IMG/VR virus record: IMGVR_UViG_3300003177_000020
Span: 16,033-80,032 of that record
From: a virus
Strand: one strand, 5' to 3'
Length of the DNA: 64,000 nucleotides
The notes under the pieces: model-generated
Told to the model about the DNA's origin: nothing
The model's input: only the letters and a program-made list of their open reading frames with translations
Databases searched by the model: none
Translations under genes and position numbers: made by a program
Part shown: piece by piece, positions 1 through 64,000 of the stretch
Position numbering within the stretch: position 1 is the first letter of the stretch
Layout: each line of letters starts with the position of its first letter

Positions 1-276
1 ATCAAAGATGGTCGCATGATGACTGCACAAGACTTGAAACATTCTTCTGATATTCATGCTGATGCTGATTGGATCTTGTTGATGCATCGTGAGGCTGTAC
101 CTGCAGGGACAATTGCCAACAGTCGCAGTGAAGATGCGTCACAAGAGATACTCTCTCCAAAGACTTTATTGCGTGTGGAAGCTGCACGTTTCGCTGGCGG
201 TGGGGAAACATATCTTCACTATGCAGGTGCTGTTTCTTCTTTTTTCGATATGGACAACATCCCTTCTTGGTTGTGA
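1..276 (+). CDS. DnaB-like replicative helicase, C-terminal fragment (5' end outside window)
   Basis: DLKHSSDIHADADWILLMHR matches DnaB motif H3 (LRxSGxIEQDADxVxxLxR); LLRVEAARFAGGG..L.Y resembles H4; frame is open from base 1. Confidence 0.7.
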   Translation: MKDGRMMTAQDLKHSSDIHADADWILLMHREAVPAGTIANSRSEDASQEILSPKTLLRVEAARFAGGGETYLHYAGAVSSFFDMDNIPSWL

Positions 277-330
277 TCACATCCTGAGATCACTTATTTC
301 TAAAATAAAACAATACATAAAACATACACT

Positions 331-382
331 TACTAACTTTTTATAAATAAATCTTGTAAAAGTGTCAGAGGACTACTATCGT
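331..382 (+). promoter_or_regulatory. Phage promoter, shared family (TAACTTTTT-AT-rich box, TTGTAA-17-TATCGT)
   Basis: TACTAACTTTTTATAAATAAATCTTGTAA is identical to the copy near 29030-29058 (- strand) and close to the 24731 copy. Confidence 0.7.
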
Positions 383-421
383 CTTTTTAGTGGCAAATTC
401 TTACAGTAAAGGGAATTTACA

Positions 422-1609
422 ATGTCTGAAAAAATTACACGAAAACGAAGGCGACGTGCGCCTTCAAAGCCTCAAGTTTCTCCTATTCAGAAACTCCGCA
501 ATGCCCTTCGTGGCATGTTGATCAATCGTGATCAAGAAATCGATGGACTTCTGACAGCATTATTGGCGCAAGAGCATGTGTTGTTGCTAGGAATGCACGG
601 TACTGCAAAGTCAGCACTTACCGAAACAATGTGTCGATCTGTGGATGGGATGGCATACTTTTCATGGCTGATGTCAAAATTCACAGTGCCAGAAGAATTG
701 TTTGGAGCATTTAGCCTCAAGGCATTACAAGATGATCGTTTCGAACGGGTAACACACGGCAAAATGCCTGAAGCTGAGATTGTCTTTTTGGATGAAATTT
801 TCAAGGCGAACTCCAGCATACTCAACAATCTGCTGACGATTATCAATGAGCGAAAGTTTGCGAATGGCACACACACGATCAAAGTACCATTACAGACTGT
901 TGTTGGCGCATCAAATGAATTGCCTGAAGGTGCTGAACTGGCAGCGTTGTATGATCGATTCATGTTGCGATTTTGGGTAAAGCCATTATCGACCAGATCA
1001 CACCGCAGAAAACTGCTTATGCTGGATTCAAAAAAAGTTGCTGCCATTTTCAATTCAGGGAAAATTACAAAAGATGAATTGGAATTGGAACAAACAGCAG
1101 CAGCGCAAGTTGATATCTCAAACAGCATTGGGATTATTTTGGACGTTCAAGAAGCCTTGCAGCGTGAGGGGTATGTTGCAAGTGATCGTCGGTGGCGTAA
1201 GAGTCTGAGCATTTTGAAAGCCTATGCGCATTTACAAGGATCAAATAAAGTGCGAAACGAACACTTGATCATACTTGCAGATGTGATGTGGGAAAAACCA
1301 GAAGATCGGGATGTGATTATTGAGTTGATTCGTAGGGTTGCAATTCCAGAACGTGCAAAAGTGGATGGAATTTTAAATGCAGCCAAAGAACAAATTGCAG
1401 AACTCCCCATTGGAAGTCGGGATATACCAGAAGAAAAGCGCAGCGCATATTTTGGACAGGCTACACGGATCAACGCAGATCTTACAAAACAAATCGCAGA
1501 GCTTGCAAAACTCGAAGAAGATTATGCGCATGAAGCGATTCAAGAATTGGAAGATATGAAAATCACTGTTCGGGATTTTGCATCATTTGTTTCTGGATTT
1601 GCAATCTGA
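422..1609 (+). CDS. MoxR/RavA-family AAA+ ATPase
   Basis: HVLLLGMHGTAKS Walker A, FTVPEELFG, VFLDEIFKANSSILNNLLTIINE, GASNELPE..LAALYDRF, SDRRW. Confidence 0.92.
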   Translation: MSEKITRKRRRRAPSKPQVSPIQKLRNALRGMLINRDQEIDGLLTALLAQEHVLLLGMHGTAKSALTETMCRSVDGMAYFSWLMSKFTVPEELFGAFSLKALQDDRFERVTHGKMPEAEIVFLDEIFKANSSILNNLLTIINERKFANGTHTIKVPLQTVVGASNELPEGAELAALYDRFMLRFWVKPLSTRSHRRKLLMLDSKKVAAIFNSGKITKDELELEQTAAAQVDISNSIGIILDVQEALQREGYVASDRRWRKSLSILKAYAHLQGSNKVRNEHLIILADVMWEKPEDRDVIIELIRRVAIPERAKVDGILNAAKEQIAELPIGSRDIPEEKRSAYFGQATRINADLTKQIAELAKLEEDYAHEAIQELEDMKITVRDFASFVSGFAI

Positions 1610-1717
1610 AATTTACACACTTTGAATAAAGTTTCTAACTAATGCCTTGATGTGTAACACTTTTCTAGTAGTGTGCAGTTAGAAACTTTATTTATACTTT
1701 TTTACAAGGAGTCGATC

Positions 1718-2788
1718 ATGTCAGCAAAAAAATTGAATGCAAAATTGAATGCAGCACAACAAGGAAAGGAAATTCTGGGATCTGTTATTTATTGGGGTCT
1801 GCGTGATTGTAGAATTGAACGTGGCTTGTTGGCGCAGCTTTTTGATACTCACAACCTCGATCAAAAATACATGCCTCCAGAACGCGCACCACGCGCAGCT
1901 GCAAGTAGTGCGATCAAGCATATTTTCAGTTTTGCAGGACGTGATGGCTTTTTGGCAAGAAAGATCACTTCCAAAGGATCGTGCACATTTTGGGGTGTGG
2001 TGCGTGAAAACAAAGACGTGAAAGATGTCTCGCTTGCATACCAGTGCAGTATCAAGATCAAATTTGATCACGCACACCACACGCTTGAAATTGAAGGTGA
2101 TCCTGATGCAGATCCGCAAGCATACGCAAAAGCAATTGCTGTGCTGGCAGAATACAAGGCATTGCTTACGGAATACACAAATCTGGATATTCAGAGAATG
2201 ATCATTTCTGCGGTGCGTGATCTTGGTGGTGTTTCACTCCGTAAGGGAGGTGGAAATTATTTTGTGGCTTACACGTACCATGATGTTTTGTGCGCGATAC
2301 AGAATGTTGTTGAAAGCATCGGATCTTCTGAAGTTGGGATCTTGAATATCAGTGCAGGTGATGATCAATCCATCCGATCACTGAAAAGAGATACAAGCCG
2401 ATCCTTTGTAACGCAGGTGCAGGAATTGAAGCAGGAACTGCTCGCCTTTCAAAATTCAAAAAAACTGCGCAAGTCTGTGGTCAAAAATCGCACTGAAACA
2501 CTCGCAAGACTCAAAGCAAATGTGGATATGTATTCCGAAATTCTCAGCATGAATGTTGAAGCTTTGCAGGAAGATTATCGTGTGTGCGAAGAACTGCTTT
2601 TGAACTTGGATGCTATTTCCAAAAAGCCACGAGTGCGTAAACCAAAAAAAGAGGTGGAGCCTGAACCTGCTACAGAAGAAAAGAAACACGATCCAGAAAA
2701 ACAAGAAACTGAAGAATCACCAACATTGACGGTACAAGAAGAATTGCCTATGCAATTGAACATTGGTCGCAGAAGACGACGAAGATAA
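1718..2788 (+). CDS. Linker protein of the AAA/vWA module (DUF6744/DUF3150-like)
   Basis: LGSVIYW, LR.GGGNYFV motifs; lies between AAA and vWA genes; AAGGAG RBS before ATG 1718. Confidence 0.6.
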   Translation: MSAKKLNAKLNAAQQGKEILGSVIYWGLRDCRIERGLLAQLFDTHNLDQKYMPPERAPRAAASSAIKHIFSFAGRDGFLARKITSKGSCTFWGVVRENKDVKDVSLAYQCSIKIKFDHAHHTLEIEGDPDADPQAYAKAIAVLAEYKALLTEYTNLDIQRMIISAVRDLGGVSLRKGGGNYFVAYTYHDVLCAIQNVVESIGSSEVGILNISAGDDQSIRSLKRDTSRSFVTQVQELKQELLAFQNSKKLRKSVVKNRTETLARLKANVDMYSEILSMNVEALQEDYRVCEELLLNLDAISKKPRVRKPKKEVEPEPATEEKKHDPEKQETEESPTLTVQEELPMQLNIGRRRRRR

Positions 2789-2798
2789 GGGATCGAAC

Positions 2799-4200
2799 AT
2801 GGAAAACCTAACTTTGAATGTGTCGCAATGGCAGCATTATCTTTACACGCAATCCCGCTTTGATTTTGATGCTTTGAGAGCATTGGAAGACGCAGGGAAA
2901 AAGATTTATTCACAGTATGATTTATGGCAGCGTGAATTGTTCGCACGACTGTATGAACCGCAAACACCAAAATTAACAGAGATCCCAGATGAAGCATCGT
3001 GGGCATTGCAGATTCACGATTTGATAGGCGAACTTCCAGAGTTTCAGATGCTGCAAGAGCAAACAGCAGGAGATGCAGAATTTGCAGCCAAATCAACAGC
3101 AGTGTTGGCGCGTAGTTTTATGGCTATGGATCGCACCAAGAACAGCAAAGTACCTCGCGGGGATGTGGAAGCTGAGATTGCAGATTTGGATCACTATTTG
3201 AAAGCATTAGCCGAGATGCGAGATGCTGGAATCGATGTTGATTCTCAAATAAAAAAAGCGAATACAAAAAAAGCACATTTGCAGGATACATTGGATCGTA
3301 TTTCGCAGCCTATTGATACCGTAAAATTGCGTGGTGCAATGCGCAAGGCTGCAACACAAGCCGTCAAAGATCAAAAAGATCATAATAAAATGATGAGTGC
3401 ATTTTCTTTTGGTGGTAACGCGGGATCGCTACAGCAAAGTGGGAATATAAAATCCAAACGTATTTTTGCGAAGCACCTGAGTTCAAAGCGTAAACTACGT
3501 GAGATTGCATTGTGGGCTGGTCGTTTGAAACATGTGGCGATGAAAAAACAGCGATCAAAAAGCAAAGAAGCCAAGCATGAATTTGGCGATATTGAACAAG
3601 GTGCAGATTTGGCAAAATTGCTCCCATCTGAAATGCTGTCGTTGTGTGGTGATGAAATTTCAAGATTGTTGTTTTTCAAACGCTACACGGAGCGGCAAGT
3701 TTTGCAATACCAGTTGAAAGGAAAAGAATCTAAAGGACTCGGTGCGTTGGTGGTATGCGTCGATGAATCTTCGAGTATGAGTGGTGATCGGGATGTGCTT
3801 GCTAAGGCTACAATGCTGGCTTTGATGCATGTTGCGATCAAACAAAAGCGTACTTTTGCAGTGATTCATTTTTCTGGCGATGTTGGGCGTGTGGATGTTT
3901 TTGAACATGGTGCTATTGATCCTGATGCACTGGTAGCAACATTAGAAAATTTTGAAAAATTCTGATATTTCAAAAGCGGACATTGTGTTTCTCACAGATG
4001 GCGAAAGTTATATCCACCAGAGATCTATTGATAGTGTTCAAAAATTGCGGAATATGATCGGGTTGGAATTTTACACCATTCTTGTGGGTGGAGCGCGATC
4101 CAGCGAGGAGTTGGAAACATTATCTTCACATATTATGCATTTGCAGGATATTGTTTCTGCGGAAGAATCGGAAGCAAAGGATGTTTTGTTCTCAATCTAG
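2799..4200 (+). CDS. vWA (ViaA/CoxE-like) protein, split by a frameshift/deletion near 3950
   Basis: G.DL..LLPSE, VCVDESSSMSG MIDAS, and ADIVFLTDG in the second frame (3952-4200); the expected GGT segment between them is missing. Confidence 0.85.
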
Positions 4201-4925
4201 TTTTGATCTTTTTCTGTAATTGATCCCACCATCCAAGGCACAAAAAACGCACCATTTATTTTTGTGATTCGGATCATTGTTCTGTCAATATCCTGCCCAA
4301 ACAAGCGCAAGCAATAATTCCCTCCTTCCATCAAAATTCTGCCTGTACCAACGCAAGGATCACATAGCGTTTGCCACTTGGTATTTTTCGCACCGTTGAA
4401 CTGCGACTGGATCATCAAAGTGACGAGGGTGTGTGGTGTGGGATAAAAGGCGTGAGGATTCCAACCTGTGCCTCTCTGTGTGCAGATAAAGTCTCCAAGG
4501 TAGTCATATGGTGTTTGCAACCATAACCCAGCATCAAAAGCCTCATATAGCTTCCGTTGTGTTTGTGGTTCAAGATTGGATTGTTGTTCTTCGATTCCGA
4601 TTGCATAACTCAGCCAGTCCAGAAATGCCGTGAAGTTTCCCCACCATCTGTATTTGTTTTCTGCGCCTATGATCTCCATGCAGGTTTCAATATTTTTGAT
4701 GGCAGCTTTACATGGCTGGCTGTATCGCACTTGTGGGATTGATCCTGTTGGGAGTCCAAGCTTGATCCGCGTCCAATATCCCCACCTGTCGGGAAATGCG
4801 CAGCGTGGATTCTCGTGTAGTTGTTGGATGTAATACAGCAGCCACCCTCTATACTTCCAAGGTTGATCTCCTGTTGTGATCATTGGGATTCGTTTTTCAC
4901 GCTCTACAAATTCTGTGAATAGCAT
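4197..4925 (-). CDS. N-6 DNA methylase-like protein (SAM-binding half only)
   Basis: FYPTP, DPCVGTGRIL, LFGQDID; no NPPF catalytic motif before the stop. Confidence 0.75.
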   Translation of the reverse strand: MLFTEFVEREKRIPMITTGDQPWKYRGWLLYYIQQLHENPRCAFPDRWGYWTRIKLGLPTGSIPQVRYSQPCKAAIKNIETCMEIIGAENKYRWWGNFTAFLDWLSYAIGIEEQQSNLEPQTQRKLYEAFDAGLWLQTPYDYLGDFICTQRGTGWNPHAFYPTPHTLVTLMIQSQFNGAKNTKWQTLCDPCVGTGRILMEGGNYCLRLFGQDIDRTMIRITKINGAFFVPWMVGSITEKDQN

Positions 4926-5021
4926 TCTTTTTCCCTTTCTTTGCCATTGAAAAAAGCGTTCATTTCTCGTGGAGTATAGCACAATTATTTTATTATTTTT
5001 AGAAATATTAGAAATTTTGTG

Positions 5022-5050
5022 TTGTAAGTGTCAGAGAATAACGCTATGGT
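5022..5050 (+). promoter_or_regulatory. sigma70-type promoter TTGTAA-17-TATGGT
   Basis: Same -35 as the promoter family, AT-rich upstream, lies ahead of the gene at 5106. Confidence 0.55.
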
Positions 5051-5105
5051 TTTTTCAGTTTTTGATCCGTTGAGGATCACTTTTTACAAACAAAAGGAGT
5101 TGAGA

Positions 5106-6332
5106 ATGACTGTTAAATTGGAATTGATCTTAGACAAAGCATTTGAAGCAATCGCAGCAGAACGAAAAACCATGTTTGCAGCGTTTGAAAAATCAATGGA
5201 TCAAATCAAAGAGATCACAGTGGAGGCAATACGCAGCCTCGGAAAACAAGAAGTGCAAACTTTGACAGCTGCTAGTATCCCATCTTTGAAGCCACAAAAT
5301 GCCAAAGAAGAAACGCAACCCGCATCAACACCCGCACCTGTCGTAGAAGAAAAGAAACCTGCGCCAAAGAAAAAACCAAAGAAGAAAGAAGAGCCTGTTC
5401 CTGCGGTGCAAGCAGATGTCATACCAGAAGAAAAACCTGTTGTTGCTGAAAAACCGAAACCAAAAAAGACCACAAAGAAAAAATCAAAGAAGAAGGAAGA
5501 ACCGACAGTGCTGGTTCCTGAACTGGTGCATGTAGGATCTGATTACACGGCAGAAGATTTTACAAAGGCTGTGATTGCAGAAACTGAAAAAGAAGCCAAA
5601 GAAAAGGACAAGGAAGAAGAAGGTCTGGATGATACATTCAAAGATCTGAAAAAGAAAACAAAAAAGGCTCCCAAGAAAAAAACCAAGAAGAAAGAAGAAC
5701 CTGCTCCTGAGCCTGAAAAAGAAACTGTTACAAAAACGGATGAGCCTGAAAACTTTGATCCTGTAGATTTGGATCTTGGTGTTGAAGATATCCGCGACGA
5801 TCTACCACCTGATAATCTGCCTAAAGGGTTTCACGCAGTATGGGCAAAAATGAGTCAGCTTGAACGTCGAAACCTTGTGAAGTCTTTTGCAAAAGAAGGC
5901 ACAAACCCAAATGATCCACCGATTGAAGAAAGAATCAAAACAATCAAAAAACCAGTTGAAACACTGGCAGAGATTGAAGATGGAGATGAGCAAGAATATC
6001 TTTGTGAAGTACTCATGGCAACCATGATGCTGGATGCTCTCACAGAACAAGAACTTGCTGATACATGGGCTGTCATACAGCAAGGTGATAAAAAGAGTCC
6101 TAAACTATTCCTTAACATGATCGAACTTGCAGGAAAAGGCGAGTTGGTTGGAATGTTCAAAGGCATCAAAATCAAATTTGCAAAACAAGAAGATCAATAC
6201 TGGGGATTTGCAGAAACTCAAACTGCGAAGACTGCAAAATTCATCCAAGAGTTGAATGACACATACAACGAGTCTGGCTTTATTACAGAAGTGGATGATG
6301 CCATCAAAGAAGCACTTGGAGTCACAGAATAA
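5106..6332 (+). CDS. Hypothetical protein with long K/E/P-rich low-complexity region
   Basis: AAAAGGAG RBS; three KKxKKKEEP repeats. Confidence 0.8.
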   Translation: MTVKLELILDKAFEAIAAERKTMFAAFEKSMDQIKEITVEAIRSLGKQEVQTLTAASIPSLKPQNAKEETQPASTPAPVVEEKKPAPKKKPKKKEEPVPAVQADVIPEEKPVVAEKPKPKKTTKKKSKKKEEPTVLVPELVHVGSDYTAEDFTKAVIAETEKEAKEKDKEEEGLDDTFKDLKKKTKKAPKKKTKKKEEPAPEPEKETVTKTDEPENFDPVDLDLGVEDIRDDLPPDNLPKGFHAVWAKMSQLERRNLVKSFAKEGTNPNDPPIEERIKTIKKPVETLAEIEDGDEQEYLCEVLMATMMLDALTEQELADTWAVIQQGDKKSPKLFLNMIELAGKGELVGMFKGIKIKFAKQEDQYWGFAETQTAKTAKFIQELNDTYNESGFITEVDDAIKEALGVTE

Positions 6333-6344
6333 AAAGGTGGAACC

Positions 6345-6614
6345 ATGTGCGAAGAAAAAAAGCGGAAAATACCACCTGTGTTTTCCATGTTCAAACGCAA
6401 TGATAAAGAAATTCTGGTATCCGTTCCTGCAAATAGTGTGGTTGAAGTTTTGAATGATGGCGCGGTGTTGGAGCTTATAAACGCGGGATTACTTGTCGAA
6501 TATAACCGAAAAGAATCTGATGGTGCAGCAGCAGAAGTGGTTTTTATTCGTCAAGGTTTGAACTCGGATGCTGTCAAATTTTTACAAGAAAGGGGATTAT
6601 TTCACGATGCTTGA
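6345..6614 (+). CDS. Hypothetical protein
   Basis: AAGGTGG RBS, operon context. Confidence 0.6.
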   Translation: MCEEKKRKIPPVFSMFKRNDKEILVSVPANSVVEVLNDGAVLELINAGLLVEYNRKESDGAAAEVVFIRQGLNSDAVKFLQERGLFHDA

Positions 6615-6743
6615 TTACATGTCTCAAATACAGTATTGTTTGATCTCCTCTGGTATGTGCTGCCACCACTGCCAAATAAGTGGAGTTGATCGCTTTAGTT
6701 CCCTTTCTCGGTCAGCTTCACTTCCCCTTTGGGGGTTTTCGTT

Positions 6744-8468
6744 ATGAAACCGTCAAAGCCTGTATTCCTTGAGACAAGACCTCGTATTCCTGAACAGCAT
6801 GATTGCTCTAAATGCCGACTGCACCGCAAAGTTGATGTGCCTTGCATGGATACATTATGGCGTGGTAATGGTGCTATTTTGGCAGTCGGTGTGAATCCAG
6901 ATCCTACAGATGATAAAGAGGGACTTCCGTTTTCTGGTGTGAAAGGAAAAAAGCTCGCATACTGCGCGGATCTGGCAGGTGTAGATGTTGAACAAATATC
7001 CCTTACAAATGTGGTGCGTTGTGCTATTGCAGGAAAAACCAAACCTAAAAAAGATCAATTGGTGGCTTGCGGTGGATACTTGCAATTTGAGATTTTTACA
7101 AAAAAACCAAAAGTGATCCTCGCTATGGGTGATCACGCTGCACAGCTTCTTTGTCCAGACTGGAATTACACGGTGGATGTGTTGGGTAAGGATAAGCGTC
7201 AAAAAAAGAAACTCAAAGAATGGCGCGGATACCCTCAACGCTACACATACGAGGCTGCTGTAGATGGGAAGTATTACACACACACATGCTGGGTGATCCC
7301 GACATTCCATCCAAAATATTGTCTATCTAGTTGGGAACAAGATCCAATTTTAGCTTTCGATTTGAAAACAGCATTTGATTATGTCAGTGGTGTTGAAAGC
7401 ATTGTGAATCCAAATACAAAGATCACCGTGTATCGGGATCTTGCAAGCATTGAATCTTTGTTTTTGTATCTGAAACAGAAGAAAACATATGTGCTGGATT
7501 TGGAAACAACAGGGTTGGATTTTAACAAAGACGAGATCATCAACATTTGTTTTTGCGCAGAAGAAGGCGATGCACATGTGATCCCATTGCTAAGTACATG
7601 CACTCCTGATATTCGGTATTCAAATTTTAATGAATGCGAGATCGAAGAACTGCGTAGCAAATTAGTGGATCTATTTCTGCAAACGGAACTCATAGGTGCA
7701 AACATCAAATTTGACATCAAGTTTATGCGCACGTTTTTAGGTGGGTTCAACTCGTGGCGTATCTTTGCAGACACACAAATCATGCACCACATCGTACAGG
7801 AAAATCATCCTCACAATTTGAATTTTCTTACACAGTTTTATTTACGCTGGGAAAAATACGATGCTGAAATTGATCATTTCAAAAAGCTGGATGAATTGAA
7901 TTTATCCTATGCTCCCGAAGATTTGGTTTCCCGCTATGGTGGCACAGATGTCGATGGTACTTTGCGGGTGTATAATATTCTCAAAAAGATCATAGAAGAT
8001 AAAAAACTCACTAAGGTCTTTCGTATTGAAATGGGGCTGTTGCTTCCTCTCGCAGATTTGGAGTGGGTGGGTGTTCATGCTTCAAGATCAACACTTTCAG
8101 ATTTGGCTATTCGGTACAAAAAAGAAAAAGAAAAAAGTATCAAATACCTGAAGCGAAAGCATCGCGAGATATTTGGAGTTGATGCATCTGAAACATTCAA
8201 CCCTAACAGCAACGAAACAAAGAGTGGGCAGTATATGCTGGACAAGTTGGTGTTGAAAGATCTGGTTGTGAAAGGTGGCGTTCCTGCAACCATCGCAAAG
8301 CATGTGCAGCTGATCCGAAAATACACCAAATACATCTCAACCTATTTAGAGGGTAAGGATGGTGATGGTGGCATCCTAAAACGAATATCATCTGTAGATC
8401 GCATACATCCAGACTACAATATCACGGGTGCGCGGACTGGACGCCTTACAGAAAAGGTGATGGCCTGA
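6744..8468 (+). CDS. polA: Family A DNA polymerase, N-terminal part: family-4 uracil-DNA glycosylase-like domain + 3'-5' exonuclease
   Basis: CSKCRL, LPFSG..GKKL, TNVVRC, PTFHP (UDG); DLETTGL, NIKFD, YGGTDVD (ExoI-III); RIHPDYNITGARTGRL. Confidence 0.92.
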   Translation: MKPSKPVFLETRPRIPEQHDCSKCRLHRKVDVPCMDTLWRGNGAILAVGVNPDPTDDKEGLPFSGVKGKKLAYCADLAGVDVEQISLTNVVRCAIAGKTKPKKDQLVACGGYLQFEIFTKKPKVILAMGDHAAQLLCPDWNYTVDVLGKDKRQKKKLKEWRGYPQRYTYEAAVDGKYYTHTCWVIPTFHPKYCLSSWEQDPILAFDLKTAFDYVSGVESIVNPNTKITVYRDLASIESLFLYLKQKKTYVLDLETTGLDFNKDEIINICFCAEEGDAHVIPLLSTCTPDIRYSNFNECEIEELRSKLVDLFLQTELIGANIKFDIKFMRTFLGGFNSWRIFADTQIMHHIVQENHPHNLNFLTQFYLRWEKYDAEIDHFKKLDELNLSYAPEDLVSRYGGTDVDGTLRVYNILKKIIEDKKLTKVFRIEMGLLLPLADLEWVGVHASRSTLSDLAIRYKKEKEKSIKYLKRKHREIFGVDASETFNPNSNETKSGQYMLDKLVLKDLVVKGGVPATIAKHVQLIRKYTKYISTYLEGKDGDGGILKRISSVDRIHPDYNITGARTGRLTEKVMA

Positions 8469-9318
8469 CAATCCTGAAACAGATGTGTTTTTGAGTGTGG
8501 ATTATTCCAAAATGGAATTACGGGTTATGGCTTGGCTTGCGAATGAAAAATTGATGCTTGACGAGTTGCAATCGGATATTGATTTGCATACCAAGATGGC
8601 GGTCACTGCGAGGCTTATGCGTAATCCTACGGACGAGGAATATTATGCGATCTCTCCTGACGTAACATCAAATGAACGTGCGATTGCAAAAGGTGCAAAT
8701 TTTGGCATTCCATACGGTCGCGGTGCAGGTTCCATTGTTGCTGAGAATCCTAATTCATTCCCTGCGAAAATGAAGCACTGGGATCGCATCAAACAGGTTG
8801 ATCGGATCATTGATGCCTACTATGAAAAATATCCAAACATTTATTCATACATGGAAAAGCAAAAAAGGATTGCACATAAACGCATGTGGTTGCGCTCATC
8901 ACAGACAGGCAGAATAAGAAACCTGTATGGTATGCGTTGGTTCAAATCGGAATTTGCAGAAGACTTGGATAAATTTGAGAAAAGATTGATGCAAGGAGAT
9001 ATTGAACACATTGAACGGGAAGCCCAAAATTATCAGATACAAGAAATCGCTTCATCTATTTTGGCAACACAAACACGCATTGTTTACGATGCAATCCAAA
9101 CACGACAACTAGGCATTCGGAATTTCAGGATCGTGCTAAGTATTCACGATCAACTTTTATTCAACTGCCACCGTGAGGACATTCAAAAAGCAGAAGTATT
9201 CGCACGGCAGCATATGGAAATTGTTCTGCCGAAAACAAAAAAGCAGAAGTACGAAATACCGATAACAGTTGATTCCGTGGTGCAGCGGGTATGGGGAGAG
9301 AACGAATACAATGACTGA
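8461..9318 (+). CDS. polA: Family A DNA polymerase, C-terminal catalytic part (same gene, frame broken at ~8450)
   Basis: DYSKMELR (motif A), R..AKGANFGIPYG (motif B), NYQIQ, IHDQL (motif C). Confidence 0.92.
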   Translation, partial: WPDNPETDVFLSVDYSKMELRVMAWLANEKLMLDELQSDIDLHTKMAVTARLMRNPTDEEYYAISPDVTSNERAIAKGANFGIPYGRGAGSIVAENPNSFPAKMKHWDRIKQVDRIIDAYYEKYPNIYSYMEKQKRIAHKRMWLRSSQTGRIRNLYGMRWFKSEFAEDLDKFEKRLMQGDIEHIEREAQNYQIQEIASSILATQTRIVYDAIQTRQLGIRNFRIVLSIHDQLLFNCHREDIQKAEVFARQHMEIVLPKTKKQKYEIPITVDSVVQRVWGENEYND

Positions 9319-9931
9319 TTACAATGAGCATCAAATGCTTGAAAGTCTAAAAATCGGATCGGATCTTGATTTGGAATTTAGGACAACACCCGCATACCTA
9401 GCACGATGGGGGTTTCAAAAAGCATCTTACCACGCAGAAGTAAGACGGGCAGAGGAAGATTTGGATCTTGTTTGGGCTAGGTTGTACAGCGAATACAAGC
9501 AGGATAATCCAAACTCAAAAGAAAACGAAGTGAAAGCACATGTGATGCTCCATCCAGATCACAAATTAGCTCGCGGTGTATTGCGAAAAGCTGTGTATGA
9601 TTTGGATATGTTACGCGCAGCAATTAAGGCTGCGGAAGCCAAAGTGTCGATGCTGCAACAACTAGGTGCAGCAAGCCGTGTGGAAAAAGGTGCATATCAA
9701 AATGCCTACGGTGCAGGTTCTTCAAGATCAAAAGATGATCGTGGCGGACGCAAGCTATCGCAAAGTAGGGATGCACATATGGTTGAAACTATTACGGAAA
9801 AGGCACAAACAGTTAGTGCAAAAATACGCAGAAGAAGGAGGGTTGATCCAGAAAAATTGAAGAAAGCAGAAGAAGAAAGACAACGCAAAATAAGACAAGC
9901 AAGCAAAAGAATTGAAAACAAATCAAAGTGA
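9311..9931 (+). CDS. UvsY-like recombination mediator (putative)
   Basis: Helical pattern LKI..DL..EF...PA....W and K..ML.QLG...R.E; lies between polymerase and SSB. Confidence 0.55.
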   Translation: MTDYNEHQMLESLKIGSDLDLEFRTTPAYLARWGFQKASYHAEVRRAEEDLDLVWARLYSEYKQDNPNSKENEVKAHVMLHPDHKLARGVLRKAVYDLDMLRAAIKAAEAKVSMLQQLGAASRVEKGAYQNAYGAGSSRSKDDRGGRKLSQSRDAHMVETITEKAQTVSAKIRRRRRVDPEKLKKAEEERQRKIRQASKRIENKSK

Positions 9932-9941
9932 GGATTCCGTT

Positions 9942-10850
9942 ATGGCTACACGCAGAAAATTTGATCGCAAGCACATCAAAAAGAAACAAGAAGAAATCCG
10001 CAACCGCAACGAATCGATTTATTTGGAACTTCAGAAAAACACATGGGAGCATGTTTTTGTACTTCCACCTTGGAGTGATGAGGGGCAAATTTGGAAGGAA
10101 GTCGAAAAACATGGAATGCACGTTTGCCCGAAAAAACTGGGTGTTCGCGAGTGTGTGATCTGCAAAGAAATGAAAAAGCAAAGCAAAAAAGGGAATGTGG
10201 ATTTTGTGAAAGAGATGCGTTTGCGTCCTGTTGCATTTCTCAATGTGATCCGAACAAAAGATGTGGAGTCCGAAAATCCAGAAGAGCGCATCAAAATCCT
10301 ACGCTTATCTGCACGTCTGTTCGAACAGTTGGTGGATTATTTGGAAGATGAAGATGTGGATATTACAGAGTTGGAAGCTGCGATTCCTGTGGCGATCAAA
10401 AAGAAGCAAACAGGTGGCTGGCGCACGATTCGATATCAAGATTTGCGATTCGGAAAAACAGAAGACATCAGCGAATACATCACAGATGAAGTGCTGGATG
10501 AAGGGCTACATGATCTGGATACCATCCGAGGTGCTTTGCCTTCTTCCGATAAAGAGATGCGCAAAACAATCAAAGAATTACTTGGTGGCGGTTCAGGTTA
10601 TGACGACGACGACGATGATGATCTGGATGATGACTTTGATGATGATGACGACAGTGGCTTCCCATCCACAAAAGATGTGCAGCGCGGATCGAAAAAATCA
10701 GATGATCTGGACGACGATGACGATGATGATCTGGATGATGAAACACAAACACTATTTGAAACAAAAAGGAACCAACATGCTTATTGTCGTGGATATCTCA
10801 GGAATTTTATTTGCATCTGCTTTCGCATCACGCAGAACAAAAAACGGTAG
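9942..10850 (+). CDS. gp32-like single-stranded DNA-binding protein (natural stop probably lost near 10745)
   Basis: VLPPW, H..C..C..C zinc motif, long poly-Asp tail; reads on out of frame into the next gene. Confidence 0.7.
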   Translation: MATRRKFDRKHIKKKQEEIRNRNESIYLELQKNTWEHVFVLPPWSDEGQIWKEVEKHGMHVCPKKLGVRECVICKEMKKQSKKGNVDFVKEMRLRPVAFLNVIRTKDVESENPEERIKILRLSARLFEQLVDYLEDEDVDITELEAAIPVAIKKKQTGGWRTIRYQDLRFGKTEDISEYITDEVLDEGLHDLDTIRGALPSSDKEMRKTIKELLGGGSGYDDDDDDDLDDDFDDDDDSGFPSTKDVQRGSKKSDDLDDDDDDDLDDETQTLFETKRNQHAYCRGYLRNFICICFRITQNKKR

Positions 10851-11613
10851 TGTGATCGATGGTACGCTTCAGGCTGTTGGTTCTTTGTTTCAAAATTATC
10901 AACCTGATGAAATGGTTATTTGTTGGGATGCAGGACATTCAGGTCGGCACTTTATCCTTCCAGAATATAAAGGATCGCGCAGAACGGATACTGAGATCCG
11001 TGATCTGATAGTTGAAAAGGAAGATTTGATTTTTGAATGCTTGGATTGCTTACCCGTGAAAAACTTACGTGTGCGTGGATTTGAAGCTGATGATTTGATA
11101 GGTGAAGTTGTATCCTACGAGCGCGATGATTTTGCGATCATCATTTCAAACGACCGAGATCTGTACCAACTGGCAAACCACAACACCAAGCAGCACACGT
11201 TGTACAGCGATCCAGTTACAATGGGTATCAAACCAAAACAAGTCGTGATGTACAAATCAATTGTTGGTGATGTTTCGGATAACGTCAAAGGCATCACAGG
11301 TATTGGTGAGAAAAAAGTCAAAGGTGTGATCGCGCAACACAAAAGCATTACGAGATTGATCAAACACCTAAAAGAATCAAACGAACGTTTCGGTAGAATG
11401 GACGCGCAAGAAGCAATTGATCGATTACAGCGCAATCAAGACTTGATGACTTTGGATGGTCGACTGCTTCCGCAACACATCAAAGAGGAAATACGGAAAC
11501 AATACACAGCACCGATACAATCTGATTTTCAAGAACTGCATCGGTTGTTTACAGAGAATAATTTGAAAAAGTTACTGCGCAGATTTGATCGTTTCGTGTC
11601 GCAGTTTGAATAA
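10777..11613 (+). CDS. 5'-3' exonuclease / flap endonuclease (T4 RNase H / T5 D15-like)
   Basis: MLIVVD, CWD, YKGSR, EADDLIG, SNDRDLYQL, GDVSDNVKGITGIGEK; AAGGA RBS. Confidence 0.92.
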   Translation: MLIVVDISGILFASAFASRRTKNGSVIDGTLQAVGSLFQNYQPDEMVICWDAGHSGRHFILPEYKGSRRTDTEIRDLIVEKEDLIFECLDCLPVKNLRVRGFEADDLIGEVVSYERDDFAIIISNDRDLYQLANHNTKQHTLYSDPVTMGIKPKQVVMYKSIVGDVSDNVKGITGIGEKKVKGVIAQHKSITRLIKHLKESNERFGRMDAQEAIDRLQRNQDLMTLDGRLLPQHIKEEIRKQYTAPIQSDFQELHRLFTENNLKKLLRRFDRFVSQFE

Positions 11614-11628
11614 GAAAGGCAGGAAAGA

Positions 11629-12558
11629 ATGGCAGCAAAAAAAGAAACTACCAGAAAGAGAAGAACCAAAAAGGAAGAAGCTCCCAAGAGTAACAGACTC
11701 GCAAAGTTGGCAGATCGTTTGAGTGAATCGTTAGGGAGTGAAAGCTTCCATCTTGGTGGTAGTGGTTTGTGTTCTCCACGAATATATATTCCTTCTTTGA
11801 TCCCAGATTTGGATCAAGTGCTTGATCGTGAAGGTCGCGGATGGGCTGGTGGCAGAATTGTTGAATTGTACGGTGCGTCCGCAACATCCAAAACAGGTAT
11901 TGGATATGCACTAGGTGCAAGCTGCCAACAACAAGGTGGTGACTTCATTTTGATACCTGCAGAGGGTAACGTGGATGAGTGGTTGTTACGTCAATATGGT
12001 GTTGATCTTGATACGCTCTTGATTGTGGATAAAAACACTGTTGAGGAAATATTCTTTTTTGTGAAGAAAGTTCTGGAAGATACAGAAACTCCAACAGTGA
12101 TCATGATCGATTCTTTGGCAGGGATGTGTACCAAAGAAGAATTTGAAAGCGATACGTTCGAACGGGATCGTGCAGCACAACTCCGAGCATTTTTGACTTC
12201 AAAAGCACTTCGCAAAATATCCACAATCGTACCAAAAACAAACACGATTCTTTTTATGATCAATCAAGTTCGTGAGGGTGCAACAGTGGGAGTGCTGAAA
12301 CAAAAAGACAAACCTACAGGTGGGCACGCCATTGGATTCTATTGTGATATCCGCATTCGCCTAGAAAATATCGGAAGGATCAACAGAACAAAAGCAGGGA
12401 AGAAATACGTGGCTGGTTTCAAACTCCGTGCAACTGCTGAAAAGAATCGTCTTGCGGAACCATTCGCAACCAGTGAGTTCATGCTGGACTTTGATAAAGG
12501 TATGTCTTCGATGCCTGAAAAGAAAACCAAGAAAAAAAGTGCAGGTGGTGAAACATGA
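11629..12558 (+). CDS. recA: RecA/UvsX-like recombinase
   Basis: GRIVELYGASATSKT, IDSLA, SKALRK, FMINQVRE, TGGHAIGFYCDIRI, KNRL. Confidence 0.92.
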   Translation: MAAKKETTRKRRTKKEEAPKSNRLAKLADRLSESLGSESFHLGGSGLCSPRIYIPSLIPDLDQVLDREGRGWAGGRIVELYGASATSKTGIGYALGASCQQQGGDFILIPAEGNVDEWLLRQYGVDLDTLLIVDKNTVEEIFFFVKKVLEDTETPTVIMIDSLAGMCTKEEFESDTFERDRAAQLRAFLTSKALRKISTIVPKTNTILFMINQVREGATVGVLKQKDKPTGGHAIGFYCDIRIRLENIGRINRTKAGKKYVAGFKLRATAEKNRLAEPFATSEFMLDFDKGMSSMPEKKTKKKSAGGET

Positions 12559-13694
12559 AAATCGCATTTATTGGCGACACACATCTTGGGAGATCTGTTC
12601 ACGGGTATGATATGACACCGCATATCCAACAGCAGATGGACGCCTTCTTTGATTTTTGCGTGAAGCATGAAGTTGATATGGCGATCCATTTGGGGGATTT
12701 ATTTGATACTCCTAAACCAAAAGACACCCATCAAAGGATCGCAATTCAGTGGGCAAAAAAGTTTGATGCTGAAGAAATACAATTGTACTTGCTTGTTGGG
12801 AATCACGATTGCATTGCTCGCAAAGATTATCCCACAGCACTTGAATTGTTGAAAGCAATTGATTTTGAAAATGTGCGCGTTGTTGATCAAGCACGGATGG
12901 ATCTCATTGGGCATTCAAATAAAGATTTGTATTTGCTTTCGTTGCCATTCCCATCGGCAGGTTTGATTGAAAACCACAAACAATGGCGGGATAGTATTTT
13001 TAAGTTACTACATAAAAAGCCACATGATGCACCGTTTATTTGTGTTTCGCATTTGAATGTAGGTGGCGCATCACTTGGAAATCAAAACTGGGTGTACAGG
13101 GGAAAAGATTTTGCTGTCCCTGATTTTGGTATTGAAGAAAAAAACCTGCAAATAATTGTGAATGGACATATCCATAAGCACCAATTGTTACCTTCAACAT
13201 TATGTCTTGGCGCAGCACTACCATTGACTTTCGGTGAGATAGAAAATCCAGCAGGGTTTTTGATATATGATACGGTCGAAGAAGACTCACAATATTACAC
13301 TGCTGATCCTGATGTTGCTCTTTACGATTTGAAGCTGGACGTCACCACTGCAACAAATGGTGAGCCTATTGGCACACAGAACATTTTGTTTTTGATCGAT
13401 ATGCTAGATCTCAATGGTAAGCTGGTGAAGCTGCAGCCAGTTATTGATTTGGAATCTACAGTAGACTGGGATCGTGTTGTTGCGTACCTACAAGAAAAAG
13501 GTGCGACACATGTTATTGCTGAAATACCAAAATTTGATTCACCGCAACTGGCAGAAAAAATATCCTACATTGGGAACCAGCATGAGCTTGTGGATGAGTA
13601 TCTTTCGTCTTTCGATCTTGGTGATAAAAAAGGTGTGATCACGCAAGCATTCCAAAAGGTACTCGGCATTCATTCCAAAACAAAAAACAATTAA
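12555..13694 (+). CDS. sbcD: SbcD/Mre11-like metallophosphoesterase nuclease
   Basis: GDTHLG, GDLFD, GNHD, GHIHKHQ. Confidence 0.9.
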   Translation: MKIAFIGDTHLGRSVHGYDMTPHIQQQMDAFFDFCVKHEVDMAIHLGDLFDTPKPKDTHQRIAIQWAKKFDAEEIQLYLLVGNHDCIARKDYPTALELLKAIDFENVRVVDQARMDLIGHSNKDLYLLSLPFPSAGLIENHKQWRDSIFKLLHKKPHDAPFICVSHLNVGGASLGNQNWVYRGKDFAVPDFGIEEKNLQIIVNGHIHKHQLLPSTLCLGAALPLTFGEIENPAGFLIYDTVEEDSQYYTADPDVALYDLKLDVTTATNGEPIGTQNILFLIDMLDLNGKLVKLQPVIDLESTVDWDRVVAYLQEKGATHVIAEIPKFDSPQLAEKISYIGNQHELVDEYLSSFDLGDKKGVITQAFQKVLGIHSKTKNN

Positions 13695-13712
13695 TTCTGC
13701 GAAAGGTAAGTC

Positions 13713-13931
13713 ATGAACGTGAAAATACCACCAACAGGGACGATACCTGTGCGGATGGATAAGATTATCCGCGAAACAAAATCGTTGTATTTGCTGCGAG
13801 ATAAGCAGAAACGCATTTTATGGGTGCCAAAAAATCAAGTGCTTTTAGACTCCAGTAGGCATTTGGTTTTTCATATCAACGTCGAATTTGCAGCACAAAA
13901 CAGCATTGTATCAAACGTGGTGATCCGATGA
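13713..13931 (+). CDS. Hypothetical small protein
   Basis: AAAGG RBS; RETK..L......WVPK pattern; stop overlaps next start. Confidence 0.6.
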   Translation: MNVKIPPTGTIPVRMDKIIRETKSLYLLRDKQKRILWVPKNQVLLDSSRHLVFHINVEFAAQNSIVSNVVIR

Positions 13932-15709
13932 TCATTCAAAAAATAATCTTGCACAACTTCATGGGCTACAAGGGCACAACGAATATTGATTTTTCAGGGA
14001 AAAAGATCATTGCTATTTGTGGGAAAAACGAGAGTGGTAAAAGCTCAATACTACAAGCAATTTCTTATGCTTTGTTCGGTAAAACACGCGCTAAAAAGGA
14101 AACACAACTCATACATGCTGACGCAGATGCTATGTTTGTGGAGTTGCATTTTGATCTGGATGGTGTGGTGTATTGGGTGCGTCGTGGTCGGGATAGCGAT
14201 AACAAAGCCTCTATCCAGACTTCATTCACATCGGAAGTTGCCAAACCTTCGCAAGTGACCGCGCAGTTGAAAGATATTCTGCGGATTGAATATGACGATT
14301 TTCAAGCTCTGTTGTATTTCAAACAAGGTGATATTCATCAGTTCATGAGTGGCAATAAAAAAGCATTCTTCCAGCGGTGGGCATCAGGCTTACGGTTATG
14401 GGCAGAATACAAAGAGATCGCAAAGCATGAAGCAGCCAGTATTCAGTCAGATATTGAGACTCAAAAATTGAAAATAGAGGCTGCACTCCAAATCCGAAAT
14501 AGAGAGTCAAGTATCCTAACGTCTTTTTTGGAGTATGAACAACAAGCAAATGCAGCCTATGAGCTATTGCTTGAACTGCAGCAACAATACCACTCTGCAA
14601 AACAAGAAGCAGCGGATCTTGGCACACCTGCATCTATCGAAATGAAAATAGATGATTTGCAGGAATCCATGCGATCCGTTGATAAGAAAATGCATTTCGC
14701 AAAAGACAAAGGATTGCGACTCAAATCACAAATTGAATCTAGCACCAAAGGTATGTGTCCTGTGATCCCGAATACCAAATGCGATCAATTGCGGAATCAC
14801 AACGCAGAAATTGTTGAACGTATGGCAGATGATCTCAATTTTTACCGTGCAGAATACATTGAAAAGAAAGCAGAGTACACGAGACTGTTTGCGGAAGTCG
14901 AAAAGCTAAAGCAGGATTTGCAGCAGATTGAAGATCATCCTGTAATCAAACAACTCACGGTGGCACATGCAGCATATAAAGAAGCAAAGAAAAAGCACAA
15001 AATAATGCAAACACAATTTGCATCGGTGCAGCAAGAAAAAGAACAGCTTTTGCAATCCAAAAAGAACATAGCTGAAGCACGTAAAACAATCGCAAAACTA
15101 GAAAAGGATTTGTGGGTTTGGAATTTTGTGCAGATCATGTGTGGCGACTCTGGTATTCCATCAAAAATAATGGAGATCGAGATCGCGCAAGTTGAACACA
15201 AATGCAACTGGGTTCTTGAAAAGTTGGGTTACAAAAAACGAATACAATTCAAGCCATACAAAGAACTTTCTGCCTACGAAAAGGTGTGTTCATGCGGGGC
15301 GTCTGGTTGGAAGAAACAGCAATGCACAACTTGCGGATCGAAGCGCAAAAGAAAACGCAAAAATGAACCCACAGTGTCAATCGTGGACGGTGCTAGTATT
15401 CGACCGTTTGAACTGGAAAGTGGTGGTGCGCAGGTGATTCAATCTTTTGCGGTGCGCCTTGCTTGTTCCTTGTTTCTATCCAGTATGCTGCATGTGCGAT
15501 ACAAGTTTGTTTTGCTTGATGAAGTCTTCGCAATGTTGGATCGGGATAACAGGCAAACACTGATGGAGTTGATTCTTGATAAGCTGGGATCGGTTTTTGG
15601 ACTGGAGCAGCAATTTGTGGTTTCGCACCACGAGGACATCGTAAATTCTGTGGAGCATATTCTCCTTGTAGAAAAAAAGAATGATGTTTCTAAAGTGCGG
15701 TGGTTGTAA
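13928..15709 (+). CDS. sbcC: SbcC/Rad50-like ATPase
   Basis: NFMGY, GKNESGKSS Walker A, coiled coils, CPV hook, ESGG signature, LLDEVFAMLD, VSH. Confidence 0.92.
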   Translation: MIIQKIILHNFMGYKGTTNIDFSGKKIIAICGKNESGKSSILQAISYALFGKTRAKKETQLIHADADAMFVELHFDLDGVVYWVRRGRDSDNKASIQTSFTSEVAKPSQVTAQLKDILRIEYDDFQALLYFKQGDIHQFMSGNKKAFFQRWASGLRLWAEYKEIAKHEAASIQSDIETQKLKIEAALQIRNRESSILTSFLEYEQQANAAYELLLELQQQYHSAKQEAADLGTPASIEMKIDDLQESMRSVDKKMHFAKDKGLRLKSQIESSTKGMCPVIPNTKCDQLRNHNAEIVERMADDLNFYRAEYIEKKAEYTRLFAEVEKLKQDLQQIEDHPVIKQLTVAHAAYKEAKKKHKIMQTQFASVQQEKEQLLQSKKNIAEARKTIAKLEKDLWVWNFVQIMCGDSGIPSKIMEIEIAQVEHKCNWVLEKLGYKKRIQFKPYKELSAYEKVCSCGASGWKKQQCTTCGSKRKRKRKNEPTVSIVDGASIRPFELESGGAQVIQSFAVRLACSLFLSSMLHVRYKFVLLDEVFAMLDRDNRQTLMELILDKLGSVFGLEQQFVVSHHEDIVNSVEHILLVEKKNDVSKVRWL

Positions 15710-15723
15710 GGAGAAAATAAGAA

Positions 15724-17061
15724 ATGGGAACGGAAACAAAAAGCAAAAAGCTGTATTCTGATAACGCCAAAGTGATGGAACTAGATCCAAATGACATTTT
15801 GATTTCGTGGCGTGCCAGACGCGACTTCGGAGATATAAAAAGTCTGGCAGAAGATATTCAAACAAACGGGCAAATAGAACCGATTGCTGTTTCTCGTATG
15901 GATGGAGGGTGGTTGGTGGTTGCAGGTTTACGCAGAGCACAAGCGTGTGCATATGCAGGGATTTTGGTCAAGGCTATTGAAATCCACACTACAGATCATT
16001 CGCACCTGCTCCATGTTCAATTCAGTGAGAACTTTTCCCGTAAGAATTTCTCTTTGTTGGAAGTTGGCGAAGCGATCAAAAAGCTGCAAGCCACCTATAA
16101 AAAATCAAACCAAGAGGACAAATCATCCACCGCATTTATCAAGGCAGCCAGTGAGCAATTAGGGTGCAGCCCATCAACGATACGCGATATGCTGAAAATT
16201 GCAGAGATGCCACAGCTTGTAAAACAGAAGATCATATCTGCTGGATCAACAAAACAACAAAACAAAGTGGCTCGCAAAGAACTGGCAGCCAAAAGAAAGA
16301 CTGACAAACGAAAGAAACAACAACAAAAGGTATCTGCCATCTTACAGCACCGCAAAACAAATGCAGATCAATACAAATATTTTTTGTACAATGAAAGCTA
16401 CAAAAAGATGCTGCGAAGACTTCCCAAAGAGTTTTTTGATCTTGTGCTTACAGATCCTCCATTCGAGTTGTGTTGGTCGGAGGTTTCGCACGATACCAGA
16501 AAAGATATCAATGAAAGTTTGTATTGGGATCAACTTGATCTTTCTTGGGTTGATGATGTGATCCCGTATTTGCAGAAAGATTCTTCTGTGCTGGCATTTT
16601 GCAGCGCGGAGTTGATCGGATCATACAAGCAGAAATTTGAAAGTGCTGGCTTGAAATGGCGTGGGCATATCGCATGGCATAAAAGCAATCCATGCCCAGT
16701 ACACCGCAATGTATACGCTTCAAGCATGGAATACATCGTGTGGGCTTCTAAGGGATCACCGTATTTCGAAGCGTGGGAAAATGCAGGTACTCTGGAATGC
16801 CACAACTTCAAACAGTATCCAACATGCAGCGGGAGTATTCGGAACCACCCGACACAGAAACCGATTGCACTTTTGGAAGAATTGTTACTGCGCCATTCTT
16901 TTCCTAAAGCAAGAGTCCTTGATCCTTTCGGTGGATCATTTTCTACCGTGGCAGCGTGTCTAAAACATGATCGTGAATGTCACAGTTCCGAGATTGATAA
17001 CGACTATTTTGAAGATGGAAAACTACTTGTAGCCTCCGTGTTATCGGAGTTGATCGCATGA
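15724..17061 (+). CDS. ParB-like domain fused to a beta-class (N6/N4) DNA methyltransferase
   Basis: R.DFGDI..LA.DI...GQIEPI, AG.RR..A, EN..RK (ParB); TDPPF, WHKSNP, HPTQKP, VLDPFGGS (MTase). Confidence 0.9.
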   Translation: MGTETKSKKLYSDNAKVMELDPNDILISWRARRDFGDIKSLAEDIQTNGQIEPIAVSRMDGGWLVVAGLRRAQACAYAGILVKAIEIHTTDHSHLLHVQFSENFSRKNFSLLEVGEAIKKLQATYKKSNQEDKSSTAFIKAASEQLGCSPSTIRDMLKIAEMPQLVKQKIISAGSTKQQNKVARKELAAKRKTDKRKKQQQKVSAILQHRKTNADQYKYFLYNESYKKMLRRLPKEFFDLVLTDPPFELCWSEVSHDTRKDINESLYWDQLDLSWVDDVIPYLQKDSSVLAFCSAELIGSYKQKFESAGLKWRGHIAWHKSNPCPVHRNVYASSMEYIVWASKGSPYFEAWENAGTLECHNFKQYPTCSGSIRNHPTQKPIALLEELLLRHSFPKARVLDPFGGSFSTVAACLKHDRECHSSEIDNDYFEDGKLLVASVLSELIA

Positions 17062-17759
17062 GTTCACCTACACCACAGCACTCGCCATTCTTGCATATAG
17101 GAATTGATCAATCTTTGAATGGATCTGGTATTGCTGCTGTGTTCCAAGGTGCAGTTGTATCTTTTGAAGCATTTACAACAGTGCAGAGGAATGCGAGAAA
17201 CAGCCCTAATTTGCATTTTTTCAAGTCAATCGACCATTCTATGGCATCAAGGATAGAACGCGTCGAATTTGTATCTAAATGGCTTTTACAGCGGATTGTA
17301 TATCTTCGCCACAAATTTGGTGTTCCTGCCTATGTTGGAATTGAAGGTTACGCGATGAATAAAAAGTCTAATCGCTTTTCAGATCTTTGTGAGCTTGGTG
17401 GTGCTGTAAAACTGGGGTTGTTTCAAAATAACATCCCGTATCAAGTCTATGCTCCTCCGACTTTGAAAAAAGTATTCACAGGTAAAGGCAATGCCAAAAA
17501 GCCACAAATGATCGCAGCATGTGAATCACTTACAGGAATTGATCTTTCTGCGTATGGTAAGTCAGCAGAAGATTTAGCCGATGCGATCTTAATTGCGAAG
17601 ATGTGTGAATATCATGTGCTTGCGCGGATGTTACCCGATGTCGAAATTCCGATGTCGATAAAAAAAGAATTGCATACACCACAAAAAAACAACCTCCCAA
17701 TATGCAAACGTGAATTTATCCTGCGAGGACAACACCCCAGATACAGACAGTTTGATTGA
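17058..17759 (+). CDS. ruvC: RuvC-like Holliday junction resolvase
   Basis: GIDQSLNGSG, IEGYA, ELGG, P.TLKK..TGKGNAKK, DLADA. Confidence 0.85.
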   Translation: MSSPTPQHSPFLHIGIDQSLNGSGIAAVFQGAVVSFEAFTTVQRNARNSPNLHFFKSIDHSMASRIERVEFVSKWLLQRIVYLRHKFGVPAYVGIEGYAMNKKSNRFSDLCELGGAVKLGLFQNNIPYQVYAPPTLKKVFTGKGNAKKPQMIAACESLTGIDLSAYGKSAEDLADAILIAKMCEYHVLARMLPDVEIPMSIKKELHTPQKNNLPICKREFILRGQHPRYRQFD

Positions 17760-17767
17760 GGCACGAT

Positions 17768-18067
17768 ATGGCACGTAAACTGAGTGATGCGAAAAAGCAA
17801 AAGATTTGTGGTTTGATTTCGTACATCCGATATCGATTGAAGATTGATAACCCGATGCCTGTCGAAGTACGCTTGCACGGGTCAAATTTGGATGAGGAAC
17901 AAATTATCACATATCGAAACTTTGATTGTCCCGCGTATGACAGCTGCGTATATATCGCGGGTATTTCGGGATGGCAATGGATGTCCTGCCGTGCGTGTGC
18001 AGAATTTACAGCGCAGCACCATACACCAATTTTTAGAAAAGAAAGGGTTACAGAAGATGATCACTAG
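17768..18067 (+). CDS. Small Cys-rich (probable Zn-binding) protein
   Basis: RNFDCPAYDSC......W..MSCRAC; GAGG RBS. Confidence 0.65.
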   Translation: MARKLSDAKKQKICGLISYIRYRLKIDNPMPVEVRLHGSNLDEEQIITYRNFDCPAYDSCVYIAGISGWQWMSCRACAEFTAQHHTPIFRKERVTEDDH

Positions 18068-18521
18068 ACAACACAGAGTTGCAGCCAAGAAACAATTTCG
18101 AGTTTGGAAAAACAAGCTGAAGGCATTGATTGATCGCGAGTGCAAATACGAATTGGAAACAGATGGAACACTCACACTCCTGATGCCTACGCAGATCACC
18201 AAAACAGTCTGGTCGATCACAATGCGTCAATTACAGAAAACAATTAAAACTGGAAACAAGAATGATCTGATTGAAGCCATGAATAAATTTGCGCGTGTGG
18301 CTTTTTCGCTTCCAGAAGAAGATACTCCAACTGCTTATGGTGCTTTTGTTCCTGTTGGTGATTTGCGTCGCGCGTTGTTTCTGCTGGAAGAGATGCAGGA
18401 GAGCGGTAAATTCGATCACTATGAAAAGATCACCACACAAGCACATGCCTCAATCCACAAAGCACTTATTGAGATCCATTTGGAAACGGAAACACAAGGA
18501 GGGACAGATGCCGATCATTAA
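18057..18521 (+). CDS. Hypothetical protein
   Basis: Tightly packed operon ORF. Confidence 0.6.
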   Translation: MITRQHRVAAKKQFRVWKNKLKALIDRECKYELETDGTLTLLMPTQITKTVWSITMRQLQKTIKTGNKNDLIEAMNKFARVAFSLPEEDTPTAYGAFVPVGDLRRALFLLEEMQESGKFDHYEKITTQAHASIHKALIEIHLETETQGGTDADH

Positions 18522-18936
18522 AATCAAATCAAGCAACATTCACAGCATCCAGTATTTCTATGATGATCATAATCTGGAAGTGGGATTCAACAGTGGGAAG
18601 CTTTACATCTACCACCAAGTGCCAGAAGAACTGTTTGATCAATTTACAGCAGCAGAAAGCAAAGGCACATTTTTCAGAAAAAACATTCGTGGGAAGTTTT
18701 CGTACTTGTGTCTTGGAAACACTCTGGATATCTGGTGTGAGCGTATAGAAAGCAAAGCACGGCATGTACCTCTGGATGATTGTCGTGCCTTGGATGAATA
18801 TGACAACCAAGTGCTACAAGCAAGCGCAGCCAAGAAAGTGCATCTTCGATTTTCGGATGGCGAGGAGTTCGTCATTCCGTATGATTGCTATCTGGATCGT
18901 CTTGCGGACGTGGCATTTATTCCTGCTGAGATGTGA
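18508..18936 (+). CDS. KTSC domain protein
   Basis: SSNIHSIQY....LEV.F.SG..Y.Y..VP...F..F..AESKG.FF...IR; AGGAGG RBS. Confidence 0.88.
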   Translation: MPIIKIKSSNIHSIQYFYDDHNLEVGFNSGKLYIYHQVPEELFDQFTAAESKGTFFRKNIRGKFSYLCLGNTLDIWCERIESKARHVPLDDCRALDEYDNQVLQASAAKKVHLRFSDGEEFVIPYDCYLDRLADVAFIPAEM

Positions 18937-18938
18937 TC

Positions 18939-19325
18939 ATGCCAAAGAAAAAACAAATACCAAACTTTGTGGCTGCCAAATGGATCAAGGAAATCAAAAA
19001 GCACCACGAGCTAAAATCTTCTGAACGTATTCAAGACTTAGTGCGCGATACTTTGTTTGAAAAATTGCCGACAGAAAAAGATCGATCAAACGGTGTATTG
19101 ATTCTTGGATACAAAATTTACATTGTGTTTGTGCGAGCCATTCTTCGCATCGACTGGCAGCAAATAGAAGAATGCGAGTTCCACGATTGCCGAGTGATTG
19201 TTGATCCAGATTCACAATATCGCATCAGTCCGTTGCATGGCGATAACAGGGATGCACTCGCACACGCTCTTTACAACCTTGGTGATCGTTTATCACATGC
19301 GTTCACCAAAACTTTTGATGTGTAA
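18939..19325 (+). CDS. Hypothetical protein
   Basis: Operon ORF. Confidence 0.6.
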   Translation: MPKKKQIPNFVAAKWIKEIKKHHELKSSERIQDLVRDTLFEKLPTEKDRSNGVLILGYKIYIVFVRAILRIDWQQIEECEFHDCRVIVDPDSQYRISPLHGDNRDALAHALYNLGDRLSHAFTKTFDV

Positions 19326-19347
19326 CACATCGCAGAAAGGGATTATT

Positions 19348-19941
19348 ATGGCAAAAGAATTAGATGATCGCGTGCTTGAAGTTTACAAACCACCTTTTTA
19401 CTACGATCAACATTCAGGATACATTTGCGATTCCAACCACGAAGTTATTTCAGATAAATGGCGTCAAGGTGTAACGCGAGGTCGTGGATGGGGTCGTGCT
19501 TACAAAATGGAAAACTACAAGATTGTTCATGATGAAATCGGAAAGCATATTGCTGCAGCCTTGAATCAATACTGGGAAGCCAAGAATACATCAGCACGTG
19601 ATCCCGATAACGAAGATCCCAAACCTACAGGCAGAGTCAAACACCCCATGCAGCCCGTTGTTTGGTCTGAAAATAACATACTTCGTTTTCAACAAAATCG
19701 TGTTGTGGATTTGATGCTGAAGCAATTGGAAAAACGTGGGTACACACTGAATGATTTGTATCCCGATCTGCACCGTGAATATGATGATGAGCAAATTTTC
19801 GATGACATTGATCAATTCAACCAGCTGATTGGTTATTCGGTTTCAGGCATCCCATTGAATGACGAATCAATCCAAGATCGCGCTTATGAAGAAGCATACA
19901 AAAACGGACTGCTTGAAAGACCAGATACAGAACAGAAGTGA
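19348..19941 (+). CDS. Hypothetical phage protein (possibly two fused domains)
   Basis: PPF.YD..GYI.DS..RGWG motif plus HPMQP..RFQ.N..V..QLIGYSVSG motif. Confidence 0.7.
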   Translation: MAKELDDRVLEVYKPPFYYDQHSGYICDSNHEVISDKWRQGVTRGRGWGRAYKMENYKIVHDEIGKHIAAALNQYWEAKNTSARDPDNEDPKPTGRVKHPMQPVVWSENNILRFQQNRVVDLMLKQLEKRGYTLNDLYPDLHREYDDEQIFDDIDQFNQLIGYSVSGIPLNDESIQDRAYEEAYKNGLLERPDTEQK

Positions 19942-19965
19942 TCGCCAACACGAAAGGGAAACACC

Positions 19966-20478
19966 ATGCTCTATTACGTTGATGTTGATCCCATCGGATC
20001 TGATACACAATGGAACGACCTATCAACTGCCATTCAAGAACTTGTGAAACTGTGGCATCCAAAACTTTCTGTGTTTGTTGCGCATGAGATTATCACGCGA
20101 TTCATATCTTACGACTACCGCAAAGATCCATATATCGCAGGTGTTCAAGTTGCACGATCATGGTGTTTCGGATTTGTAGAACAAGATTACAGCACGGATG
20201 ATCACCACGCTTGCCAGATTATCCATGAAGGTCTAAAGGATCTCCAACCAGAAACAGATCAAAAGTTCGCAGCTCTGCACTTGTTACGCATGGTGTTTCA
20301 ACCTGCACTCGAAACCAAAATCCAGAATTTGAAAGCAATCATTCGTCTGGCGCAGAACACGGGTGCAGTCACAGATAAATTGCTTCTTGGTATCTTCAAC
20401 AAGGCACGATCTCTTTTCCACCAAAAATCAGTCCATATGTTTGATCTCTATTATCACGACCTGCTTCTTGCGTATTAG
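19966..20478 (+). CDS. Hypothetical protein
   Basis: GAAAGGG RBS, operon ORF. Confidence 0.6.
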   Translation: MLYYVDVDPIGSDTQWNDLSTAIQELVKLWHPKLSVFVAHEIITRFISYDYRKDPYIAGVQVARSWCFGFVEQDYSTDDHHACQIIHEGLKDLQPETDQKFAALHLLRMVFQPALETKIQNLKAIIRLAQNTGAVTDKLLLGIFNKARSLFHQKSVHMFDLYYHDLLLAY

Positions 20479-20505
20479 CACCGCAACAGAAAGGAATACA
20501 GCAGC

Positions 20506-20697
20506 ATGAACAAGTTTGTTTTCTGGTTTATAATCTGCATCCCGTTGTTGATCGGGATTCCCACAGGGTTCTTTTTTCTGCTGAAACCACAAATAGGATT
20601 CATCAATATCAACCCGTCCATCGCCTATATTATTTTTGTGGCTTCCATCGCAGCATCTTTTCTAATCTTTTTGGGAAGCGAACTCACCAAGAAATAA
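20506..20697 (+). CDS. Small membrane protein (2 TM)
   Basis: Two hydrophobic segments; AAAGGA RBS. Confidence 0.65.
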   Translation: MNKFVFWFIICIPLLIGIPTGFFFLLKPQIGFININPSIAYIIFVASIAASFLIFLGSELTKK

Positions 20698-20805
20698 TCC
20701 CGCACACAATCCCACCTGCAAAACTCTCTTTATTTATTTTTTATATTAGTCACATTATTTTTTGTACTATACAATTTTTAATCATTCTGCATAAAGGAAT
20801 ACACA

Positions 20806-21726
20806 ATGGCAAAAAGACGAAGCACCAAAAACAAACAAGAAACACAAACTCCAAAAAGCAACACTCAGGATGTCAAACCACTCTACAAAAAGAAACACAA
20901 CATCGAAGACGTGCAGCCATTCAAAGACGTCACAGGCACATCCAGAAAGCTCACAAAAGAGATGGTCATTGCCAGACGTATCCTCGTCCTGCAAGAGTTC
21001 GCCAGAGGCAAAGCACCTGAAGTTATCGCCTACGAAATCGGCACTTCAGAGGAAATTGTACAACGCGAACTCGACATCGCTCTCGAAAAGATCGCAAACG
21101 AATACACGCACGCTTCACCTTCACAAATATTCGCCAAATACGCCACGTTCCAGTTCGGTGTCCTCAATAAGATTCAAAAAGCTTATGAACGCTTTGCTGC
21201 CGATCCCTCCATGAAATCCGCATCCGCACAGATCTCCGCTCTCAAAACTCAATCCGATATCTATGACAAAATTATTCAAAAAGGCGTCGACTTCGGCATT
21301 ATACAAAACAAACGTAAAAAGAAAGCACAAGACCTTCAATCACAAAATCCCGATCAACTCGCTGGCGTACTTCAACAAGAAATTCAAGAAATGATTATCC
21401 TACTCAACGAAATCAACCCAAACGCTGCAAACAAAATTAAACAACAATTCAAACAAGAAAAACAAACACAACCAAAAACACACACGAAACAAAACAACAA
21501 TTCAAAACTTAAACAAATACCAAAACACAAAAAACAACAACTCGACAAATGGATGTTCAAAGGCAACGCTTCACCAGAAATTATCAAAGAACAAGAACTT
21601 CAAAAAGCTCTCGAAATTCAAGTCCAACTACACAAATCTAAAAAAGAAAACAATTCAAGCAATCAAGACAACTCAACAGAACAAACTTCACAACAGACAA
21701 ATACAAACACAGAAACAACAAAGTAA
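20806..21726 (+). CDS. HTH protein, putative terminase small subunit
   Basis: RRILVL....G....IA.EIG.S...V.REL HTH followed by helical region; extreme A/C strand skew; adjacent to a helically phased repeat. Confidence 0.5.
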   Translation: MAKRRSTKNKQETQTPKSNTQDVKPLYKKKHNIEDVQPFKDVTGTSRKLTKEMVIARRILVLQEFARGKAPEVIAYEIGTSEEIVQRELDIALEKIANEYTHASPSQIFAKYATFQFGVLNKIQKAYERFAADPSMKSASAQISALKTQSDIYDKIIQKGVDFGIIQNKRKKKAQDLQSQNPDQLAGVLQQEIQEMIILLNEINPNAANKIKQQFKQEKQTQPKTHTKQNNNSKLKQIPKHKKQQLDKWMFKGNASPEIIKEQELQKALEIQVQLHKSKKENNSSNQDNSTEQTSQQTNTNTETTK

Positions 21727-21783
21727 AAATCAAATATAACAGTAGGACATATAAGAAAAGATCATTTCACATTTATTAGAGAT

Positions 21784-21901
21784 TCATACCAGCTTCATAG
21801 TGGTTTCATGGGGCAGTCATAGGTGGAGTCATCAGTGCTTTACCATAGTGGTATTAGGGGCATTCATAGGTGGCATCATTAGAGCTTTATGAGGGCTTCA
21901 T
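21784..21901. repeat. ~11-bp periodic TCAT repeat (candidate pac/terminus signal)
   Basis: TCAT at 21784, 21795, 21806, 21817, 21829, 21864, 21876, 21898; variants at 21843 and 21887. Confidence 0.75.
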
Positions 21902-22159
21902 GATTGTGGTTGGTCACAAAGCACAACCACCTGCACCTCCCTATAATTCCCGTGTCATCGGCATATATGGGGTTGTAAGCTGCGACTATCTGCCCTTGAT
22001 TCCTGTCTTCTTTTCCCACGCTGGAATCTTTCCAGACCTTTCTTGCTGCTAAAAAGTGTTCATTTTGGTGTTTGCTACGCGGTAATTGTTTTGTTGTTGT
22101 TGGCATAAAGCTGCGTTATCGTTTAGCTTTTGCTTGTTTTGGTTGTGGTGTAAAAGAAA

Positions 22160-22395
22160 AGTGTCACGCGGTGGATCATTCTTGATGGCAGAATGCTTGA
22201 TTTTGAGTGAAATGTGTTGTTGGCAGCAAATTGGATTTTCCTTTTATGAATCAGTATCTTGCCCTTGTTTTGTGTTGTTTTTATTTGTAAGAAAAAGTCT
22301 GATTGTCTAAAAAGTGAACTACCCGTGTCAATTTTGAAGTTCAAAAAATAGTGTAATGATTTTAGTTGTTTATCTTTGTAAGAATTTCCCTACAC
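22160..22395. repeat. Duplicated non-coding element, copy 1
   Basis: Shares in order GTGWCACGCGG, TTCCTTTTAT..AGTATCTT, ATTTGTAAGAAAAAGTCTGAT, TGTAATGATTTTA, GAATTTCCCTACA with copy 2. Confidence 0.85.
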
Positions 22396-22705
22396 GTGTT
22401 TATTGTGCTTTGTTGTGATCTGCTGTTGTTGAGGCTGTGCCGTGTTGAAGGTCTAAACAGGTGATTTGTTGTTATTGTAACAGAAAGGCTAGTTTTAGGC
22501 GTTTTATATGCTTGCTAGATAGATTGTATTGGTTGCGTTGAGTTTTTGCGTAATAGGGCTATTTCTGTGCTTCGATTTTAAGTGGGTTGTTTTTGTGATC
22601 TGGTATGGTGATCCTACGATGTGATCTGCTGTGTGTTGAATTTGTATGGTGTACGTGGTGTTTTCTTGTTGGTGTTGGTAGTAAAAGCGTAGAGTTATTA
22701 GTAAG

Positions 22706-22758
22706 ATGCTAACTTTTTTTATTTATTTCTTGTATCTGTCATAGGTTAGAGCTACTAT
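22706..22758 (+). promoter_or_regulatory. Early-type promoter TTGTAT-17-TACTAT with conserved upstream box
   Basis: ATGCTAACTTTTTTTATTTATTTC upstream of -35. Confidence 0.75.
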
Positions 22759-22801
22759 TTGAACATAAGGAAACGACAACAACTCAAAAGGAGTAAAGAA
22801 G

Positions 22802-22924
22802 ATGACAAACGCAGACTGGAAAGCCTACAAAGACGCAAGACGAAAAAGAATCATCAAAGAGAGCATCTGGATGGCAGCTGCGGTAGCCCTCAAGGCAGCC
22901 AGCTACTACGTGATTTTCTGCTAA
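22802..22924 (+). CDS. 40-aa peptide (MTNADWKAYKDARRKRII...), not in ORF track
   Basis: AAAAGGAG RBS directly downstream of promoter. Confidence 0.6.
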   Translation: MTNADWKAYKDARRKRIIKESIWMAAAVALKAASYYVIFC

Positions 22925-23017
22925 GGAACCACGGCAGATACAGAGAACAAATATTTCTTGTAACATGAAAAGGTAGTAATACCGCTACCTTGTAACCACT
23001 CAAAAGGAGTGAAGAAG

Positions 23018-23275
23018 ATGGAAACAGTACGCATGATCACAGGTGCAGAGTTGGACGCAAAGCTGGCAAAGAACATGGAATTTGAAGCGTGGATGGACGA
23101 TGTGGATGCCATGATTCAACGTCTAACAGGATTAGGATGTGATGATTTTGTTGACATCTGCTACAGAGATCTTTTCGACGCAGGATGTCTTCCCGATGGC
23201 GCACTTGAAGAACTGGCAGCGCAAGACAGCGTTTTTGCTGAGTTTATGCGAGCAGAGGGCTACCACATCGATTGA
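23018..23275 (+). CDS. Small acidic hypothetical protein
   Basis: AAAAGGAG RBS; FEAWM..VD.......GL..DD..D..YR..FD.G..P motif. Confidence 0.7.
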   Translation: METVRMITGAELDAKLAKNMEFEAWMDDVDAMIQRLTGLGCDDFVDICYRDLFDAGCLPDGALEELAAQDSVFAEFMRAEGYHID

Positions 23276-23358
23276 TTGGATCGAAACAACAAACAACAAC
23301 GCAGCACGCAATAAGGCAACGCTGCACAACAGCCTGATAGAAGGCAAAGGACACGGTT

Positions 23359-23583
23359 ATGAAAATGGCACACGTAGCGAGAATCATTGATAATTTTGAC
23401 CAAAATGTCATTGTTGCAACACCAACCAAACGAGGCATTCGCATCGGAGATGAACATCATCGGTGTTGGTTGGACAAGAAACAGGCAACCAAAGCAGTCC
23501 GAAAACTGAAGAAATTGAAAGGACAAGTTGGCGATTCTTATGAGGATTTTTGGGCAGCCATTGATTTTGGATTGCAAAAGTGA
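23359..23583 (+). CDS. Hypothetical early protein
   Basis: AAAGGA RBS. Confidence 0.6.
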   Translation: MKMAHVARIIDNFDQNVIVATPTKRGIRIGDEHHRCWLDKKQATKAVRKLKKLKGQVGDSYEDFWAAIDFGLQK

Positions 23584-23795
23584 CACGCGGTTGTTCTTTT
23601 CTACCAGCAGCCTTTCTTTTGAAATTCCTTTTATAGAATAGTATCTTACCATGCTTTTATGTGGTGTTGCTTATTTCTGCATTTGTAAGAAAAAGTCTGA
23701 TGGACAATTTTGGTGTGTCCCTCGTGCAGATTTTAAAATGCAAGACACAAATGTAATGATTTTACGGACTTATCCTTTGTAGGAATTTCCCTACA
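23580..23795. repeat. Duplicated non-coding element, copy 2
   Basis: Colinear conserved blocks with 22160-22395. Confidence 0.85.
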
Positions 23796-23945
23796 AGCAC
23801 TTTTATACAGGATGTGATCTTGGAAGGTGATCCGTATGATCTCCAAAAGTGATCTGTATTGGCAGATAATTGGTGGTTCCACGGCAGTCCTGATGGGTAA
23901 GATTGTGTGTTTTTGAAAATAATTGTGTAGTGATAACGCCTACAT

Positions 23946-23996
23946 ACTAACTTTTTTTATTTATTCCCTGTATTTTGCATCAAACATCTGTATACT
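23946..23996 (+). promoter_or_regulatory. Early-type promoter CTGTAT-17-TATACT
   Basis: Conserved upstream box ACTAACTTTTTTTATTTATT. Confidence 0.7.
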
Positions 23997-24064
23997 AAGG
24001 ACATAACGAAGCAGCGCACAACGCAACGTTTCACAACAGCCCATAAGAGGCAAAGGAAAAGATC

Positions 24065-24271
24065 ATGACAAAGAAACAAAGAGAAGAAAGCCAACTCGCA
24101 GAAACAAACTTCAACGTACAAAGACTCTGCGAAGAAGCCCAACAAAAGCTGGCAGAAATTGCAGAGGGTATCAACCGCAACCACAACCTTGAAACAGCCA
24201 GCGAAATTGAAGAAAGCCTCGCATACTTCGTAGATCAACTCAACGGATTACGCAAACAAATCAAAGCGTAA
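24065..24271 (+). CDS. Small helical early protein
   Basis: AAAGGA RBS after promoter. Confidence 0.7.
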   Translation: MTKKQREESQLAETNFNVQRLCEEAQQKLAEIAEGINRNHNLETASEIEESLAYFVDQLNGLRKQIKA

Positions 24272-24308
24272 GCCAAACAGCAACCCAAAAAGGGAAAGGA
24301 CAACAATC

Positions 24309-24460
24309 ATGGACAGACTTGAAGAATTGGAATCAAACATCATCAACCTGACCTAGATCATTTTGATTTACCCTCGGAACACACCGCGATAGCAATGGCA
24401 ACCGAACTGAAACAAGCGGTACTTATCCTCACCAAATACCGCAAGAAGCTCAAAGGCTAA
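24309..24460 (+). CDS. Small early protein with apparent 1-nt frameshift (MDRLEELESNIINL / DLDHFDLPSEH...KKLKG)
   Basis: AAAGGA RBS; adding one base at ~24350 joins the two halves. Confidence 0.45.
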
Positions 24461-24730
24461 AAGGCTAACACCCGCAACATCCTACCACGCAGCCCTTCCT
24501 GCACGCTTTCTTTTCAATTCCCTATAATTACCCCACAAACACAATCGCAGCCCTTGTGTCGGCTGTATCGCGGTATCTGGTAGGTTGTACATTATGTTGC
24601 ACTTGTGATCTGCAGCTGATGATCTTGGTAGGCGATCAAGCTTGTTTCCTATGGATTATGATCGGATCACTTACAGAAAAAGATCATTCTGTCTAAATAG
24701 CAAACATAATTCTTTAGCAATAACGCCTAG

Positions 24731-24783
24731 ATGCTAACTTTTTATAAATAAAGCTTGTAAAGTGAAGTGATCCTAGCTACTAT
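24731..24783 (+). promoter_or_regulatory. Early-type promoter TTGTAA-17-TACTAT, GATC in spacer
   Basis: -35 at 24755-60, GATC at 24769-72, -10 at 24778-83. Confidence 0.8.
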
Positions 24784-24850
24784 CACAACATAACGAAGCG
24801 GGACGCAATAAAGCAAACCGCGCAACGCCTAAAAGGCAAAGGATAAGAAA

Positions 24851-25267
24851 ATGGAAAACATGACAAAAACCGAACAGTTCAACCTTTTGGAAGGCATCAC
24901 GCTCAAGACGATCAAAGGACGCGCTGAGATGCTCAAGCAGAAAGTTTTGAACGCCATCCAAGGGAACTGCGCAGCCTTTCGAATTGAGGAACTCTGCAAA
25001 TCGGAAGCCTACACCGAACATCTGATGCGGTACGAGAGGCTGCGCAACCACAAAGATTTTGAAAACCGACCATTTGACGCCTACTTGGAAGCCATGAAGC
25101 ACCAAGAAAGAGTTCTTTTCTCACAGGCAGATGGCGAATTTTCAACCAGCGCAGCTTACCGCTGCAACGCGCACTATAAAATACAAGTGGCGCGGGAACT
25201 GATGCAAGACCCTCTCTACCAAATGGCAAAAGACGCATCTGCCGAATACAAGGCAAACGAAGCGTAA
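24851..25267 (+). CDS. Hypothetical early protein
   Basis: AAAGGA RBS after promoter. Confidence 0.75.
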   Translation: MENMTKTEQFNLLEGITLKTIKGRAEMLKQKVLNAIQGNCAAFRIEELCKSEAYTEHLMRYERLRNHKDFENRPFDAYLEAMKHQERVLFSQADGEFSTSAAYRCNAHYKIQVARELMQDPLYQMAKDASAEYKANEA

Positions 25268-25497
25268 CACACGCCAAACAAAAGCCCACCCGATCAAACC
25301 TACCAGCAGCCTCCTAATTCCCCACAAAGCGCAACACAAACAAACCTCGCGCAAGTCCCTCCTTTGATCTGCATACAAACAGGCAGGACTTGGGATAGGC
25401 GCAGCCTCCCTGCGTTGCCTTATGGTCGCGTAATTCAGATCACATTAGGATCACTTCTACAATTCGCACTTTCAATTCTTTAGTCTTATCGCTTACT

Positions 25498-25549
25498 TGC
25501 TAACTATTTTTATTTATTCCTTGTAAGTTACACCGATCATCTCTACTAT
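25498..25549 (+). promoter_or_regulatory. Early-type promoter TTGTAA-17-TACTAT, GATC in spacer
   Basis: -35 at 25521-26, GATC at 25535-38, -10 at 25544-49. Confidence 0.8.
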
Positions 25550-25612
25550 AAGAATCAAGAAACGGGTAACGCAATAAAGCACAGCCCAACAACAACTCTA
25601 AAGGAGTTCAAA

Positions 25613-25894
25613 ATGATTACATCAAACAAAGCCTACCACGAAGCAGCAAACAACAACGCAGCATTTGAAGCACTCGCAACACAACACGGACATGAAGCGG
25701 TAGCAGATGCGCTGGCAACCTACCACCAAGAACACGCAACATTCAATGATAACGGTGAGTTGGAAGTGCCTAACGAAGACTTCCCAACAGCAGATGACGG
25801 CTACACAGTTGACCAATGGGTTGCAGACGTACTCAACGGAAATGGCGACGATGGCGAAGATTTGATACCAACAGAAGAAGACTTCATCATCTAA
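25613..25894 (+). CDS. Small highly acidic early protein
   Basis: AAAGGAG RBS; D/E-rich, only one Lys and no Arg. Confidence 0.75.
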   Translation: MITSNKAYHEAANNNAAFEALATQHGHEAVADALATYHQEHATFNDNGELEVPNEDFPTADDGYTVDQWVADVLNGNGDDGEDLIPTEEDFII

Positions 25895-25925
25895 GAAAAA
25901 CCAAAAGAAAACGCAAGCTTAGAAT

Positions 25926-25956
25926 GCTCTAGCAGAACATCGCTAGGGCTTTTTTT
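25926..25956 (+). terminator. Rho-independent terminator
   Basis: GCTCTAGC-N8-GCTAGGGC stem followed by T7. Confidence 0.8.
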
Positions 25957-26225
25957 GTAACCACACCATGCCATCCTACAACCACCTACCAGAACATAGC
26001 AAGCGATACAGGCTACACAGCGCGATTACAACAGGCAACATAACCCAACGTACCAATAGCAGCCTAAAACGCCACAAACGCAACATATAGCCTTCCTCGT
26101 ACAAGTTAGAGGCTACCATGCACACCTTCATTCATAGGGGGGGGGATTAGGAGGGGTTACAAAACACAACGGATGCGATCAATTTTGAAATAAGTTCACT
26201 TGCAGTAATGGCACTTGCAGTAAGT

Positions 26226-26504
26226 TCACTTTCCGAACACATATTTCTGGAAAGTTTCTTCATTGATGATTCCAGAGTTGCGAAGTCTATCGATGACTCC
26301 GAACCATTTTTTATCAGCCAGCCATTCAAGTCCTTCATTTTCAAACAGAGCGATATCGTCTGGTGTTGCTTGTGGCAGACTTGAGTGGACTACTTTTTTG
26401 TGGATGAGACCACCTAGTTCATTGACTTGGTAACCTCCGAGTATAACTAGCGGTTCTTTTGTGTCTTTTGCGATCATTGGTTTATTTGGATTTCGTTTTT
26501 TCAT
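26226..26504 (-). CDS. Hypothetical protein
   Basis: Last ORF of the - strand cluster. Confidence 0.55.
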   Translation of the reverse strand: MKKRNPNKPMIAKDTKEPLVILGGYQVNELGGLIHKKVVHSSLPQATPDDIALFENEGLEWLADKKWFGVIDRLRNSGIINEETFQKYVFGK

Positions 26505-27297
26505 TGTGCTGCTCACCTTGTTTCAATTTTTGAATGATCTCGCCATATTTTTTGAGTCGTGTTGCGTTGTCCACGTTCCAGACTTTGTTTTGTTCTGCGT
26601 GGTTCAATTTTGATTGAATTTCTGGGAGCAATTCTTCGTCGAATATGAACCCTGCTGGATCTTCTGTTTGATAGATATGGAGACCACTTGCGACGCCATC
26701 ACCCAGATTGTATGCCAGAGCGAGTCCTTTTGGGTGCATCACACGACGGTTGATTTCGCCTAGCAACCCTGTATCTGCGAGAAACTGTGGTGTGTTTTCA
26801 ACAGATGCTTTTATTTTTGCTTTGAAGGACATACTTTTTGCTTTTTGTTGAATTTTGTTTGTGATCTGTTCTGCGATGTATGCTGCCATTGGGATTGTGG
26901 GATCGACTTTGATCTTGGCATTTGCGATCACATATGCGAACATTCCCGCGTGCTGCAGCATCCTATGTTCGATTTGATCCAGAATGCCCACAACTATTTT
27001 TGAGTTTTTTGCAGTTCTCAATAGTGTGAGATTCGCAGTCATAATTTCGAGATAGCGATCATCTTTTGATTCGAGTCCTTCTTTGAATATTCTGAATGTT
27101 ACGCGATCATTTTGAATATCTTTTTGGACGAGCAGCACAGGTGCATTTCCAATGTACGCGAGGTGTCCTTTTTGTAGTTCCAAGCGTATAGCTTCCACCT
27201 GCTCATTTGACGCAGTCCAATCAACTTCATGTGCTGGTGGACGTGGTTCTTCTTCCATTGAATTGAATTGTGGTTGATCCAAGCGATTGTTTCCCAT
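26482..27297 (-). CDS. Hypothetical protein
   Basis: AAGGA RBS; F..TGLL.EINRRV.HP.GLAL motif. Confidence 0.7.
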   Translation of the reverse strand: MGNNRLDQPQFNSMEEEPRPPAHEVDWTASNEQVEAIRLELQKGHLAYIGNAPVLLVQKDIQNDRVTFRIFKEGLESKDDRYLEIMTANLTLLRTAKNSKIVVGILDQIEHRMLQHAGMFAYVIANAKIKVDPTIPMAAYIAEQITNKIQQKAKSMSFKAKIKASVENTPQFLADTGLLGEINRRVMHPKGLALAYNLGDGVASGLHIYQTEDPAGFIFDEELLPEIQSKLNHAEQNKVWNVDNATRLKKYGEIIQKLKQGEQHNEKTKSK

Positions 27298-27337
27298 TGT
27301 ATGTATTTCCTTTTGATACAGGTTGTGTATGTTCTGG

Positions 27338-27520
27338 CTATCTGATGCCATTGTAGATGTATGGTGATTTTTCTTTGACGGCATCAAATATTTTGCGACG
27401 GACAGCCTCTGTTTCAGGATCTTCATCCTCACACATGGGATTTTGCATCATGGCTGCAAGTATTTGTCTTTCTTCTGAATTGAGGGTTATTTTCAGTGTA
27501 ATTTCCGTTTCAATATTCAT
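27338..27520 (-). CDS. Hypothetical small protein
   Basis: GAAAGGA RBS; MMQNP motif. Confidence 0.6.
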   Translation of the reverse strand: MNIETEITLKITLNSEERQILAAMMQNPMCEDEDPETEAVRRKIFDAVKEKSPYIYNGIR

Positions 27521-27545
27521 TGCATTGTTCCTTTCGTGTTGTGTG

Positions 27546-28082
27546 CTAGGCACTTGCTAGTTTGATGATTTGTTTGAGGGTGTCGTGTGTAAATCTTTGA
27601 ACTACATGTGATTGATTCCAGATTGTAGTGGTGTATGTGTTTGTGATCTTTTCGTGTAACTGGAACCGATAAAGTTGCTTGTACACATCATCCGCAACTG
27701 ATTTAACAAGTCTGTCTCGCTCTAAAGCATTGATGGTCAGTATTTCCAAAATGCCGACAGCATACATTTTCAACCGTCCTTGCAGTGATTGCATCCCAAA
27801 ATATACCTTGGATTGTAATACTTCCGCATACAATTGATGTTGTGTAATTTCAGTTTCAATGTTTGTTGTTGGAAGTCCAGCACGTTTCCAGATTTGATCT
27901 TCTGGTATATCTGTATTTTGACAGATAATGTATTCCGTTGTTCGTACTTTTGCAGCTGCGATCCGTTCCAGTTGAACTTTTATGCCGATGTTGTCACGGC
28001 TGTTGTTTTGTTTTTGGGACGCAACTAACTGCTCCAATTTTATGTACGTGTCGAATATTTCATTTTCCAGATCGGATAACAT
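27546..28082 (-). CDS. Hypothetical protein
   Basis: GAAAGGG RBS. Confidence 0.6.
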   Translation of the reverse strand: MLSDLENEIFDTYIKLEQLVASQKQNNSRDNIGIKVQLERIAAAKVRTTEYIICQNTDIPEDQIWKRAGLPTTNIETEITQHQLYAEVLQSKVYFGMQSLQGRLKMYAVGILEILTINALERDRLVKSVADDVYKQLYRFQLHEKITNTYTTTIWNQSHVVQRFTHDTLKQIIKLASA

Positions 28083-28288
28083 ATAGGTTCCCTTTCTTAT
28101 TGACGGTCGCATACAAATCTAGTGTTGGCATGAGTATTTGCATTGATACCGTGCTGGGTGTTCATGTTCAAGGTTGATACGGATCATGTGTTTTTTGTGT
28201 TTGTATTTTGCACAGATCACACATTGCTTGTACCGTTTACCTCGTGATCCCCTTTTTGATCTTTGTTGTGATGTGTTCAATTTACCCT

Positions 28289-28582
28289 CTAAAGGTGGCT
28301 GCTTGGTGGGAAGCATGGTGGAAAATCAGCATGGCGATCCTCTGGCTCTGCTTTCTTCACTTCAAAAATATATTCTGCCATTTGATCCCAAACGCTATCC
28401 ACCTCGGCATCTTCACCCCACTGCGCACGGTAGTCATCGATCATCTTGATAATTGAGGTGCGTACAAAATCCTTTACAGATTCAATGCTTCCAGTGTAGC
28501 AGCCACAAAAAATATCGCTTGTGTTGCCGTTTATCGTGGAGACTTTGATCACATATTTTTCATTGTCGAATCGTCGTTTCAT
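28289..28582 (-). CDS. Hypothetical protein
   Basis: Start overlaps the upstream stop (TAATG). Confidence 0.55.
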   Translation of the reverse strand: MKRRFDNEKYVIKVSTINGNTSDIFCGCYTGSIESVKDFVRTSIIKMIDDYRAQWGEDAEVDSVWDQMAEYIFEVKKAEPEDRHADFPPCFPPSSHL

Positions 28583-28959
28583 TACACAAACTCCCAAGAG
28601 CAGATTACCAAAGGAAGAAGCCCATTGTGACCGTCAATTGCTGTATGTTTGATATCCTGCACGCAGCATCGGATGTGTTTTCCTTTTGTGTGCCATGTTC
28701 TCGGTCGTTTGAATTTTTTGCACAGGGAGTTCTTTGTTCGCCACCAACCGTTACCAGTGGAAACTCCTATTTGTACGACTGCTTGCGGTGCAGACAAAAA
28801 TGATCCTTCCGCAGTTGAACACGGTACAATTTGATCTTGGGAAAAATAAACTCCCAAACCTTCCGCATTTTGCTGCCCACAATGGAGAGTGAATGTCTCT
28901 CCAACTTTTGCTTGTGCTGCCTCTTTCCAGTTTGTAATATGAAAAAGCTTGTGTTCCAT
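28582..28959 (-). CDS. Possible ADP-ribosyltransferase-fold protein
   Basis: LFHIT...A and EGLGVYFS resemble the H- and Y-strands of PARP-like ARTs; first gene after a promoter. Confidence 0.4.
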   Translation of the reverse strand: MEHKLFHITNWKEAAQAKVGETFTLHCGQQNAEGLGVYFSQDQIVPCSTAEGSFLSAPQAVVQIGVSTGNGWWRTKNSLCKKFKRPRTWHTKGKHIRCCVQDIKHTAIDGHNGLLPLVICSWEFV

Positions 28960-29006
28960 TCTTGTGATCTCCTTCGTGCCTTATGCACTGTATTTGTTAC
29001 TTTTTC

Positions 29007-29058
29007 AGCTTACGATTGATCACGTACACTTACAAGATTTATTTATAAAAAGTTAGTA
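29007..29058 (-). promoter_or_regulatory. Early-type promoter TTGTAA-17-TAAGCT, GATC in spacer
   Basis: Upstream box identical to 331-359; GATC at 29018-21. Confidence 0.7.
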
Positions 29059-29079
29059 ACTATACGAAAGGCAAAGACA

Positions 29080-29367
29080 ATGACACACAGAATGTTACGA
29101 TTTGAAGAAATGATCTCCGAGATCGCATCCACAACGGGAGCCACAAAAAAGGAAGCTGCCAAAGTGATCAACGCTTACATTGATCTTATAGATCGGGAAC
29201 TGCAAGAAGGAAATGATGTCCGCTTGAAAGGGATCGGCAGATTTTGTGTTCGCACTTCCAAATCCAAGAAAGTGATCAACAAATATTTTGGTGTGAATCG
29301 CACCATACCACCGAAGAAATACATACATTTTCAATGCAGTGAAAAAATGCTGCGAAGAATCAACTAG
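29080..29367 (+). CDS. HU/IHF-family DNA-binding protein
   Basis: IA..TG.TKKEA..VI......I..EL..G.DVRL.GIG.F.V.....K....P.K...F. Confidence 0.88.
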   Translation: MTHRMLRFEEMISEIASTTGATKKEAAKVINAYIDLIDRELQEGNDVRLKGIGRFCVRTSKSKKVINKYFGVNRTIPPKKYIHFQCSEKMLRRIN

Positions 29368-29377
29368 GTATTAGATC

Positions 29378-30251
29378 TTAGGAGATTCCTCGGTCGACAA
29401 TTGGTGTCGATTCTTCGCAGCCGATCTTTGTTGGTGGCAGCCAGTATAGCACACTTTCTTTTCTTCCTTTTCCTATGCGGTAGGTGTGCCAGTGTGCGCG
29501 TCTCCAATGTGCTGCCTTTTGACTTCCGTTGCTGTTGCTATGTTGCGCAGTTCCTGTGGTGTTTTTGATATCGCTACCACGTCTATACCCAACATCGAAG
29601 CTGACGACTGCGCTTCATCCTGTGTTTGATATCTGCATTTTTGCAGCAAATATAAAGAAGCAAGTTGATCCCAATGTTTGCGATCTTGAAGATCGGTTCA
29701 AACACAGATCCATCGTAATTTACACCACCATCACGAATGCCTGTGATGATTGCCTCTTTGATTCCCATACCAGAAATAAATGGAATGAATAGTGGCAAAG
29801 GAACTCCCGTTTCAAAAAAGACTGTGATACGCAATTCCTCTTTATAATTCAATGTGTTCATGTGATCATCAAACCAGTCAATCGAACACAAGAATCCTTC
29901 AATGTTTTGTTTCCCATATGGTATGAAGATTGCCCATTCTGGCATCTTGTACAGCAGTTCAAATGGGAGTGGTTTATTCCCCAGTTCAGTAGGCACAATC
30001 TTACCGATCAAATCTTCCTTGATCGTGTAAATGCCCTTTGTATACCACCAATTGAGATATGTGGAATATTCCCATGCGTCTCGTAATTTCTGATTGTAAG
30101 CTTTCGCATATTCCACACCAAAACTGATGGGGAATAAAACATGTTCGGGTATGTTATCGAATTGGTTGTCGCGCACGGCTTGCATTGCCAGTGCTGCAAA
30201 GTGCTTGTTGTTATCAATATGGGTTCGAACTGTGGAGAGAAATTTACGCAT
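29378..30251 (-). CDS. AcrVA2/FinQ-like protein, frame broken at ~29615
   Basis: WWYTKGIY, LYKMPEWAIFI, LLLYIC, then in a second frame FDVGYR.G, HWRRAHWHTY..G......WLPP. Confidence 0.7.
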
Positions 30252-30300
30252 GAATCACTCCTTTTGAGTGTTGGTGATGGTTGCCTGTATGATCTTTTTG

Positions 30301-30636
30301 TTACACAAGATCCGTGATATCTACATCACAGTCAAAGAAGTTTTCTTCCAAAAATGCCAGTCTGTTTCGCACTTGCTGGCGTCGCTCTTCTTGTTCTTCT
30401 TTGAGTAAAATCTTGTTGTATGTTTTGTCGGAGCAGATTGCCTCGACTTCATTTTGAAGTATTTGTTTGTGGTTCATGTAGTAAGATGTGCGCTCCCATG
30501 CGCTTGCGCTTTCTGCCTCACGCTTCAATTCTTCTGCTCGTATTTTCAAGCTTGGAACTTCCCTGATGGCGAGGTTGTAGATCCATTCAAAGTTTGTTTT
30601 TGCTTTTTCTTCTTTGTAGTTTTTGTAGCTGTTCAT
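30301..30636 (-). CDS. Hypothetical early protein
   Basis: AAGGAG RBS after promoter. Confidence 0.7.
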   Translation of the reverse strand: MNSYKNYKEEKAKTNFEWIYNLAIREVPSLKIRAEELKREAESASAWERTSYYMNHKQILQNEVEAICSDKTYNKILLKEEQEERRQQVRNRLAFLEENFFDCDVDITDLV

Positions 30637-30681
30637 CTCTGTTCTCCTTGGTGCGTTTCGCACTGTGTTTGTTATGTTTAT

Positions 30682-30735
30682 ATAGTAGAGATGATCACTT
30701 CATTTTACAAGAAATAAATAAAAATAGTTAGCATC
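30682..30735 (-). promoter_or_regulatory. Early-type promoter TTGTAA-17-TACTAT, GATC in spacer
   Basis: -35 at 30705-10, GATC at 30693-96, -10 at 30682-87. Confidence 0.8.
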
Positions 30736-30784
30736 TATCCGACATCTCTACATTTTTTATGCGTGAAAATACACAGAATGATCT

Positions 30785-30994
30785 TTATTTCAAAATTGCA
30801 CGGCATAATTTGATCCGATCATCGGCATTCATAACACTTTTGTTTTGTATCAAGTGTGAACATCTTCTAATTTCTGCATCCATATTATTGCGACGCAGAT
30901 GCTCACCAACCATAATCAAAACAGCAAATGCCATAGCGAAAAAGAATAAACCAATTGTAAATACAATCTTGAAGTCCTCATTTACAAACGGCAT
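30785..30994 (-). CDS. Small membrane protein
   Basis: AAGGAGG RBS; one TM segment. Confidence 0.55.
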   Translation of the reverse strand: MPFVNEDFKIVFTIGLFFFAMAFAVLIMVGEHLRRNNMDAEIRRCSHLIQNKSVMNADDRIKLCRAILK

Positions 30995-31292
30995 TGTATC
31001 CTCCTTGTGTTCCAACAAACAACGATTCAAACACAACTTTTTCAACCACAACGAACATGCCGTTGCCAGATATAATGTAATGATCTGGAAGCACAGACTT
31101 CACACCGACCAGTTTTGATTTTATTTTAACAGTGTACGCACGGTGTATTTCCAAACCCCAAGAAACACGAGTTTCACTCCGTTCAGCATAAATCCCATGC
31201 CTCCCCAAAAATTTAATTGTGTAGTACAAAGATTCATTTGTGTTTTCAAAAAGTACCACTTCAACATTTTCTCGTGTACAAATCATATTCAA
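30978..31292 (-). CDS. Hypothetical protein
   Basis: Operon ORF. Confidence 0.5.
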   Translation of the reverse strand: MNMICTRENVEVVLFENTNESLYYTIKFLGRHGIYAERSETRVSWGLEIHRAYTVKIKSKLVGVKSVLPDHYIISGNGMFVVVEKVVFESLFVGTQGGYNAVCK

Positions 31293-31753
31293 TCACTCAA
31301 CTCTGTGATCATTCCAATTTTTGCGTAATACAAAATTCTGTTTCTCAGTGTTTCAAATTCTTCTGTGGTCTTCAGTGAAATAGCCGTCTTGACATCATCT
31401 AGGCTGTACCATTCTGCCAGAGTAACCTCCACGAGCAGCCCTTCAACACGTTTGTGCTTCACATATTGCGCAATCATGTGGCGTTTTTGTTGTAGCTCTT
31501 CTTTGATCTGCCACCCTGTATCTTTCCATTTATAATCAAAGATTTTTTTGCCATTCCTTTCAATTTCTGGATCTGATGGTGTGCAGAAATTTGGATCTTC
31601 GCCATAGCCAGCGACTAGAACACGCGCAGCATCCATGAAACTTCGTGCTAGGTATCCACCTTCTTCTGCATCGTCTCCATCCAGTTTCATCACCTGCTCT
31701 TCACTGTCGAATGCCCACTTGTAACCGTCTTTATCCGTGAACTTGATTTTCAT
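31289..31753 (-). CDS. Hypothetical protein
   Basis: AAGGAG RBS. Confidence 0.6.
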   Translation of the reverse strand: MKIKFTDKDGYKWAFDSEEQVMKLDGDDAEEGGYLARSFMDAARVLVAGYGEDPNFCTPSDPEIERNGKKIFDYKWKDTGWQIKEELQQKRHMIAQYVKHKRVEGLLVEVTLAEWYSLDDVKTAISLKTTEEFETLRNRILYYAKIGMITELSD

Positions 31754-32162
31754 TGATCCACTCCTTGATGGTGCTGCTGTTGAAATTGAAATTCTTCCCA
31801 AAAATAGTGATTCCGTGCTTGTTGAATGTCGCCATGATCGCGATCACTTTTGCAGTTTGGTTGAACAATTTTGCAATTGTACCTTTCTTTGTTTTTCCCG
31901 TGTGATCGCCATACATCATGAGATCGGATCGACTGGCAATATCTTTGATCAATTCTTCTTTGTTGTTTTCCAGCCAATCCCAGTGCTTGTCGAGTTCTTC
32001 TTTCGATTTGCACGCCATCAATTCCATGCCGTTCATTTGGACTGCCATTTCGATTGACATGATAAACAGTTTTGATCTGGTATCCAGATGTGAACTAAAC
32101 TCTCGTGCTGCTTCTTGAAGTTGCGCTTGCGTGTGCTTTCTTTTGAATCTTCTCTTTGCCAT
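31731..32162 (-). CDS. Hypothetical protein (starts MAKRRFKRK)
   Basis: IA..SD.MMYG, FN..A..IA.M....GIT.FG motif. Confidence 0.65.
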   Translation of the reverse strand: MAKRRFKRKHTQAQLQEAAREFSSHLDTRSKLFIMSIEMAVQMNGMELMACKSKEELDKHWDWLENNKEELIKDIASRSDLMMYGDHTGKTKKGTIAKLFNQTAKVIAIMATFNKHGITIFGKNFNFNSSTIKEWINENQVHG

Positions 32163-32170
32163 TTTGACAC

Positions 32171-32509
32171 CTATTTTATGTTGTGTTTGTACTCGTGCTG
32201 ATCCATACGATATCGGATAATTGGTATCCCATAATTATTCATTTTGTGAGCTGACAACAATCCTGCGTCACCATAAGTTTGAAGTAAAAAGTCATTCAGA
32301 GATATACCGTCTGGACATTTGAGATCATCATTAAATTTGCACACGTCGAATCCATATTGAATTGAAAAGTAATCTTTCAACTTCAGATCAAATATGTTTT
32401 CAAATTCTTTTTTTTCTTTTTCTGTTGGAAAATAACGCTTAGGCGTCTCTTGTATTTGTTTATTTGGGGAATCATCCGCTTGCATTCTCCTGAATCTTCT
32501 CTTTGCCAT
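32171..32509 (-). CDS. Hypothetical protein (starts MAKRRFRR)
   Basis: GFD..KF.D.L..PDG.SL..F....YG motif. Confidence 0.65.
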   Translation of the reverse strand: MAKRRFRRMQADDSPNKQIQETPKRYFPTEKEKKEFENIFDLKLKDYFSIQYGFDVCKFNDDLKCPDGISLNDFLLQTYGDAGLLSAHKMNNYGIPIIRYRMDQHEYKHNIK

Positions 32510-32521
32510 TGCAGCATCCCT

Positions 32522-32776
32522 TCAAGATTCTTTTTTATCCGCAAATGTACACAGGTATTCAGTGCGGAATAATGGCAGTTCTTTCATTTCATGCGTTGCA
32601 ACAAATCTGTTCTGTTCAACTGAAAAATGAAAGTGTATTGGTTTGATATTATTCTCTTTGAAACAACGATCACACACATGGATGTGTCCGTTGATCTTAT
32701 CATCAATAACACCTGTCACATGTTTCGTTTCCATTGTTGCTGGAACTGTAGCACCGCAAAGATCACATTTCATCAT
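32522..32776 (-). CDS. Small zinc-finger protein
   Basis: CDLCG...HVCDRC; AGGAG RBS. Confidence 0.6.
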   Translation of the reverse strand: MMKCDLCGATVPATMETKHVTGVIDDKINGHIHVCDRCFKENNIKPIHFHFSVEQNRFVATHEMKELPLFRTEYLCTFADKKES

Positions 32777-32793
32777 GCCAAACTCCTATGGCT

Positions 32794-33109
32794 TCAAACG
32801 TCAAACTCTCCATCCAGCAGGTGCGGGAATAACCCACGCAGACTTGACTCACATCTTCTGTTCATGGTGTCCAAAATATTTTTTGCACTGCTATCCGACA
32901 CATCAACTTCATTTTCTGATATTTCCTTGAAACGGTCTATTACACACACAGCATATTCTCTGAGTGCATCGTATAGCTTGCTTGTGGTATTTGCCTGTTG
33001 TGAATAAATCAGCATCGCAGCAGCAAGTTCTCTGGATGTTTTTTTCTTTAAATCTTCTTCAAAAAACCCAAGAACATCTTTGACCAAGTTGATCCGATAC
33101 GTCGTTCAT
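32794..33109 (-). CDS. Hypothetical protein (possible 1-nt insertion near 33085)
   Basis: MNDVSDQ and LVKDVLG... join if one base is removed. Confidence 0.45.
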
Positions 33110-33332
33110 TTTGAGTCTTGATTTTTGTTTCAATGGCATACATTCGTGTGCGTAATTTTGATGTGTAAGTTCCGATCTCCTTTGATGAAAAATAAAAACC
33201 GACAATACCTTTTTTGAATGCTAACTGTTCGAGATCGCTGATAACAGATTCAAGTTGACCAAATGGCACAAACTCTTTCAGTAATATGTATAGCATCGCT
33301 GTTACTGGATCTTTTGTGTGCTTGTCTTCCAT
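33048..33332 (-). CDS. Hypothetical protein
   Basis: DPV..LY.LL...VP.G..E motif. Confidence 0.55.
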   Translation of the reverse strand: MEDKHTKDPVTAMLYILLKEFVPFGQLESVISDLEQLAFKKGIVGFYFSSKEIGTYTSKLRTRMYAIETKIKTQNERRIGSTWSKMFLGFLKKI

Positions 33333-33927
33333 CAGAAACGCTTCCCATGTTTTGCGCTGCGGTTTGCGTTGTATTCGATCTTTGCAGCTACAGCACTGTC
33401 CAAATCGATATTGAAACGTCCACAGTAATCCAACAATCGAATTTGCAGATCTGCGAGTTCCTCATCCTCTGCAGAAAAACCATCGATCTTGCTTGACTGC
33501 TGCACACCACCATACATTGTTCTGGCTCGTAGCCCTTCCAACACTTCTGAAATTTCAGAGTGCATCAATGCCAGTGCGCGTGATTTTTCATTCAGGATGT
33601 AATTATCCAAGCCAAATAATGTGTTGAACATTTTGTAATTCTCTGACAACTGTTACATTCCACAAATTCTTGTTCAATCACCCACGCTCTTTGTTTTTCA
33701 TCTGGAATAAACCTTTCCAGTTCTCGGAAACTGTTCTCACCATATTTTTCGTGCAGAACACAGATCATCTTTGCAGCAAAGAACTCTTCCTGAGAAATTG
33801 TATCCCAGAAACCTTTTTCTTTTGATATTCCGTGAAATACTTCTGCAAGACCAGTGAGAGGTCTTTCTTCACGCAAGTAATCCACCATGTCACCAACAAA
33901 CGTTTGCATTTTATCACTAAGTTTCAT
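33332..33927 (-). CDS. MazG-like NTP pyrophosphohydrolase, split by a frameshift near 33650
   Basis: H.IS.EKGFW in frame 1; LALMHSEISEVLE, EELAD..IR.LD, K..YN..R..KHGK.F in frame 2. Confidence 0.8.
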
Positions 33928-34139
33928 CCTTCACCTTCTTTCATGTCGCAGCATCGATCCAACAATGCCATTGCGTTTTCATTTGTTTCTTCTTTGTGCT
34001 TTTTTAGGCGTTCAAGCACAGCCGATATAAATTGCGACGGCTTAAGCTCAAACCCTAGTGTTTTTCTTTCTGCTTGTGTTTGTTCATCGATGAAGTTGAC
34101 AAGATCCTCATCGATATAAAATGATTTTTTTACTTTCAT
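33924..34139 (-). CDS. Ribbon-helix-helix (CopG-like) regulator
   Basis: KKSFYIDEDL..FID......S.FI..VL. Confidence 0.6.
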   Translation of the reverse strand: MKVKKSFYIDEDLVNFIDEQTQAERKTLGFELKPSQFISAVLERLKKHKEETNENAMALLDRCCDMKEGEG

Positions 34140-34151
34140 GGTTCCTCACTT

Positions 34152-35444
34152 TTAGAATGGGATAGCATCAAACAATTCTGTGTGTGCATCCAAAAATTCA
34201 TGTGGTTCATATGGTGCAGTTCTTTGGAATGCCATAGTTACTCCTGCGTATTCCACCCCTTTGTTTTCCGCGTAAATTGTGCATGGTTTCAACTCATCAT
34301 AAAATACGATCTCTACACCTTGAAACCCTGTGACGTGTTCCAGAAATATGAGAAGTTGATCTATGCTGTATGTGTTTTCGATAACATCTGCTACTTGTAA
34401 TTTTTCAAGATTCAAAAACTCTTTGTAGGCATAAAATTCTGCAATATCACTTTCGGATTCATCAGCAATAAATGGTATCGAAATGTCAATACCAGTCTCA
34501 GCAGTTTTGATCCACACAATTGGAACTGCTTCTTTCTTTTTAAGCTGCATCTTTTTGTATTGTGCGGAAGCTTCACGCAGGATTGTTTTGAACTGTTCCA
34601 GTTGTATGGGATCAATCAAATATGAGTGTGATATTTCTTTCGGTATGACTGCTTCAACGTGATATTCTTGGTAGTAATAGAGTCCATCTTTCATGGCAAC
34701 TGTAAGATTTTCAAATTTGATTTGCGCCTCATCATCTATGTGGCAAAGCTCCACGGGACTCTTGTTTGTTTTATTTGACGCTCCATTTTTGTAGATTGTG
34801 TGCATCACTTTTGATGGTATTGCTACTCGTAATTTTTGGCTTTGACCAGTGTACTTCTGTTTGGTTCGAATAGCGTATTGCGCGACTGGAACGGCTGTGG
34901 ATTGGATAATCAATTCATTGTTTGAAACTTCAAATGCCACACCATCGCTGTCTCTATAATGCAATGTTCGCACTTGCAACGCTGGTTTCATGAGTTCGTA
35001 TGTTTGGCAGAATGTTTCATTATCAATGCTTAAAACATTTGTTGTATCCGAACAAAATAATGATCTGCAATCTTCCCCATCAAAGAAATTTGTTTTGAAC
35101 AATGCGATATCGTGCGGAAACATTTCCACATCAATTACACAGGTATTTGCGACAACCGTGAATGCATTTTGCTGTACTGGTGTGAAGAAGATATCGCTTT
35201 TTGAATCACACGCAGAAATTATTTGTGCTGTATGACTGCGATTCAAAATATACAAACCCGTTGAAAGCACACGGCATGTAATTTCAACTTCTACTGCGAT
35301 GCCTTGTGGGAATGCGAGACCAAATATGCGAACACCAACACCCTCTGTTGCGGATAAAAAATATCGTGTTGGTTTGTACAATTTATGAAAGCATCCATCT
35401 ATTTTCTTTATGGATTTTGATAGCACCTTGTTATTTATAATCAT
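34152..35444 (-). CDS. Highly divergent DNA polymerase III beta-clamp-like protein
   Basis: Length and spaced motifs GVAFE....L..ST, IPSK, Y..VIP, Y..DQL..FL......V...F.....P..I, VTM. Confidence 0.55.
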   Translation of the reverse strand: MIINNKVLSKSIKKIDGCFHKLYKPTRYFLSATEGVGVRIFGLAFPQGIAVEVEITCRVLSTGLYILNRSHTAQIISACDSKSDIFFTPVQQNAFTVVANTCVIDVEMFPHDIALFKTNFFDGEDCRSLFCSDTTNVLSIDNETFCQTYELMKPALQVRTLHYRDSDGVAFEVSNNELIIQSTAVPVAQYAIRTKQKYTGQSQKLRVAIPSKVMHTIYKNGASNKTNKSPVELCHIDDEAQIKFENLTVAMKDGLYYYQEYHVEAVIPKEISHSYLIDPIQLEQFKTILREASAQYKKMQLKKKEAVPIVWIKTAETGIDISIPFIADESESDIAEFYAYKEFLNLEKLQVADVIENTYSIDQLLIFLEHVTGFQGVEIVFYDELKPCTIYAENKGVEYAGVTMAFQRTAPYEPHEFLDAHTELFDAIPF

Positions 35445-35469
35445 GTTCTTGTCCGATCTCTGGTGGGTG

Positions 35470-36216
35470 CTAGAATGGGATCACTTCGACTCTTTTTGGT
35501 TCTTTTCGTGTGTGATCTGCATTCCAGTCACGAAGAACAAAGTAGCAAGGGACACTGTTGTTTTTCATCGCAACCCAAAGATTCATTGCTGTTTCAATCG
35601 GCACATTGTAAAAACATGCTGCCGATCCACTTTTGCGCAGAATACTTGCAACTTCTGCTGCATAGGATCGAACTTCTTTTTCAGCTTGAAAATTCTCCAT
35701 TCTGAAATGCGGGTCTGCGACTGTTACCCATTCAGTGCAATCCATCCGTGCTTTCTTTTCAATTGTTTCTTTGTACAGATCTGGGCTGTACCGCGAGAAT
35801 ATGATCATTTTGCTTGTTTCGTAATATGCAGGTCTTTCGACTGCAAATCGGATCGGCATTACCCAACGCACACCTGTTGGTGTGAATGGATATTCTCCTG
35901 TTCTTTTGTTTTTTGGTGATGGGATTGTAACAGGAACAAACACGTTGATCCGAGACATCATGCACTGTTTTGCGATTCCAATGCAGTAATTTGTCTCACC
36001 AGAAACCATAATTCCTGCAACATGGTTTCCATTTTGATGTTCGTTATCGATCACACGCAGGACACGTTTCCACGCAGCCATTGATTGCTTTTTGATTCCA
36101 CGATTATCTGCATATGGATGCACCGCAGACTCGCCATCAAGTGCAAATTGCACATCGCACTTTTGCCAGATAGAATTATCCATCCTTCTACCTGTCGCAT
36201 TGACAATGTATTTCAT
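35470..36216 (-). CDS. Hypothetical protein (weak SLOG/YspA-like start)
   Basis: IVNATGRR, MVSG; weak similarity only. Confidence 0.5.
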   Translation of the reverse strand: MKYIVNATGRRMDNSIWQKCDVQFALDGESAVHPYADNRGIKKQSMAAWKRVLRVIDNEHQNGNHVAGIMVSGETNYCIGIAKQCMMSRINVFVPVTIPSPKNKRTGEYPFTPTGVRWVMPIRFAVERPAYYETSKMIIFSRYSPDLYKETIEKKARMDCTEWVTVADPHFRMENFQAEKEVRSYAAEVASILRKSGSAACFYNVPIETAMNLWVAMKNNSVPCYFVLRDWNADHTRKEPKRVEVIPF

Positions 36217-36233
36217 TTTTTTTGAACTCCTGT

Positions 36234-36572
36234 TTATTTTTTCTTTTCATTGAAAATTTTCAATCCGTCTTCAAAAGAAAGAAGTTTTTCAGATGTACCC
36301 CATGCCGAGTGTCCATTGCTCGCGATCCACGATTTTTCCAGTATCCACGCTTTTATTCCCTTGCTGTATGCGGGATACAGTCGGCAGAGATCATAACCGC
36401 GATATCCTTTCGGATCGTAAATTGGATCGACTTTTCCCACTTCTTCAAATGTGATGGCTGGAAATTTTGAGATAAGCAGTTGACCGACTGTGATTGATTC
36501 TTCGCCTTCGTTACGTCCACGCTGTAAGAGTTCTGTTTTGTGCTTGTATTTGAAATCTTGAAAATTGATCAT
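36234..36572 (-). CDS. Hypothetical protein
   Basis: GGAG RBS before MINFQD. Confidence 0.6.
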   Translation of the reverse strand: MINFQDFKYKHKTELLQRGRNEGEESITVGQLLISKFPAITFEEVGKVDPIYDPKGYRGYDLCRLYPAYSKGIKAWILEKSWIASNGHSAWGTSEKLLSFEDGLKIFNEKKK

Positions 36573-36642
36573 AGCTTCACTCCATTTGAGTTGCATGTTG
36601 TGTTTTGGCATCCTCATCAGCATATAGTTGCCAGCGCTGGGA

Positions 36643-37548
36643 TCAATCGTCTGTATTTTCAGCTTCTTGTTTGGCTTCGTACCAGTCAAATGCTTCTTGT
36701 TTGATCTGCATTGGATTGTGGTATGGCGCGTCGATTGTTTCATAAAGTGTGCATTCTTCGCTTTCAAAGTCTTGATCGTATACCAACACACCTTCAGGCT
36801 TGTATTCATCCCAATACCATCGGAGCTTCCCTGTGGTGATGAATAATGTTTCTGGTTCAGGATGGATGTCATCTGCTTCCCACGCTTTCAATCCTTCCCC
36901 TGCAACATAGTTTCGATGATCGACATACACTGTGGCTATCCACTTGCCATCAGGCATCTTTGTGTTTTGGACTTTGAGACCGAGATCTTTCCCATCGATG
37001 TATTTTGGTTTGATCCCTGCGCGACGGTTTTTAGCACGCTGCTCAATTCCAGATGGTTTGAATATGTGGAATCTTTCTTTGTTGAAATCGCTTGTGATGT
37101 TGGCATGGAATGTCATATTCAGGTTGTCATCGAACTGCGGTAGGCAGAATGAATCTCCACCTTCAGCTGCAAGTCGAATCAAATTGCGGTCAATCCCATC
37201 TTCAACATCAATGTATTTGCCTTCGACTTCCCGATATAACACAGACATTGCGCGGTGTAATTTGTATGCAAATTCAAACGGTACGACGATATTGATGCTG
37301 CCTTTGTCGTCCCACGCTACGATTGATTTGAGGTTGCTTCCATATCCGCGTGCAACCGCTTTGACAAACTTTCGTGCTGCATCTCTCCACTTCCGACTGC
37401 TTTCTGGATACTCCAACCGAAAGCCTCCGAATACATGTATGGATTCATTTGGCATTTTGAATGCCGCTAGGACATGAGGCTGCTGAAGAGTTGCTGCAAA
37501 GATTTTAGAACCTGTGGTTGGTGTGTAGATAAAATGACGCTTGATCAT
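36643..37548 (-). CDS. Hypothetical protein
   Basis: ACTCAAAAGGAG RBS; 301 aa. Confidence 0.75.
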   Translation of the reverse strand: MIKRHFIYTPTTGSKIFAATLQQPHVLAAFKMPNESIHVFGGFRLEYPESSRKWRDAARKFVKAVARGYGSNLKSIVAWDDKGSINIVVPFEFAYKLHRAMSVLYREVEGKYIDVEDGIDRNLIRLAAEGGDSFCLPQFDDNLNMTFHANITSDFNKERFHIFKPSGIEQRAKNRRAGIKPKYIDGKDLGLKVQNTKMPDGKWIATVYVDHRNYVAGEGLKAWEADDIHPEPETLFITTGKLRWYWDEYKPEGVLVYDQDFESEECTLYETIDAPYHNPMQIKQEAFDWYEAKQEAENTDD

Positions 37549-37574
37549 GATTGACTCCTTTTGAGTTTGTATTT

Positions 37575-37650
37575 ACTGCACCATTGCAGTTTTCGGCTTG
37601 AGCGCGTACCTTTCGGAACCCTAGCACCGCTCGCATTTACGGCTGCGAAT
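37575..37650 (-). ncRNA. Candidate structured RNA in intergenic leader
   Basis: Nested GAGCG/CGCTC, GTGC/GTAC and CC-GAAA-GG, followed by ACTGCA-ATGG-TGCAGT hairpin. Confidence 0.4.
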
Positions 37651-37668
37651 CACCGTTGATTGTGCGAT

Positions 37669-38124
37669 TTATTCCCAAGAACTTAATTCTTTTATGAGTT
37701 CTTCGATTTCTTCGTCATCGTATCCTGCACCGCTGCATGGATCTGTTTGCGTGATACGATCTCCATCTTCGTTTTCCCATGTGTATTCGATGTTGATGTT
37801 TGTCGGGTCATACTGCCAAAAAACAATCTCTGGTTTTCTTGTCTCATCTTCCTGTGTTTCATCCCAGAGAAATATTCGAATGTCTGAGTCTGCGTTTTCG
37901 TATTTGAATGTTCCTTCGTGTTCCTGAGTCAAGAACAGATTCACAAAATGCTTCTTGTCTTCTTCGAATAATTCCAGTTCATCGCTTTGATCATTTTTTG
38001 TGAAGTATTCGAACTCTCCATCTGCGGTATCAAATTCGATGCGTGAAATTTCTTTGTAGTCGATTCCAATTCTTGCAAGTGCTTTTCTTTGTGCTGCGTT
38101 GAAATTTGAAAATACCTTTTTCAT
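37669..38124 (-). CDS. Highly acidic early protein
   Basis: ACTCAAAAGGAG RBS; D/E-rich; first gene after promoter. Confidence 0.75.
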   Translation of the reverse strand: MKKVFSNFNAAQRKALARIGIDYKEISRIEFDTADGEFEYFTKNDQSDELELFEEDKKHFVNLFLTQEHEGTFKYENADSDIRIFLWDETQEDETRKPEIVFWQYDPTNINIEYTWENEDGDRITQTDPCSGAGYDDEEIEELIKELSSWE

Positions 38125-38191
38125 TGCCTTACTCCTTTTGAGTCGTTGTTTTTGTTTGCGATCTTTTGTGATCGCGTCGTCTACGTTCACG

Positions 38192-38220
38192 AATATAGTC
38201 GAGATCACTTTTAGGGTCAA
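38192..38220 (-). promoter_or_regulatory. Promoter TTGACC-17-TATATT, GATC in spacer
   Basis: GATC at 38203-06, same offset as in the other four promoters. Confidence 0.75.
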
Positions 38221-38348
38221 CTATTTTCTGCAAAAAAGATGAAAATAGTTCTAACAACTATGAAACTAGCGCAAGCCGTATCCTTTAACATACAATGGCT
38301 TTGTTTTTGGAATGTATTTATTTTGTGTAAAACACACGGAGGATCAAA

Positions 38349-38594
38349 ATGGACAAACTTTCGAAGATCAAAAAAAGATTGAATCAAAAACCAAGCAAAT
38401 CTGGATTCAACAAACTGCTTGATGAACTGCTTGATATGATCGATTCCACTCAATTCAACGAGGCTTTTGATCTCGTTTCTTCCCGAATACACGAAGGCAC
38501 AGATGCAGATCGCACTCTGATTGTTTCCAGTTGGAATGATCTGGATCGGTACAAACCTGTGTTGATGTTTGCTCGCAGAATTGAACTGCAATAA
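38349..38594 (+). CDS. Hypothetical protein
   Basis: GGAGG RBS. Confidence 0.7.
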   Translation: MDKLSKIKKRLNQKPSKSGFNKLLDELLDMIDSTQFNEAFDLVSSRIHEGTDADRTLIVSSWNDLDRYKPVLMFARRIELQ

Positions 38595-38613
38595 ACCCGC
38601 GTAGGAGGCACAC

Positions 38614-39072
38614 ATGTTGTCGAATTTGGCAGCCACACTCAGTATGGGATTGATCGCTACCATATGGGGTTCTTTCTTCGGTGCTGTCGCTGTTATTTGG
38701 TCTGTATGGGGCTTGTTGAAGCGATGGCTGGAGGGGAAAGGAATCATCGAAACCACAGATGGGAAGATCGACAAAATCCTGCAAAAATTGGATCAATTGG
38801 TATCTGCCATCGACGCAGACTTTGGAGAAGAAAACCAAATCAAAGATCTGCTGATGAACATCAAATCTATCGTCGATCACCACGATCAACTGCATCGACC
38901 TGTTGAGTTTGGCACTGCTCCGAAAGCGTGGTGCAAGAATGATCAAATTGAGCAGAAGATCTGCGAGTTGGAACACATCACACAAGAGCGATACACCGAC
39001 CTGCATAGGCAAACAAACGAAATCCTGCAGCTGGTATCGCGCATTGTAATTTTGCTTGAACAGACAAGGTAG
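38614..39072 (+). CDS. Holin-like membrane protein (N-terminal TM + coiled coil)
   Basis: AGGAGG RBS; hydrophobic N-terminus; near the lysin. Confidence 0.5.
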   Translation: MLSNLAATLSMGLIATIWGSFFGAVAVIWSVWGLLKRWLEGKGIIETTDGKIDKILQKLDQLVSAIDADFGEENQIKDLLMNIKSIVDHHDQLHRPVEFGTAPKAWCKNDQIEQKICELEHITQERYTDLHRQTNEILQLVSRIVILLEQTR

Positions 39073-39082
39073 GAGGCACGAT

Positions 39083-39298
39083 ATGATTGACACTGAAATC
39101 TTAGAACTGCCTTTCGATTTTGATCTGAAAAAGAAGGCATCAACCCCAACAGAAAGATTGAATCAATTATTGCTGCGAAAGTTTGGAGTCAATTATGTTT
39201 TCACTCTGGATGATGGATCACAAGTCTCAATTCAAAAAGTGCTGCGCAATCCCGTCTTGGTATCTCGTATCGCGCAGCAACTTATAAAAAATAAATAA
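39083..39298 (+). CDS. Hypothetical protein
   Basis: AGGAGG RBS. Confidence 0.6.
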   Translation: MIDTEILELPFDFDLKKKASTPTERLNQLLLRKFGVNYVFTLDDGSQVSIQKVLRNPVLVSRIAQQLIKNK

Positions 39299-39650
39299 AA
39301 CTACAAACTACACAACAGCCCACCAATACCACACACCAACACAACTGCACGTTACAAATTTTATTTATTTCTGCTAATACACAAAATTGTGGTTGAAAAC
39401 TTGTCAAATTCTAAAATCATGTCAAGTGTTTTCTTTCACGCTTTATTTATTTTTTGTAAATAATTATTTAGACAAATTATACACTTACAAGAAAAGTTGC
39501 CTCTTTTTCAAAAAAAGTTGTTGACGCACTTCAAATTTTTCTGTAGGCATTTGATTAATACCTTTTCTCGTGCACTGTACAGTGCGCGTATGGCTGCTTT
39601 ATGTTGCTAATTGTAATCCGTCCATGCGACTTGCTTAATACTAAACAAGA

Positions 39651-39915
39651 CAAGTGGGTGGGTAAAGTAATCATCAACAACACTTACTACTACTAAATAA
39701 CAAAACAAGTGGGTGGGTAAAGTTAGTCATACAATTCATTATTCATTATAAATAAAACATATATTCTGGGTGGGTAAAGTAATCATTACTAATCATCACT
39801 TTGTATTTGTAATTAAAACTTACAAGTGGTGGGTCAAGCAGATATCAACAATATTTACTCCTTAATCAATTATGACTGGTGGGGGTAAAGTAATCCATTC
39901 TAATCATCTTCACTT
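39651..39915. repeat. Five degenerate direct repeats (CAAGTGGGTGGGTAAAGTAATCAT) at ~51-59 bp period; candidate origin iterons
   Basis: Units at ~39651, 39706, 39764, 39823, 39874 in a ~740-bp AT-rich non-coding region. Confidence 0.85.
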
Positions 39916-40035
39916 AAAACAAATTCATAAAGACAAGCCTTTAGAAATTGGATACAATTGGATCATAATGTGATCTTTTGAGATCATTTCTGCAGAAAGA
40001 ATTTGTAATTAACTTTTGTAAAAGGAACAAGTGAT

Positions 40036-40971
40036 ATGAATGATCGAATGGGATCACCTTTATGTTTTCCAGAATTGTTGATCAAAAAAGTAAAAGGAAT
40101 CATCCGATTATTTGAGACTGGCAGATTAGAAAGCAATTATGATCTTCTTGTGGTGCTGCCAGATGGTGCAGGGATCACATTTGGGGTTGAGCAGACAACA
40201 GAAAACAGCGGTGGTTTGTATCGATTGCTGCAAGTCTATTGTAATCTTGGTGGCAAGTTTGCAGATTTATTTGAACCTTACATGCGATTACTTTATGGCA
40301 GCCCAAAAGGGAAGAAGTGGGCATTGACCAACAATGATGAGTTTAAGGGTCTGCTGACAAGAGCGGTTCATTATGATTCGATCATGATAGCTGCACAGGA
40401 TTTGTATTTTGAAAAAGAATACATGCTGCCAGCCAGTATTATCAGTGGACAGTATGCTCTCACAATGCCTTTGTCTTTTGCGGTTATTTATGATTCGTGT
40501 ATCCATTCTGGTGTTGGGGATTACTTGTCAGAAGAACCACCAAAAAAAGGCACTCCTTGGCATTTGTGGCGATTTGAAGACAAATTGGATGCTGAATGCG
40601 AAGAACATGAAGAAATGGCTTCTATCGGCTCGTGTGAAGTTTTGGCTGGTGATGATTCCGAACTTCCAGATTTTAAATGGGATGATGACGAAGAAGAAAA
40701 AGCATTCATTTCTGGGTACGTGCAGTACAGATTGAATTGGTTGAAAAATCACAACAGGGAAGCTATCCGAGCGACAGCCTATCGCATGTTTGCTTTTCTC
40801 AGAATGATTGAAGCAGATAACTGGGATTTGGAATCTCCTGTTGAAGTTCATATGGCGAGGAATGGTGGATTTTTGAAGAACCCACCTTTGATTACAGATG
40901 GCAGTGTTGCAGGTATTCAAGTTGTGCTTGATGAGCTTATGTGTTCCGATGACGATTATGGTGTGGCGTGA
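40036..40971 (+). CDS. Chitosanase (GH46)/lysozyme-fold endolysin candidate
   Basis: IIRLFETG, DGAGITFG..QTT..SG.L, AQD.YF...Y..PA, AVIYDS.IHSG. Confidence 0.75.
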   Translation: MNDRMGSPLCFPELLIKKVKGIIRLFETGRLESNYDLLVVLPDGAGITFGVEQTTENSGGLYRLLQVYCNLGGKFADLFEPYMRLLYGSPKGKKWALTNNDEFKGLLTRAVHYDSIMIAAQDLYFEKEYMLPASIISGQYALTMPLSFAVIYDSCIHSGVGDYLSEEPPKKGTPWHLWRFEDKLDAECEEHEEMASIGSCEVLAGDDSELPDFKWDDDEEEKAFISGYVQYRLNWLKNHNREAIRATAYRMFAFLRMIEADNWDLESPVEVHMARNGGFLKNPPLITDGSVAGIQVVLDELMCSDDDYGVA

Positions 40972-41140
40972 TTGATTCCTGAGTAACAAACAGGTGCAGC
41001 GATGAATGATGATCACTGGAAACTGAGCAGAAAGTTTGATGCGATGCTTGCTCTTTTTGATTCTCATGAGCCAAACAAAAAGCAAAATCCGATACAGGTT
41101 GTTCGAACAGATCCTATCTATGGTGCGCATTTGCGGATTG

Positions 41141-42040
41141 CTAAAGAAACAATTGAAGAATTGAGAAATGCGGTGATTGGAGAAATGATCTCCATTCGTT
41201 TTCTGTCATGTTGTGTGGTTTAGTTGTTTGTTTGATTTCTTCTTTGTGTCTCGTCAGTATTTTCCTTAAAAACTGCAATTCCATCTTTGAAAACTTTTCA
41301 GCTTCTTTGGAATAATCAATCCATGCCTCGTAGGATAATGGCATCCATGCGTTAGCGATTATCGCGATAGCTTCAGCAATATCTCTTATTTCTTTTTGTG
41401 CGTGTTGTGATGTACGCAGTTTCAAAAAGTGAAACATGTTCCTTGCTTTCATCGCCACAACAATGTCTGTGTAATTTGCGAGTGGTAGATCAATTCTGGC
41501 TTGTTCTCTTGCAACTCCGAGTTCTAATCTTTCTGTGTAAATAGCATCAATTTCTTTGTGCAGACTTTCTTGTTGCCGTGTGAGTTCTTCGCCTATTTCT
41601 TGGTCGATGAAACCATCCGATCCTTGTTTTGAATCTTCGCTTTGCATTCTCCATTCATGCGGTTGGATCACTTTTTTTAGGTCGATGGCAGGTCTGTATC
41701 GTGTGGAGTATTCATTCAGAGAAAATGTTCTGTGCCTTACGAATTGACGCATGATATCCATTGGTAGTCTGATTTGCAGCATGATTGTTGGCATCTCAAA
41801 TGGAGTGCCATGTTCTTCACGCATCAGCCTCCTAATGAGTCTGCGATCTTGTGTTCTTGTTCTGTTTTCAGTGCTGCGATGTCCAACAAAACAATTTCTG
41901 GCAGCACGGACAACATGTTCATCTCCACCCATCCAGTCCACAACTTTGACGTATCCATGATCTCCGATTGCTATGGCGTGTTCTTCCAGAGTTTTGAGTT
42001 GTTTGATGTTTGCATATTTAGGATATTTGTTCATTTTCAT
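41141..42040 (-). CDS. thyX: Flavin-dependent thymidylate synthase
   Basis: VRAAR, HGTPFE, RQFVRHRTFSLNEYSTRY, GVAREQAR..LP, HFLKLR...HAQKEIR. Confidence 0.96.
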   Translation of the reverse strand: MKMNKYPKYANIKQLKTLEEHAIAIGDHGYVKVVDWMGGDEHVVRAARNCFVGHRSTENRTRTQDRRLIRRLMREEHGTPFEMPTIMLQIRLPMDIMRQFVRHRTFSLNEYSTRYRPAIDLKKVIQPHEWRMQSEDSKQGSDGFIDQEIGEELTRQQESLHKEIDAIYTERLELGVAREQARIDLPLANYTDIVVAMKARNMFHFLKLRTSQHAQKEIRDIAEAIAIIANAWMPLSYEAWIDYSKEAEKFSKMELQFLRKILTRHKEEIKQTTKPHNMTENEWRSFLQSPHFSILQLFL

Positions 42041-42335
42041 CCCTTTCTAGTTTTGCAAGACATGCATCTATCAGCCATGTCGTGCGTGTTGTGGTTTGTG
42101 TTCTGGTATCAATTTGATACAGAAGATCGTGCGAAACCCAGAATGATACTTTTTGTCGGTTTGCCATAAGTTCATGCGCGGATGTTTTATATTTTGAGTT
42201 TGCATTTTGTTTGAATTTTTCGAAGATCGCAGAAATTATCCATTCGCCTAGATGCTGATGTTTTGAAAATGCATCTTTTAGCATTCGCTGTTTGAGTTCT
42301 TTTCCGACTCGAAATTGGATATTAAATTCACGCAT
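42018..42335 (-). CDS. Tandem ribbon-helix-helix DNA-binding protein
   Basis: Two repeats: IQFRV..ELK..W/I..AI and VSFWV..DL..W/L..AC. Confidence 0.55.
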   Translation of the reverse strand: MREFNIQFRVGKELKQRMLKDAFSKHQHLGEWIISAIFEKFKQNANSKYKTSAHELMANRQKVSFWVSHDLLYQIDTRTQTTTRTTWLIDACLAKLERDENEQIS

Positions 42336-42414
42336 TGATTTTCCTTTTTGACTGTGATTATATTTTGTCCTACGATTATGCAGACTTATTTTTATGCGTC
42401 AAATGGAGTTGCGT

Positions 42415-42633
42415 ATGGTACAAAATTCAGATGTTGATCATCCCAAACATTACAATACGGGAACCATAGAAACTATCGAATACTTGGAGTCTTTGGGTAT
42501 TGCTGAAGATTTTTGTGTTGGGAATGCGATCAAGTATTTGTCCAGATACAAGCATAAAGGAACCCCAGTGCAGGATTTGAAGAAAGCGCAGTGGTATATT
42601 GAGCGTGCGATCCAATTACAGGGTGAGGGTTGA
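42415..42633 (+). CDS. DUF3310 (T7 gp1.7/SaV-like) protein
   Basis: V.HPKHY..G.IE.I, FC.GNAIKY..R..HKG...DL.KA.WY. Confidence 0.9.
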   Translation: MVQNSDVDHPKHYNTGTIETIEYLESLGIAEDFCVGNAIKYLSRYKHKGTPVQDLKKAQWYIERAIQLQGEG

Positions 42634-42991
42634 GATTTTGAAGTTTGAGCATTTTGAAGTTTTATCACTGGATAGCGAGGAGAAAATACACAAGTTTATT
42701 CAATTCTTGGAAGCCCAAGTTTCAATGGCTCCGAGCAGTGTTTCTTTTTCGTTATCGATAAAAATGACTCGTGATGTTGATTTTACATTTGCAGATGTTG
42801 TACCGCATCCGTGCGTAGTGTTGCATGATTTGGCTGCGAATATATCGGAAGAAAAGGTTGTACAATCACAAGAAAAAGTTGAAAATAAAGTTACAGACAA
42901 CATTGTGGCGAAGAAAGAAGATGTTGTCAGTGATCGCAAAATTGAGATCAAAAAAAGAAGACGAAGAAGGCGTTATGCTATTGATGCCTGA
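42623..42991 (+). CDS. Hypothetical protein with C-terminal KKRRRRRR
   Basis: Probable GTG start overlapping the DUF3310 end. Confidence 0.55.
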   Translation: MRVEILKFEHFEVLSLDSEEKIHKFIQFLEAQVSMAPSSVSFSLSIKMTRDVDFTFADVVPHPCVVLHDLAANISEEKVVQSQEKVENKVTDNIVAKKEDVVSDRKIEIKKRRRRRRYAIDA

Positions 42992-43872
42992 TCAAAGTTG
43001 AGTTCTATGGTGAGTCCATTGAAGCTATCGAAAAGGATGGTCGGATTTGGGTAAGCCTCAAGAAGATGTGTCAGAACATGGGGGTCAAAGACTCACAGAG
43101 GCAAATTGAAAAAGTGCAGCAAGATCCAACATTTGATGGTGGTTACGGGCTTATGCCTGTGACGTACAAGCAAGGTGGTACGAAAGAAACATTCATGCTT
43201 GATTTAGAGTTTCTGCCATTCTGGCTGGGTTCTATTCAGATCAACCGAGTTCGCAATGGAGAAGTGAAAAAGAAACTTGTTTTGTACAAAAGAGAGTGTG
43301 TGCGTGTGTTGCGAGATCACTTTTTCGGATCACATCAGGAAGATCAAAAACAAGAGATTGGATCGGGTTTGGATGCGATGGCTCTCCAGAACAATTTGCT
43401 GATGCAAAGTATGCAAGCGATGGTGCAGCAGGGGCAGATGCTCGGCACTGTGATCACTGAGTTGAAGGCGACGCAGCGTGAAGCCTATGAAGCCAAACAA
43501 AGAGCCGTTGTTGCTAAAACCAAGGCAGAACAAGCCATCGGTATCGCAAAGCAAGCAAACGAAAAACAAGAAGCATTTGTTGAAGGATTCCGACGCGCAC
43601 TCCCAACACCTACAGCGAATGTTTCAAACCGCACAGAAAGATCATACCTTGTTGAACGTATGCAGATGATCGGTCACGTAACAGGTGATTATCGCGGGTG
43701 CTGGCGGGAGTTGTACAAAGAGTTCAAACACCGTGAGCAGATTGATCTTAAACGACGATCCAAAAATTCCCAAGGAAAGAGCAAATTGGATATTGCAGAA
43801 GATCTTGGAGTGATCGGCAAATTGTATGCTTTATCTTTTGTTCTTTGGGATAATATTCAAGGTGAAAAGTAA
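42988..43872 (+). CDS. P22-type antirepressor N-terminal domain protein (start codon apparently missing)
   Basis: VEFYGE.I......WVSLK.MC..MG....Q..K, LPFWL.SI..NRV, L..Y.REC..VL..HF; C-terminal ORF6C-like W..LY..F. Confidence 0.8.
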   Translation: MIKVEFYGESIEAIEKDGRIWVSLKKMCQNMGVKDSQRQIEKVQQDPTFDGGYGLMPVTYKQGGTKETFMLDLEFLPFWLGSIQINRVRNGEVKKKLVLYKRECVRVLRDHFFGSHQEDQKQEIGSGLDAMALQNNLLMQSMQAMVQQGQMLGTVITELKATQREAYEAKQRAVVAKTKAEQAIGIAKQANEKQEAFVEGFRRALPTPTANVSNRTERSYLVERMQMIGHVTGDYRGCWRELYKEFKHREQIDLKRRSKNSQGKSKLDIAEDLGVIGKLYALSFVLWDNIQGEK

Positions 43873-43874
43873 CC

Positions 43875-45356
43875 ATGTCTGAACCGCAAGAATTTACAAT
43901 TGATCCTGTGAGTATCGTTGCTGCTGGTGACATTGGACATATCCGATCTATACGCAGAAAGATTAAAGAAAAAAAAGGTTATCTTGCCAGCCGTGTGATG
44001 GATGTTCAGCAGCGGAACAATGCTGTGATTAAGCAGCTAGTCTTGGAAGAAGACAGGATCGATATTCTTGCGCAGCATGTATTAGGTTATGACCCGCAAG
44101 ACATACATCATGAGATGATGGAGTTTCAAAAAACCCATAAGGAAGGGATGATCCTTGCGTGGCGCGGTGCTGCAAAAACAACTTTTTGTACGATCACATT
44201 TGCTATTTTCAATATCATAAAAAACCCAGATATTCGGATACTTCTTGCTTCATCTGCGATTGATCAAGCGCGTGTGTTCTTGAAGTCGATCAAGTTGCAT
44301 TTTGAGACAAACGAACGATTGATCGAGATCTTTGGTGATTTTTTCACAGGAGCGAGATCGTGGACTGAAACGGATATCATTGTTCCGCAGCGCAGATCGT
44401 TTGCAGGTGAATCCACACTTTTGGCTACAGGTATCGGGACTGCGTTACCATCACGTCACTTTGATTTGATCATTGCAGATGACCTTGTTATTCGAAAAAA
44501 TGCCCAAACTGAGCATCTTAGAAAAAAAGTTCATCAGTATTTTTACGAGACTCTGTATCCCACACTAGAATCACCTGATGGCAGACTTTATGTGTTGGGT
44601 ACGCGGTGGCATGAAGAAGATCTGTACAAGTGGTTTGCCGATAATGATTACAAAAACGATCATTTGATTATCAGTGTTTTTGATGAGGATGGTGAGTCAC
44701 GGTGGGCAGAAAAATATCCTAAAGAAAGAATGCAAAAGATCCAACGTGCAAATCCAGATGCTTTTGATCTCCAATACATGTGTCAAACTGGCGCGACGCA
44801 GGGTACAATTTTTACTGAGCATCATTTCCAATATTACGAGGAGTTACCAGCGGGTGTTAGGATTTGGCAGGGTTTGGATTTGGCTATCGGTACAGCTGCA
44901 CACAATGATTTCTTTGCGCACGTTACGATTGCTGTTTGTCCTGAAACAAAAGGTGTGTATTTGGTGTCGTTTCGTTTGAAAAAGTTACAATTCCCACAGC
45001 AAGTAAATTTTATTCGATCACGGTTTCAAGACTATCCTGATACTCAAAAAGTGGTTCTTGAAACCAATTCATATCAAAGGGCAATGTTTCAGCAGTTACG
45101 TCATCAATTCCCTGATATTCCTGTTCTTGGAATACAGACAACAAAGGATAAAATTGCTCGCGCACAAAAGCTGGCTTGGAATGCTACATCCAATCCGATA
45201 TATGTGTTGGAGCGTCATTATAAATTCGTGAAGTTGTTTCTAGGATTCCCACATATTAAGGGATCAAAAGATTTGTTTGATGCATTTGATATTGTCTATA
45301 CACAAGCCACCAAAAAAAGCCGTAGAAGGCGTCGCAGCACACCGTCTTTGATCTAA
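43875..45356 (+). CDS. terL: Terminase large subunit
   Basis: LAWRGAAKTT Walker A, HFDLIIADDL, GTRWH..DL, GLDLA, ETN.YQ, DLFDA. Confidence 0.93.
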   Translation: MSEPQEFTIDPVSIVAAGDIGHIRSIRRKIKEKKGYLASRVMDVQQRNNAVIKQLVLEEDRIDILAQHVLGYDPQDIHHEMMEFQKTHKEGMILAWRGAAKTTFCTITFAIFNIIKNPDIRILLASSAIDQARVFLKSIKLHFETNERLIEIFGDFFTGARSWTETDIIVPQRRSFAGESTLLATGIGTALPSRHFDLIIADDLVIRKNAQTEHLRKKVHQYFYETLYPTLESPDGRLYVLGTRWHEEDLYKWFADNDYKNDHLIISVFDEDGESRWAEKYPKERMQKIQRANPDAFDLQYMCQTGATQGTIFTEHHFQYYEELPAGVRIWQGLDLAIGTAAHNDFFAHVTIAVCPETKGVYLVSFRLKKLQFPQQVNFIRSRFQDYPDTQKVVLETNSYQRAMFQQLRHQFPDIPVLGIQTTKDKIARAQKLAWNATSNPIYVLERHYKFVKLFLGFPHIKGSKDLFDAFDIVYTQATKKSRRRRRSTPSLI

Positions 45357-45431
45357 TCCTTTTTTTGGTGTTATTATGCAGATCGAATTTGGATACTTGT
45401 GTGTTTTATTCACTCTTAGAGGTAAAGAAAA

Positions 45432-45755
45432 ATGTCCAGTACAGTCGGATCATCTTCGTTTTTCACAAAAGCAAAAGCCACAAATGCAAATCTTGATATT
45501 CGCACAGTTGGCTTCACTCCCAGCAAAGTTGTTGTCAGAAATGCAACTTCAGGTGCCATGCTTGAATGGCAAGAGCATGTCGTTGATGGCGGTGGCTTCA
45601 AGACCGTTGCAGCAGGTACACGATCTTTCGTGACCAGTAATGGTATTTCCTTGTTGGCAGCATCGGGAAGTACTCCTGCTGGTATTCGGATCGGAAACCT
45701 TGCAGATATCAATGATACTGCTGGTGAAGATTTGTACATTGAGTGTTGGAGCTAG
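45432..45755 (+). CDS. Small virion protein (head decoration-like)
   Basis: VGF.P..V.V.N, NGI; position in head cluster. Confidence 0.6.
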   Translation: MSSTVGSSSFFTKAKATNANLDIRTVGFTPSKVVVRNATSGAMLEWQEHVVDGGGFKTVAAGTRSFVTSNGISLLAASGSTPAGIRIGNLADINDTAGEDLYIECWS

Positions 45756-45810
45756 TCGGTTCCCGTTTTATGTGCTGTTCCCAAAAATGATCAATTTATA
45801 AGGTGTGGTT

Positions 45811-46041
45811 ATGCCAGAAATAAAAAAAGATTTTGGTGAAGGTGGAGCAAATTTGATCCCAAATGATCAATCAGGGTCGCCAAGCCTTGCAGATGTGTTG
45901 CGCGGATCTGTGGATGATGATGCTACACTTCGCACTGCGTTTATTTCGTTGTTGCAAAAATTGGATGCCGATGTGGGTGTTACGGATACCGACTATGAAG
46001 CATCTTTGACGCCAGCAGCTCAAGTTAACACCAAAGGATAA
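45811..46041 (+). CDS. Small virion protein (head fiber-like)
   Basis: L...F..LL.KLDAD.GVTDTDY motif. Confidence 0.6.
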   Translation: MPEIKKDFGEGGANLIPNDQSGSPSLADVLRGSVDDDATLRTAFISLLQKLDADVGVTDTDYEASLTPAAQVNTKG

Positions 46042-46049
46042 ATCATCGG

Positions 46050-47723
46050 ATGTCGGAGCCTATATCGCTACAAGGCGTTGATTCCAATGGCGTGCCTGTA
46101 AAACTCCGCGCTCGATTGGTGGAGGTAAAACAGCCAATAACAAAAGCTGTTGGTGAGCCAAATCCTGACGCTGCCAGTTCCAATGCTTTAGGTGAGGAAG
46201 AATTATTTTCTCAGCTTGAAGGGCTTAATCGAACGGTTGAGCCACCGTACAACTTGCAGGGTTTGGCTCGCTATCCTCACCGATCCACAATATTGCTTCA
46301 GAATATCAATGCGATGGTTGTGAATACTGTTGGTTTCGGGTGGCAGTTGCGTGAAGTAAAAATGCCTGAAGAAGTGAGGGCAGCGCATAAAACTGAAATT
46401 GAAACTGAGAAATTCAAACTTGAACACTTTTTGAAGCATTGCAATTTTTTCAATTCGTTGACGCATATTCGGAAGCAAGAGCATTTTGACAAATACACAA
46501 CTGGGAACGGTTATGTTGAGATTGTTCGCAGTCCTACAGGCAAAATTGTCAATTTAAATCATGTTCTTGGTCATGCAATCCGTATGACTTACCGAGAAGA
46601 TGACGCGGTTGAAGTTGCCGTGAAGGTCGCACTCCCCCATGAAAACTTCAAAATGCGCACCATATCTTCTTATGTGCGATTCCGACGATATGTCATGTTT
46701 AGAGGATCAACACCTGTGTTTTTCAAGCAAGCGGGTGATCCTCGTATTTTGGACAAACGCACAGGTGAATACACAACTGAAAATTTGCCTATTCGCTATC
46801 GTGCAACAGAATTGATACACAATCGCATTTACGATCCCACAACGCCTTATGGTGTGCCTTATTATATCGGCACTGTTTTAGGTATCGATGGTTCCAGAAA
46901 ATCGGAAGAAATAAATCACAATACTATGAACTCAAATGCGATTCCATCCGCAATGGTGATTGTTGAGAATGGGCAGCTTACTGAAGATTCAATAAAACGA
47001 CTTCAAGAGTTCATTCAGTCGCAAGTTCAGAGTGATACAAATTATTCAAAGTTTTTGTTGATCGAAGGTGAGTCATTGGAAGAAGGATCGATGGCTCCGA
47101 TGAATTTGCGTATTCGTATTGAGCCTATGAAAAGGTTGCAACAAACGGATGAAATGTTCCAAGACTACGATCAAAACAACCGCGAAAAAACACGACAATC
47201 TTTCAGGCTTCCACCTTTGTTTTCTGGCAACGCAAATGATTACAAGCGCGATAATGTTTCGATTCTTCGGGACATTGCGGATGAACAAGTGTTTGCTCCT
47301 GAGCGCGATCATACCGATGATTTGATCAACCGATACGTGCTGAATCCTTTAGGTGTAAAATATCATCGGTTTCGATCTCTGAATCCAAACGTGACTGATG
47401 ACACTGAATTGATACGCTTGATGGGCATGGCAGAGCGTTCAGGTGCGATGACTCCGCGACGTGCAGATCGGATTATTCGGGATGTGTTTGGTGATGATAT
47501 CGGACAGCAACCGCAAGGTATCGATCTGGATATTCCGTTTACAATTCAGTTTGCGAATGCCCAAAATGGTGCGCTTACAAATTTGAATAGCAGCGCGACA
47601 TCGACATCTGATAATCTGCTTGGTGACTTGATGAAATTGAATAAAAGCGTTGACGGATCGGTTATGCTGCCTTTTACGTCGCAGGATGAATTGTTGGAAA
47701 TTTGGAAATCTTGGGAGTCCTAG
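46050..47723 (+). CDS. Portal protein (PBSX family)
   Basis: EPPY, GFGW, TGNGY.E..R, TELIH....YG.P, F..Y...N...RQ.FRLPP...G. Confidence 0.92.
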   Translation: MSEPISLQGVDSNGVPVKLRARLVEVKQPITKAVGEPNPDAASSNALGEEELFSQLEGLNRTVEPPYNLQGLARYPHRSTILLQNINAMVVNTVGFGWQLREVKMPEEVRAAHKTEIETEKFKLEHFLKHCNFFNSLTHIRKQEHFDKYTTGNGYVEIVRSPTGKIVNLNHVLGHAIRMTYREDDAVEVAVKVALPHENFKMRTISSYVRFRRYVMFRGSTPVFFKQAGDPRILDKRTGEYTTENLPIRYRATELIHNRIYDPTTPYGVPYYIGTVLGIDGSRKSEEINHNTMNSNAIPSAMVIVENGQLTEDSIKRLQEFIQSQVQSDTNYSKFLLIEGESLEEGSMAPMNLRIRIEPMKRLQQTDEMFQDYDQNNREKTRQSFRLPPLFSGNANDYKRDNVSILRDIADEQVFAPERDHTDDLINRYVLNPLGVKYHRFRSLNPNVTDDTELIRLMGMAERSGAMTPRRADRIIRDVFGDDIGQQPQGIDLDIPFTIQFANAQNGALTNLNSSATSTSDNLLGDLMKLNKSVDGSVMLPFTSQDELLEIWKSWES

Positions 47724-48197
47724 ATGCGAAAAGAAAAAGTGCAAATACAGAAGTTTGAGTTGCCAAAAAATATGGAGATGCTCGATTTTGCGGGACTTGT
47801 AATGTCTGCAGTTTCGGAAGTTTCAAGGCGTGAGAATAAAGATCTTGGATTAATCGGTATTTTTTCAGATCACATCGTAGTGCAGGATTGGTCAACTGGT
47901 GAAAATTTCAAACTAGATCTGACTGTTTCTGGTTCTAATGTTACTTTGGGTGACAAACTTGTGCCAGTTCAAAAGGTGTTTGTCCCTATTAAAAAAAGAA
48001 TAAATAAATCTTCTGATGCGATGCAAATTATCAATCTGCCTCCTGTTGTGGTGCAGGTTGAAAAGGGAAAATTGACACCTGAATCCATTGCTGTGATTGA
48101 AAAGATCGCATCTGGAACTTTGCCAAGTGTGGATCATGTTGATTTGGATGCTATTGAAAAACGAGAATCTTCAGTAAGCTGGGAAGGTATTTTTTGA
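47724..48197 (+). CDS. Head-associated protein with C-terminal WEGIF
   Basis: IF.DH.VV pattern, many (I/V)xK sites. Confidence 0.65.
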   Translation: MRKEKVQIQKFELPKNMEMLDFAGLVMSAVSEVSRRENKDLGLIGIFSDHIVVQDWSTGENFKLDLTVSGSNVTLGDKLVPVQKVFVPIKKRINKSSDAMQIINLPPVVVQVEKGKLTPESIAVIEKIASGTLPSVDHVDLDAIEKRESSVSWEGIF

Positions 48198-49261
48198 GTT
48201 CACGTCTGCGCAAACTCTCCACTGCTGCTTTTTTGGTGCATGATGAATTGTGTCGTGTGACAAAAGCAGATCCTATTGCTTCCACATTTGAAATTGACAA
48301 AAAAATTGTGAAAGCTGTCACACAGGCATGGTCGCAGGTGGCTTCAAAAAGTATCAAACCTGCAGTTGTGCAATTGATCCAGTCGAAACCTACCGCAAAA
48401 AGTATCGCTTTGTTTTCTGAAAAATTAGGTGTGAAGTTGGCGAAGCCTCTTACATCAAAACAAATTGATGCTATTCAAATTCAAATACAAAAAATATTTG
48501 CAATTTCTAAAAAGGCAGCATCCAAGCAAGCCAAGATTTCATTTAATTTTGCACAAGCAGATGCGGATGCCGTTGCGCTTATCAATCGCCAGCAGGTGTT
48601 CTGGATTGGTGATTTTTACGACGCACATTTATCGGCACGCATACAGGCTGTGGCAAAGGATATTCTTATCGAGCAGGGTTTGGATCGCAAGGATGCAGGA
48701 CGTGTATTAGAGGACGCAGTTTCTAAGGAATTTGGGCTTGCAGGTGAGACCAGATCCGAGTTTGCGCCAACTGTTCCTGCGCGGTATGCAGGGAACCCAT
48801 CTTTGTATTTTGATGCCGTTGTAAGCACGTCAGCACATCAATCCAGAACATTTGGGAAGGTTTCAGCATTCAATGATGCGGGGATTCAAACGATCCAGTT
48901 GATCAATCCCCTTGATCGCAGGACAGGTGTGATTTGTCAGCAACTTGCTGGGCAGGTTTTTACAACTGAGATTGCTGTGGATCATATGAACGGTGTTCTT
49001 GGTGCGAAAGATCCAAAGGATATTAAAAATATTGCGCCTTGGCTTTCTGGTTCACAGATTGAATCTATTTTGTCTGGCACACAAGTTGGTAGTCCAGCTG
49101 CCAGTGTGAAGCTATCAAAAGCAGGTGTAATGCTCCCACCGTTTCATGCTTTTTGTAGAACTGAACCTGTTGTTGTATCCGTAGATTTCGACACATCAAA
49201 GCTTCCCACTTCGGTTTCATCTTCTGGGAAAAATAAAGAAATAATACCATTCAAAAAATAG
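48194..49261 (+). CDS. Minor head morphogenesis protein (SPP1 gp7/MuF-like)
   Basis: D.RT..IC..L.G..F and PPFH.FCRT. Confidence 0.85.
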   Translation: MSSRLRKLSTAAFLVHDELCRVTKADPIASTFEIDKKIVKAVTQAWSQVASKSIKPAVVQLIQSKPTAKSIALFSEKLGVKLAKPLTSKQIDAIQIQIQKIFAISKKAASKQAKISFNFAQADADAVALINRQQVFWIGDFYDAHLSARIQAVAKDILIEQGLDRKDAGRVLEDAVSKEFGLAGETRSEFAPTVPARYAGNPSLYFDAVVSTSAHQSRTFGKVSAFNDAGIQTIQLINPLDRRTGVICQQLAGQVFTTEIAVDHMNGVLGAKDPKDIKNIAPWLSGSQIESILSGTQVGSPAASVKLSKAGVMLPPFHAFCRTEPVVVSVDFDTSKLPTSVSSSGKNKEIIPFKK

Positions 49262-49319
49262 TCATATTTGCAGATTATTTACACTGTGGATAAAATAGCG
49301 TTGTTTCTTATAGGGAGTT

Positions 49320-50843
49320 ATGATTATGGTTTCTGTGCAACAAGTGGTTGAGAATATTGCGGGTGCGAGTTCGGATGAGTTGATCCAAGCTCACAACGAG
49401 CTACATGCTATCTGGAAGTCTGGTGATGTGGAAGTCGAGCAAGCTGCAAAATTCAACGCAATTATTCGCGCTGTGCTGATTGAGAAGAATATCGCTCCCA
49501 CCGTGATCGATTCGGATTTGGATATGAGATCTGCAATCTGGATGGAAGAATCATCTTTATTTGATGTTGACAGTTCACCTGTTCACAAGATCCTTGCAGG
49601 TGAGAAACTGCAAATTGAAAAGGGTATTGGTGCCCAACTGTGGGGAAGTCCTGCTGGTAAAAGTAATATCGCAAAAAGGCTGCTTCCTATGTTCCCAGAA
49701 CATGATGCTTACACTGAATTGTTTTTTGGTGGAGGTGCTTTGTTTTGGGGTAAAGAAAAAGTTGAAACTGAAGTTGTGAATGATTTTGATGAAGAAATCG
49801 CATTTGCAATTAAGTTCACACGAGATATGACAGACGCAGATATTGAAAAGCTGAAAAAGATGAATTGGAATCCTATCAGCAAAGAAGAATGGGTGCGTTT
49901 GTTTAAGAGTGAACCTACAGATCCATTAGAGCGATATTATCGTTTTTTGAAAGTTCGTGTTTGTAGTTTCATGTCTCGTGGTTTGACTTTTTCTCCACAA
50001 CATTCTGGCGGTAAAAATATCCCTAAAAAGTTGGAACGTGCGCGGGAAAAGCTATCTGGTGTTCGTGTTTTCAATACTTCGTATGCGGATATAATCAAAC
50101 AATATGATAGCCCAACAGCTTTTCATTTCCTTGATCCTCCATATGTTAAGACGGATCAAGGTGTAGGTGAGAAGACATTTGATCACGAGCAGTTTTGGGA
50201 TATTTTAGCATCTCTTGATGGTAAGTGGATGGTGACATATCATATGTCACCATTTGATATGTTCGATGGTAAGTTCAAAGGTAAAGATTGGACTGTTGTT
50301 GAGATGGGGCATAGTCGCACGCGTGGTACTTCAGGGAATGGGGAGTACACAACAATTGTGACCATGAATTATCAACCCACAGAAGACCAGATCAAGTTTT
50401 GCACTACGAAACCATCAGATCGTCAAAAGGTGAAAAAACACGAGGCAGAAGACAACACTGATGTTTTGCGTTGGATACCTATTACAAAATCAGATACAAC
50501 ATCAGGTGATGCGCAGATTGTTATGGGTGTCGTGTTGGAACCTGATGGTGTGGATGCGCATGGGGATACGATTTCAGCACAAGAGATTGAAGATGCTGCG
50601 CACCAGTGGCTTGCAAAGTTTCAAAATGCAGGACTCATGCACTCTCGTCTTGTGAATGAAAAAGTGGAGTTGTACGAGTCTTATATTGCTCCTGTTGATT
50701 TTGAAATAGGCAGCGAACAAGTGAAGGCTGGTTCTTGGATTCTTGTCTATCATGTGCTGGATTCGGATTTATGGGCAGCAATTAAAAGTGGTGAATTAAC
50801 AGGATTTAGCATGGGTGGTTTTGCGCGACGTGTTGATCCTTGA
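49320..50843 (+). CDS. Fusion: D12-class DNA adenine methyltransferase + XkdF-like prohead serine protease
   Basis: SPAGKS, ELFFGGGALF, EVVNDFD, FLDPPY; then VMGVVLEPD..DAHGD, ESYIAP, GSW, IKSGELTGFSMGG. Confidence 0.92.
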   Translation: MIMVSVQQVVENIAGASSDELIQAHNELHAIWKSGDVEVEQAAKFNAIIRAVLIEKNIAPTVIDSDLDMRSAIWMEESSLFDVDSSPVHKILAGEKLQIEKGIGAQLWGSPAGKSNIAKRLLPMFPEHDAYTELFFGGGALFWGKEKVETEVVNDFDEEIAFAIKFTRDMTDADIEKLKKMNWNPISKEEWVRLFKSEPTDPLERYYRFLKVRVCSFMSRGLTFSPQHSGGKNIPKKLERAREKLSGVRVFNTSYADIIKQYDSPTAFHFLDPPYVKTDQGVGEKTFDHEQFWDILASLDGKWMVTYHMSPFDMFDGKFKGKDWTVVEMGHSRTRGTSGNGEYTTIVTMNYQPTEDQIKFCTTKPSDRQKVKKHEAEDNTDVLRWIPITKSDTTSGDAQIVMGVVLEPDGVDAHGDTISAQEIEDAAHQWLAKFQNAGLMHSRLVNEKVELYESYIAPVDFEIGSEQVKAGSWILVYHVLDSDLWAAIKSGELTGFSMGGFARRVDP

Positions 50844-50858
50844 ATATAGAGGTTTGTG

Positions 50859-51899
50859 ATGGCTGGTAACAACGCGGATGCTGCATTGGAAGATTTGGAA
50901 GTCCAAGAAGTTTCTTTTGTAGATGCTCCCGCAAATCGAAGAAAATGGTTAATTACGAAAAAGGAGGGCATTATGCCTCAAGGTGGGATTCTAGATATGC
51001 TTGGTTTTAAAGATAATGCACCAAGCAATGCTGTCGTGAAGCTGGAAGGATCGGACATGAAAATCAAGATCAACAAAGCATTGCAGCCTCAAGTTGAACA
51101 GATTCTTTCCGCAGCATTGGAAAAAATGACGAGTGTTGCTTCCAATGTTCCTGTTGATAAGGCAGAAGTTCCAGACGAGTGGTTGCAGCAGTTGTTTGAA
51201 GCACAGGCACAACTCGCAGCATTGCTTGAAGCCCTTTCAGGTGATGAGCCTCCATCTGAAGAATCCACAGATCCAAGTGAAGATTCAGAGATGGATAAAA
51301 TGGTGAAAGCTATTTCTGCTGGATTGTTGGAATTGGTCAACAAAGTCAAATCGGTGGACAAGGCTGCAACAAGTATTCCTTCAGAGATTCTCAAAGATCT
51401 TAATGCATTGGTTCAGAAGTTTGCTGCTGTGAAAAAAATGGCTGAGAAACCTGCGGGTGGATCTGGTTCTAGTGCTGATGGCATGGATGAAGAAGATCAA
51501 CAAAAAGACAAGCGAGATCATGTTGCAAAACTTGAAGTTTTCAAAGGCAATGGATCTGATGTTGTGTTGAAGCGTGGCGATAACTTGGTTACAACAAATG
51601 TTTCTGAGTTGGAAATCTTGCACAAAAATATTGTTGGTGTTCTCCAGCAAGTTGGTGGCTCCGTTTCAATCACAAAATCTTCTGACAGTGTTGATCGTAA
51701 TAGTTTGATTGAAGGTTTCGGGAAAATGGAAGAAATTGTCAAATCGACTGTTGGTGAATTGAAAACGGCAATTGCTGGTGTTCAAGAAAAAATTGAAAAA
51801 CTGGATGGTATTCATGGTGGTGGTAACGCTGCTTCTTCTGAAGAAACTCCATCCAGTGAAATCAAGAAGAATAACTCGATTTGGAATGGGATCTTCTAA
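50859..51899 (+). CDS. Capsid scaffolding protein (XkdF-associated)
   Basis: L.DL.V.EVSFVD.PAN.R...ITK, helical body, immediately before the MCP, ends WNGIF. Confidence 0.8.
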   Translation: MAGNNADAALEDLEVQEVSFVDAPANRRKWLITKKEGIMPQGGILDMLGFKDNAPSNAVVKLEGSDMKIKINKALQPQVEQILSAALEKMTSVASNVPVDKAEVPDEWLQQLFEAQAQLAALLEALSGDEPPSEESTDPSEDSEMDKMVKAISAGLLELVNKVKSVDKAATSIPSEILKDLNALVQKFAAVKKMAEKPAGGSGSSADGMDEEDQQKDKRDHVAKLEVFKGNGSDVVLKRGDNLVTTNVSELEILHKNIVGVLQQVGGSVSITKSSDSVDRNSLIEGFGKMEEIVKSTVGELKTAIAGVQEKIEKLDGIHGGGNAASSEETPSSEIKKNNSIWNGIF

Positions 51900-51961
51900 A
51901 TTTTACAAGAAACAATCAATCCACGTATAATGCATTTCAGTTTATATTGAAGGAGTAAAAA

Positions 51962-53158
51962 ATGCCAACAAATCAAGAACTCATCAACAAGGCTGCGATT
52001 ACAACCGATGCCATTGCAACCGCAGGAAAGTTGAATCCACAGCAGTCAGATAAATTCATCGATTATGTTTTTGATGAAACATCTCTCAAAGGCATTGGTG
52101 TTCGTACTGTCAAATTTCGCGAAAGTCAGCGTGAAATAAACAAAATCAATGTTGCAAATCGTGTCGCAGTTGCAGCCGATGAAGCAGCCGATCCCAAAGT
52201 TCGACGCGGTATTGCTACCAGTACAATTACACTCGAACCAAAAGAAATTATGGTTCCTTTCGAGATTGGTGATTTGCTTAAAGATCAAAACATCGAACAG
52301 GACAAAATCGAAGATACCATTGTGCGGTTGATGGCAACTCGCATGGGCAACAACATTGAAGAATTGTTTTTGGCGGGTGATGCCACAGGTCATGCCGTGC
52401 TTGAAAATGAACTTGTTGAAGGTGGTTCTTCAAATTTGTATCGCAAGGATCGTTATCTTGCCCTTTTCGATGGATTGCTGAAACTTGCGGAAGCTGGACA
52501 TGTTGTGGATGCTCAAAATCAGCAGATCAAACCAACTTTGATCTCTCGTGCATTGCGTTCGATGCCAAACAAATTCCGAAAAGATCGTAAGGCACTCAAA
52601 GCACTGCTTTCATGGGATCATGAGCAACACTACCGCGAAGGCGTATCCAGTCGTGCTACAAATGCTGGTGATGCTGCCTTGTCAGGTGAAGGTGCAATTT
52701 CTTCTTTTGGTGTTGATCTTTTGCCCATCAGTTTGCTTGAAAGTGATCCACGTTACACAGAGCATGTGATTCTTACAGGTACAACTCCTGTGCAACTTCC
52801 ACACACAAACATTTCTGAAGTGGTTGTCACGGTTTCCACATTGGACAAGACACCTGAAGCGGCTTTTATCGCAGGTACAGATTACAATGTTGATCTTGCT
52901 GCAGGAACAATTGTCCGTTTGGCTGGAGGTGCAATTTCCAGTGGGCAGACTGTGAAAGTCACATACAGAACTGCAGGTCGCATGATTATTACGATGCCAA
53001 AAAACATCATTATTGCGATGGGCAAAGACATCACAATTGAAAAAGATCGCAACATTTACAAGCGTGTGAATGAATATGCAGTGACTGCAAAAGTGTTTGT
53101 GACCTACGAAGAACTGGATGCCGTTGTATTGCTCAAGAACTTAGCTCTTCCTGTGTAA
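51962..53158 (+). CDS. Major capsid protein (HK97 fold) with Ig-like insertion
   Basis: G.LNP.Q...FI, NIE, .E.L...GD, DG.LK.A, A...MP.K, P.N.I, EE.DAVV; AAGGAG RBS. Confidence 0.92.
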   Translation: MPTNQELINKAAITTDAIATAGKLNPQQSDKFIDYVFDETSLKGIGVRTVKFRESQREINKINVANRVAVAADEAADPKVRRGIATSTITLEPKEIMVPFEIGDLLKDQNIEQDKIEDTIVRLMATRMGNNIEELFLAGDATGHAVLENELVEGGSSNLYRKDRYLALFDGLLKLAEAGHVVDAQNQQIKPTLISRALRSMPNKFRKDRKALKALLSWDHEQHYREGVSSRATNAGDAALSGEGAISSFGVDLLPISLLESDPRYTEHVILTGTTPVQLPHTNISEVVVTVSTLDKTPEAAFIAGTDYNVDLAAGTIVRLAGGAISSGQTVKVTYRTAGRMIITMPKNIIIAMGKDITIEKDRNIYKRVNEYAVTAKVFVTYEELDAVVLLKNLALPV

Positions 53159-53202
53159 TTTGCAGATTCTTTTTCTTTTTCATAGGATTTGGAGGTTTTA
53201 AT

Positions 53203-53496
53203 ATGGCAGCGCATGTGACATATTGGGGTGGTGCTTCTTATCGGATCGGATCGACACTGTTCCGCAAAGGTCGAACCGTGACTGTTCATGATGATGATAT
53301 TATTGAGCAATTGGATAACGATCATCGTTTTACAGTTGAACGGTTTGTAGCGAAAATCATCCGTAAGCCTGTTGGTGAGAAAACGGATGTTATTGATGTT
53401 ACCGAAGATCCAGAACCCAGTGGTACATCAAATGTGGAAGATACAGATCCCGAAACCAATTCTGAAGATACTCCCGAATCTGAACCTGCTGAATGA
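53203..53496 (+). CDS. Hypothetical head-region protein
   Basis: GGAGG RBS; acidic tail. Confidence 0.7.
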   Translation: MAAHVTYWGGASYRIGSTLFRKGRTVTVHDDDIIEQLDNDHRFTVERFVAKIIRKPVGEKTDVIDVTEDPEPSGTSNVEDTDPETNSEDTPESEPAE

Positions 53497-53593
53497 TTCC
53501 AATTCCATCCTCAATGTGACCCTATCGTATAATTCCACATTTCAATTTTGATCAAAATTATGAATTGAAGTACACTCTTGTCGGAGGTGTAAT

Positions 53594-53884
53594 TTGATTC
53601 TACAGCCGACGATAAGTTACCGCTTTTTACAAAGATCCTTGTTGATACCACAGGAACAACCTGATGGATCTAGGGTTCTTTTTACTTTTGCAGGTAAATT
53701 TCTGAATCGTTTGGATGCACAAGCATTTGTTTTTTATAACGGGCAGTTGTTAGAGGAAGGAACTCTTGCAGACTACACGTTATCCGAAAGTGCAGGTGTT
53801 GGGTCTGGGTTTGATGAATTGAGAACAAATTTTACACCAAAAATTGATGATAAACTGCGCGTCTTTGCGTTTTTGAAAATATAG
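53594..53884 (+). CDS. Virion structural beta-domain protein
   Basis: DG....FT....F......V..NGQ.L..G...DY..SES. Confidence 0.7.
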   Translation: MILQPTISYRFLQRSLLIPQEQPDGSRVLFTFAGKFLNRLDAQAFVFYNGQLLEEGTLADYTLSESAGVGSGFDELRTNFTPKIDDKLRVFAFLKI

Positions 53885-53893
53885 GGGTTTGGT

Positions 53894-54469
53894 ATGGCAC
53901 GCACGCTGCTTCGTCAAGATATTCAACTGCGATCTTCTGATTTGTATTCGGATGTAATTGCTGCGGGCATTACACTGGAAACAGGTGCTGCAAATTTAGA
54001 GGATGATCTCAACTCTGTGAGATCCCAAATCAATCGTGTTCTGGATTCGACAGGATCGGGTAAATGGTATGACGATGTTGCTACGATCAATACCAAAAAG
54101 CGTGGGTTGAAACAACTCAATACTGATCTTGATGGTCTTGAAGAAAAGAAACTTTTGTGTGCAGCTGCGTTGCTTACGGATGTTGTTGTACAGGCTGCAA
54201 ATAATTATGTGATACTCAATCAAGCAGCGGGTGAGACTCCATCACAAGTGATCGCTATTTTAGCTACAACTGATGGTGCTGTGGTTGCTCAGACTGCAAC
54301 CAGTGGTGGTGCTTTCGCTGTGCATGAATTGGATGCTGTTGTTGGTGCCGACGCATTGCATCCTAAAAACTTGGTTTCCGTTGTGGATGCTTCGACTGGG
54401 CAGATAATACATTCAAGGCAAATGGCATCGCACAGCTGCAAGTTACACTGGTTGAGATTGATCCTGTAA
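53894..54469 (+). CDS. Virion structural protein, probably truncated at ~54400
   Basis: MART..RQ..Q..S..Y.D, LE.DLN..RSQ; tail after TGQ looks out of frame. Confidence 0.65.
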   Translation: MARTLLRQDIQLRSSDLYSDVIAAGITLETGAANLEDDLNSVRSQINRVLDSTGSGKWYDDVATINTKKRGLKQLNTDLDGLEEKKLLCAAALLTDVVVQAANNYVILNQAAGETPSQVIAILATTDGAVVAQTATSGGAFAVHELDAVVGADALHPKNLVSVVDASTGQIIHSRQMASHSCKLHWLRLIL

Positions 54470-55128
54470 ATGCTGCTGGTATGTACAAATTGAATGTTGG
54501 CGGTCATGTCTCAGGGTTCAATACTTCTTTGATTTCAAATCACGTTGATGGTGACACTTACGTTTTTATGGCTGTACAGGATGGGTTGCCTTCAAATGCA
54601 GCCAATATGCCTCAATTTGGATCTGTGACAGTTGGCGGTTTTATTGATTTTGTGGATCAAGCAATCAGTCAAAATGCCGATCCATCAGAAATAACAAATG
54701 TCCTCCAATCGATGCGTTTGGATCAACTTATTTCTTCAAGTGCTGGAAACAATGCTCCTGCTGCTGGTTCTTTTATGCAGCAGATTCTTGATGGTTTGAA
54801 CCCCAATGCTTCGTTTGTTGTGCTGCAGAGTTTTTCTTACAGTACCACACAGGATTTGTTTGAGGGTTTGGTTTGGGTCGAAAAGGCAGGGCTTGTGTTT
54901 TCCACTCTTGCAGAAATGGGATCTTGTGTTGTGAATTTGTATGATTCGGATGGTAATTTGGTGCATACGGTTTCTGATCCTACTCCAGACACAAAAGGGT
55001 TTTATAAGGTGCAGATATCAACACCAAATTTATCAAAAGAGACATTGTATTACGCGGTGTCACAAGTGAGCATTTCTTCTGTTGCAGGAGGCTTCGTTTC
55101 TGGTGGTAAGGGTATGTTTACAATATGA
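54391..55128 (+). CDS. Virion structural protein, probably lacking its 5' end
   Basis: Frame open upstream of ATG 54481, reading FDWADNTFKANG..L.E.D...AG.Y. Confidence 0.6.
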   Translation, partial: FDWADNTFKANGIAQLQVTLVEIDPVNAAGMYKLNVGGHVSGFNTSLISNHVDGDTYVFMAVQDGLPSNAANMPQFGSVTVGGFIDFVDQAISQNADPSEITNVLQSMRLDQLISSSAGNNAPAAGSFMQQILDGLNPNASFVVLQSFSYSTTQDLFEGLVWVEKAGLVFSTLAEMGSCVVNLYDSDGNLVHTVSDPTPDTKGFYKVQISTPNLSKETLYYAVSQVSISSVAGGFVSGGKGMFTI

Positions 55129-55487
55129 TTTTGTATCCTGCAGGAGATAGAGAATCTCAAGTTTTATTTTTGGATGGCTTTCGTTTGCGCGATAAACACA
55201 TTGTTTCTGCCCGTGGTGCAGAGTCTCAAATTTTGTTGTTATTTCGTGTGGATCAAAAGTCAGTTGATGCTTGTGCGGATGTTTCGTTACTTCTAGATGC
55301 GGATAATTTGGTGAGTGTTATGCCTGATGCTTGTGTTCCTGTTGAGCTTAAAAATGATGCATCAAAAATAGTGGATTTGGATCTAGATAGAGATCTTGTG
55401 GTACAAATTATGGAAGATGCAGGTTTTTCTTTGGAGGTTGCAGTAGACGCGCAATTTGTGATTGTGGTTGAGGTGTGTAGTGAGTAA
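55125..55487 (+). CDS. Hypothetical structural-region protein
   Basis: ATGA overlap; D/V-rich. Confidence 0.6.
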   Translation: MILYPAGDRESQVLFLDGFRLRDKHIVSARGAESQILLLFRVDQKSVDACADVSLLLDADNLVSVMPDACVPVELKNDASKIVDLDLDRDLVVQIMEDAGFSLEVAVDAQFVIVVEVCSE

Positions 55488-55884
55488 GAAATACGATATA
55501 AATGCGATAACGCTTTCGCAGGGTAAATACAGATCGCTTCATGCAGGTGACTCGTACACACATGGTTTTACTGTTACACGATCTAATGCTCCATTGGATC
55601 TTACAGGTGCTAAGATTTGGTTTACGATAAAAGAAACATCACAACAGCAGGACACTCAGGCAAAGCTACAATTATCTTCAGATGATGTGAATGAGATCGA
55701 AATTACAGATGCCGTTGGTGGCAAATTTGATGTGAAGTTCACAGGATCTGGAGCCAAATCAACGTCTGACCTTGAGGGTTCTTGGCTTTACGATTTACAA
55801 ATAAAGTTGTCAACGGGTGAGGTTATCACTTTGGTTTATGGCAAAATAGAATTTTTGCGGAATATAACAAGATCCACAGTATAG
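55480..55884 (+). CDS. BppU-like Ig-fold structural protein
   Basis: GD......P.DLTGA...FT.K, ITD...G...V, T..L....YD.Q, T...G. Confidence 0.7.
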   Translation: MSKKYDINAITLSQGKYRSLHAGDSYTHGFTVTRSNAPLDLTGAKIWFTIKETSQQQDTQAKLQLSSDDVNEIEITDAVGGKFDVKFTGSGAKSTSDLEGSWLYDLQIKLSTGEVITLVYGKIEFLRNITRSTV

Positions 55885-55893
55885 GGGTGTCGT

Positions 55894-56274
55894 ATGAAAA
55901 AACCGTATTACAAGTTACACAGGACAGTATCTGCTATTGATCCTGTTTCTTTACCTGCTGTGTTGTCGTCTTTTGGTGGTGCGGTTTTCAGCCTTGTGGG
56001 GTTTGAAAGTGGGAGTGGGTTTGTTTCTTTTACAGGTGGAACAACACCACAAGTAACTTTGCAACCATTGGAACTGGTGAACCTACCAGATGGTACAAAG
56101 CGATTCATAAAGAATGGATCTCCTATTTCTGGTTTGCAGGATGGTGATCCTTTTTCTTTTCCTGCTGCTGGTGGCGGTCTGTGGCTACTTCAGGTGGTTG
56201 CATTATCAGGTGCGCCAACATCACTGGAGTTGTTTGTTGCTGGTGGTACACGCGCAAATGAGGGCAGCATCTAA
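55894..56274 (+). CDS. Hypothetical structural protein
   Basis: Operon ORF, beta-rich. Confidence 0.6.
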   Translation: MKKPYYKLHRTVSAIDPVSLPAVLSSFGGAVFSLVGFESGSGFVSFTGGTTPQVTLQPLELVNLPDGTKRFIKNGSPISGLQDGDPFSFPAAGGGLWLLQVVALSGAPTSLELFVAGGTRANEGSI

Positions 56275-57011
56275 TGGGTCGGTATATTACGAGTGCAGAT
56301 TTATATATGGAGGGTGTTTCGACTTCGTATAGCGACGCCTTTTTGGAATTGCGCATTGCCAAATGGGAGCGTGTTGTTGAGGAAATTACTCGCAATATCT
56401 TCTATGTTTACGATGCAGGTGAGCTTGTATTCGATGGTAGCAATTCTGAGTATCTGCATTTTAATATTCCCCTTGTAGATGTTTCTGCGATCAAGATAAA
56501 CAATTCCGATGAAATTCTTGATCCGCAATATTATCGTGCTTTTACAGGCAAACAAAAACCACAAGATGATCGTGGCAATCCAAAAATAATGCTCACACCG
56601 CAGCGCAGAAGTCTTTATGTTCGAACGAGTTCTTCTGTTTTCCTTAAGGGTTATGACCAGAAAATAACAGCGCGGTGGGGTTACGTTGATCCAGATCCCG
56701 TGAATGCGGGGCAATATATTACTCCTGTGTTGATTCAGGAAGCATTGAAGCAGCTTGTTGTTAAGGATTTGGATGGCTATTTTAGCAGCGGTGGTTTGTC
56801 GTCTTTGCCTGTATCTCCGATTAAGCGTGAGCGTACAGATGATCACGAGATCGAGTACATGCCGATTGAAACGATACGTGCGTCTTATTCCATGATGCCT
56901 CGTGATATACAGGAAATATTATCTTTTTACCGTTCCCCATTGCGCATAGCTGTGCCTGATAATCGGATCGGTGTAAAATCTGATATTTCTCGTTTGGTGT
57001 ATGCGATATGA
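56274..57011 (+). CDS. Head-tail adaptor protein
   Basis: Y.T..DL..EG, DG.....L, F..G.Q.I....WGY, P..I..A...L, L..YR. Confidence 0.75.
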   Translation: MGRYITSADLYMEGVSTSYSDAFLELRIAKWERVVEEITRNIFYVYDAGELVFDGSNSEYLHFNIPLVDVSAIKINNSDEILDPQYYRAFTGKQKPQDDRGNPKIMLTPQRRSLYVRTSSSVFLKGYDQKITARWGYVDPDPVNAGQYITPVLIQEALKQLVVKDLDGYFSSGGLSSLPVSPIKRERTDDHEIEYMPIETIRASYSMMPRDIQEILSFYRSPLRIAVPDNRIGVKSDISRLVYAI

Positions 57012-57427
57012 AACCACGATTGATTCACCCGATATTGGTGCATGTGAGACAGATACAGCGTACAAATACGCCTATTATTGATGACGATTTGCATGAACCA
57101 GTAGGACAGGCTTTACGAGACCAAAAGCCTGTGCCGTTGTACGCGCAAGTCAAAGAATTAGAGGATGCAGGTCTTCAAGTTTCTGTTGGCGGTCGTCTTG
57201 AAAATGTGAACGGCTATTTGCTCTTTTTGACTTCGGATTTGCATACCCTTGGCATTTCGTTGCAGATTGGTGATCGCGTTGTGCAGGTTGGTGAGGAATT
57301 GAATGCGCGTTACGTGGACTGGTATTTTGTAAAATTTCAACATCGCGGACATTATCCTAGTGCGAAAGGCGCAACGATTGTGAAGGCGTGGTTTTCGGAT
57401 CGGCAGCCTGTGAAGGTGCGAAAATGA
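57008..57427 (+). CDS. Head closure protein
   Basis: P.LIHP..V, D....EP, GY..F...DL, GDR. Confidence 0.65.
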   Translation: MKPRLIHPILVHVRQIQRTNTPIIDDDLHEPVGQALRDQKPVPLYAQVKELEDAGLQVSVGGRLENVNGYLLFLTSDLHTLGISLQIGDRVVQVGEELNARYVDWYFVKFQHRGHYPSAKGATIVKAWFSDRQPVKVRK

Positions 57428-57978
57428 AACTAGAAGGCTTTGACAAGTTTGCAGCTTTGATTCATCCGCAGAAGTTTGAACGTCGCTTACACAAAAATGT
57501 TGGGAAGGCTACACGCAAGGTTGGATTAGTTGCTGAGGGTAAAATAAAAGAGAGTATTTACAGCGGGGAATATAAACAGAACTCTGCTGTTACGGTTGCG
57601 AATAAAGGTAGTGCTAGACCTCTTGTTGATACGGGACAGTTGGTGCGATCCATAAATTCAAAAACGGTGGATTGGATGACTGTTGATGTGGGTGTGTTGC
57701 GCAAGGCACAGGTATCCTCGCATGGAAATAAAGATATTATCGATGTGGCGACTATTCTGCATTATGGCGCAACGATCAAGGTCACGCAAAAGATGAGAAA
57801 TTATTTTGCTGCGAAGTCGCGTGAGGAGCCTGATAAATGGCGTCCTATTCGATCCTCAACTCGTTTTATTGTAATCCCACCGCGACCATTTCTCAATGCT
57901 GCTGTGACACGAGGGCAGCAGTTTATATATAAAGAAATATGGGACTTAGCTGTTGAAGCTACATTTGCAGGTTTGTAA
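57424..57978 (+). CDS. Neck / tail completion protein
   Basis: N...T...KGS..PLVDTG.L..SI, .HYGA.I, IPPRPFL. Confidence 0.8.
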   Translation: MKLEGFDKFAALIHPQKFERRLHKNVGKATRKVGLVAEGKIKESIYSGEYKQNSAVTVANKGSARPLVDTGQLVRSINSKTVDWMTVDVGVLRKAQVSSHGNKDIIDVATILHYGATIKVTQKMRNYFAAKSREEPDKWRPIRSSTRFIVIPPRPFLNAAVTRGQQFIYKEIWDLAVEATFAGL

Positions 57979-59249
57979 TGCGTCAGAAATTATTGAAATG
58001 CTTTTTATTTGATAAACACATCCGCGATAGGATTACTTTTAGCGATCCCACAAAGATCCGATTGGATGATTCCAAATCGCATATTGCGTTGAAGCCTCAA
58101 GGTAAAAAGGTGTCAAATGGGAAGATCATTTATCCTTTAGACTCAAACTTATTTGTGCGCATTACACCTACAAACCCGCAAACTTTGAAGGGGTGGTTTG
58201 GATTTTCTGCTACGCCTAGATTTGATCAACAACCACCGCAGACTTTTGTGCGCTATAAATTATCGGATGGTACAAATGATTTTTACTGGGATGGTGTTTC
58301 TTGGGTTGTGGCATTGTTGGCAGATTGGAATACTGAAGCAGAGGTTGCAGCAAATATAAGTTCTTTTCCTGTTTCTAGTGAAAAGCTCGGTGTTGTGATC
58401 AATTTGGAAACAGATGATATTCATGTCACGCCTACCTTGAAAGCTCTTGATCTTTTGATGGAGGTTGAGCTTTCGTATTTGAAGTCCTTGATTGTTTCGC
58501 TTATCCGATCTTTTAGAAACGCGGGTGCTGTGGATGCTAGAACGTCGTTGTATGGGAATGGATCGGATACCATCACGCTTACAGATATTGATCATAACCC
58601 GAATATAGATTCCGTCCTTGGTGTGTACGACGCTGCAAATGATCCAGAATATCAAACAAATTTGTTTCAGTCCTATGATTCTACATCCAAGACCGTAAAA
58701 CTTACAACCACCGTGATTTCAGGCACACCGTTGTTGGTTCGGTACATGCAGAATGTGGAGGTATATTTGAATTTTGCCTCACAGGATTATGTTGAAATTG
58801 AGCGTGTTCCAGCGGTGATTGTTGATCGTTTTACTGTCAGCGGATCGGATGTAGCAGGTCGGTTTGAAGTTGGTGATGTGAATACAAACACGGCTGTTGT
58901 GCGTAAAGATCCTAAAAGGGTGGATTTGCAAATTGGAATCCTTCTTTTATCGGAAAGCAAAGATACTATGTTGAAGTTGATTGACTGGTCGCTTGAACAT
59001 GAAACGAAGAATGCTTTGTTACACTGGCAGGATATTGATGAAAACATAAGCCTCCGTGTTATCGATGAAGCTGTGTTTGCTCCTAGACCAAATTTGAGTG
59101 GATTACATCAAACAAGTTATACTCTTTTACTAGAAAACATTTCTTTGTGGTTGCGTCCTGAAGAAACATACAATCTCATTGAAAGATTGAAATTAACAAT
59201 TACAGGTCAATTTTTAGACGTAGCACCACGATTCACAGGTGTGAAATAG
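57978..59249 (+). CDS. Tail terminator/neck protein with N-terminal beta domain
   Basis: YWDG..W, TP.L; directly upstream of the sheath. Confidence 0.6.
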   Translation: MRQKLLKCFLFDKHIRDRITFSDPTKIRLDDSKSHIALKPQGKKVSNGKIIYPLDSNLFVRITPTNPQTLKGWFGFSATPRFDQQPPQTFVRYKLSDGTNDFYWDGVSWVVALLADWNTEAEVAANISSFPVSSEKLGVVINLETDDIHVTPTLKALDLLMEVELSYLKSLIVSLIRSFRNAGAVDARTSLYGNGSDTITLTDIDHNPNIDSVLGVYDAANDPEYQTNLFQSYDSTSKTVKLTTTVISGTPLLVRYMQNVEVYLNFASQDYVEIERVPAVIVDRFTVSGSDVAGRFEVGDVNTNTAVVRKDPKRVDLQIGILLLSESKDTMLKLIDWSLEHETKNALLHWQDIDENISLRVIDEAVFAPRPNLSGLHQTSYTLLLENISLWLRPEETYNLIERLKLTITGQFLDVAPRFTGVK

Positions 59250-59263
59250 CTCGGAGGATTATT

Positions 59264-61621
59264 ATGGTACAGCGCAGTTTTGGCGCAATACAAAGCGCAG
59301 GTGTTCGATTGACTGAGAAACCCGCACAACCATCTATCGTGGCGTCTGCTTTTGGTACAGTGGCAAAGGTGGGCGTTCTGGAGCGTGGTGCTATCGGTAA
59401 GCTCATCAAAGTTGCAGGTAAGAAAAGCTTGAAGCTGAAAACTGGCAGCTACGTGCCAGACCATTTTTTGCCTGATGGCGCGGATGATCATTATGCACAT
59501 TCCCGTGGTACAGAGCAGATGTTTTTGTACCGTGTGACTGATGGTAGTGAAAAAGAATCTTTTTTGAAGTTGTATGACCGCAAAAATCCACGCAATTTGG
59601 TCGTCGGTTTGAAGGCAAAAAATGGCGGTGGCTGGGGTGGCAGAAAGCAAACATGGGTTGCGGATGTTGCTGTTGCTGATGTTGCGGAGACAACAATTTC
59701 GTTACCCGCAGCCTTGCATCCAATTGAAAAAAATCAATTTGAAGGTGGAAAAGTCTATCTTCCTGATGCGAATGCTGGATCTGGAGCTTCTTTTGAAATT
59801 CTTAGCAATGCAAAAAGTGACGGGCTTACTAAGACAACATTGACTTTGAAGGCAGATTCAAAAGCTGCAACGGCTCTTGGTACTCCTGTGGATACAACTC
59901 CTGAAGTGATCATCGAAGTGCCATCGCGTGATGGTTACAATCAAGAAAAACACTTGGCTGTTGAAGTTCGAGATGGCGCACTGAATCCATCTACAGAATG
60001 GGGCTTGTTTGTATATTTGAATGGTGATCTTGTTCGTGAATATCCAGATCTTTCTAGCGATCCAAATGCTGCAAACTATTTTGTGGATGTGATCAATGAT
60101 GATGGGGGTAACGAATACATCAAAGCACAGGATTATTGGGTTGGTGCTATTACTGCTGATGTTCGTCCTGCAAATCATTTTGGTGCTGTTGATGCTTCCA
60201 AAATTACAGCCACTGTTTTGGATATCGGCACAGCATTGGTTCTTGTGGATGGATCTTTGGCAGGTGCAAATACTATCGCATCTTTTACATTTGGTGCGAA
60301 TGTGATCGAAGATACAATCACTGCGACGTACAATGCTGGTGCTGCAGCATGGGATATTGCTTCGACTGAGTACATGAAAACGCATCAGTTTGCGCAAGCG
60401 ACTGGTGGTGTGCCTTATGCAGCCGATACGGATCGCACAATTGGATTTACGATCACTGAAAATGCTCCGCAAAATGGTGAGAAATTCACACTTAAAGTCA
60501 TCCCACTGGCATCTGGTGAGGCTGTTCGTGGTCGTGTTTATTTGCCAGATGTCACTGCTGCATCCAAAAGTGGTTATGAGATCAAATCAAATACACCTTC
60601 CACTGCAACGATTGTTTCTGGCGATTTGACGCAGGGTGGTACACTTGTGGGATCGATCAAGTATCGTTTGGAATACAAGCAGCAATTTGTGCATGGTTAC
60701 GATGGGATTGCCAGTTTATCTACAAATGATTTTGTGGCTGCATTTGATGTCGCAAACTCTCCATTCAACGATCTCGAAAATCAGGGTGTTGGTTTGGTCA
60801 AATTTTCGGTTGAAGGCATTACGTCTTACAGCGGTGCTGTCGATCCAACACAGGTTCAAAAAGCTGGCATTGCATATTGTGAAGCCAAGAATCACATGTT
60901 CCGAGTTGAAATACCAAACACGATTACAGATGAATTTGCAGCCAAAGATTATGTGCAGAACACAATCGGAAAATCCAATTATTGCAAAGTTGCATTTCCA
61001 TCGTGGGGTACAGTTTCAGATCCCGTTCGAAAGGGCAGAAAAAAAGATATTTCTCTTCTTGGTGCTTTTTCTGGGTTGGAATCCAGATCGGCTCGTGATT
61101 ATCTCGGATACCACAAGGTTGCAGCAGGTGAGAACACTATTCTTTCTCGTGTGATTGCACTTCCAACTGGTGATCGTGTGATCGATGGTGAAATTACAAA
61201 TCCTGCTGGTTTGCAGCGTGTGATCAAAAAGAAAGGAAACTTTGTGTTGTGGGGTGCGAGAATCCCTGCCATTGATAATTCTTTCCGATTTGTTCAACAC
61301 CGCGAACAGTTGTCGTATTACATGCATGTTTTGCAGGAAAATTTTGATTTCATTATTTTTGCAATCAACGACAGTGCTGATGATCCATCTTTGATTGCAG
61401 CATTCAACAATTTCTTTTTACCTGAATGGCGACAAAAACGTGCATTGCAAGGCAGCACTTTCAAGGAAGCAATGGTCTTGAAGATCGACGCGGAAAACAA
61501 TGATGCTGTCACTCGTGCGAATGGTGATAAGGTTGCAGATTTGGAATTGTGGCTTGCTGATACAGTTGAGCGTTTTATTATCAATATCAGCAAAAAAGGT
61601 GTTACCGCAAACATCGCATAA
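59264..61621 (+). CDS. Tail sheath protein
   Basis: GV...E, YRVTDG, A...G.WG, C-terminal WGAR, F..FA.N, N, ERF.I.I. Confidence 0.9.
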   Translation: MVQRSFGAIQSAGVRLTEKPAQPSIVASAFGTVAKVGVLERGAIGKLIKVAGKKSLKLKTGSYVPDHFLPDGADDHYAHSRGTEQMFLYRVTDGSEKESFLKLYDRKNPRNLVVGLKAKNGGGWGGRKQTWVADVAVADVAETTISLPAALHPIEKNQFEGGKVYLPDANAGSGASFEILSNAKSDGLTKTTLTLKADSKAATALGTPVDTTPEVIIEVPSRDGYNQEKHLAVEVRDGALNPSTEWGLFVYLNGDLVREYPDLSSDPNAANYFVDVINDDGGNEYIKAQDYWVGAITADVRPANHFGAVDASKITATVLDIGTALVLVDGSLAGANTIASFTFGANVIEDTITATYNAGAAAWDIASTEYMKTHQFAQATGGVPYAADTDRTIGFTITENAPQNGEKFTLKVIPLASGEAVRGRVYLPDVTAASKSGYEIKSNTPSTATIVSGDLTQGGTLVGSIKYRLEYKQQFVHGYDGIASLSTNDFVAAFDVANSPFNDLENQGVGLVKFSVEGITSYSGAVDPTQVQKAGIAYCEAKNHMFRVEIPNTITDEFAAKDYVQNTIGKSNYCKVAFPSWGTVSDPVRKGRKKDISLLGAFSGLESRSARDYLGYHKVAAGENTILSRVIALPTGDRVIDGEITNPAGLQRVIKKKGNFVLWGARIPAIDNSFRFVQHREQLSYYMHVLQENFDFIIFAINDSADDPSLIAAFNNFFLPEWRQKRALQGSTFKEAMVLKIDAENNDAVTRANGDKVADLELWLADTVERFIINISKKGVTANIA

Positions 61622-61670
61622 TTGGTGCATGATCGTTTTCAATTTTTGACATAAATGTGAGGTTTTTATT

Positions 61671-62117
61671 ATGGGCATCAAAGGCGTATTTCTTCCAGAT
61701 CACGGGCAGCTGAATAAGTATCGTCTGGATATTTTGGGGTTGCCACCATTGACTCCAATTTCCATTACTGGCTTGGAACGTGAGCTTGAAACCACAGAAC
61801 TTCCAGATAAAACAGTGGCAACAGGTGGACGGCAAATGCCTGTTGAATTTGAAATGAAACTTCCTGCACACCATGATCTCGAAATTGCAGCAATGGATTC
61901 GTGGCAGGATGAGTGTGATGAACCTGTTTCACCTACACATAAGAAAATTGCTACTTTGAGTATTTTAGCTCAGAGTGGTCGTGTGGTAAGATCTTACATG
62001 ATCGAAGGTTGCTTTCCTTCAAAGTTGGGGCTTCCTGATTTGGAGTTGAGCAATGAAGGTGAAATGGCAGAACACACATACACTATGAAAGGTGATGGGA
62101 TGCACCGCATTTCTTAA
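61671..62117 (+). CDS. Tail tube protein
   Basis: 148 aa after the sheath; I.GLE.E.E, W, Y...G.FPSK. Confidence 0.85.
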   Translation: MGIKGVFLPDHGQLNKYRLDILGLPPLTPISITGLERELETTELPDKTVATGGRQMPVEFEMKLPAHHDLEIAAMDSWQDECDEPVSPTHKKIATLSILAQSGRVVRSYMIEGCFPSKLGLPDLELSNEGEMAEHTYTMKGDGMHRIS

Positions 62118-62188
62118 TATCCTCCCTCTCCTCCTTGCCTTCATTCCTTCCTTTGCACAATTTATTTATTTTTTGAAAGGGTATTTAC

Positions 62189-63016
62189 ATGAAAAAAACA
62201 ACCGTTGGTGAACTTGGTTGCAATCTTCCTATTGGTTTGATGCGTGATGGGCAGTTACTCAAACGCTTTGAATTGCAACCATTCAAGACCAAAACAGAGC
62301 GTATGTTGGGCGCGTGGCAAAAATCAAATGCGCACTTAGATGAAGGGCAGATTTTGACATCGAAAGTGAGCAAGTTGCTGTCCATGCTTGTGATCAACGT
62401 CGATGCGGAAGGTATGCCAAAAGATCCATTACAGGCAGAAAGATCTATGTATTCTTGGTGGGCTGATGATGTGATGTACGCTTACGTCGTGGCGCGTATT
62501 CAGGCTCTTGGAAATGAGTTTGTGTGGTCTTTTTCATGTAATAAACATGGATGTAAATATTCAACAGATTCAGCAGTTTTTGATTTGAATACACTTGAAG
62601 TTTCTTGTTTGGAAACACCAGATGAGTTACGGCAAAGTATCAATTTGAAGCATCCGTTTATGCTTTCTTCTGGTGAGAAATTGCATCGTGTTACAGTTTC
62701 ACCCTTGCGATGGTCTTCGTTTACTCGTGGCGGTGCAATGCTTGATGCTGCCGTTGGTGCTGGTGATTTTTGGACATTCAGAGATAGCATTTGCGGGATC
62801 AATGGACGCGAAGGAAGTGTTGTTCTTACAGATGACGATATCGATGAATTTTCATTCGAAGATTACAGGCGCATTGAAAAGATCACACAAGATAATTCCG
62901 CAGGGATCTCGCTGCAAACTCATGCCGATTGTCCTGATTGTGGAACCACGAATTATAATATTTTGAACTGGGGATATGATGATTTTTTCGGATCATCTTC
63001 CCTTTTGGTGAAATAG
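62189..63016 (+). CDS. Tail assembly chaperone (Zn-ribbon, duplicated domain)
   Basis: LPIG, D..Y.....RI..LG, C....C, CPDCG, W.YDDFF. Confidence 0.75.
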   Translation: MKKTTVGELGCNLPIGLMRDGQLLKRFELQPFKTKTERMLGAWQKSNAHLDEGQILTSKVSKLLSMLVINVDAEGMPKDPLQAERSMYSWWADDVMYAYVVARIQALGNEFVWSFSCNKHGCKYSTDSAVFDLNTLEVSCLETPDELRQSINLKHPFMLSSGEKLHRVTVSPLRWSSFTRGGAMLDAAVGAGDFWTFRDSICGINGREGSVVLTDDDIDEFSFEDYRRIEKITQDNSAGISLQTHADCPDCGTTNYNILNWGYDDFFGSSSLLVK

Positions 63017-63177
63017 ACGATTTGCTTGAAGAAGCGTATTATCTATCCAAGGTGGGAAGATTTTCTTTTGTTGATGTGTTGGAAATGACCAGTTACGAAC
63101 GGCATAAGATGCTTGATCTTTGTATTGAAAGTGTGAAGCAAGAAAACGACGCATACAAAAAAGCAGGATTGCTTTAG
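62983..63177 (+). CDS. Tail assembly chaperone C-terminal extension (-1 programmed frameshift)
   Basis: Slippery T TTT TTC at 62983-89; -1 frame opens there and reads ...DDLLEEAYYL....F..V.EM...ER...L. Confidence 0.8.
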   Translation, partial: FFRIIFPFGEIDDLLEEAYYLSKVGRFSFVDVLEMTSYERHKMLDLCIESVKQENDAYKKAGLL

Positions 63178-63186
63178 GAGCAGGTT

Positions 63187-64000
63187 GTGGCTCGGATTGG
63201 ATTGAAAGCTACATTATCTTTTGTTGCAGGTGCAGCAGTTTCAAATATCAAAAGAACTGCGACTGCCTTTTCAAAATTGCAACAACAAGCAGAACAAGTG
63301 AAACGCGCCACACAACAAGTAAATCGTGGCATGAGTGATCTTGGGCGTGTTGGTCTTGGTGTGGTTGCTGGTACAGGACTGGCAGTTCGATCTTTTGCTG
63401 CATTTGAGGGTGCTTTTGCAGGTGTGCGATCTATTTTAGCAACAGGTGCTAAAAAAGAGTTTCCACAGTTGAAACAAAAAGCTGAGGAATTAGGAGCCAC
63501 AACAAGTTTTACGGCAACACAAGCAGCATCCGCAATGGAAAGTTTGGCGCGTGCAGGATTGAATGCAAATCAGATTATGAAAGCGATCCCGTCAGTGTTA
63601 AGTGCTGCTGCTGCTGAGGGTATCAGCTTGTCTACAGCTGCGGATATTGCATCCAAAAATATGAAAGCCTTTGGTCTAACGACAAAGGATATTCCACAGA
63701 TTGTTGATACGCTGGCATTTGTATCAAAGAATACCAACTCTTCTATGGTGGGATTGCAAGAAGGTTTGAAGCTTGTAGGTTCAAGTGCTAAGGCGTTGAA
63801 GATAAGTGTTTTTTCTACAACAAAAGCTCTTGGTATTTTGAATGATGTCGGGTTGAATGGATCGCTTGCAGGTACAGCGTTGAATCAAGTGTTGGTTAAG
63901 ATGTCTAAGGCAACAAAAAATGGGGTGATCCCTATTATGTCTGGTCTTTCAGCACGCTTGGAAAAAAATGCTGATGGACTGCGTTGAAAACGATCAAAGA
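63187..64000 (+). CDS. Tape measure protein, N-terminal part (TP901-like core); premature stop at 63987 probably an indel
   Basis: FE....V, A.ELGATT.FTA.QAA.AME.LARAG, L..AAA, L...G..GS.AGTAL. Confidence 0.9.

Follow-up and report, generated by a model that had tools for sequence, protein, structure and literature searches.

GATC is enriched as a bare 4-bp word in a phage genome nearly emptied of other restriction-type words

In phage genomes, short palindromes are usually interpreted as restriction scars, and their over-representation is rare: in control sets, just ~1% of site-genome pairs are over-represented (Rusinov et al. 2015, PMC4687349). For GATC in particular, compositional bias was below 1 in all 46 of 46 phages with hosts carrying DpnI-like Type IIM (GATC, methyl-directed) systems (Rusinov et al. 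2018, PMC6286503; 2015, PMC4687349). Here, we describe one phage genome that shows both extremes. We analyzed a stretch of 64,000 nt (positions 16,033 to 80,032 of IMGVR_UViG_3300003177_000020; referred to below as the window, to which all coordinates apply), together with the whole viral contig of 80,032 bp.

The first-pass annotation of the window had claimed a window-wide excess of GATC on the basis of hand counts (13 in 481-1500 and 10 in 51961-52980), which proved to be exact. The complete count makes the claim stronger than first stated, with 615 sites (9.6/kb) in the window, against a base-composition expectation of 234.5 (3.7/kb); the whole contig contains 764 GATC, no CCGG and a single GGCC. 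The proposed check with Markov models and codon shuffles leaves the excess in place. A second-order Markov model predicts 507 sites in the window (z=+6.9), while 300 synonymous-codon shuffles of the contig yield 545±13.5 and 300 codon permutations yield 484±17, corresponding to a z of about 16 in either case. GATC thus occurs ~1.4-1.6x more often than in codon-aware controls, and it has the highest observed/expected ratio among the 136 tetranucleotide classes under both types of shuffle.

We weighed the possibility that this excess is merely an artefact of codon or amino-acid usage, or a by-product of avoiding other words or TpA. The favored codons do include GAT (83% of Asp) and ATC, 507 of the 615 window sites are already predicted by the second-order Markov model, and Karlin's tau for GATC, at 0.98, counts against an excess. 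The last value is that low because the divisor terms (GAT, ATC, GANC and GNTC) are themselves inflated by GATC. Against this explanation stand both sets of shuffles, as well as a constrained synonymous shuffle, in which 24 avoided words were held absent and TA, TTAA, TATA and CTAG were kept at or below their observed levels; here, too, GATC falls from 764 to 512-590. Moreover, the largest excess sits in non-coding DNA (9.5 kb), where GATC is the most enriched tetranucleotide, with 84 sites against 33 expected from base composition, 26 from a dinucleotide Markov model and 56 from a trinucleotide Markov model. Finally, codon choice shifts with context toward the creation of GATC: Asp is encoded by GAT in 92.7% of cases before C, compared to 73-84% elsewhere, and Ile by ATC in 52% of cases after G, compared to 30-37% elsewhere. 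All three reading frames contribute, with 316 sites in frame GAT|C (213-228 expected), 238 in G|ATC (128-135 expected) and 117 in xGA|TCx (36-82 expected). The loss of the excess upon control for codon and amino-acid use, which had been named as the outcome that would overturn the claim, was seen neither in any of the shuffles nor in non-coding DNA. These results show that the excess is real and neither a codon or amino-acid artefact nor a side effect of other avoidances, and we regard the opposite view as barely credible.

The enriched unit is the bare 4-bp word, since the flanks of GATC in coding DNA carry no more than 0.02 bit per position. An extended motif, such as TTTGATCAAA, was rejected on account of these nearly information-free flanks. 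Similarly, we ruled out the anti-Shine-Dalgarno complement GGTGATC, which is not special, as a source of the excess, and also a Dam-shielded survival of other sites, given that words like TCGA and ATCGAT coincide with GATC only at the rate predicted from GATC density. The sites are uniformly distributed along the genome, one every 105 bp, with Poisson-like spacing (coefficient of variation, CV, 0.98). This genome-wide spacing test revealed neither clustering nor regular phasing of GATC, which counts against the scenario that we prefer below.

Such a diffuse, uniform and randomly spaced excess, without an extended motif, might also be a host or mutational signature that has no function in the phage, reflecting either the oligonucleotide bias of its host or a bias of mutation or repair that depends on sequence context and turns GA[ACG]C and the like into GATC. 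The near-miss words GA[ACG]C are indeed depleted (0.67, compared to 2.58 for GATC), as directional conversion would produce, and other, non-palindromic words are strongly over-represented as well; under the same shuffles, CAAA, TCAA, CTGC and CGCA exceed expectation 1.2-1.45x, which means that some of the GATC signal could stem from a generic context bias. On the other hand, palindrome depletion, which had been assumed to be the rule in phages, holds for GATC in a comparison set of 29 phage contig pieces with 36-48% GC, which are normally GATC-poor. Their observed/expected ratio has a median of 0.87 and a maximum of 2.03, compared to 2.6 here, and their Markov ratio has a median of 0.67 and a maximum of 1.18, compared to 1.21 here. 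The rarity of over-representation in the control sets cited above likewise argues against a functionless signature, as does the invariance of a promoter-spacer GATC described below, and the zero usage of CCGG, GGCC (a single copy apart) and CCWGG cannot mirror any host. We therefore consider such a signature somewhat unlikely, while still a serious competitor. If the enrichment does mirror the host, the word pattern would offer a fingerprint by which this host could be traced, along with its very large set of restriction systems.

As for the host itself, megablast and tblastn searches against phage records, scans of genome contigs with TerL and ThyX and an endolysin search in a protein atlas each yielded no host, and no tRNA genes were found in the phage. 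The best named ThyX homologues, 46-47% identical, belong to Melioribacteraceae/Ignavibacteriota and provide a weak lead. Relatives identified by their capsid protein (47-55% identity) display neither the GATC excess nor the purge of CCGG and GGCC; the pattern is therefore specific to this phage lineage. A sibling contig of 73,880 bp, 85% identical, also exists.

The counterpart of the GATC excess is a near-total purge of restriction-type words, which extends over the entire window (1..64000) and involves ~20 target words at or near zero. The avoidance of CCGG and GGCC reported previously was borne out: the window contains no CCGG and one GGCC (at 8462), where base composition predicts 117 of each, the second-order Markov model 55 and 59, respectively, and codon-aware shuffles of the contig 81-89 and 62-103, respectively. 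Also purged are CCWGG (0 versus 91 expected), GGWCC (0 versus 28), GGATCC (0 versus 31), CGATCG (0 versus 29) and GAATTC (0 versus 22), along with GCSGC, CGSCG, GWGCWC, GCATGC, CCATGG, GGTACC and others, while TTAA is depleted about 4-fold. The sole GGCC of the genome (8462..8465, within ...GTG ATG GCC TGA C...) is located where two reading frames of DNA polymerase A (6729-8468 and 8485-9318) meet. The purge goes so far that all phage proteins lack the dipeptides Gly-Pro, Pro-Gly and Trp-Pro, because the avoided words exclude them at the DNA level. Recognition-type words thus lie below both composition-aware and codon-aware expectation, and the best explanation in our view includes a genome shaped at the DNA level by very diverse host restriction enzymes.

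Some of the purged words contain GATC themselves: GGATCC, CGATCG and the oriented word CTGATC are avoided, while TGATCA is common. Only six copies of CTGATC remain, all in the same orientation on the + strand (8310, 13303, 32198, 42988, 54123 and 54974), and GATCAG is absent from that strand. Dam methylation blocks BclI and MboI, not BamHI or PvuI.

Taken together, the excess suggests that GATC sites enjoy protection and may serve as methylation marks. We infer that GATC is methylated, that one of the enzymes discussed below or a host Dam is the writer, and that the sites are kept by selection and not by a mutation bias. In our preferred scenario, to which we assign a probability of roughly 40%, restriction by the host would have removed ~20 target words from the phage, at the cost of three dipeptides, while GATC would have been exempt from this counter-selection and would have gained some 200-280 sites, with increases in each of the reading frames as well as in non-coding DNA. 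GATC on virion DNA would most likely be N6-adenine methylated, by a phage enzyme or by host Dam, and would thus be invisible to MboI/DpnII-type enzymes. The marks would be beneficial: many might be kept as signals that the phage reads, such as GATC in promoter spacers and paired GATC units, and/or dense m6A might interfere with other DNA-targeting defenses.

Possible signals of this kind are found in the early region. Four early promoters, identified by motif match, contain GATC at one fixed position of a spacer that otherwise varies. Three of them read TTGTAA-N8-GATC-N5-TACTAT (24755..24783 and 25521..25549 on the + strand and 30682..30710 on the - strand) and one reads TTGTAA-N8-GATC-N5-TAAGCT (29007..29035, - strand); for the general form, TTGTAA-N8-GATC-N5-TAnnnT, 0.15 matches were expected. 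Additionally, the 18-nt unit TGATCnnGnnnGGnGATC, which holds two GATC sites 13 bp apart, occurs four times upstream of repeated promoter cassettes (at 22596, 23815, 23837 and 24620, together spanning 22596..24637 on the + strand). The earlier suggestion that GATC marks are used is upheld in part: the fixed promoter-spacer GATC fits with it, but none of the enzymes encoded by the phage can be assigned to GATC.

The paired units and promoter-spacer sites would also fit if GATC were read without methylation, by a phage or host binder or by a nicking protein acting in replication, recombination or packaging, and the phage does have its own recombination and replication set. However, Pfam and PHROG scans of the larger ORFs returned no candidate for a GATC-specific nuclease or binder, and a randomly spaced 4-bp site that occurs every 105 bp is unlikely to be a specific signal; we deem this idea improbable.

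Returning to methylated GATC, of the three MTase-like genes claimed previously, two are intact, both encoding amino-methyltransferases, and no C5 methylase was found among the proteins encoded by the phage. The third is probably the ORF at 4197..4982 (- strand), which is truncated: it holds the gamma-class motifs X and I (FYPTP and DPCVGTG) alone and ends before any NPPY motif.

The first intact gene (15724..17061, + strand) encodes a ParB_N domain fused to a beta-class N6/N4 DNA methyltransferase (N6_N4_Mtase; PF01555, E 7e-26). The motifs quoted when this fusion was proposed as a writer are present (WHKSNPCP, HPTQKP and DPPF), and alignment to 5HEK places motif IV, (D/S)PP(Y/F), before motif I, with an HPTQKP region, as in the beta class; it is GATC specificity, as in the beta-class DpnA, that cannot be assigned. 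Its closest solved relatives are M1.HpyAVI of H. pylori and CcrM, neither of which is a GATC enzyme, an observation that counts against our preferred scenario, and every NCBIfam equivalog score is far under the cut-off. ParB-methylase relatives were dropped as a guide to specificity, as those in IMG/VR are at most 33% identical. As judged from its domains, the fusion is a candidate adenine methylase and appears to be the better phage candidate for a GATC writer. It is adjoined by a recombination and replication set (RecA-like, Mre11/Rad50-like, RuvC, FEN and SSB).

The second intact gene (49320..50843, + strand) lies in the head module and encodes a D12-class (alpha) amino-methyltransferase domain (PF02086, E 3.8e-15) fused to an XkdF-type prohead protease. 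Motif I and DPPY place the methylase domain in the alpha-class fold, and in 15 homologues both FFGGGA and FLDPPY are conserved without change. It scores 46.5 bits against the NCBIfam Dam family TIGR00571, short of the cut-off of 114.85, and lacks the GATC-reading hairpin NGLxRxN...FNVPxG that is common to EcoDam and DpnM (in the alignments, the hairpin region reads CSFMSRGLTFSPQHSGGKNIP in the D12 domain, YNGLCRYNLRGEFNVPFG in EcoDam and FNGLYRVNSKNQFNVPYG in DpnM). Going by these sequence features, the domain is not a canonical Dam and cannot be assigned to GATC, which again counts against our preferred scenario, as does its closeness to an N4-cytosine enzyme (see below). A tie between the D12-protease fusion and the GATC excess was also rejected: no association was found across 44 homologue-bearing IMG/VR loci, and three prophage relatives with the same fusion (L006, L008 and L009) are strongly GATC-depleted, with observed/expected ratios of 0.11-0.55, a further point against our preferred scenario.

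A bolder version of this scenario holds that the phage selects for high GATC density as an epigenetic self-mark, which early promoters would read and which would also act as a shield. Each genome that is packaged would receive the mark either from the methylase, brought into the procapsid by the head protease, or from the enzyme tethered to ParB. While we consider this version unlikely, it would mean that one restriction-type palindrome is positively selected while such palindromes are otherwise eliminated from the genome. More generally, this phage combines a purge that reaches into its proteome with the enrichment, at the DNA level, of a classic restriction word. A link between the enrichment and adenine methylation would provide sequence-level evidence that a phage can profit from more methyl marks, beyond tolerating them, and would single out two unusual methylases for testing, one fused to a head protease and the other to ParB.

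Among known systems, the D12 domain resembles EcoDam, T4 Dam and DpnM (2G1P, 2DPM) in its PF02086 match, FGGGA-type motif I, DPPY and alpha-class order, but differs from them in falling below the TIGR00571 cut-off, in lacking the recognition hairpin and in being closer to M.CbeI of Caldicellulosiruptor bescii (7M6B; profile E 7e-22), its best solved relative. With this alpha-class N4-cytosine methylase it shares the DPPY motif and a variable region of the same overall length, whereas similarity is low and confined to the methylase domain, and M.CbeI carries no protease fusion. M.CbeI protects GGCC, a specificity that would be pointless in this phage because its genome holds one GGCC.

Phage P1, with its Dam-dependent regulation and its anti-restriction delivered from the capsid (Dmt, DarB/DarA), has annotated GATC sites in promoter regions (cre and kilA), comparable to the promoter-spacer sites described here, and its N6-methylase-like DarB and processed internal head proteins recall the fusion of a methylase domain to a head protease. 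Nevertheless, P1 has no sequence relationship to this phage, in which the methylase is fused to an XkdF protease and not to a helicase, and it shows no GATC excess (observed/expected ratio of 1.05 and Markov ratio of 0.82 in its first 50 kb). Since P1 has a Dam of its own and makes regulatory use of GATC without such an excess, the use of marks does not by itself predict enrichment. Finally, as in the restriction-site avoidance known from other phages (PMC6286503, PMC4687349), Type II-like palindromes lie far below composition-aware expectation in a lineage-specific manner; what sets this genome apart is the unusual breadth of the avoidance, with ~20 words near zero and three dipeptides lost, and the fact that GATC is enriched instead.

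GATC occurs 615 times in the window and 764 times in the whole genome; its frequency exceeds that predicted from base composition by a factor of 2.6 and that predicted by a second-order Markov model by a factor of 1.21 (z = 6.9). Recounting showed the hand counts in the first-pass annotation to be exact. On the basis of 99 crudely called genes, covering ~87% of the genome, the 764 observed copies compare with 545 ± 13.5 when synonymous codons are shuffled within genes and 484 ± 17 when codons are permuted (z ≈ 16), and none of the other tetranucleotide classes (136 in total) reaches as high an observed/expected ratio as GATC in either test (1.40 and 1.58, respectively). The over-representation proposed at first pass therefore persists after control for codon and amino acid use, and for this reason we consider it very improbable that the excess is an artifact. 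It is visible in each reading frame, as context-dependent codon choice: GAT makes up 92.7% of Asp codons before a codon starting with C (versus 73 to 84% elsewhere), ATC makes up 52% of Ile codons after a codon ending in G (versus 30 to 37% elsewhere), and the xGA/TCx frame holds 117 copies versus 36 to 82 expected. GATC is also the top-enriched tetranucleotide in non-coding DNA (9.5 kb), with 84 copies versus 33, 26, and 56 expected from composition, dinucleotide, and trinucleotide models, respectively.

To the same word belong flanks carrying at most 0.02 bit per position in coding DNA, low counts of the one-off neighbors GA[ACG]C (0.67), and a Poisson-like spacing (coefficient of variation, 0.98; largest gap, 745 bp), with very short gaps somewhat rarer than chance. 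One statistic, Karlin's tau (0.98), was at odds with the others; since its divisor consists of GAT, ATC, GANC, and GNTC, and since GATC represents 61% of all GANC in the genome, we judged it uninformative here. Finally, a constrained Markov-chain synonymous shuffle, in which 24 avoided words were barred and TA, TTAA, TATA, CTAG, ACGT, TCGA, AGCT, and GTAC were capped at their observed counts, let GATC drop to 512 to 590 copies, ruling out the excess as a by-product of these other word constraints. Separately, GCAG/CTGC, CGCA/TGCG, TCAA/TTGA, and CAAA/TTTG were 1.2- to 1.45-fold over-represented in the codon shuffles, with CTGC second only to GATC in non-coding enrichment.

The avoidance of CCGG and GGCC noted at first pass was confirmed (0 and 1 copies, respectively, in the window as in the whole genome), but word avoidance turned out to be far broader than that. 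Absent altogether are CCWGG (Markov expectation, 91), GGWCC (28), CGSCG (24), GAATTC, GGATCC, CGATCG, GCATGC, CCATGG, and GGTACC, while GCSGC occurs 3 times (41 expected), GCAGGC once (27 expected), and CACGTG twice; among the forms of GWGCWC, GAGCTC is absent, GTGCAC occurs twice, and GAGCAC/GTGCTC occurs once. TTAA is reduced about 4-fold (91 versus 313 to 370 in coding and 15 versus 81 in non-coding DNA), more than a general suppression of TpA would explain (Markov z = -9), and TATA, CTAA, and ACTA are low as well. The most depleted hexamer under a maximal-order model is the asymmetric CTGATC/GATCAG (6 versus 60 expected), the six CTGATC copies (positions 8310, 13303, 32198, 42988, 54123, and 54974) all having one orientation. 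Same-orientation survivors of an asymmetric word are the pattern expected for a type III-like enzyme, and this depletion suggests avoidance of such a site, containing GATC.

The sole GGCC (position 8462) was correctly placed at a suspected junction by the first-pass annotation: it sits in GTG ATG GCC TGA C, at the 3' end of the first PolA frame, where its Ala codon could be recoded in frame 0 to abolish the site. A second PolA frame begins 17 nucleotides further on, in the +1 frame, and continues the PolA motifs (DNPETDVFLSVDYSKMELR); a shift across the TGA would yield an unbroken ...TGRLTEKVMA-DNPETDVFLSVDYSKMELR..., and a Shine-Dalgarno-like stretch, AAGGTGAT, lies just upstream of the junction (8440 to 8500). 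Programmed +1 frameshifting, a recent lesion, and an error in sequencing are all possible origins of the split.

Among 23,219 predicted residues, Gly-Pro (0 versus 52 expected), Pro-Gly (0 versus 52), and Trp-Pro (0 versus 11) are missing, because every codon pair for them creates CCGG, CCWGG, GGCC, or GGWCC. The virus is a tailed phage, with P2 GpU-type and baseplate-V-type tail genes, TerL, portal, and capsid, a replication and recombination set (UDG-exo-PolA, FEN, SSB, RecA-like, Mre11/Rad50-like, and RuvC), ThyX, and a MoxR/VWA module. Searches against phage records revealed no close relative among isolated phages; protein searches yielded one sibling, a 73,880-bp contig with 85 to 87% amino acid identity, followed by relatives at 49 to 56%. 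Three proteins of the sibling (85% identical) lack the same dipeptides, whereas the relatives at 49 to 56% contain them, and in capsid relatives at 47 to 55% identity the CCGG/GGCC counts are normal and GATC is not in excess. Judged from these sequences, the GATC excess and the word purge both arose inside a narrow lineage. The window covers bases 16033 to 80032 of the 80,032-bp contig, recorded as linear with a CheckV completeness of 84%. Since the last ~60 bases (63940 to 64000) repeat the first ~100 (contig bases 1 to 100), save for a 37-nucleotide indel inside the tape-measure gene, and since that gene is truncated by the contig end, the contig probably represents a nearly complete genome that is circularly closed or permuted, the indel probably being a population variant.

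Three methylase-like genes had been noted at first pass. Family searches of the whole contig yielded one PF01555 and one PF02086 gene; methylases of the C5, MT-A70, and phage-Dam (PF05869) types were looked for and not found. The first (15724 to 17061, plus strand) joins ParB_N to a beta-class methylase and carries DPPF, WHKSNPCP, and HPTQKP, the last two matching motifs quoted at first pass; among solved structures it is most similar to H. pylori M1.HpyAVI (deposited as "DpnA") and CcrM, its scores fall far below the cutoffs of all NCBIfam equivalogs, and its IMG/VR relatives reach at most 33% identity. The second (49320 to 50843, plus strand) is an in-frame fusion, recurring in at least 15 protein clusters, of a D12-class methylase domain (PF02086) and an XkdF-type prohead protease. 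This domain was rejected as a canonical Dam: it scores 46.5 bits versus a cutoff of 114.85 bits, and the NGLxRxN...FNVPxG hairpin that the alignments show for EcoDam and DpnM is missing from it. Among solved structures it is nearer to M.CbeI (7M6B; profile E value, 7e-22), an alpha-class N4-cytosine methylase according to the depositors, than to DpnM (1e-12) or EcoDam (1e-8). The conserved YDGP ahead of its DPPY is YDSP here, because Gly-Pro is forbidden, and YDKP in the sibling. Across 44 loci, the D12 domain showed no link to GATC excess, and in three prophage relatives with the fusion GATC is strongly depleted. A third, methylase-like gene (4197 to 4982, minus strand), a lone minus-strand open reading frame within a plus-strand block, has only gamma-class motifs X (FYPTP) and I (DPCVGTG), ends ahead of motif IV, and lacks the catalytic NPPY. 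It could represent either a truncated methylase or a remnant that binds S-adenosylmethionine. The phage thus appears equipped to methylate DNA, with no encoded enzyme assignable to GATC from sequence.

That the excess is a signature of the host or of mutation bias we consider a rather unlikely but serious alternative. The genome was compared with 131 pieces of phage contigs that are related to it through either methylase or the capsid protein, and it exceeds all 29 pieces of 36 to 48% GC in both GATC observed/expected and Markov ratios. Phage P1, taken as a comparator that uses Dam, has a GATC observed/expected ratio of 1.05 and a Markov ratio of 0.82. Two unrelated phage pieces from IMG/VR of ~60% GC with a D12 homologue (L080 and L042) represent a further case of enriched GATC (~17 per kb) next to purged words, with CATC/GATG and CCWGG nearly absent and CATG in excess as well.

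Some copies lie where GATC might be read. Four promoters (24755, 25521, 29007, and 30682) share TTGTAA, 8 variable bases, an invariant GATC, 5 bases, and a TACTAT-like -10 element (4 matches with GATC at this fixed place versus 0.15 by chance). Four 18-nucleotide units (TGATCnnGnnnGGnGATC) each contain two GATC 13 bp apart, upstream of repeated promoter cassettes; in the early region (22596 to 25552) the order is TGATCnnGnnnGGnGATC units, an A/T-rich block (GCTAACTTTTTTTATTTATT), and the TTGTAA...TACTAT promoter, recurring every ~770 to 1,240 bp ahead of small genes. These copies, too few to explain the genome-wide excess, would be compatible with a methyl-sensitive early switch; that GATC is read without methylation seems improbable to us. 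Enzymes cutting GGATCC and CGATCG are insensitive to Dam methylation, whereas BclI (TGATCA) is blocked by it; GGATCC and CGATCG are purged here and TGATCA is common, a pattern that would fit methylated GATC.

We therefore tentatively favor, at a probability of roughly 40%, GATC as a protected, probably methylated word that selection acting in the phage keeps at high density, ahead of host or mutation bias, methylation-free reading, and artifact, in that order. In summary, the restriction avoidance strongly exemplifies a known phenomenon, and the enrichment in GATC is an unusual variant.

Follow-up and report, generated by a model that had tools for sequence, protein, structure and literature searches.

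In the early promoters of the uncultured phage recorded as IMGVR_UViG_3300003177_000020 in IMG/VR (genome, 80,032 bp), GATC occurs at a fixed place of the spacer between the -35 and -10 hexamers more often than by chance, and this pattern, judged from the DNA sequence, is probably regulatory. Our preferred, still tentative reading, to which we assign a probability of about 40%, is that the spacer GATC would be a selected, protein-read and probably methylation-sensitive cis-element of one subclass of early promoters. Coordinates refer to the analysed window, a stretch of 64,000 nt corresponding to record positions 16,033 to 80,032, with position 1 being its first letter.

An earlier note on this DNA had described five promoters in which 8 nt separate GATC from the -35 hexamer and 5 nt from the -10 hexamer, and all five were recovered where it had located them. 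Exact matches to TTGTAA-N8-GATC-N5-TANNNT, none of which are expected in shuffled sequence, were found at 24755-24783 (+), 25521-25549 (+), 29007-29035 (-) and 30682-30710 (-), and the fifth site, TTGACC-N8-GATC-N5-TATATT, at 38192-38220 (-). P24755 (TTGTAA-17-TACTAT; GATC at 24769-24772) is situated upstream of a 138-aa ORF (24851-25267) and P25521 (GATC at 25535-25538) upstream of a very acidic 93-aa ORF (25613-25894). On the minus strand, P29035 (TTGTAA-17-TAAGCT; GATC at 29018-29021) precedes a leftward operon from 28959 to ~25976, P30710 (GATC at 30693-30696) serves the ORFs 30301-30636 and 29583-30251, and P38220 (TTGACC-17-TATATT; GATC at 38203-38206) precedes a long leftward operon from 38124 to ~30785. 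In each case, GATC takes up spacer positions 9-12 and thus lies within the core promoter.

Across the 80,032-bp genome, an offset scan of all 50 TTGNNN-N17-TANNNT sites revealed five GATC at offset 8, compared with 0.48 expected per offset, and 0-1 GATC at each of the other offsets. The enrichment corresponds to a Poisson P of 1.4e-4, or to P=6e-3 upon correction for 42 offset and spacer choices. Four of the five GATC promoters are paralogues from a single family, which may reduce the number of independent events to two to four; counting P24755 and P30710 as one changes the corrected P to 0.06. The four family promoters are mosaic cassette copies sharing 64-82% identity over 60-157 bp. Variation of the bases flanking the spacer GATC, as previously asserted, was evident among P24755, P25521 and P29035, where only 3-4 of the 13 non-GATC spacer bases agree, yet GATC is conserved in all four letters. 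It did not extend to two of the pairs with P30710, with seven of the eight bases before GATC being identical between P24755 and P30710, and all five bases after it between P25521 and P30710. GTGATC is present in four of the five spacers and AAGTGATC in three, while P25521 reads CCGATC, leaving GATC alone as common to all five.

The absence of a spacer GATC from four further promoters was confirmed. P354 (354-382, +), a family member with GTGTCAGAG in the spacer, belongs to a MoxR-type ATPase gene (422-1609); P5022 (5022-5050, +), a weak family member with the spacer GTGTCAGAG, belongs to ORF 5028-6332, which precedes the DNA polymerase genes. The family members P22730 (22730-22758, +; spacer CTGTCATAG) and P23968 (23968-23996, +; CTGTAT-17-TATACT) are associated with three small ORFs (22802-23583) and a 68-aa ORF (24065-24271), respectively. 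The proposed division into two promoter classes is visible at the level of sequence, with GATC spacers on the one side and spacers of the GTGTCAGAG type or others on the other. P38220, which had been counted as a family member, is not one; it is devoid of the TAACT/A+T-rich upstream element and its -35 hexamer is TTGACC.

All nine promoters have a 17-bp spacer and are followed on the same strand, at a distance of 60-100 nt, by a start codon with an AAGGAG-type ribosome site; an A+T-rich, UP-like element following TAACT is present in seven of them. The nine sites thereby have the predicted make-up of sigma-70-type promoters, as used by host RNA polymerase. A sigma-70 scan returned P38220 as the best match in the region; the generic scan misses the TTGTAA/TACTAT family (8/12 matches), and its site count was not above that of shuffles. 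A conserved ACATAAC at 5-11 nt after the -10 hexamer marks the putative start region and fixes the register, placing the spacer GATC at approximately -21 to -18. GATC spacers occur with both upstream-element subtypes and with both leader types, in addition to the non-family P38220.

GATC is also concentrated upstream of the promoters. Between -160 and -50, the nine promoters together have 30 GATC versus 9.5 ± 3.0, a count reached in none of 20,000 random draws (P<5e-5), and the density in non-coding DNA is one GATC per 60 bp in promoter windows compared with one per 173 bp elsewhere. Of 22 copies of AAGTGATC, ten are found in the surroundings of these promoters, which make up 4.1% of the genome (P=5e-9), and three of these ten are the spacer sites themselves. 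Each of the four GATC-class cassettes contains a second, conserved GATC, in the form of GATCAYT, 86-94 bp upstream. The region before P24755 holds a cluster of six GATC within ~80 bp (24607-24688), partly at 13-14 bp spacing, one of which, a GATCAYT at 24682, is located 87 bp upstream of the GATC in the spacer; the GATC-rich stretch upstream of P29035 (29112-29277) holds seven GATC, a GATCAYT at 29112 and two AAGTGATC. Arrays also precede promoters without a spacer GATC, namely three GTGATC units at exactly 13-bp spacing upstream of P22730 (22597-22626) and four GATC at spacings of 13, 9 and 13 upstream of P23968 (23816-23854).

Genome-wide, GATC is present in 764 copies, corresponding to one per 105 bp and 2.6 times the zero-order expectation. 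Synonymous shuffling yielded 294 ± 10.5 copies against 448 observed (z=14.6), revealing GATC to be selected at the DNA level throughout the genome. The gaps between copies are Poisson-like (CV 0.98), ruling out an even-spacing model. The uncultured myophage lineage to which the phage belongs spans G+C contents of 42 to 59% and shows a two- to 3.6-fold enrichment of GATC at the DNA level, and four of five distant relatives have the DNA-level selection for GATC in common with the phage.

The closest terminase (TerL) matches were located on a 73.9-kb ENA contig (P0002; 88% identity) and on another contig (P0003; 67%). Searching a phage collection by megablast and blastn gave no match, and TerL tblastn gave identities of at most 25%; a single-protein scan of IMG/VR and a profile search of genome contigs with the TerL alignment were likewise negative. 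An alignment scan of IMG/VR revealed relatives with 42-52% TerL identity, whose early regions share none of the genes of the window at 21.7-42.4 kb and in which the spacer-GATC pattern is absent save for two chance-level matches. Scanning IMG/VR for TTGTAA-N8-GATC-N5-TACTAT returned 59 unrelated singletons, and a metagenome scan with the upstream-element/-35 pattern returned only unrelated A+T-rich matches. Among the sequencing runs checked, the phage DNA was present only in the source metagenome, with no RNA run listed as containing it, and no variants were seen among the source-metagenome contigs covering it. No tRNA genes were found across the window, and there was no match to Rfam families between 21000 and 41000.

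Two candidate enzymes for writing a methylation mark are encoded by the phage. One is the product of a late (head) gene (49320-50843, +), a fusion in which a D12-class N6-adenine methyltransferase domain (aa 113-294) precedes an XkdF-type prohead protease. The FxGGG and DPPY motifs of the domain are intact; it scores 56.7 bits in Pfam (cut-off 22), and the solved structures matching it best are 7m6b (E=1.5e-8) and DpnM (E=1.6e-3). Its NCBIfam Dam score of 46.5 bits is far under the cut-off of 114.85 bits, for which reason it is a candidate GATC-specific enzyme only, one that could write the GATC mark. The other (15724-17061, +) is a predicted ParB-N6_N4 methyltransferase fusion; it is kept in four of five relatives, with no match in the partial record G005. 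On the side of a reader, a search of the phage for SeqA, MutH and GcrA domains found none, the GcrA family PF07750 giving no match at E<=1. None of 20 early ORFs had a significant Pfam match, ORF 24065-24271 giving a non-significant Arc-like hint (E=0.067), and an Atlas search with ORF 23359-23583 returned no informative match; a DNA-binding fold was recognised in none of these early ORFs.

Several known systems resemble parts of this arrangement. In the classic Dam-sensitive promoters (IS10 pIN, IS50 transposase, dnaA P2 and P1 cre), GATC overlaps one of the two hexamers, -10 or -35, and makes transcription respond to whether the DNA is methylated or replicated. The phage GATC is also inside the promoter, but in mid-spacer and recurring in five promoters of one genome. 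As in Mu mom-OxyR, pap-Lrp, agn43, opvAB and SeqA at oriC/dnaA, two to six GATC lie within ~100 bp upstream at spacings of 9-14 bp; unlike in these switches, the phage arrays are built from a GTGATC unit with a 13-bp period and have no recognisable OxyR or Lrp-like site. The distribution of repeated early-promoter cassettes across a hyperplastic region of small ORFan genes recalls the PeSL cassettes of T4-type phages, whose spacers hold a stem-loop, whereas the phage spacers do not fold; a PeSL hairpin model was rejected, with folding energies of 0 to -4.5 kcal/mol being no better than those of shuffles.

The closest parallel in position is the GcrA/CcrM system of Caulobacter, in which, as in the phage, an adenine-methylation word is fixed near -20 in only a subset of sigma-70-type promoters. 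GcrA boxes (m6A-GANTC) have their centre at -20 ± 1 of the spacer and are bound from the side opposite RNA polymerase, the criterion used being a methylation word centred at -20 ± 1 or -30 ± 2 (PMC9976885); relative to the putative start, the phage GATC coincides with the first of these positions. In solved promoter complexes, including that with GcrA (PMC9976885), the spacer turns its major groove at this point away from RNA polymerase. Both systems have an extended asymmetric motif around the core word (YGAKTCG for GcrA, often AAGTGATC in the phage), and GcrA boxes can sit just downstream of the start, where P5022 has GATCACTT at about +20. The phage differs in that its word is GATC instead of GANTC and its genome contains no GcrA homologue; the setting is a cell-cycle regulon for GcrA and, for the phage, an early region.

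According to the preferred reading, a GATC-reading protein of host or phage would dock at the spacer GATC together with the second GATC, which lies ~87 bp upstream, and the arrays of GATC/AAGTGATC, and its binding would be set by the adenine-methylation state of the site. Transcription of accessory early genes would thereby be coupled to the phage DNA being fully methylated, hemimethylated or unmethylated. The genes controlled would be hypervariable, anti-defence-like early genes transcribed by host RNA polymerase. A reader protein, GATC methylation and the direction of the effect are all things that we infer.

In the main rival explanation, the ancestral cassette would merely have happened to contain a spacer GATC that was kept by genome-wide GATC selection unrelated to transcription, with P38220 being a coincidence. 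That the four family promoters arose as mosaic copies of one another is clear, and under selection of the observed strength an existing GATC would tend to stay while its flanks drift, so that this selection alone could preserve the ancestral site; at one GATC per 105 bp and a fixed offset, a single coincidence at P38220 is not rare. We nevertheless regard this explanation as somewhat unlikely. The Poisson-like gaps imply no pressure for even coverage, non-coding DNA outside the promoters is GATC-poor, three family members are wholly without a spacer GATC, and the spacer sites share a promoter-specific 8-mer (AAGTGATC) and are found across both upstream-element and leader subtypes. The clustering of this 8-mer at the promoters also fits with an operator read independently of methylation, where a phage or host regulator, acting as a repressor or activator, would bind (A)AGTGATC in the spacer and in the upstream arrays, with GATC being merely part of its site. 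GTGATC units at 13-bp spacing upstream of P22730, P23968 and P24755 are iteron-like and typical of repressor arrays, and such sites are also found upstream of promoters without a spacer GATC. This is nonetheless doubtful, because P25521 has CCGATC, leaving only GATC itself common to all five spacers, the early proteins searched yielded no recognisable regulator fold, and both the excess of GATC throughout the lineage and the methyltransferases encoded by the phage suggest that GATC serves as a methylation word.

The simplest version of the idea in the earlier note is direct sensing by RNA polymerase, with N6-methyladenine at -20/-19 altering spacer geometry or the sigma contact near -18 and no accessory protein taking part. 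Sigma-70 is reported to sense spacer sequence around -18, the classic Dam-sensitive promoters IS10 pIN and dnaA P2 work without a dedicated reader, and GATC keeps exactly the same distance from each of the hexamers. In the classic cases, however, GATC overlaps a hexamer and is not in mid-spacer, and direct sensing leaves the conserved upstream GATC and the arrays unexplained. Together with the outward-facing major groove at -20 in the GcrA complex (PMC9976885), this makes direct sensing the least probable of the explanations weighed, and a very unlikely one.

The incoming-versus-replicated DNA switch that had been suggested for these promoters would be a coherent model. Its most elaborate form is a phage-borne epigenetic timer, which we consider improbable as a whole. 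The D12 methyltransferase, a late product that may be enclosed in the capsid, would mark the GATC of packaged DNA, and a reader at -20 would dock on the RNA polymerase-free face of the spacer, following GcrA-like logic with GATC as the word. The accessory/anti-defence operons would fire only from incoming DNA, being on when it is fully methylated and silent once replication leaves hemimethylated sites, and the two- to three-fold GATC excess of the lineage would be part of the same system.

Because the promoters are short and portable, the methylation hypothesis is directly testable without the phage's own host. Methylation-state timing is known from IS10, dnaA and Caulobacter GcrA, but we know of no earlier description of it for the early promoters of a phage. 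If the GATC at -20 is read in a methylation-dependent manner, the replication and methylation state of the phage's own DNA would set the timing of the accessory genes that are expressed first.

The arrangement reported in the earlier note, in which five phage promoters carry GATC at one fixed position of a 17-bp spacer, 8 nt after the -35 and 5 nt before the -10 (offset 8), was recovered exactly as described. In these promoters, named by their -35 start (P24755 and P25521 on the plus strand; P29035, P30710 and P38220 on the minus strand), the spacer GATC starts at 24769, 25535, 29018, 30693 and 38203, respectively. Among 50 TTGNNN-N17-TANNNT sites in the whole genome, GATC was found five times at offset 8 versus 0.48 expected, and zero to one time at each other offset, giving a Poisson P of 1.4e-4 and of 6e-3 upon correction for 42 choices; when P24755 and P30710 were treated as a single lineage, P after full correction was only 0.06. 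In the same genome-wide scan, 16- or 18-bp spacers revealed GATC enrichment at no particular offset.

The source genome, a single virus record of 80,032 bp (window: its bases 16033-80032), is that of an uncultured myovirus-like phage, and the overlap of the record ends indicates that it was assembled as a circle. Recognised genes include those for the large terminase (43875-45356), portal (46050-47723), a sheath-like protein (59264-61621), a family-A DNA polymerase in two pieces (6729-9318) and ThyX (41141-42040), as well as RecA-like, SbcCD-like and RuvC-like proteins and a MoxR ATPase; neither a sigma factor nor an RNA polymerase was recognised among the phage genes. The searched phage collection contained zero nucleotide-level relatives, and phage DNA was detected in sequencing runs of the source metagenome only. 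For the source run, the Logan contig comprises 80,803 bp, with six extra pieces of 28-51 nt each that are missing from the record (window positions 23591/2, 24351, 26145, 29608/9, 33652/3 and 36635/6), and the overlapping contig ends differ by a 37-nt piece. The extra pieces, which may be an assembly difference, leave the promoter cores untouched.

A clear promoter family is formed by seven sites (354+, 22730+, 23968+, 24755+, 25521+, 29035- and 30710-) with the consensus TAACT, 15 A+T-rich bases, TTGTAA, 17 bases and TACTAT, four of which contain the spacer GATC. The wider membership proposed earlier held for these sites; 5022 is a weak member only, and 38220, the top sigma-70 match of the region, is unrelated (TTGACC, without the TAACT element). 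Downstream of each site, at a distance of 60-100 nt on the same strand, lies a start codon with an AAGGAG-type ribosome site. The motif ACATAAC follows the -10 in one register common to the family sites, suggesting that transcription starts about 7 nt past the -10, which would put the spacer GATC at about -21 to -18. In spacers without GATC, the words GTGTCAGAG (354 and 5022) and CTGTCATAG (22730) stand directly after the -35 and may constitute a second class-specific element. A folding check showed no hairpins in the promoter spacers. The leaders of P29035 and P30710 (minus strand; 28960-28990 and 30637-30665) have in common a small hairpin, GTGC-loop-GCAC, just 5' of the ribosome-binding site, and ACGCAATAAAGCA-like text is common to the leaders of 23968, 24755 and 25521.

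Units headed by the GATC-class promoters lie in a hypervariable block (24.8-38.1 kb), the ORFs of which are ORFans, several of them extremely acidic. Of the promoters without spacer GATC, 354 and 5022 head the replication module, and 22730 and 23968 head the first two small units. Small early proteins that are very acidic are encoded at 25613-25894, 37669-38124 and 23018-23275, with, for example, 21 D/E versus 1 K/R in 93 aa or 40 D/E in 151 aa; they are reminiscent of DNA-mimic anti-restriction proteins, with zero family matches.

The promoter cassettes are mosaic paralogues of 64-82% identity over 60-157 bp. Seven of the eight bases before GATC are alike between 24755 and 30710, as are all five bases after it between 25521 and 30710. 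Comparison of 24755, 25521 and 29035 revealed only 3-4 of 13 non-GATC spacer positions to be alike, which is about random, with GATC invariant. GATC spacers are found with either subtype of the upstream element and with either leader subtype, and a second GATC (in GATCAYT) 86-94 bp upstream is kept in all four GATC cassettes and also in 354. The persistence of conserved islands in diverged cassette DNA argues for constraint.

This argument is weakened because, in a GATC-favouring genome, a spacer GATC that was inherited would be retained even if it served no promoter-specific function. Across its 80 kb, the genome has 764 copies, a count that is 2.6-fold what a zero-order model predicts and 1.2-fold what a second-order Markov model predicts. 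In 38 well-supported genes, 448 copies were counted versus 294±10.5 after synonymous-codon shuffling (z = 14.6), with the excess present in all three codon phases, which implies selection at the DNA level. Even GATC coverage as the selected trait was ruled out by the Poisson-like gaps between sites (CV 0.98). Avoidance of other palindromes in the 80,032 bp is extreme (CCGG 0, GGCC 1, GGATCC 0, CGATCG 0), and TTAA, CTAG and TATA occur at 0.16-0.27 of expectation; this avoidance, absent from the relatives, points to a host with many restriction systems. Since GATC is favoured everywhere, the spacer sites might be passengers of genome-wide selection, an explanation that we regard as rather unlikely and against which the promoter-specific enrichment speaks. 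In the -160 to -50 windows of nine promoters (the five with spacer GATC and the four without, 354, 5022, 22730 and 23968), 30 GATC were found versus 9.5±3.0, a number reached by none of 20,000 random draws (P < 5e-5); the UP-element stretch contained zero. The density was one per 60 bp in non-coding DNA of promoter windows, one per 173 bp in other non-coding DNA and one per 103 bp in coding DNA. Also speaking against passengers, many of the upstream sites consist of GTGATC repeated at exact 13-bp spacing in an iteron-like layout (22597/22610/22623, 23816/23829, 23838/23851, 24621/24634, 275/288 and 4865/4878, within the stretches 22597-22626, 23816-23854, 24607-24637, 275-291 and 4865-4881), 13 being the commonest short GATC spacing genome-wide (16 versus about 7 expected), and the 8-mer AAGTGATC clusters near promoters, with 10 of its 22 copies within the 4.1% of the genome around the nine promoters (P = 5e-9), three of the ten being the spacer sites of 24755, 30710 and 38220. 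Taken together, upstream enrichment, arrays and clustering indicate that the spacer GATC is one part of a broader collection of GATC-containing elements associated with promoters, a collection that also flanks promoters without spacer GATC.

In the protein database, the terminase was 88% identical in one contig (P0002, 73.9 kb) and 67% in another; IMG/VR relatives reached 42-52% only, five of which were assembled (G001-G005; G+C about 41-59%). Synteny with the phage covers the structural module in all five relatives; it extends to the replication module in G001-G003, with little or none of that module in the partial records G004 and G005. The region 21.7-42.4 kb of the window has zero homologues in any of the five, none of which repeats the spacer pattern, and pattern scans of IMG/VR and metagenomes returned unrelated singletons only. 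Observed/expected GATC ratios were 2.33, 2.02, 1.05, 3.53 and 3.62 for G001-G005, so that the excess, seen in four of five, is a lineage trait. The exception, G003, has a four-copy cassette on its reverse strand (L119-L120; about 78.3, 79.9, 81.0 and 81.7 kb) consisting of an A+T tract, TTGTAAG, about 31 bases, TACTAT (TATTAT in one copy), CT and GATC; each of the four copies thus has GATC two bases past its TACTAT-type box, and the copies are too alike to be informative. In three copies ATG follows directly, and their transcripts may be leaderless. G005 (L186-L188) contains a repeated perfect intergenic hairpin, CCCGGTTTGCG-loop-CGCAAACCGGG, at 1031, 2211, 7015, 17960, 31235 and 40915, probably a terminator family.

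A candidate GATC writer is encoded in the head module (49320-50843, plus strand), where a D12-class adenine methyltransferase domain (Pfam, 56.7 bits) with FxGGG and DPPY is fused in frame ahead of an XkdF-type prohead protease. It stays a candidate because it scored 46.5 bits against the NCBIfam Dam model (cut-off 114.85) and its solved relatives, 7m6b and then DpnM, are distant. Among the relatives, the D12 domain occurs in G004 only, as an 821-aa open frame with the protease, a fusion absent from G001-G003 and G005. The ParB-N6_N4 methyltransferase encoded at 15724-17061 is another candidate writer; it is present in G001-G004, with zero match in the partial G005. SeqA, MutH and GcrA domains were not found in the phage, and the early ORFs yielded no recognisable DNA-binding fold.

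According to a cryo-EM study of GcrA, the Caulobacter reader of methylated GANTC, most methylated boxes are centred on -20±1 between the -35 and the -10, where GcrA contacts the major groove from the side facing away from RNA polymerase, and other boxes lie at +5 to +30 (PMC9976885). The phage spacer GATC occupies the same place as the -20 boxes and, like the downstream ones, GATCACTT lies at about +20 of P5022. This GcrA-like position favours a protein-read element over direct sensing of methylation by the holoenzyme, which we consider very improbable; an operator recognising (A)AGTGATC independently of methylation is unlikely. Our tentative reading, at a probability of about 0.4, is that the spacer GATC would be bound by a reader protein to an extent set by its methylation state. 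The methylation-sensitive interpretation put forward in the earlier note is partly supported: an 'incoming versus replicated' switch fits the layout, since the candidate writer is a late gene, GATC promoters stand before accessory early operons and the promoters of the replication module have no spacer GATC, and every functional step of it is one that we infer. Methylation words inside promoters are an already known kind of element, of which the phage case would, judged from its sequence, be a variant, and the spacer GATC merits experimental work, given how simple the test is.

Follow-up and report, generated by a model that had tools for sequence, protein, structure and literature searches.

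Why should a DNA methyltransferase be made in one chain with the protease that matures a phage head? This question is raised by a gene encoding 507 aa (49320..50843) in the window, by which we mean the whole 64,000-nucleotide stretch of viral DNA analysed here; this gene and all other features described below lie on the + strand. We put at about one in two the probability that the fusion is a head-maturation protease with an embedded methylase cargo, which would be co-assembled into the head, cut free and ejected with the genome to protect the DNA.

Architecture of the methyltransferase–protease fusion

Using the ORF list, Pfam and PHROG, we divided the product into an N-terminal domain, a D12 methyltransferase, a linker and an XkdF protease. 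Both Pfam domains, MethyltransfD12 and XkdF, lie in one frame of this ORF, phrog_13242 spans aa 97–505 as one family, and the AlphaFold2 model of the whole fusion has a mean pLDDT of 86.5. The initial annotation had described a complete D12 methyltransferase in frame ahead of an XkdF-like protease, and Pfam, the motifs and the ORF all agree with this description. No Pfam helicase or further Pfam domain was found in the 507-aa chain.

The gene occupies the portal–MuF–protease–scaffold–MCP slot in the gene order of the window. Upstream of it are the portal (46050-47723) and the MuF-like minor head protein (48194-49261), both assigned by Pfam and PHROG, with a 157-aa protein (47724-48197) between them. 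The scaffold gene (50856..51899) is placed between the protease and the major capsid protein (MCP; 51962..53158; phrog_1623). The head genes were compared via related IMG/VR loci, and the order portal–MuF–[cargo–XkdF]–scaffold–MCP was observed to be kept in ~80 of these.

Residues 1–96 (49320..49607) form a helical domain, with AlphaFold2 helices at aa 2–92 and pLDDT values of 80–94. No Pfam family matched this domain; phmmer gave a weak match (E 0.006; 34% identity in the alignment) to P0151, a short XkdF protease without a methylase. The sequence comparisons support an arrangement in which the methyltransferase was inserted between the protease core and an N-terminal domain that is common to methylase-less short XkdF proteases.

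The D12-class methyltransferase domain, aa 105–355 (49632..50384), was identified from Pfam PF02086, Foldseek and the catalytic motifs. PF02086 (MethyltransfD12) matched aa 113–294 with 56.7 bits (cut-off 22), and motif I, FFGGG (aa 135–139), is followed by motif IV, DPPY (aa 272–275). F135, G137 and D272–Y275 are invariant in 12 fused homologues that are only 33–85% identical overall. The Foldseek TM-scores by target were 0.76 for Mcbe1 (7m6b), 0.68–0.75 for EcoDam, 0.63 for DpnM and 0.59–0.63 for T4 Dam, and in the model the methylase fold is complete and Dam-like. As the SAM-binding and DPPY motifs are kept, the enzyme is predicted to be catalytically intact.

These observations bear on the view that the methylase-like domain is non-enzymatic and serves as an internal head protein, a DNA-binding filler or an assembly domain. 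T4 has internal head proteins that play no enzymatic role, which favours this view, but the invariance of F135, G137 and DPPY across such divergent fusions and the completeness of the fold, with its TM-score of up to 0.76, both argue against it, and we regard it as very improbable.

The XkdF core (Peptidase_S78_2, PF14550), aa 399–507 (50514..50840), was assigned from Pfam, the invariant His and Ser and the fold; the PF14550 match itself covers aa 393–505 with 103.8 bits (cut-off 24). The presumed catalytic residues, H441 (50640-50642) and S497 (50808-50810), are invariant in the 12 fusions, and all of 85 representatives have the equivalent His and Ser. A PDB sequence search with this domain gave no match, and the fold was recovered via the model. 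The modelled domain aligned with T4 gp21 (5jbl; Z 9.3, 127 residues aligned, rmsd 4.1) and with the herpesvirus proteases of VZV (1vzv; Z 7.1) and HCMV (8j3s; Z 5.8), the unrelated rows of the same fold search having Z of 5.1 or less. A ClpP or S49 family protease was searched for in the phage and neither was found; the sole S78 signal is a weak sub-threshold match on the XkdF end plus the PAN box, which is described below. XkdF is the only prohead protease family found by these searches, and we take it to be, presumably, the only head-maturation protease of the phage.

Lysine motifs at the domain junctions and in the head module

The initial annotation had proposed that (I/V)xK motifs bracket the methylase, and its coordinates for IEK|G, VKK|H and ITK|S are correct against the ORF. 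IEK|G (aa 99–102; 49614..49625), a candidate cleavage site at K101, precedes the methylase in a segment (aa 91–110) where the AlphaFold2 pLDDT is 63–72. On the other side of the methylase lies a disordered linker, aa 356–398 (50385..50513), having a pLDDT of ~40 (<50 for aa 370–388) and containing both VKK|H (aa 371–374) and ITK|S (aa 388–391; 50481..50492). The latter is a candidate autocleavage site at K390, before the protease core, and is unstructured in both models.

In 39 of 40 related domains, the methylase N-terminal motif is preceded, at a distance of ≤9 aa, by a phi-x-K motif, whose usual form is VEK|TIWGSPAGKK. K390 is invariant in the 12 fusions, and phi-phi-x-K stands 9–12 aa ahead of GxVLEP in most of ~80 related proteins. 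VKK|H was rejected as a conserved site, not being kept in the 56%-identical homologue P0003. The proposed bracketing is borne out for IEK|G and ITK|S, which are conserved and lie in low-confidence linkers, but not for VKK|H.

The motif is also found in the portal, MuF, scaffold and MCP at the places where the initial annotation had located it. In the MCP, INK|A (aa 8–11; 51983-51994) is a candidate processing site, and phi-x-K|A is kept ~10 aa from the N-terminus in ~65 related MCPs. An N-terminal phi-x-K is similarly kept in related MuF and portal proteins.

The [IV]xK motif is of low information, with 198 copies in the 19,687 aa of the window ORFs (about 1 per 100 aa), and its expected counts were obtained from composition-preserving shuffles. 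The head module, from portal to MCP, has 48 copies against 25.6±4.5 expected (z 5.0), and 16 copies of [IV]xK[AGS] against 5.9±2.4. None of 19 control motifs ([IV]xE, [IV]xR, LxK, Kx[IV], [IV]K, [IV]xxK and others) rose above z 1.1 in the head module, and [IV]xK itself was not enriched in the rest of the proteome. The enrichment is carried by the scaffold (z 5.6; 16 copies against 4.9 expected), the fusion (z 2.7) and the 157-aa protein (z 2.5). In 57 related scaffolds there are 360 copies against 174 expected, an about two-fold excess in which the shuffle statistics are inflated by the common ancestry of the sequences. This enrichment, together with the conservation of the motifs, lends indirect support to the predicted proteolysis of head proteins by the XkdF domain; the conserved Lys motifs could also be structural or binding elements and not cleavage sites.

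Five further [IV]xK motifs lie within the methylase core. We tested the methylase domains of the relatives for depletion of the motif as a sign of cargo survival and found none (ratio 0.95). A cargo that survives the protease might avoid the motif, and these counts weigh against delivery of the methylase in the virion. They are in favour of another explanation, that the fusion merely ties synthesis of the methylase to the late head operon: the DNA would be methylated in the cytoplasm before packaging, while the enzyme in the prohead would be digested and none delivered. This explanation is also favoured by the fact that HK97 and T4 prohead proteases normally self-digest and leave the capsid, and by the abundance of late-expressed orphan methylases in phages, of which there are hundreds among our cultured-phage tblastn matches. 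However, it leaves the junction motifs in conserved disordered linkers unexplained. Searching the phage's own genome, we also found a second, free-standing DNA methyltransferase (ParB_N + N6_N4_Mtase by Pfam) at 15724..17061. Its presence counts against both readings: the genome already has a methylase in free-standing form, and this second enzyme could supply all the protective methylation that is ascribed to a virion cargo.

The scaffold gene, the PAN box and a proposed route into the head

At the gene boundary (50841..50858), the in-frame stops TGA and TAG, separated by ATA, are followed by a GAGG ribosome-binding site and by the GTG/ATG start of the scaffold, which is in the same frame. 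Stop-codon read-through fusing the protease to the scaffold was considered and rejected, because the two stops are in frame and are followed by GAGG and a start codon. In the relatives, the protease and scaffold genes occur in all three relative frames, often with an ATGA overlap, which also counts against read-through.

The N-terminus of the scaffold has a PAN box, EDLEVQEVSFVDAPANRRKWLITKK (50889..50963), which is probably either the final strand that the protease fold lacks or a peptide that docks onto it. In 51 of 78 loci, the ORF that directly follows the XkdF gene has this box conserved at its N-terminus. The best model of a read-through construct shows the PAN box as a strand with pLDDT of ~84, its docking resting on this one of five AlphaFold models (75.4 vs 66–67). 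The structural alignment with T4 gp21 extends into the PAN box, and the HK97-type S78 profile has a weak sub-threshold match across the stops (E 0.007). Together, these observations suggest that the scaffold N-terminus carries the final β-strand of the protease.

The familiar head proteases offer points of comparison. HK97 gp4 (Peptidase_S78) and canonical XkdF (phrog_3017; Lactococcus phage 28201) resemble the fusion in having a His/Ser protease between portal and MCP and in the 'EVSLVDxPAN' strand. Canonical XkdF (~400 aa) is a single chain with the PAN box at its N-terminus and the scaffold at its C-terminus, whereas here the N-terminal position of the PAN box is taken by the cargo, and a separate gene downstream encodes both PAN box and scaffold. 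In HK97, the MCP is cleaved behind a Lys, and Duda, Oh and Hendrix reportedly found in 2013 that foreign proteins can be directed into proheads by portions of the HK97 protease. T4, with gp21 and the internal proteins (IPI-III, Alt), has the same protease fold (Z 9.3). It would also be alike, as we propose, in cleavage at a hydrophobic-x-charged P3–P1 sequence, in multiple cuts of the scaffold, in trimming of the MCP and in the freeing of a cargo that is ejected. The T4 cleavage motif is L/I-x-E, so that P1 is Glu in T4 and would be Lys here. Another difference is that each T4 cargo is a protein of its own, targeted by a short N-terminal peptide, while in the present case the cargo is embedded in the protease.

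From these elements we propose the following route. The fusion would enter the procapsid by co-assembly with the scaffold, whose N-terminal PAN-box strand may complete the protease domain, or dock onto it, and so enable the co-assembly. Inside the procapsid, the protease would cut after the Lys of the (I/V)xK motifs; the scaffold would be degraded, ~10 residues would be trimmed off the MCP and the protease's own linkers would be cut at K101 and K390. This would free a ~33 kDa fragment (aa 102–390) with the methylase, too large to exit the shell, which would remain beside the packaged DNA. On infection of the next host it would be ejected along with the genome, and the methylase would then modify the incoming DNA ahead of any attack by restriction enzymes, in the manner of P1 DarB. 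On the sequence evidence, this virion-cargo reading is plausible.

Cargo of the relatives, known systems and the DNA target

The initial annotation had suggested a survey of XkdF homologues for swapped cargo; we ran it, and the relatives have varied cargo at the same site. In 126 of the 139 cluster representatives nearest to the XkdF domain studied here, XkdF is ≤30 aa from the C-terminus, and 110 of these 126 have at least 100 aa upstream of it. Pfam cargo among 85 proteins comprised InPase (17), D12 methylase (11), Tad3 (3), C5 methylase (2) and ligase (1). Large relatives carry a DNA ligase, UDG or metallo-beta-lactamase domain as cargo, and tandem methylases also occur, with two or three different D12 domains per chain. 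This range of cargo, with multiple methylases, ligase, UDG and Tad3, points to protection of incoming DNA and anti-defence, rather than to the setting of promoter state. It also tells against late cytoplasmic methylation, which leaves ligase, UDG, InPase, Tad3 and up to three methylases in the same slot unexplained; we consider that explanation rather unlikely.

A wider model can be built on virion delivery. The head protease of this large, uncultured phage clade may be a modular cargo carrier as well as a split enzyme, which would lack the final strand of the assemblin-like fold and receive it, as the PAN box, in trans from the scaffold, so that loading and activation would both depend on the scaffold, and whose (I/V)xK cleavage would release methylases, ligase, UDG, InPase or the anti-Thoeris Tad3 into the next host. 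We offer this model tentatively and hold it to be doubtful as a whole.

No fusion of both domains was found among 50,697 cultured-phage records (tblastn with the whole protein), and the head module had no megablast match to cultured phages; the Atlas cluster suggests prophages in Myxococcota as candidate members of the family. Cultured-phage genes annotated as 'DNA methyltransferase/prohead protease' were rejected as fusions, being XkdF-only proteins; in GenBank, the existence of such fusions has led to the wrong label 'DNA methyltransferase' for plain XkdF proteases from cultured phages.

The idea of virion delivery is not new in kind, having been anticipated by Iyer et al. 2017 and by P1 DarB. 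Iyer, Burroughs, Anand, de Souza and Aravind (2017; PMC5512222) describe, in the portions of the text considered here, phage-type 'polyvalent proteins' that end in an assemblin-like peptidase and, by prediction, enter the virion, are processed and reach the host together with the DNA. As in those proteins, the fusion combines a DNA-acting effector and a C-terminal capsid-protease-like domain in one chain, its gene lies in the head module beside MuF and portal, and its relatives carry InPase, which is named as typical of phage polyvalent proteins (PMC5512222). The methylase discussed in these portions is a DarB-type methylase-helicase module and not D12, and they contain neither the cleavage motif nor the split between protease and scaffold N-terminus that we describe (PMC5512222). 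The fusion differs further in that its peptidase doubles as the only maturation protease found in the phage. By its sequence, the fusion has the polyvalent-protein architecture and head-gene context, with delivery as a prediction, and the polyvalent-protein kind is known from computation alone.

P1 DarB (Dmt), as summarised in that paper, is a virion-packaged methyltransferase-helicase that shields incoming DNA from type I restriction; this DNA adenine methyltransferase of the head is presumed to act on the injected genome in cis (PMC5512222). The likeness lies in a head-carried DNA adenine methyltransferase, carriage being predicted for the fusion. DarB differs in having LPD36, an SF2 helicase and a methylase of another type, a module (LPD36 + N6A methylase + SF2/SNF2 helicase) that by Pfam the 507-aa chain lacks, and in being separate from the head protease and loaded via the Dar/Hdf pathway. 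The fusion may work like DarB but is no member of the DarB-like methylase-helicases.

Our literature searches on XkdF, alone or with methyltransferase, gave nothing relevant beyond genome announcements, and those on a prohead protease–methyltransferase fusion gave Iyer et al. 2017 only; the ICP1 paper showed scaffold cleavage and gave no site. If virion delivery is true, the prohead protease would be a general loader of early-acting enzymes and anti-defence proteins, and hundreds of uncultured phages could protect their DNA before any gene expression. By naming a cleavage motif, K101, K390, S497 and a candidate docking peptide, the present analysis makes the 2017 computational prediction experimentally definable.

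In an extended form of the reading in the initial annotation, a head-resident methylase specific for GATC would act during packaging and set the state of GATC-bearing early promoters as an epigenetic switch. No 4-base palindrome is more over-represented than GATC (615 copies; 2.6x the base-composition and 1.21x the Markov expectation), and five promoter-like sites have GATC at one fixed spacer position, where any other tetramer was seen at most 2 times. These observations favour the switch, as does the GATC specificity of the solved D12 enzymes EcoDam, T4 Dam and DpnM. However, of the solved structures the one that best matches the methylase in sequence and in fold is Mcbe1 (23% identity) and not Dam, a search with its sequence matched only Mcbe1 and DpnM among them, and AlphaFold2 models a mostly helical stretch between motif I and DPPY. 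The second ParB-N6_N4 methylase or a host Dam could equally explain the GATC excess, and the two or three different D12 domains per chain in the relatives look like multi-specificity protection. Methylation of DNA while it is being rapidly packed and condensed is, moreover, mechanistically difficult. We consider the switch improbable; packaging-coupled methylation and early-promoter setting are speculation, and a new mechanism of epigenetic control does not follow from the fusion by itself. GGCC and CCGG are avoided in the sequence, and therefore a GGCC-type methylase activity is unlikely.

A methyltransferase within the head-protease ORF

We observed that the ORF at 49320-50843 (+) encodes a methylase and a head protease in the same 507-aa product, as the initial annotation had claimed. 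Pfam assigned a D12-class DNA methyltransferase to aa 113-294 (56.7 bits; cut-off 22) and Peptidase_S78_2, the XkdF-type putative prohead protease, to aa 393-505 (103.8 bits; cut-off 24). As PHROG 13242 covers aa 97-505 in one match, the fused form is a family in its own right. The source record is an 80-kb uncultured virus, 84% complete by the CheckV estimate. Gene order in the window is TerL, two small ORFs, portal, a 157-aa ORF, a MuF-like minor head protein, the fusion, a scaffold-like gene and the major capsid protein (MCP), and about 80 related loci all keep the arrangement portal–MuF–[cargo…XkdF]–scaffold–MCP. The large terminase (43875-45356, +) bears a C-terminal arginine run (…KKSRRRRRSTPSLI).

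The AlphaFold2 model of the fusion (62 aligned sequences, mean pLDDT 86.5) begins with a helical domain (aa 1-92). A joint of lower confidence (about aa 91-110, pLDDT 63-72) leads from it to the methylase, which is well folded (about aa 110-350). Between the methylase and the protease core (aa 399-505) runs a disordered linker at aa 356-398, in which residues 370-388 fall below pLDDT 50. The helical domain is similar to the start of 200-250-aa XkdF proteases without a methylase; one of these, P0151, shows 34% identity to it in alignment (phmmer E 0.006, small database). Describing the methylase as embedded in the protease is therefore fair.

In homology searches the fusion recurred in many proteins from metagenomes, the nearest two being 85% and 56% identical to the query and the others 31-42%. 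These relatives carry one methylase, a tandem pair (P0004, P0005), three (P0008), or a methylase with other segments. Methylase and XkdF share a single ORF in at least 30 IMG/VR loci, and two ESM Atlas clusters (65 and 82 members) have automatic names carrying both domains. Among 50,697 records of cultured phage genomes, none had both parts in one place. XkdF-only or XkdF-scaffold proteins of Lactococcus phage 28201, Pseudomonas phage UNO-G1W1 and Rhizobium phage RHph_TM16 (L084, 4875-5924; L085, 4929-5387; L083, 5980-6612) carry the label 'DNA methyltransferase' or 'DNA methyltransferase/prohead protease', evidently by transitive mislabelling and probably inherited from fusions like the one studied here.

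The initial annotation had proposed looking for swapped cargo domains in XkdF homologues, and these were found. From the 5,746 representatives of an exhaustive XkdF-domain profile search, the nearest 150 were analysed, and 139 had a recognisable Ser motif. In 126 of the 139, at most 30 aa follow the XkdF domain; of these 126, 110 have at least 100 aa ahead of it and 75 at least 250 aa. Pfam cargo among 85 of these representatives comprised InPase (17), D12 methylase (11), C5 methylase (2), the Thoeris inhibitor Tad3 (3) and DNA ligase (1); in large relatives DNA ligase, UDG and a metallo-beta-lactamase domain come in addition. InPase lies C-terminal of XkdF in a few proteins. Three giant proteins of 1,300-1,770 aa that occupy the protease slot and end in XkdF (L039, 7290-12605; L080, 4110-8327; L082, 4515-8420) carry an ATP-dependent DNA ligase, UDG, a metallo-beta-lactamase domain and two D12 methylases. 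In kind, the fusion belongs to the phage polyvalent proteins described computationally by Iyer et al. 2017 (PMC5512222).

The methylase and GATC sites

The modelled methylase matches the folds of Mcbe1 (7m6b), EcoDam, DpnM and T4 Dam (TM by target 0.59-0.76, for a predicted model); by sequence, only Mcbe1 and DpnM were matched in the PDB. FxGxG and DPPY are invariant across 12 fused homologues sharing just 33-85% identity, and the domain looks active. The segment from motif I to DPPY is mostly helical in the AlphaFold2 model, and the sequence does not disclose the recognition target.

Among 4-base palindromes in the window (1-64000), GATC shows the greatest over-representation, with 615 copies (2.6 times the base-composition and 1.21 times the Markov expectation). 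CCGG is absent there (0 copies) and GGCC has a single copy, against 55-117 expected, and TTAA stands at 0.43 of expectation. These counts suggest that HpaII/HaeIII-type sites are strongly avoided and that GATC is not. Five promoter-like sites (TTGnnn-17 bp-TAnnnT), at 24755(+), 25521(+), 29035(-), 30710(-) and 38220(-), have GATC exactly 8 nt past the -35 element; among 35 matches to the loose pattern GATC takes this place 5 times and any other tetramer at most twice. The GATC excess and these sites do not identify the methylating enzyme. A second DNA methyltransferase, ParB_N fused to N6_N4_Mtase, lies in the replication region (15724-17061, +) and could instead be responsible for any genome-wide methylation; host Dam is a possible GATC methylator. 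Either could account for the GATC excess. The suggested GATC-based promoter control found no support.

Lysine motifs at the domain junctions

The initial annotation had placed (I/V)xK motifs on both sides of the methylase, and their coordinates were right on re-check. IEK/G (K101; slash, candidate cut) falls inside the joint, and VKK/H and ITK/S (K390) fall in the linker. The K101-type and K390 sites are conserved in relatives, and VKK/H is not. K390 is invariant in 12 fusions, and 39 of 40 related methylase domains have phi-x-K (phi, hydrophobic) no more than 9 aa before their N-terminal motif, mostly as VEK/TIWGSPAGKK. Phi-phi-x-K precedes most XkdF cores by 9-12 residues.

The motif [IV]xK alone is weak, at ~1 per 100 aa. 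In the head module, however, we counted 48 against 25.6±4.5 in shuffles (z 5.0), and 16 [IV]xK[AGS] against 5.9±2.4, whereas control motifs, including [IV]xE, [IV]xR, [IV]xD, LxK, Kx[IV], [IV]K, [IV]xxK and AxK, gave z of -2.3 to 1.1. Three proteins account for the excess: the scaffold has 16 motifs where 4.9 are expected, the fusion 11 against 5.3 and the 157-aa protein 7 against 3.2. Totals in portal, MuF and MCP are ordinary. Across 57 non-identical related scaffolds we found 360 [IV]xK against 174 expected, with a z-value inflated because these sequences are related, and no enrichment of Kx[IVL]. All of about 65 related MCPs have phi-x-K/A ~10 residues from a variable-length N-terminus (e.g. 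ELINK/AAITTD, TILEK/ADLALADL), and MuF and portal homologues retain an N-terminus-proximal phi-x-K. The motif is real both statistically and comparatively. The 157-aa protein (47724-48197, +), between portal and MuF, has no family match; a few related loci conserve it, and it may serve as a further substrate of the protease or as an internal head protein.

Taken together, the enrichment and placement of the motif support Lys-specific (I/V)xK as a candidate cleavage site, and they parallel T4, whose gp21 cleaves at L/I-x-E. The methylase core has five further [IV]xK motifs, and methylase domains of relatives show no depletion of the motif (ratio 0.95); both count against a simple cleavage reading. 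A purely cytoplasmic role of the methylase is the chief rival, and we regard it as rather unlikely. Carriage of the methylase into the head by the protease, followed by its release by cleavage, is the best explanation, with a probability of about 0.5. The fusion would then work like P1 DarB, a virion-packaged methylase, and the T4 gp21 cargo system.

The protease fold and the scaffold N-terminus

With the XkdF domain, a PDB sequence search matched no solved structure. Its model best matched T4 gp21 (Z 9.3, 127 residues), followed by the VZV (Z 7.1) and HCMV (Z 5.8) proteases, with unrelated rows at most 5.1. Because of these matches XkdF is, as modelled, an assemblin-like protease, linking it to the 'assemblin-like peptidase' as named in Iyer et al. 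2017 (PMC5512222). Among 12 fusions, and likewise among 85 representatives, one His (H441) and one Ser (S497) never vary. Searches of the genome found no ClpP or S49 family protease.

The initial annotation had not noticed a conserved segment at the scaffold N-terminus, the PAN box (EDLEVQEVSFVDAPANRRKWLITKK). The protease ORF ends in TGA-ATA-TAG, and the scaffold gene (50856-51899) then opens in the same frame downstream of its own GAGG site. In 51 of 78 loci the ORF directly downstream of XkdF conserves the PAN box at its N-terminus; the box is in cis and N-terminal to XkdF in canonical ~400-aa XkdF-scaffold proteins, and in cis and C-terminal in P0241 and P0065. The sole S78 signal in the genome, a weak sub-threshold match to positions 95-149 of the HK97-type profile (E 0.007), extends from the Ser strand over the two stops and on into the PAN box. 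In a fold-only construct with both stops read through, the best model places the PAN segment (LEDLEVQEVSFV) as a strand (pLDDT about 84) beside a lengthened Ser strand; it scored 75.4, and the other four models were less confident (66-67). The gp21 and herpesvirus protease alignments run on into this segment. Tentatively, these observations suggest the hypothesis that the scaffold contributes or docks the final strand of the protease fold, an arrangement that would recruit the cargo-protease into the procapsid and would confine its activity to assembled particles. In a MAFFT alignment of scaffold and XkdF N-termini (A4), the PAN box (hRLvDMvVEEVSLVDRAAN) was aligned with the first XkdF hairpin (eRfVLGIVLEPEVVDAQGD), a likeness that could reflect an old internal duplication or only a common strand-turn pattern.
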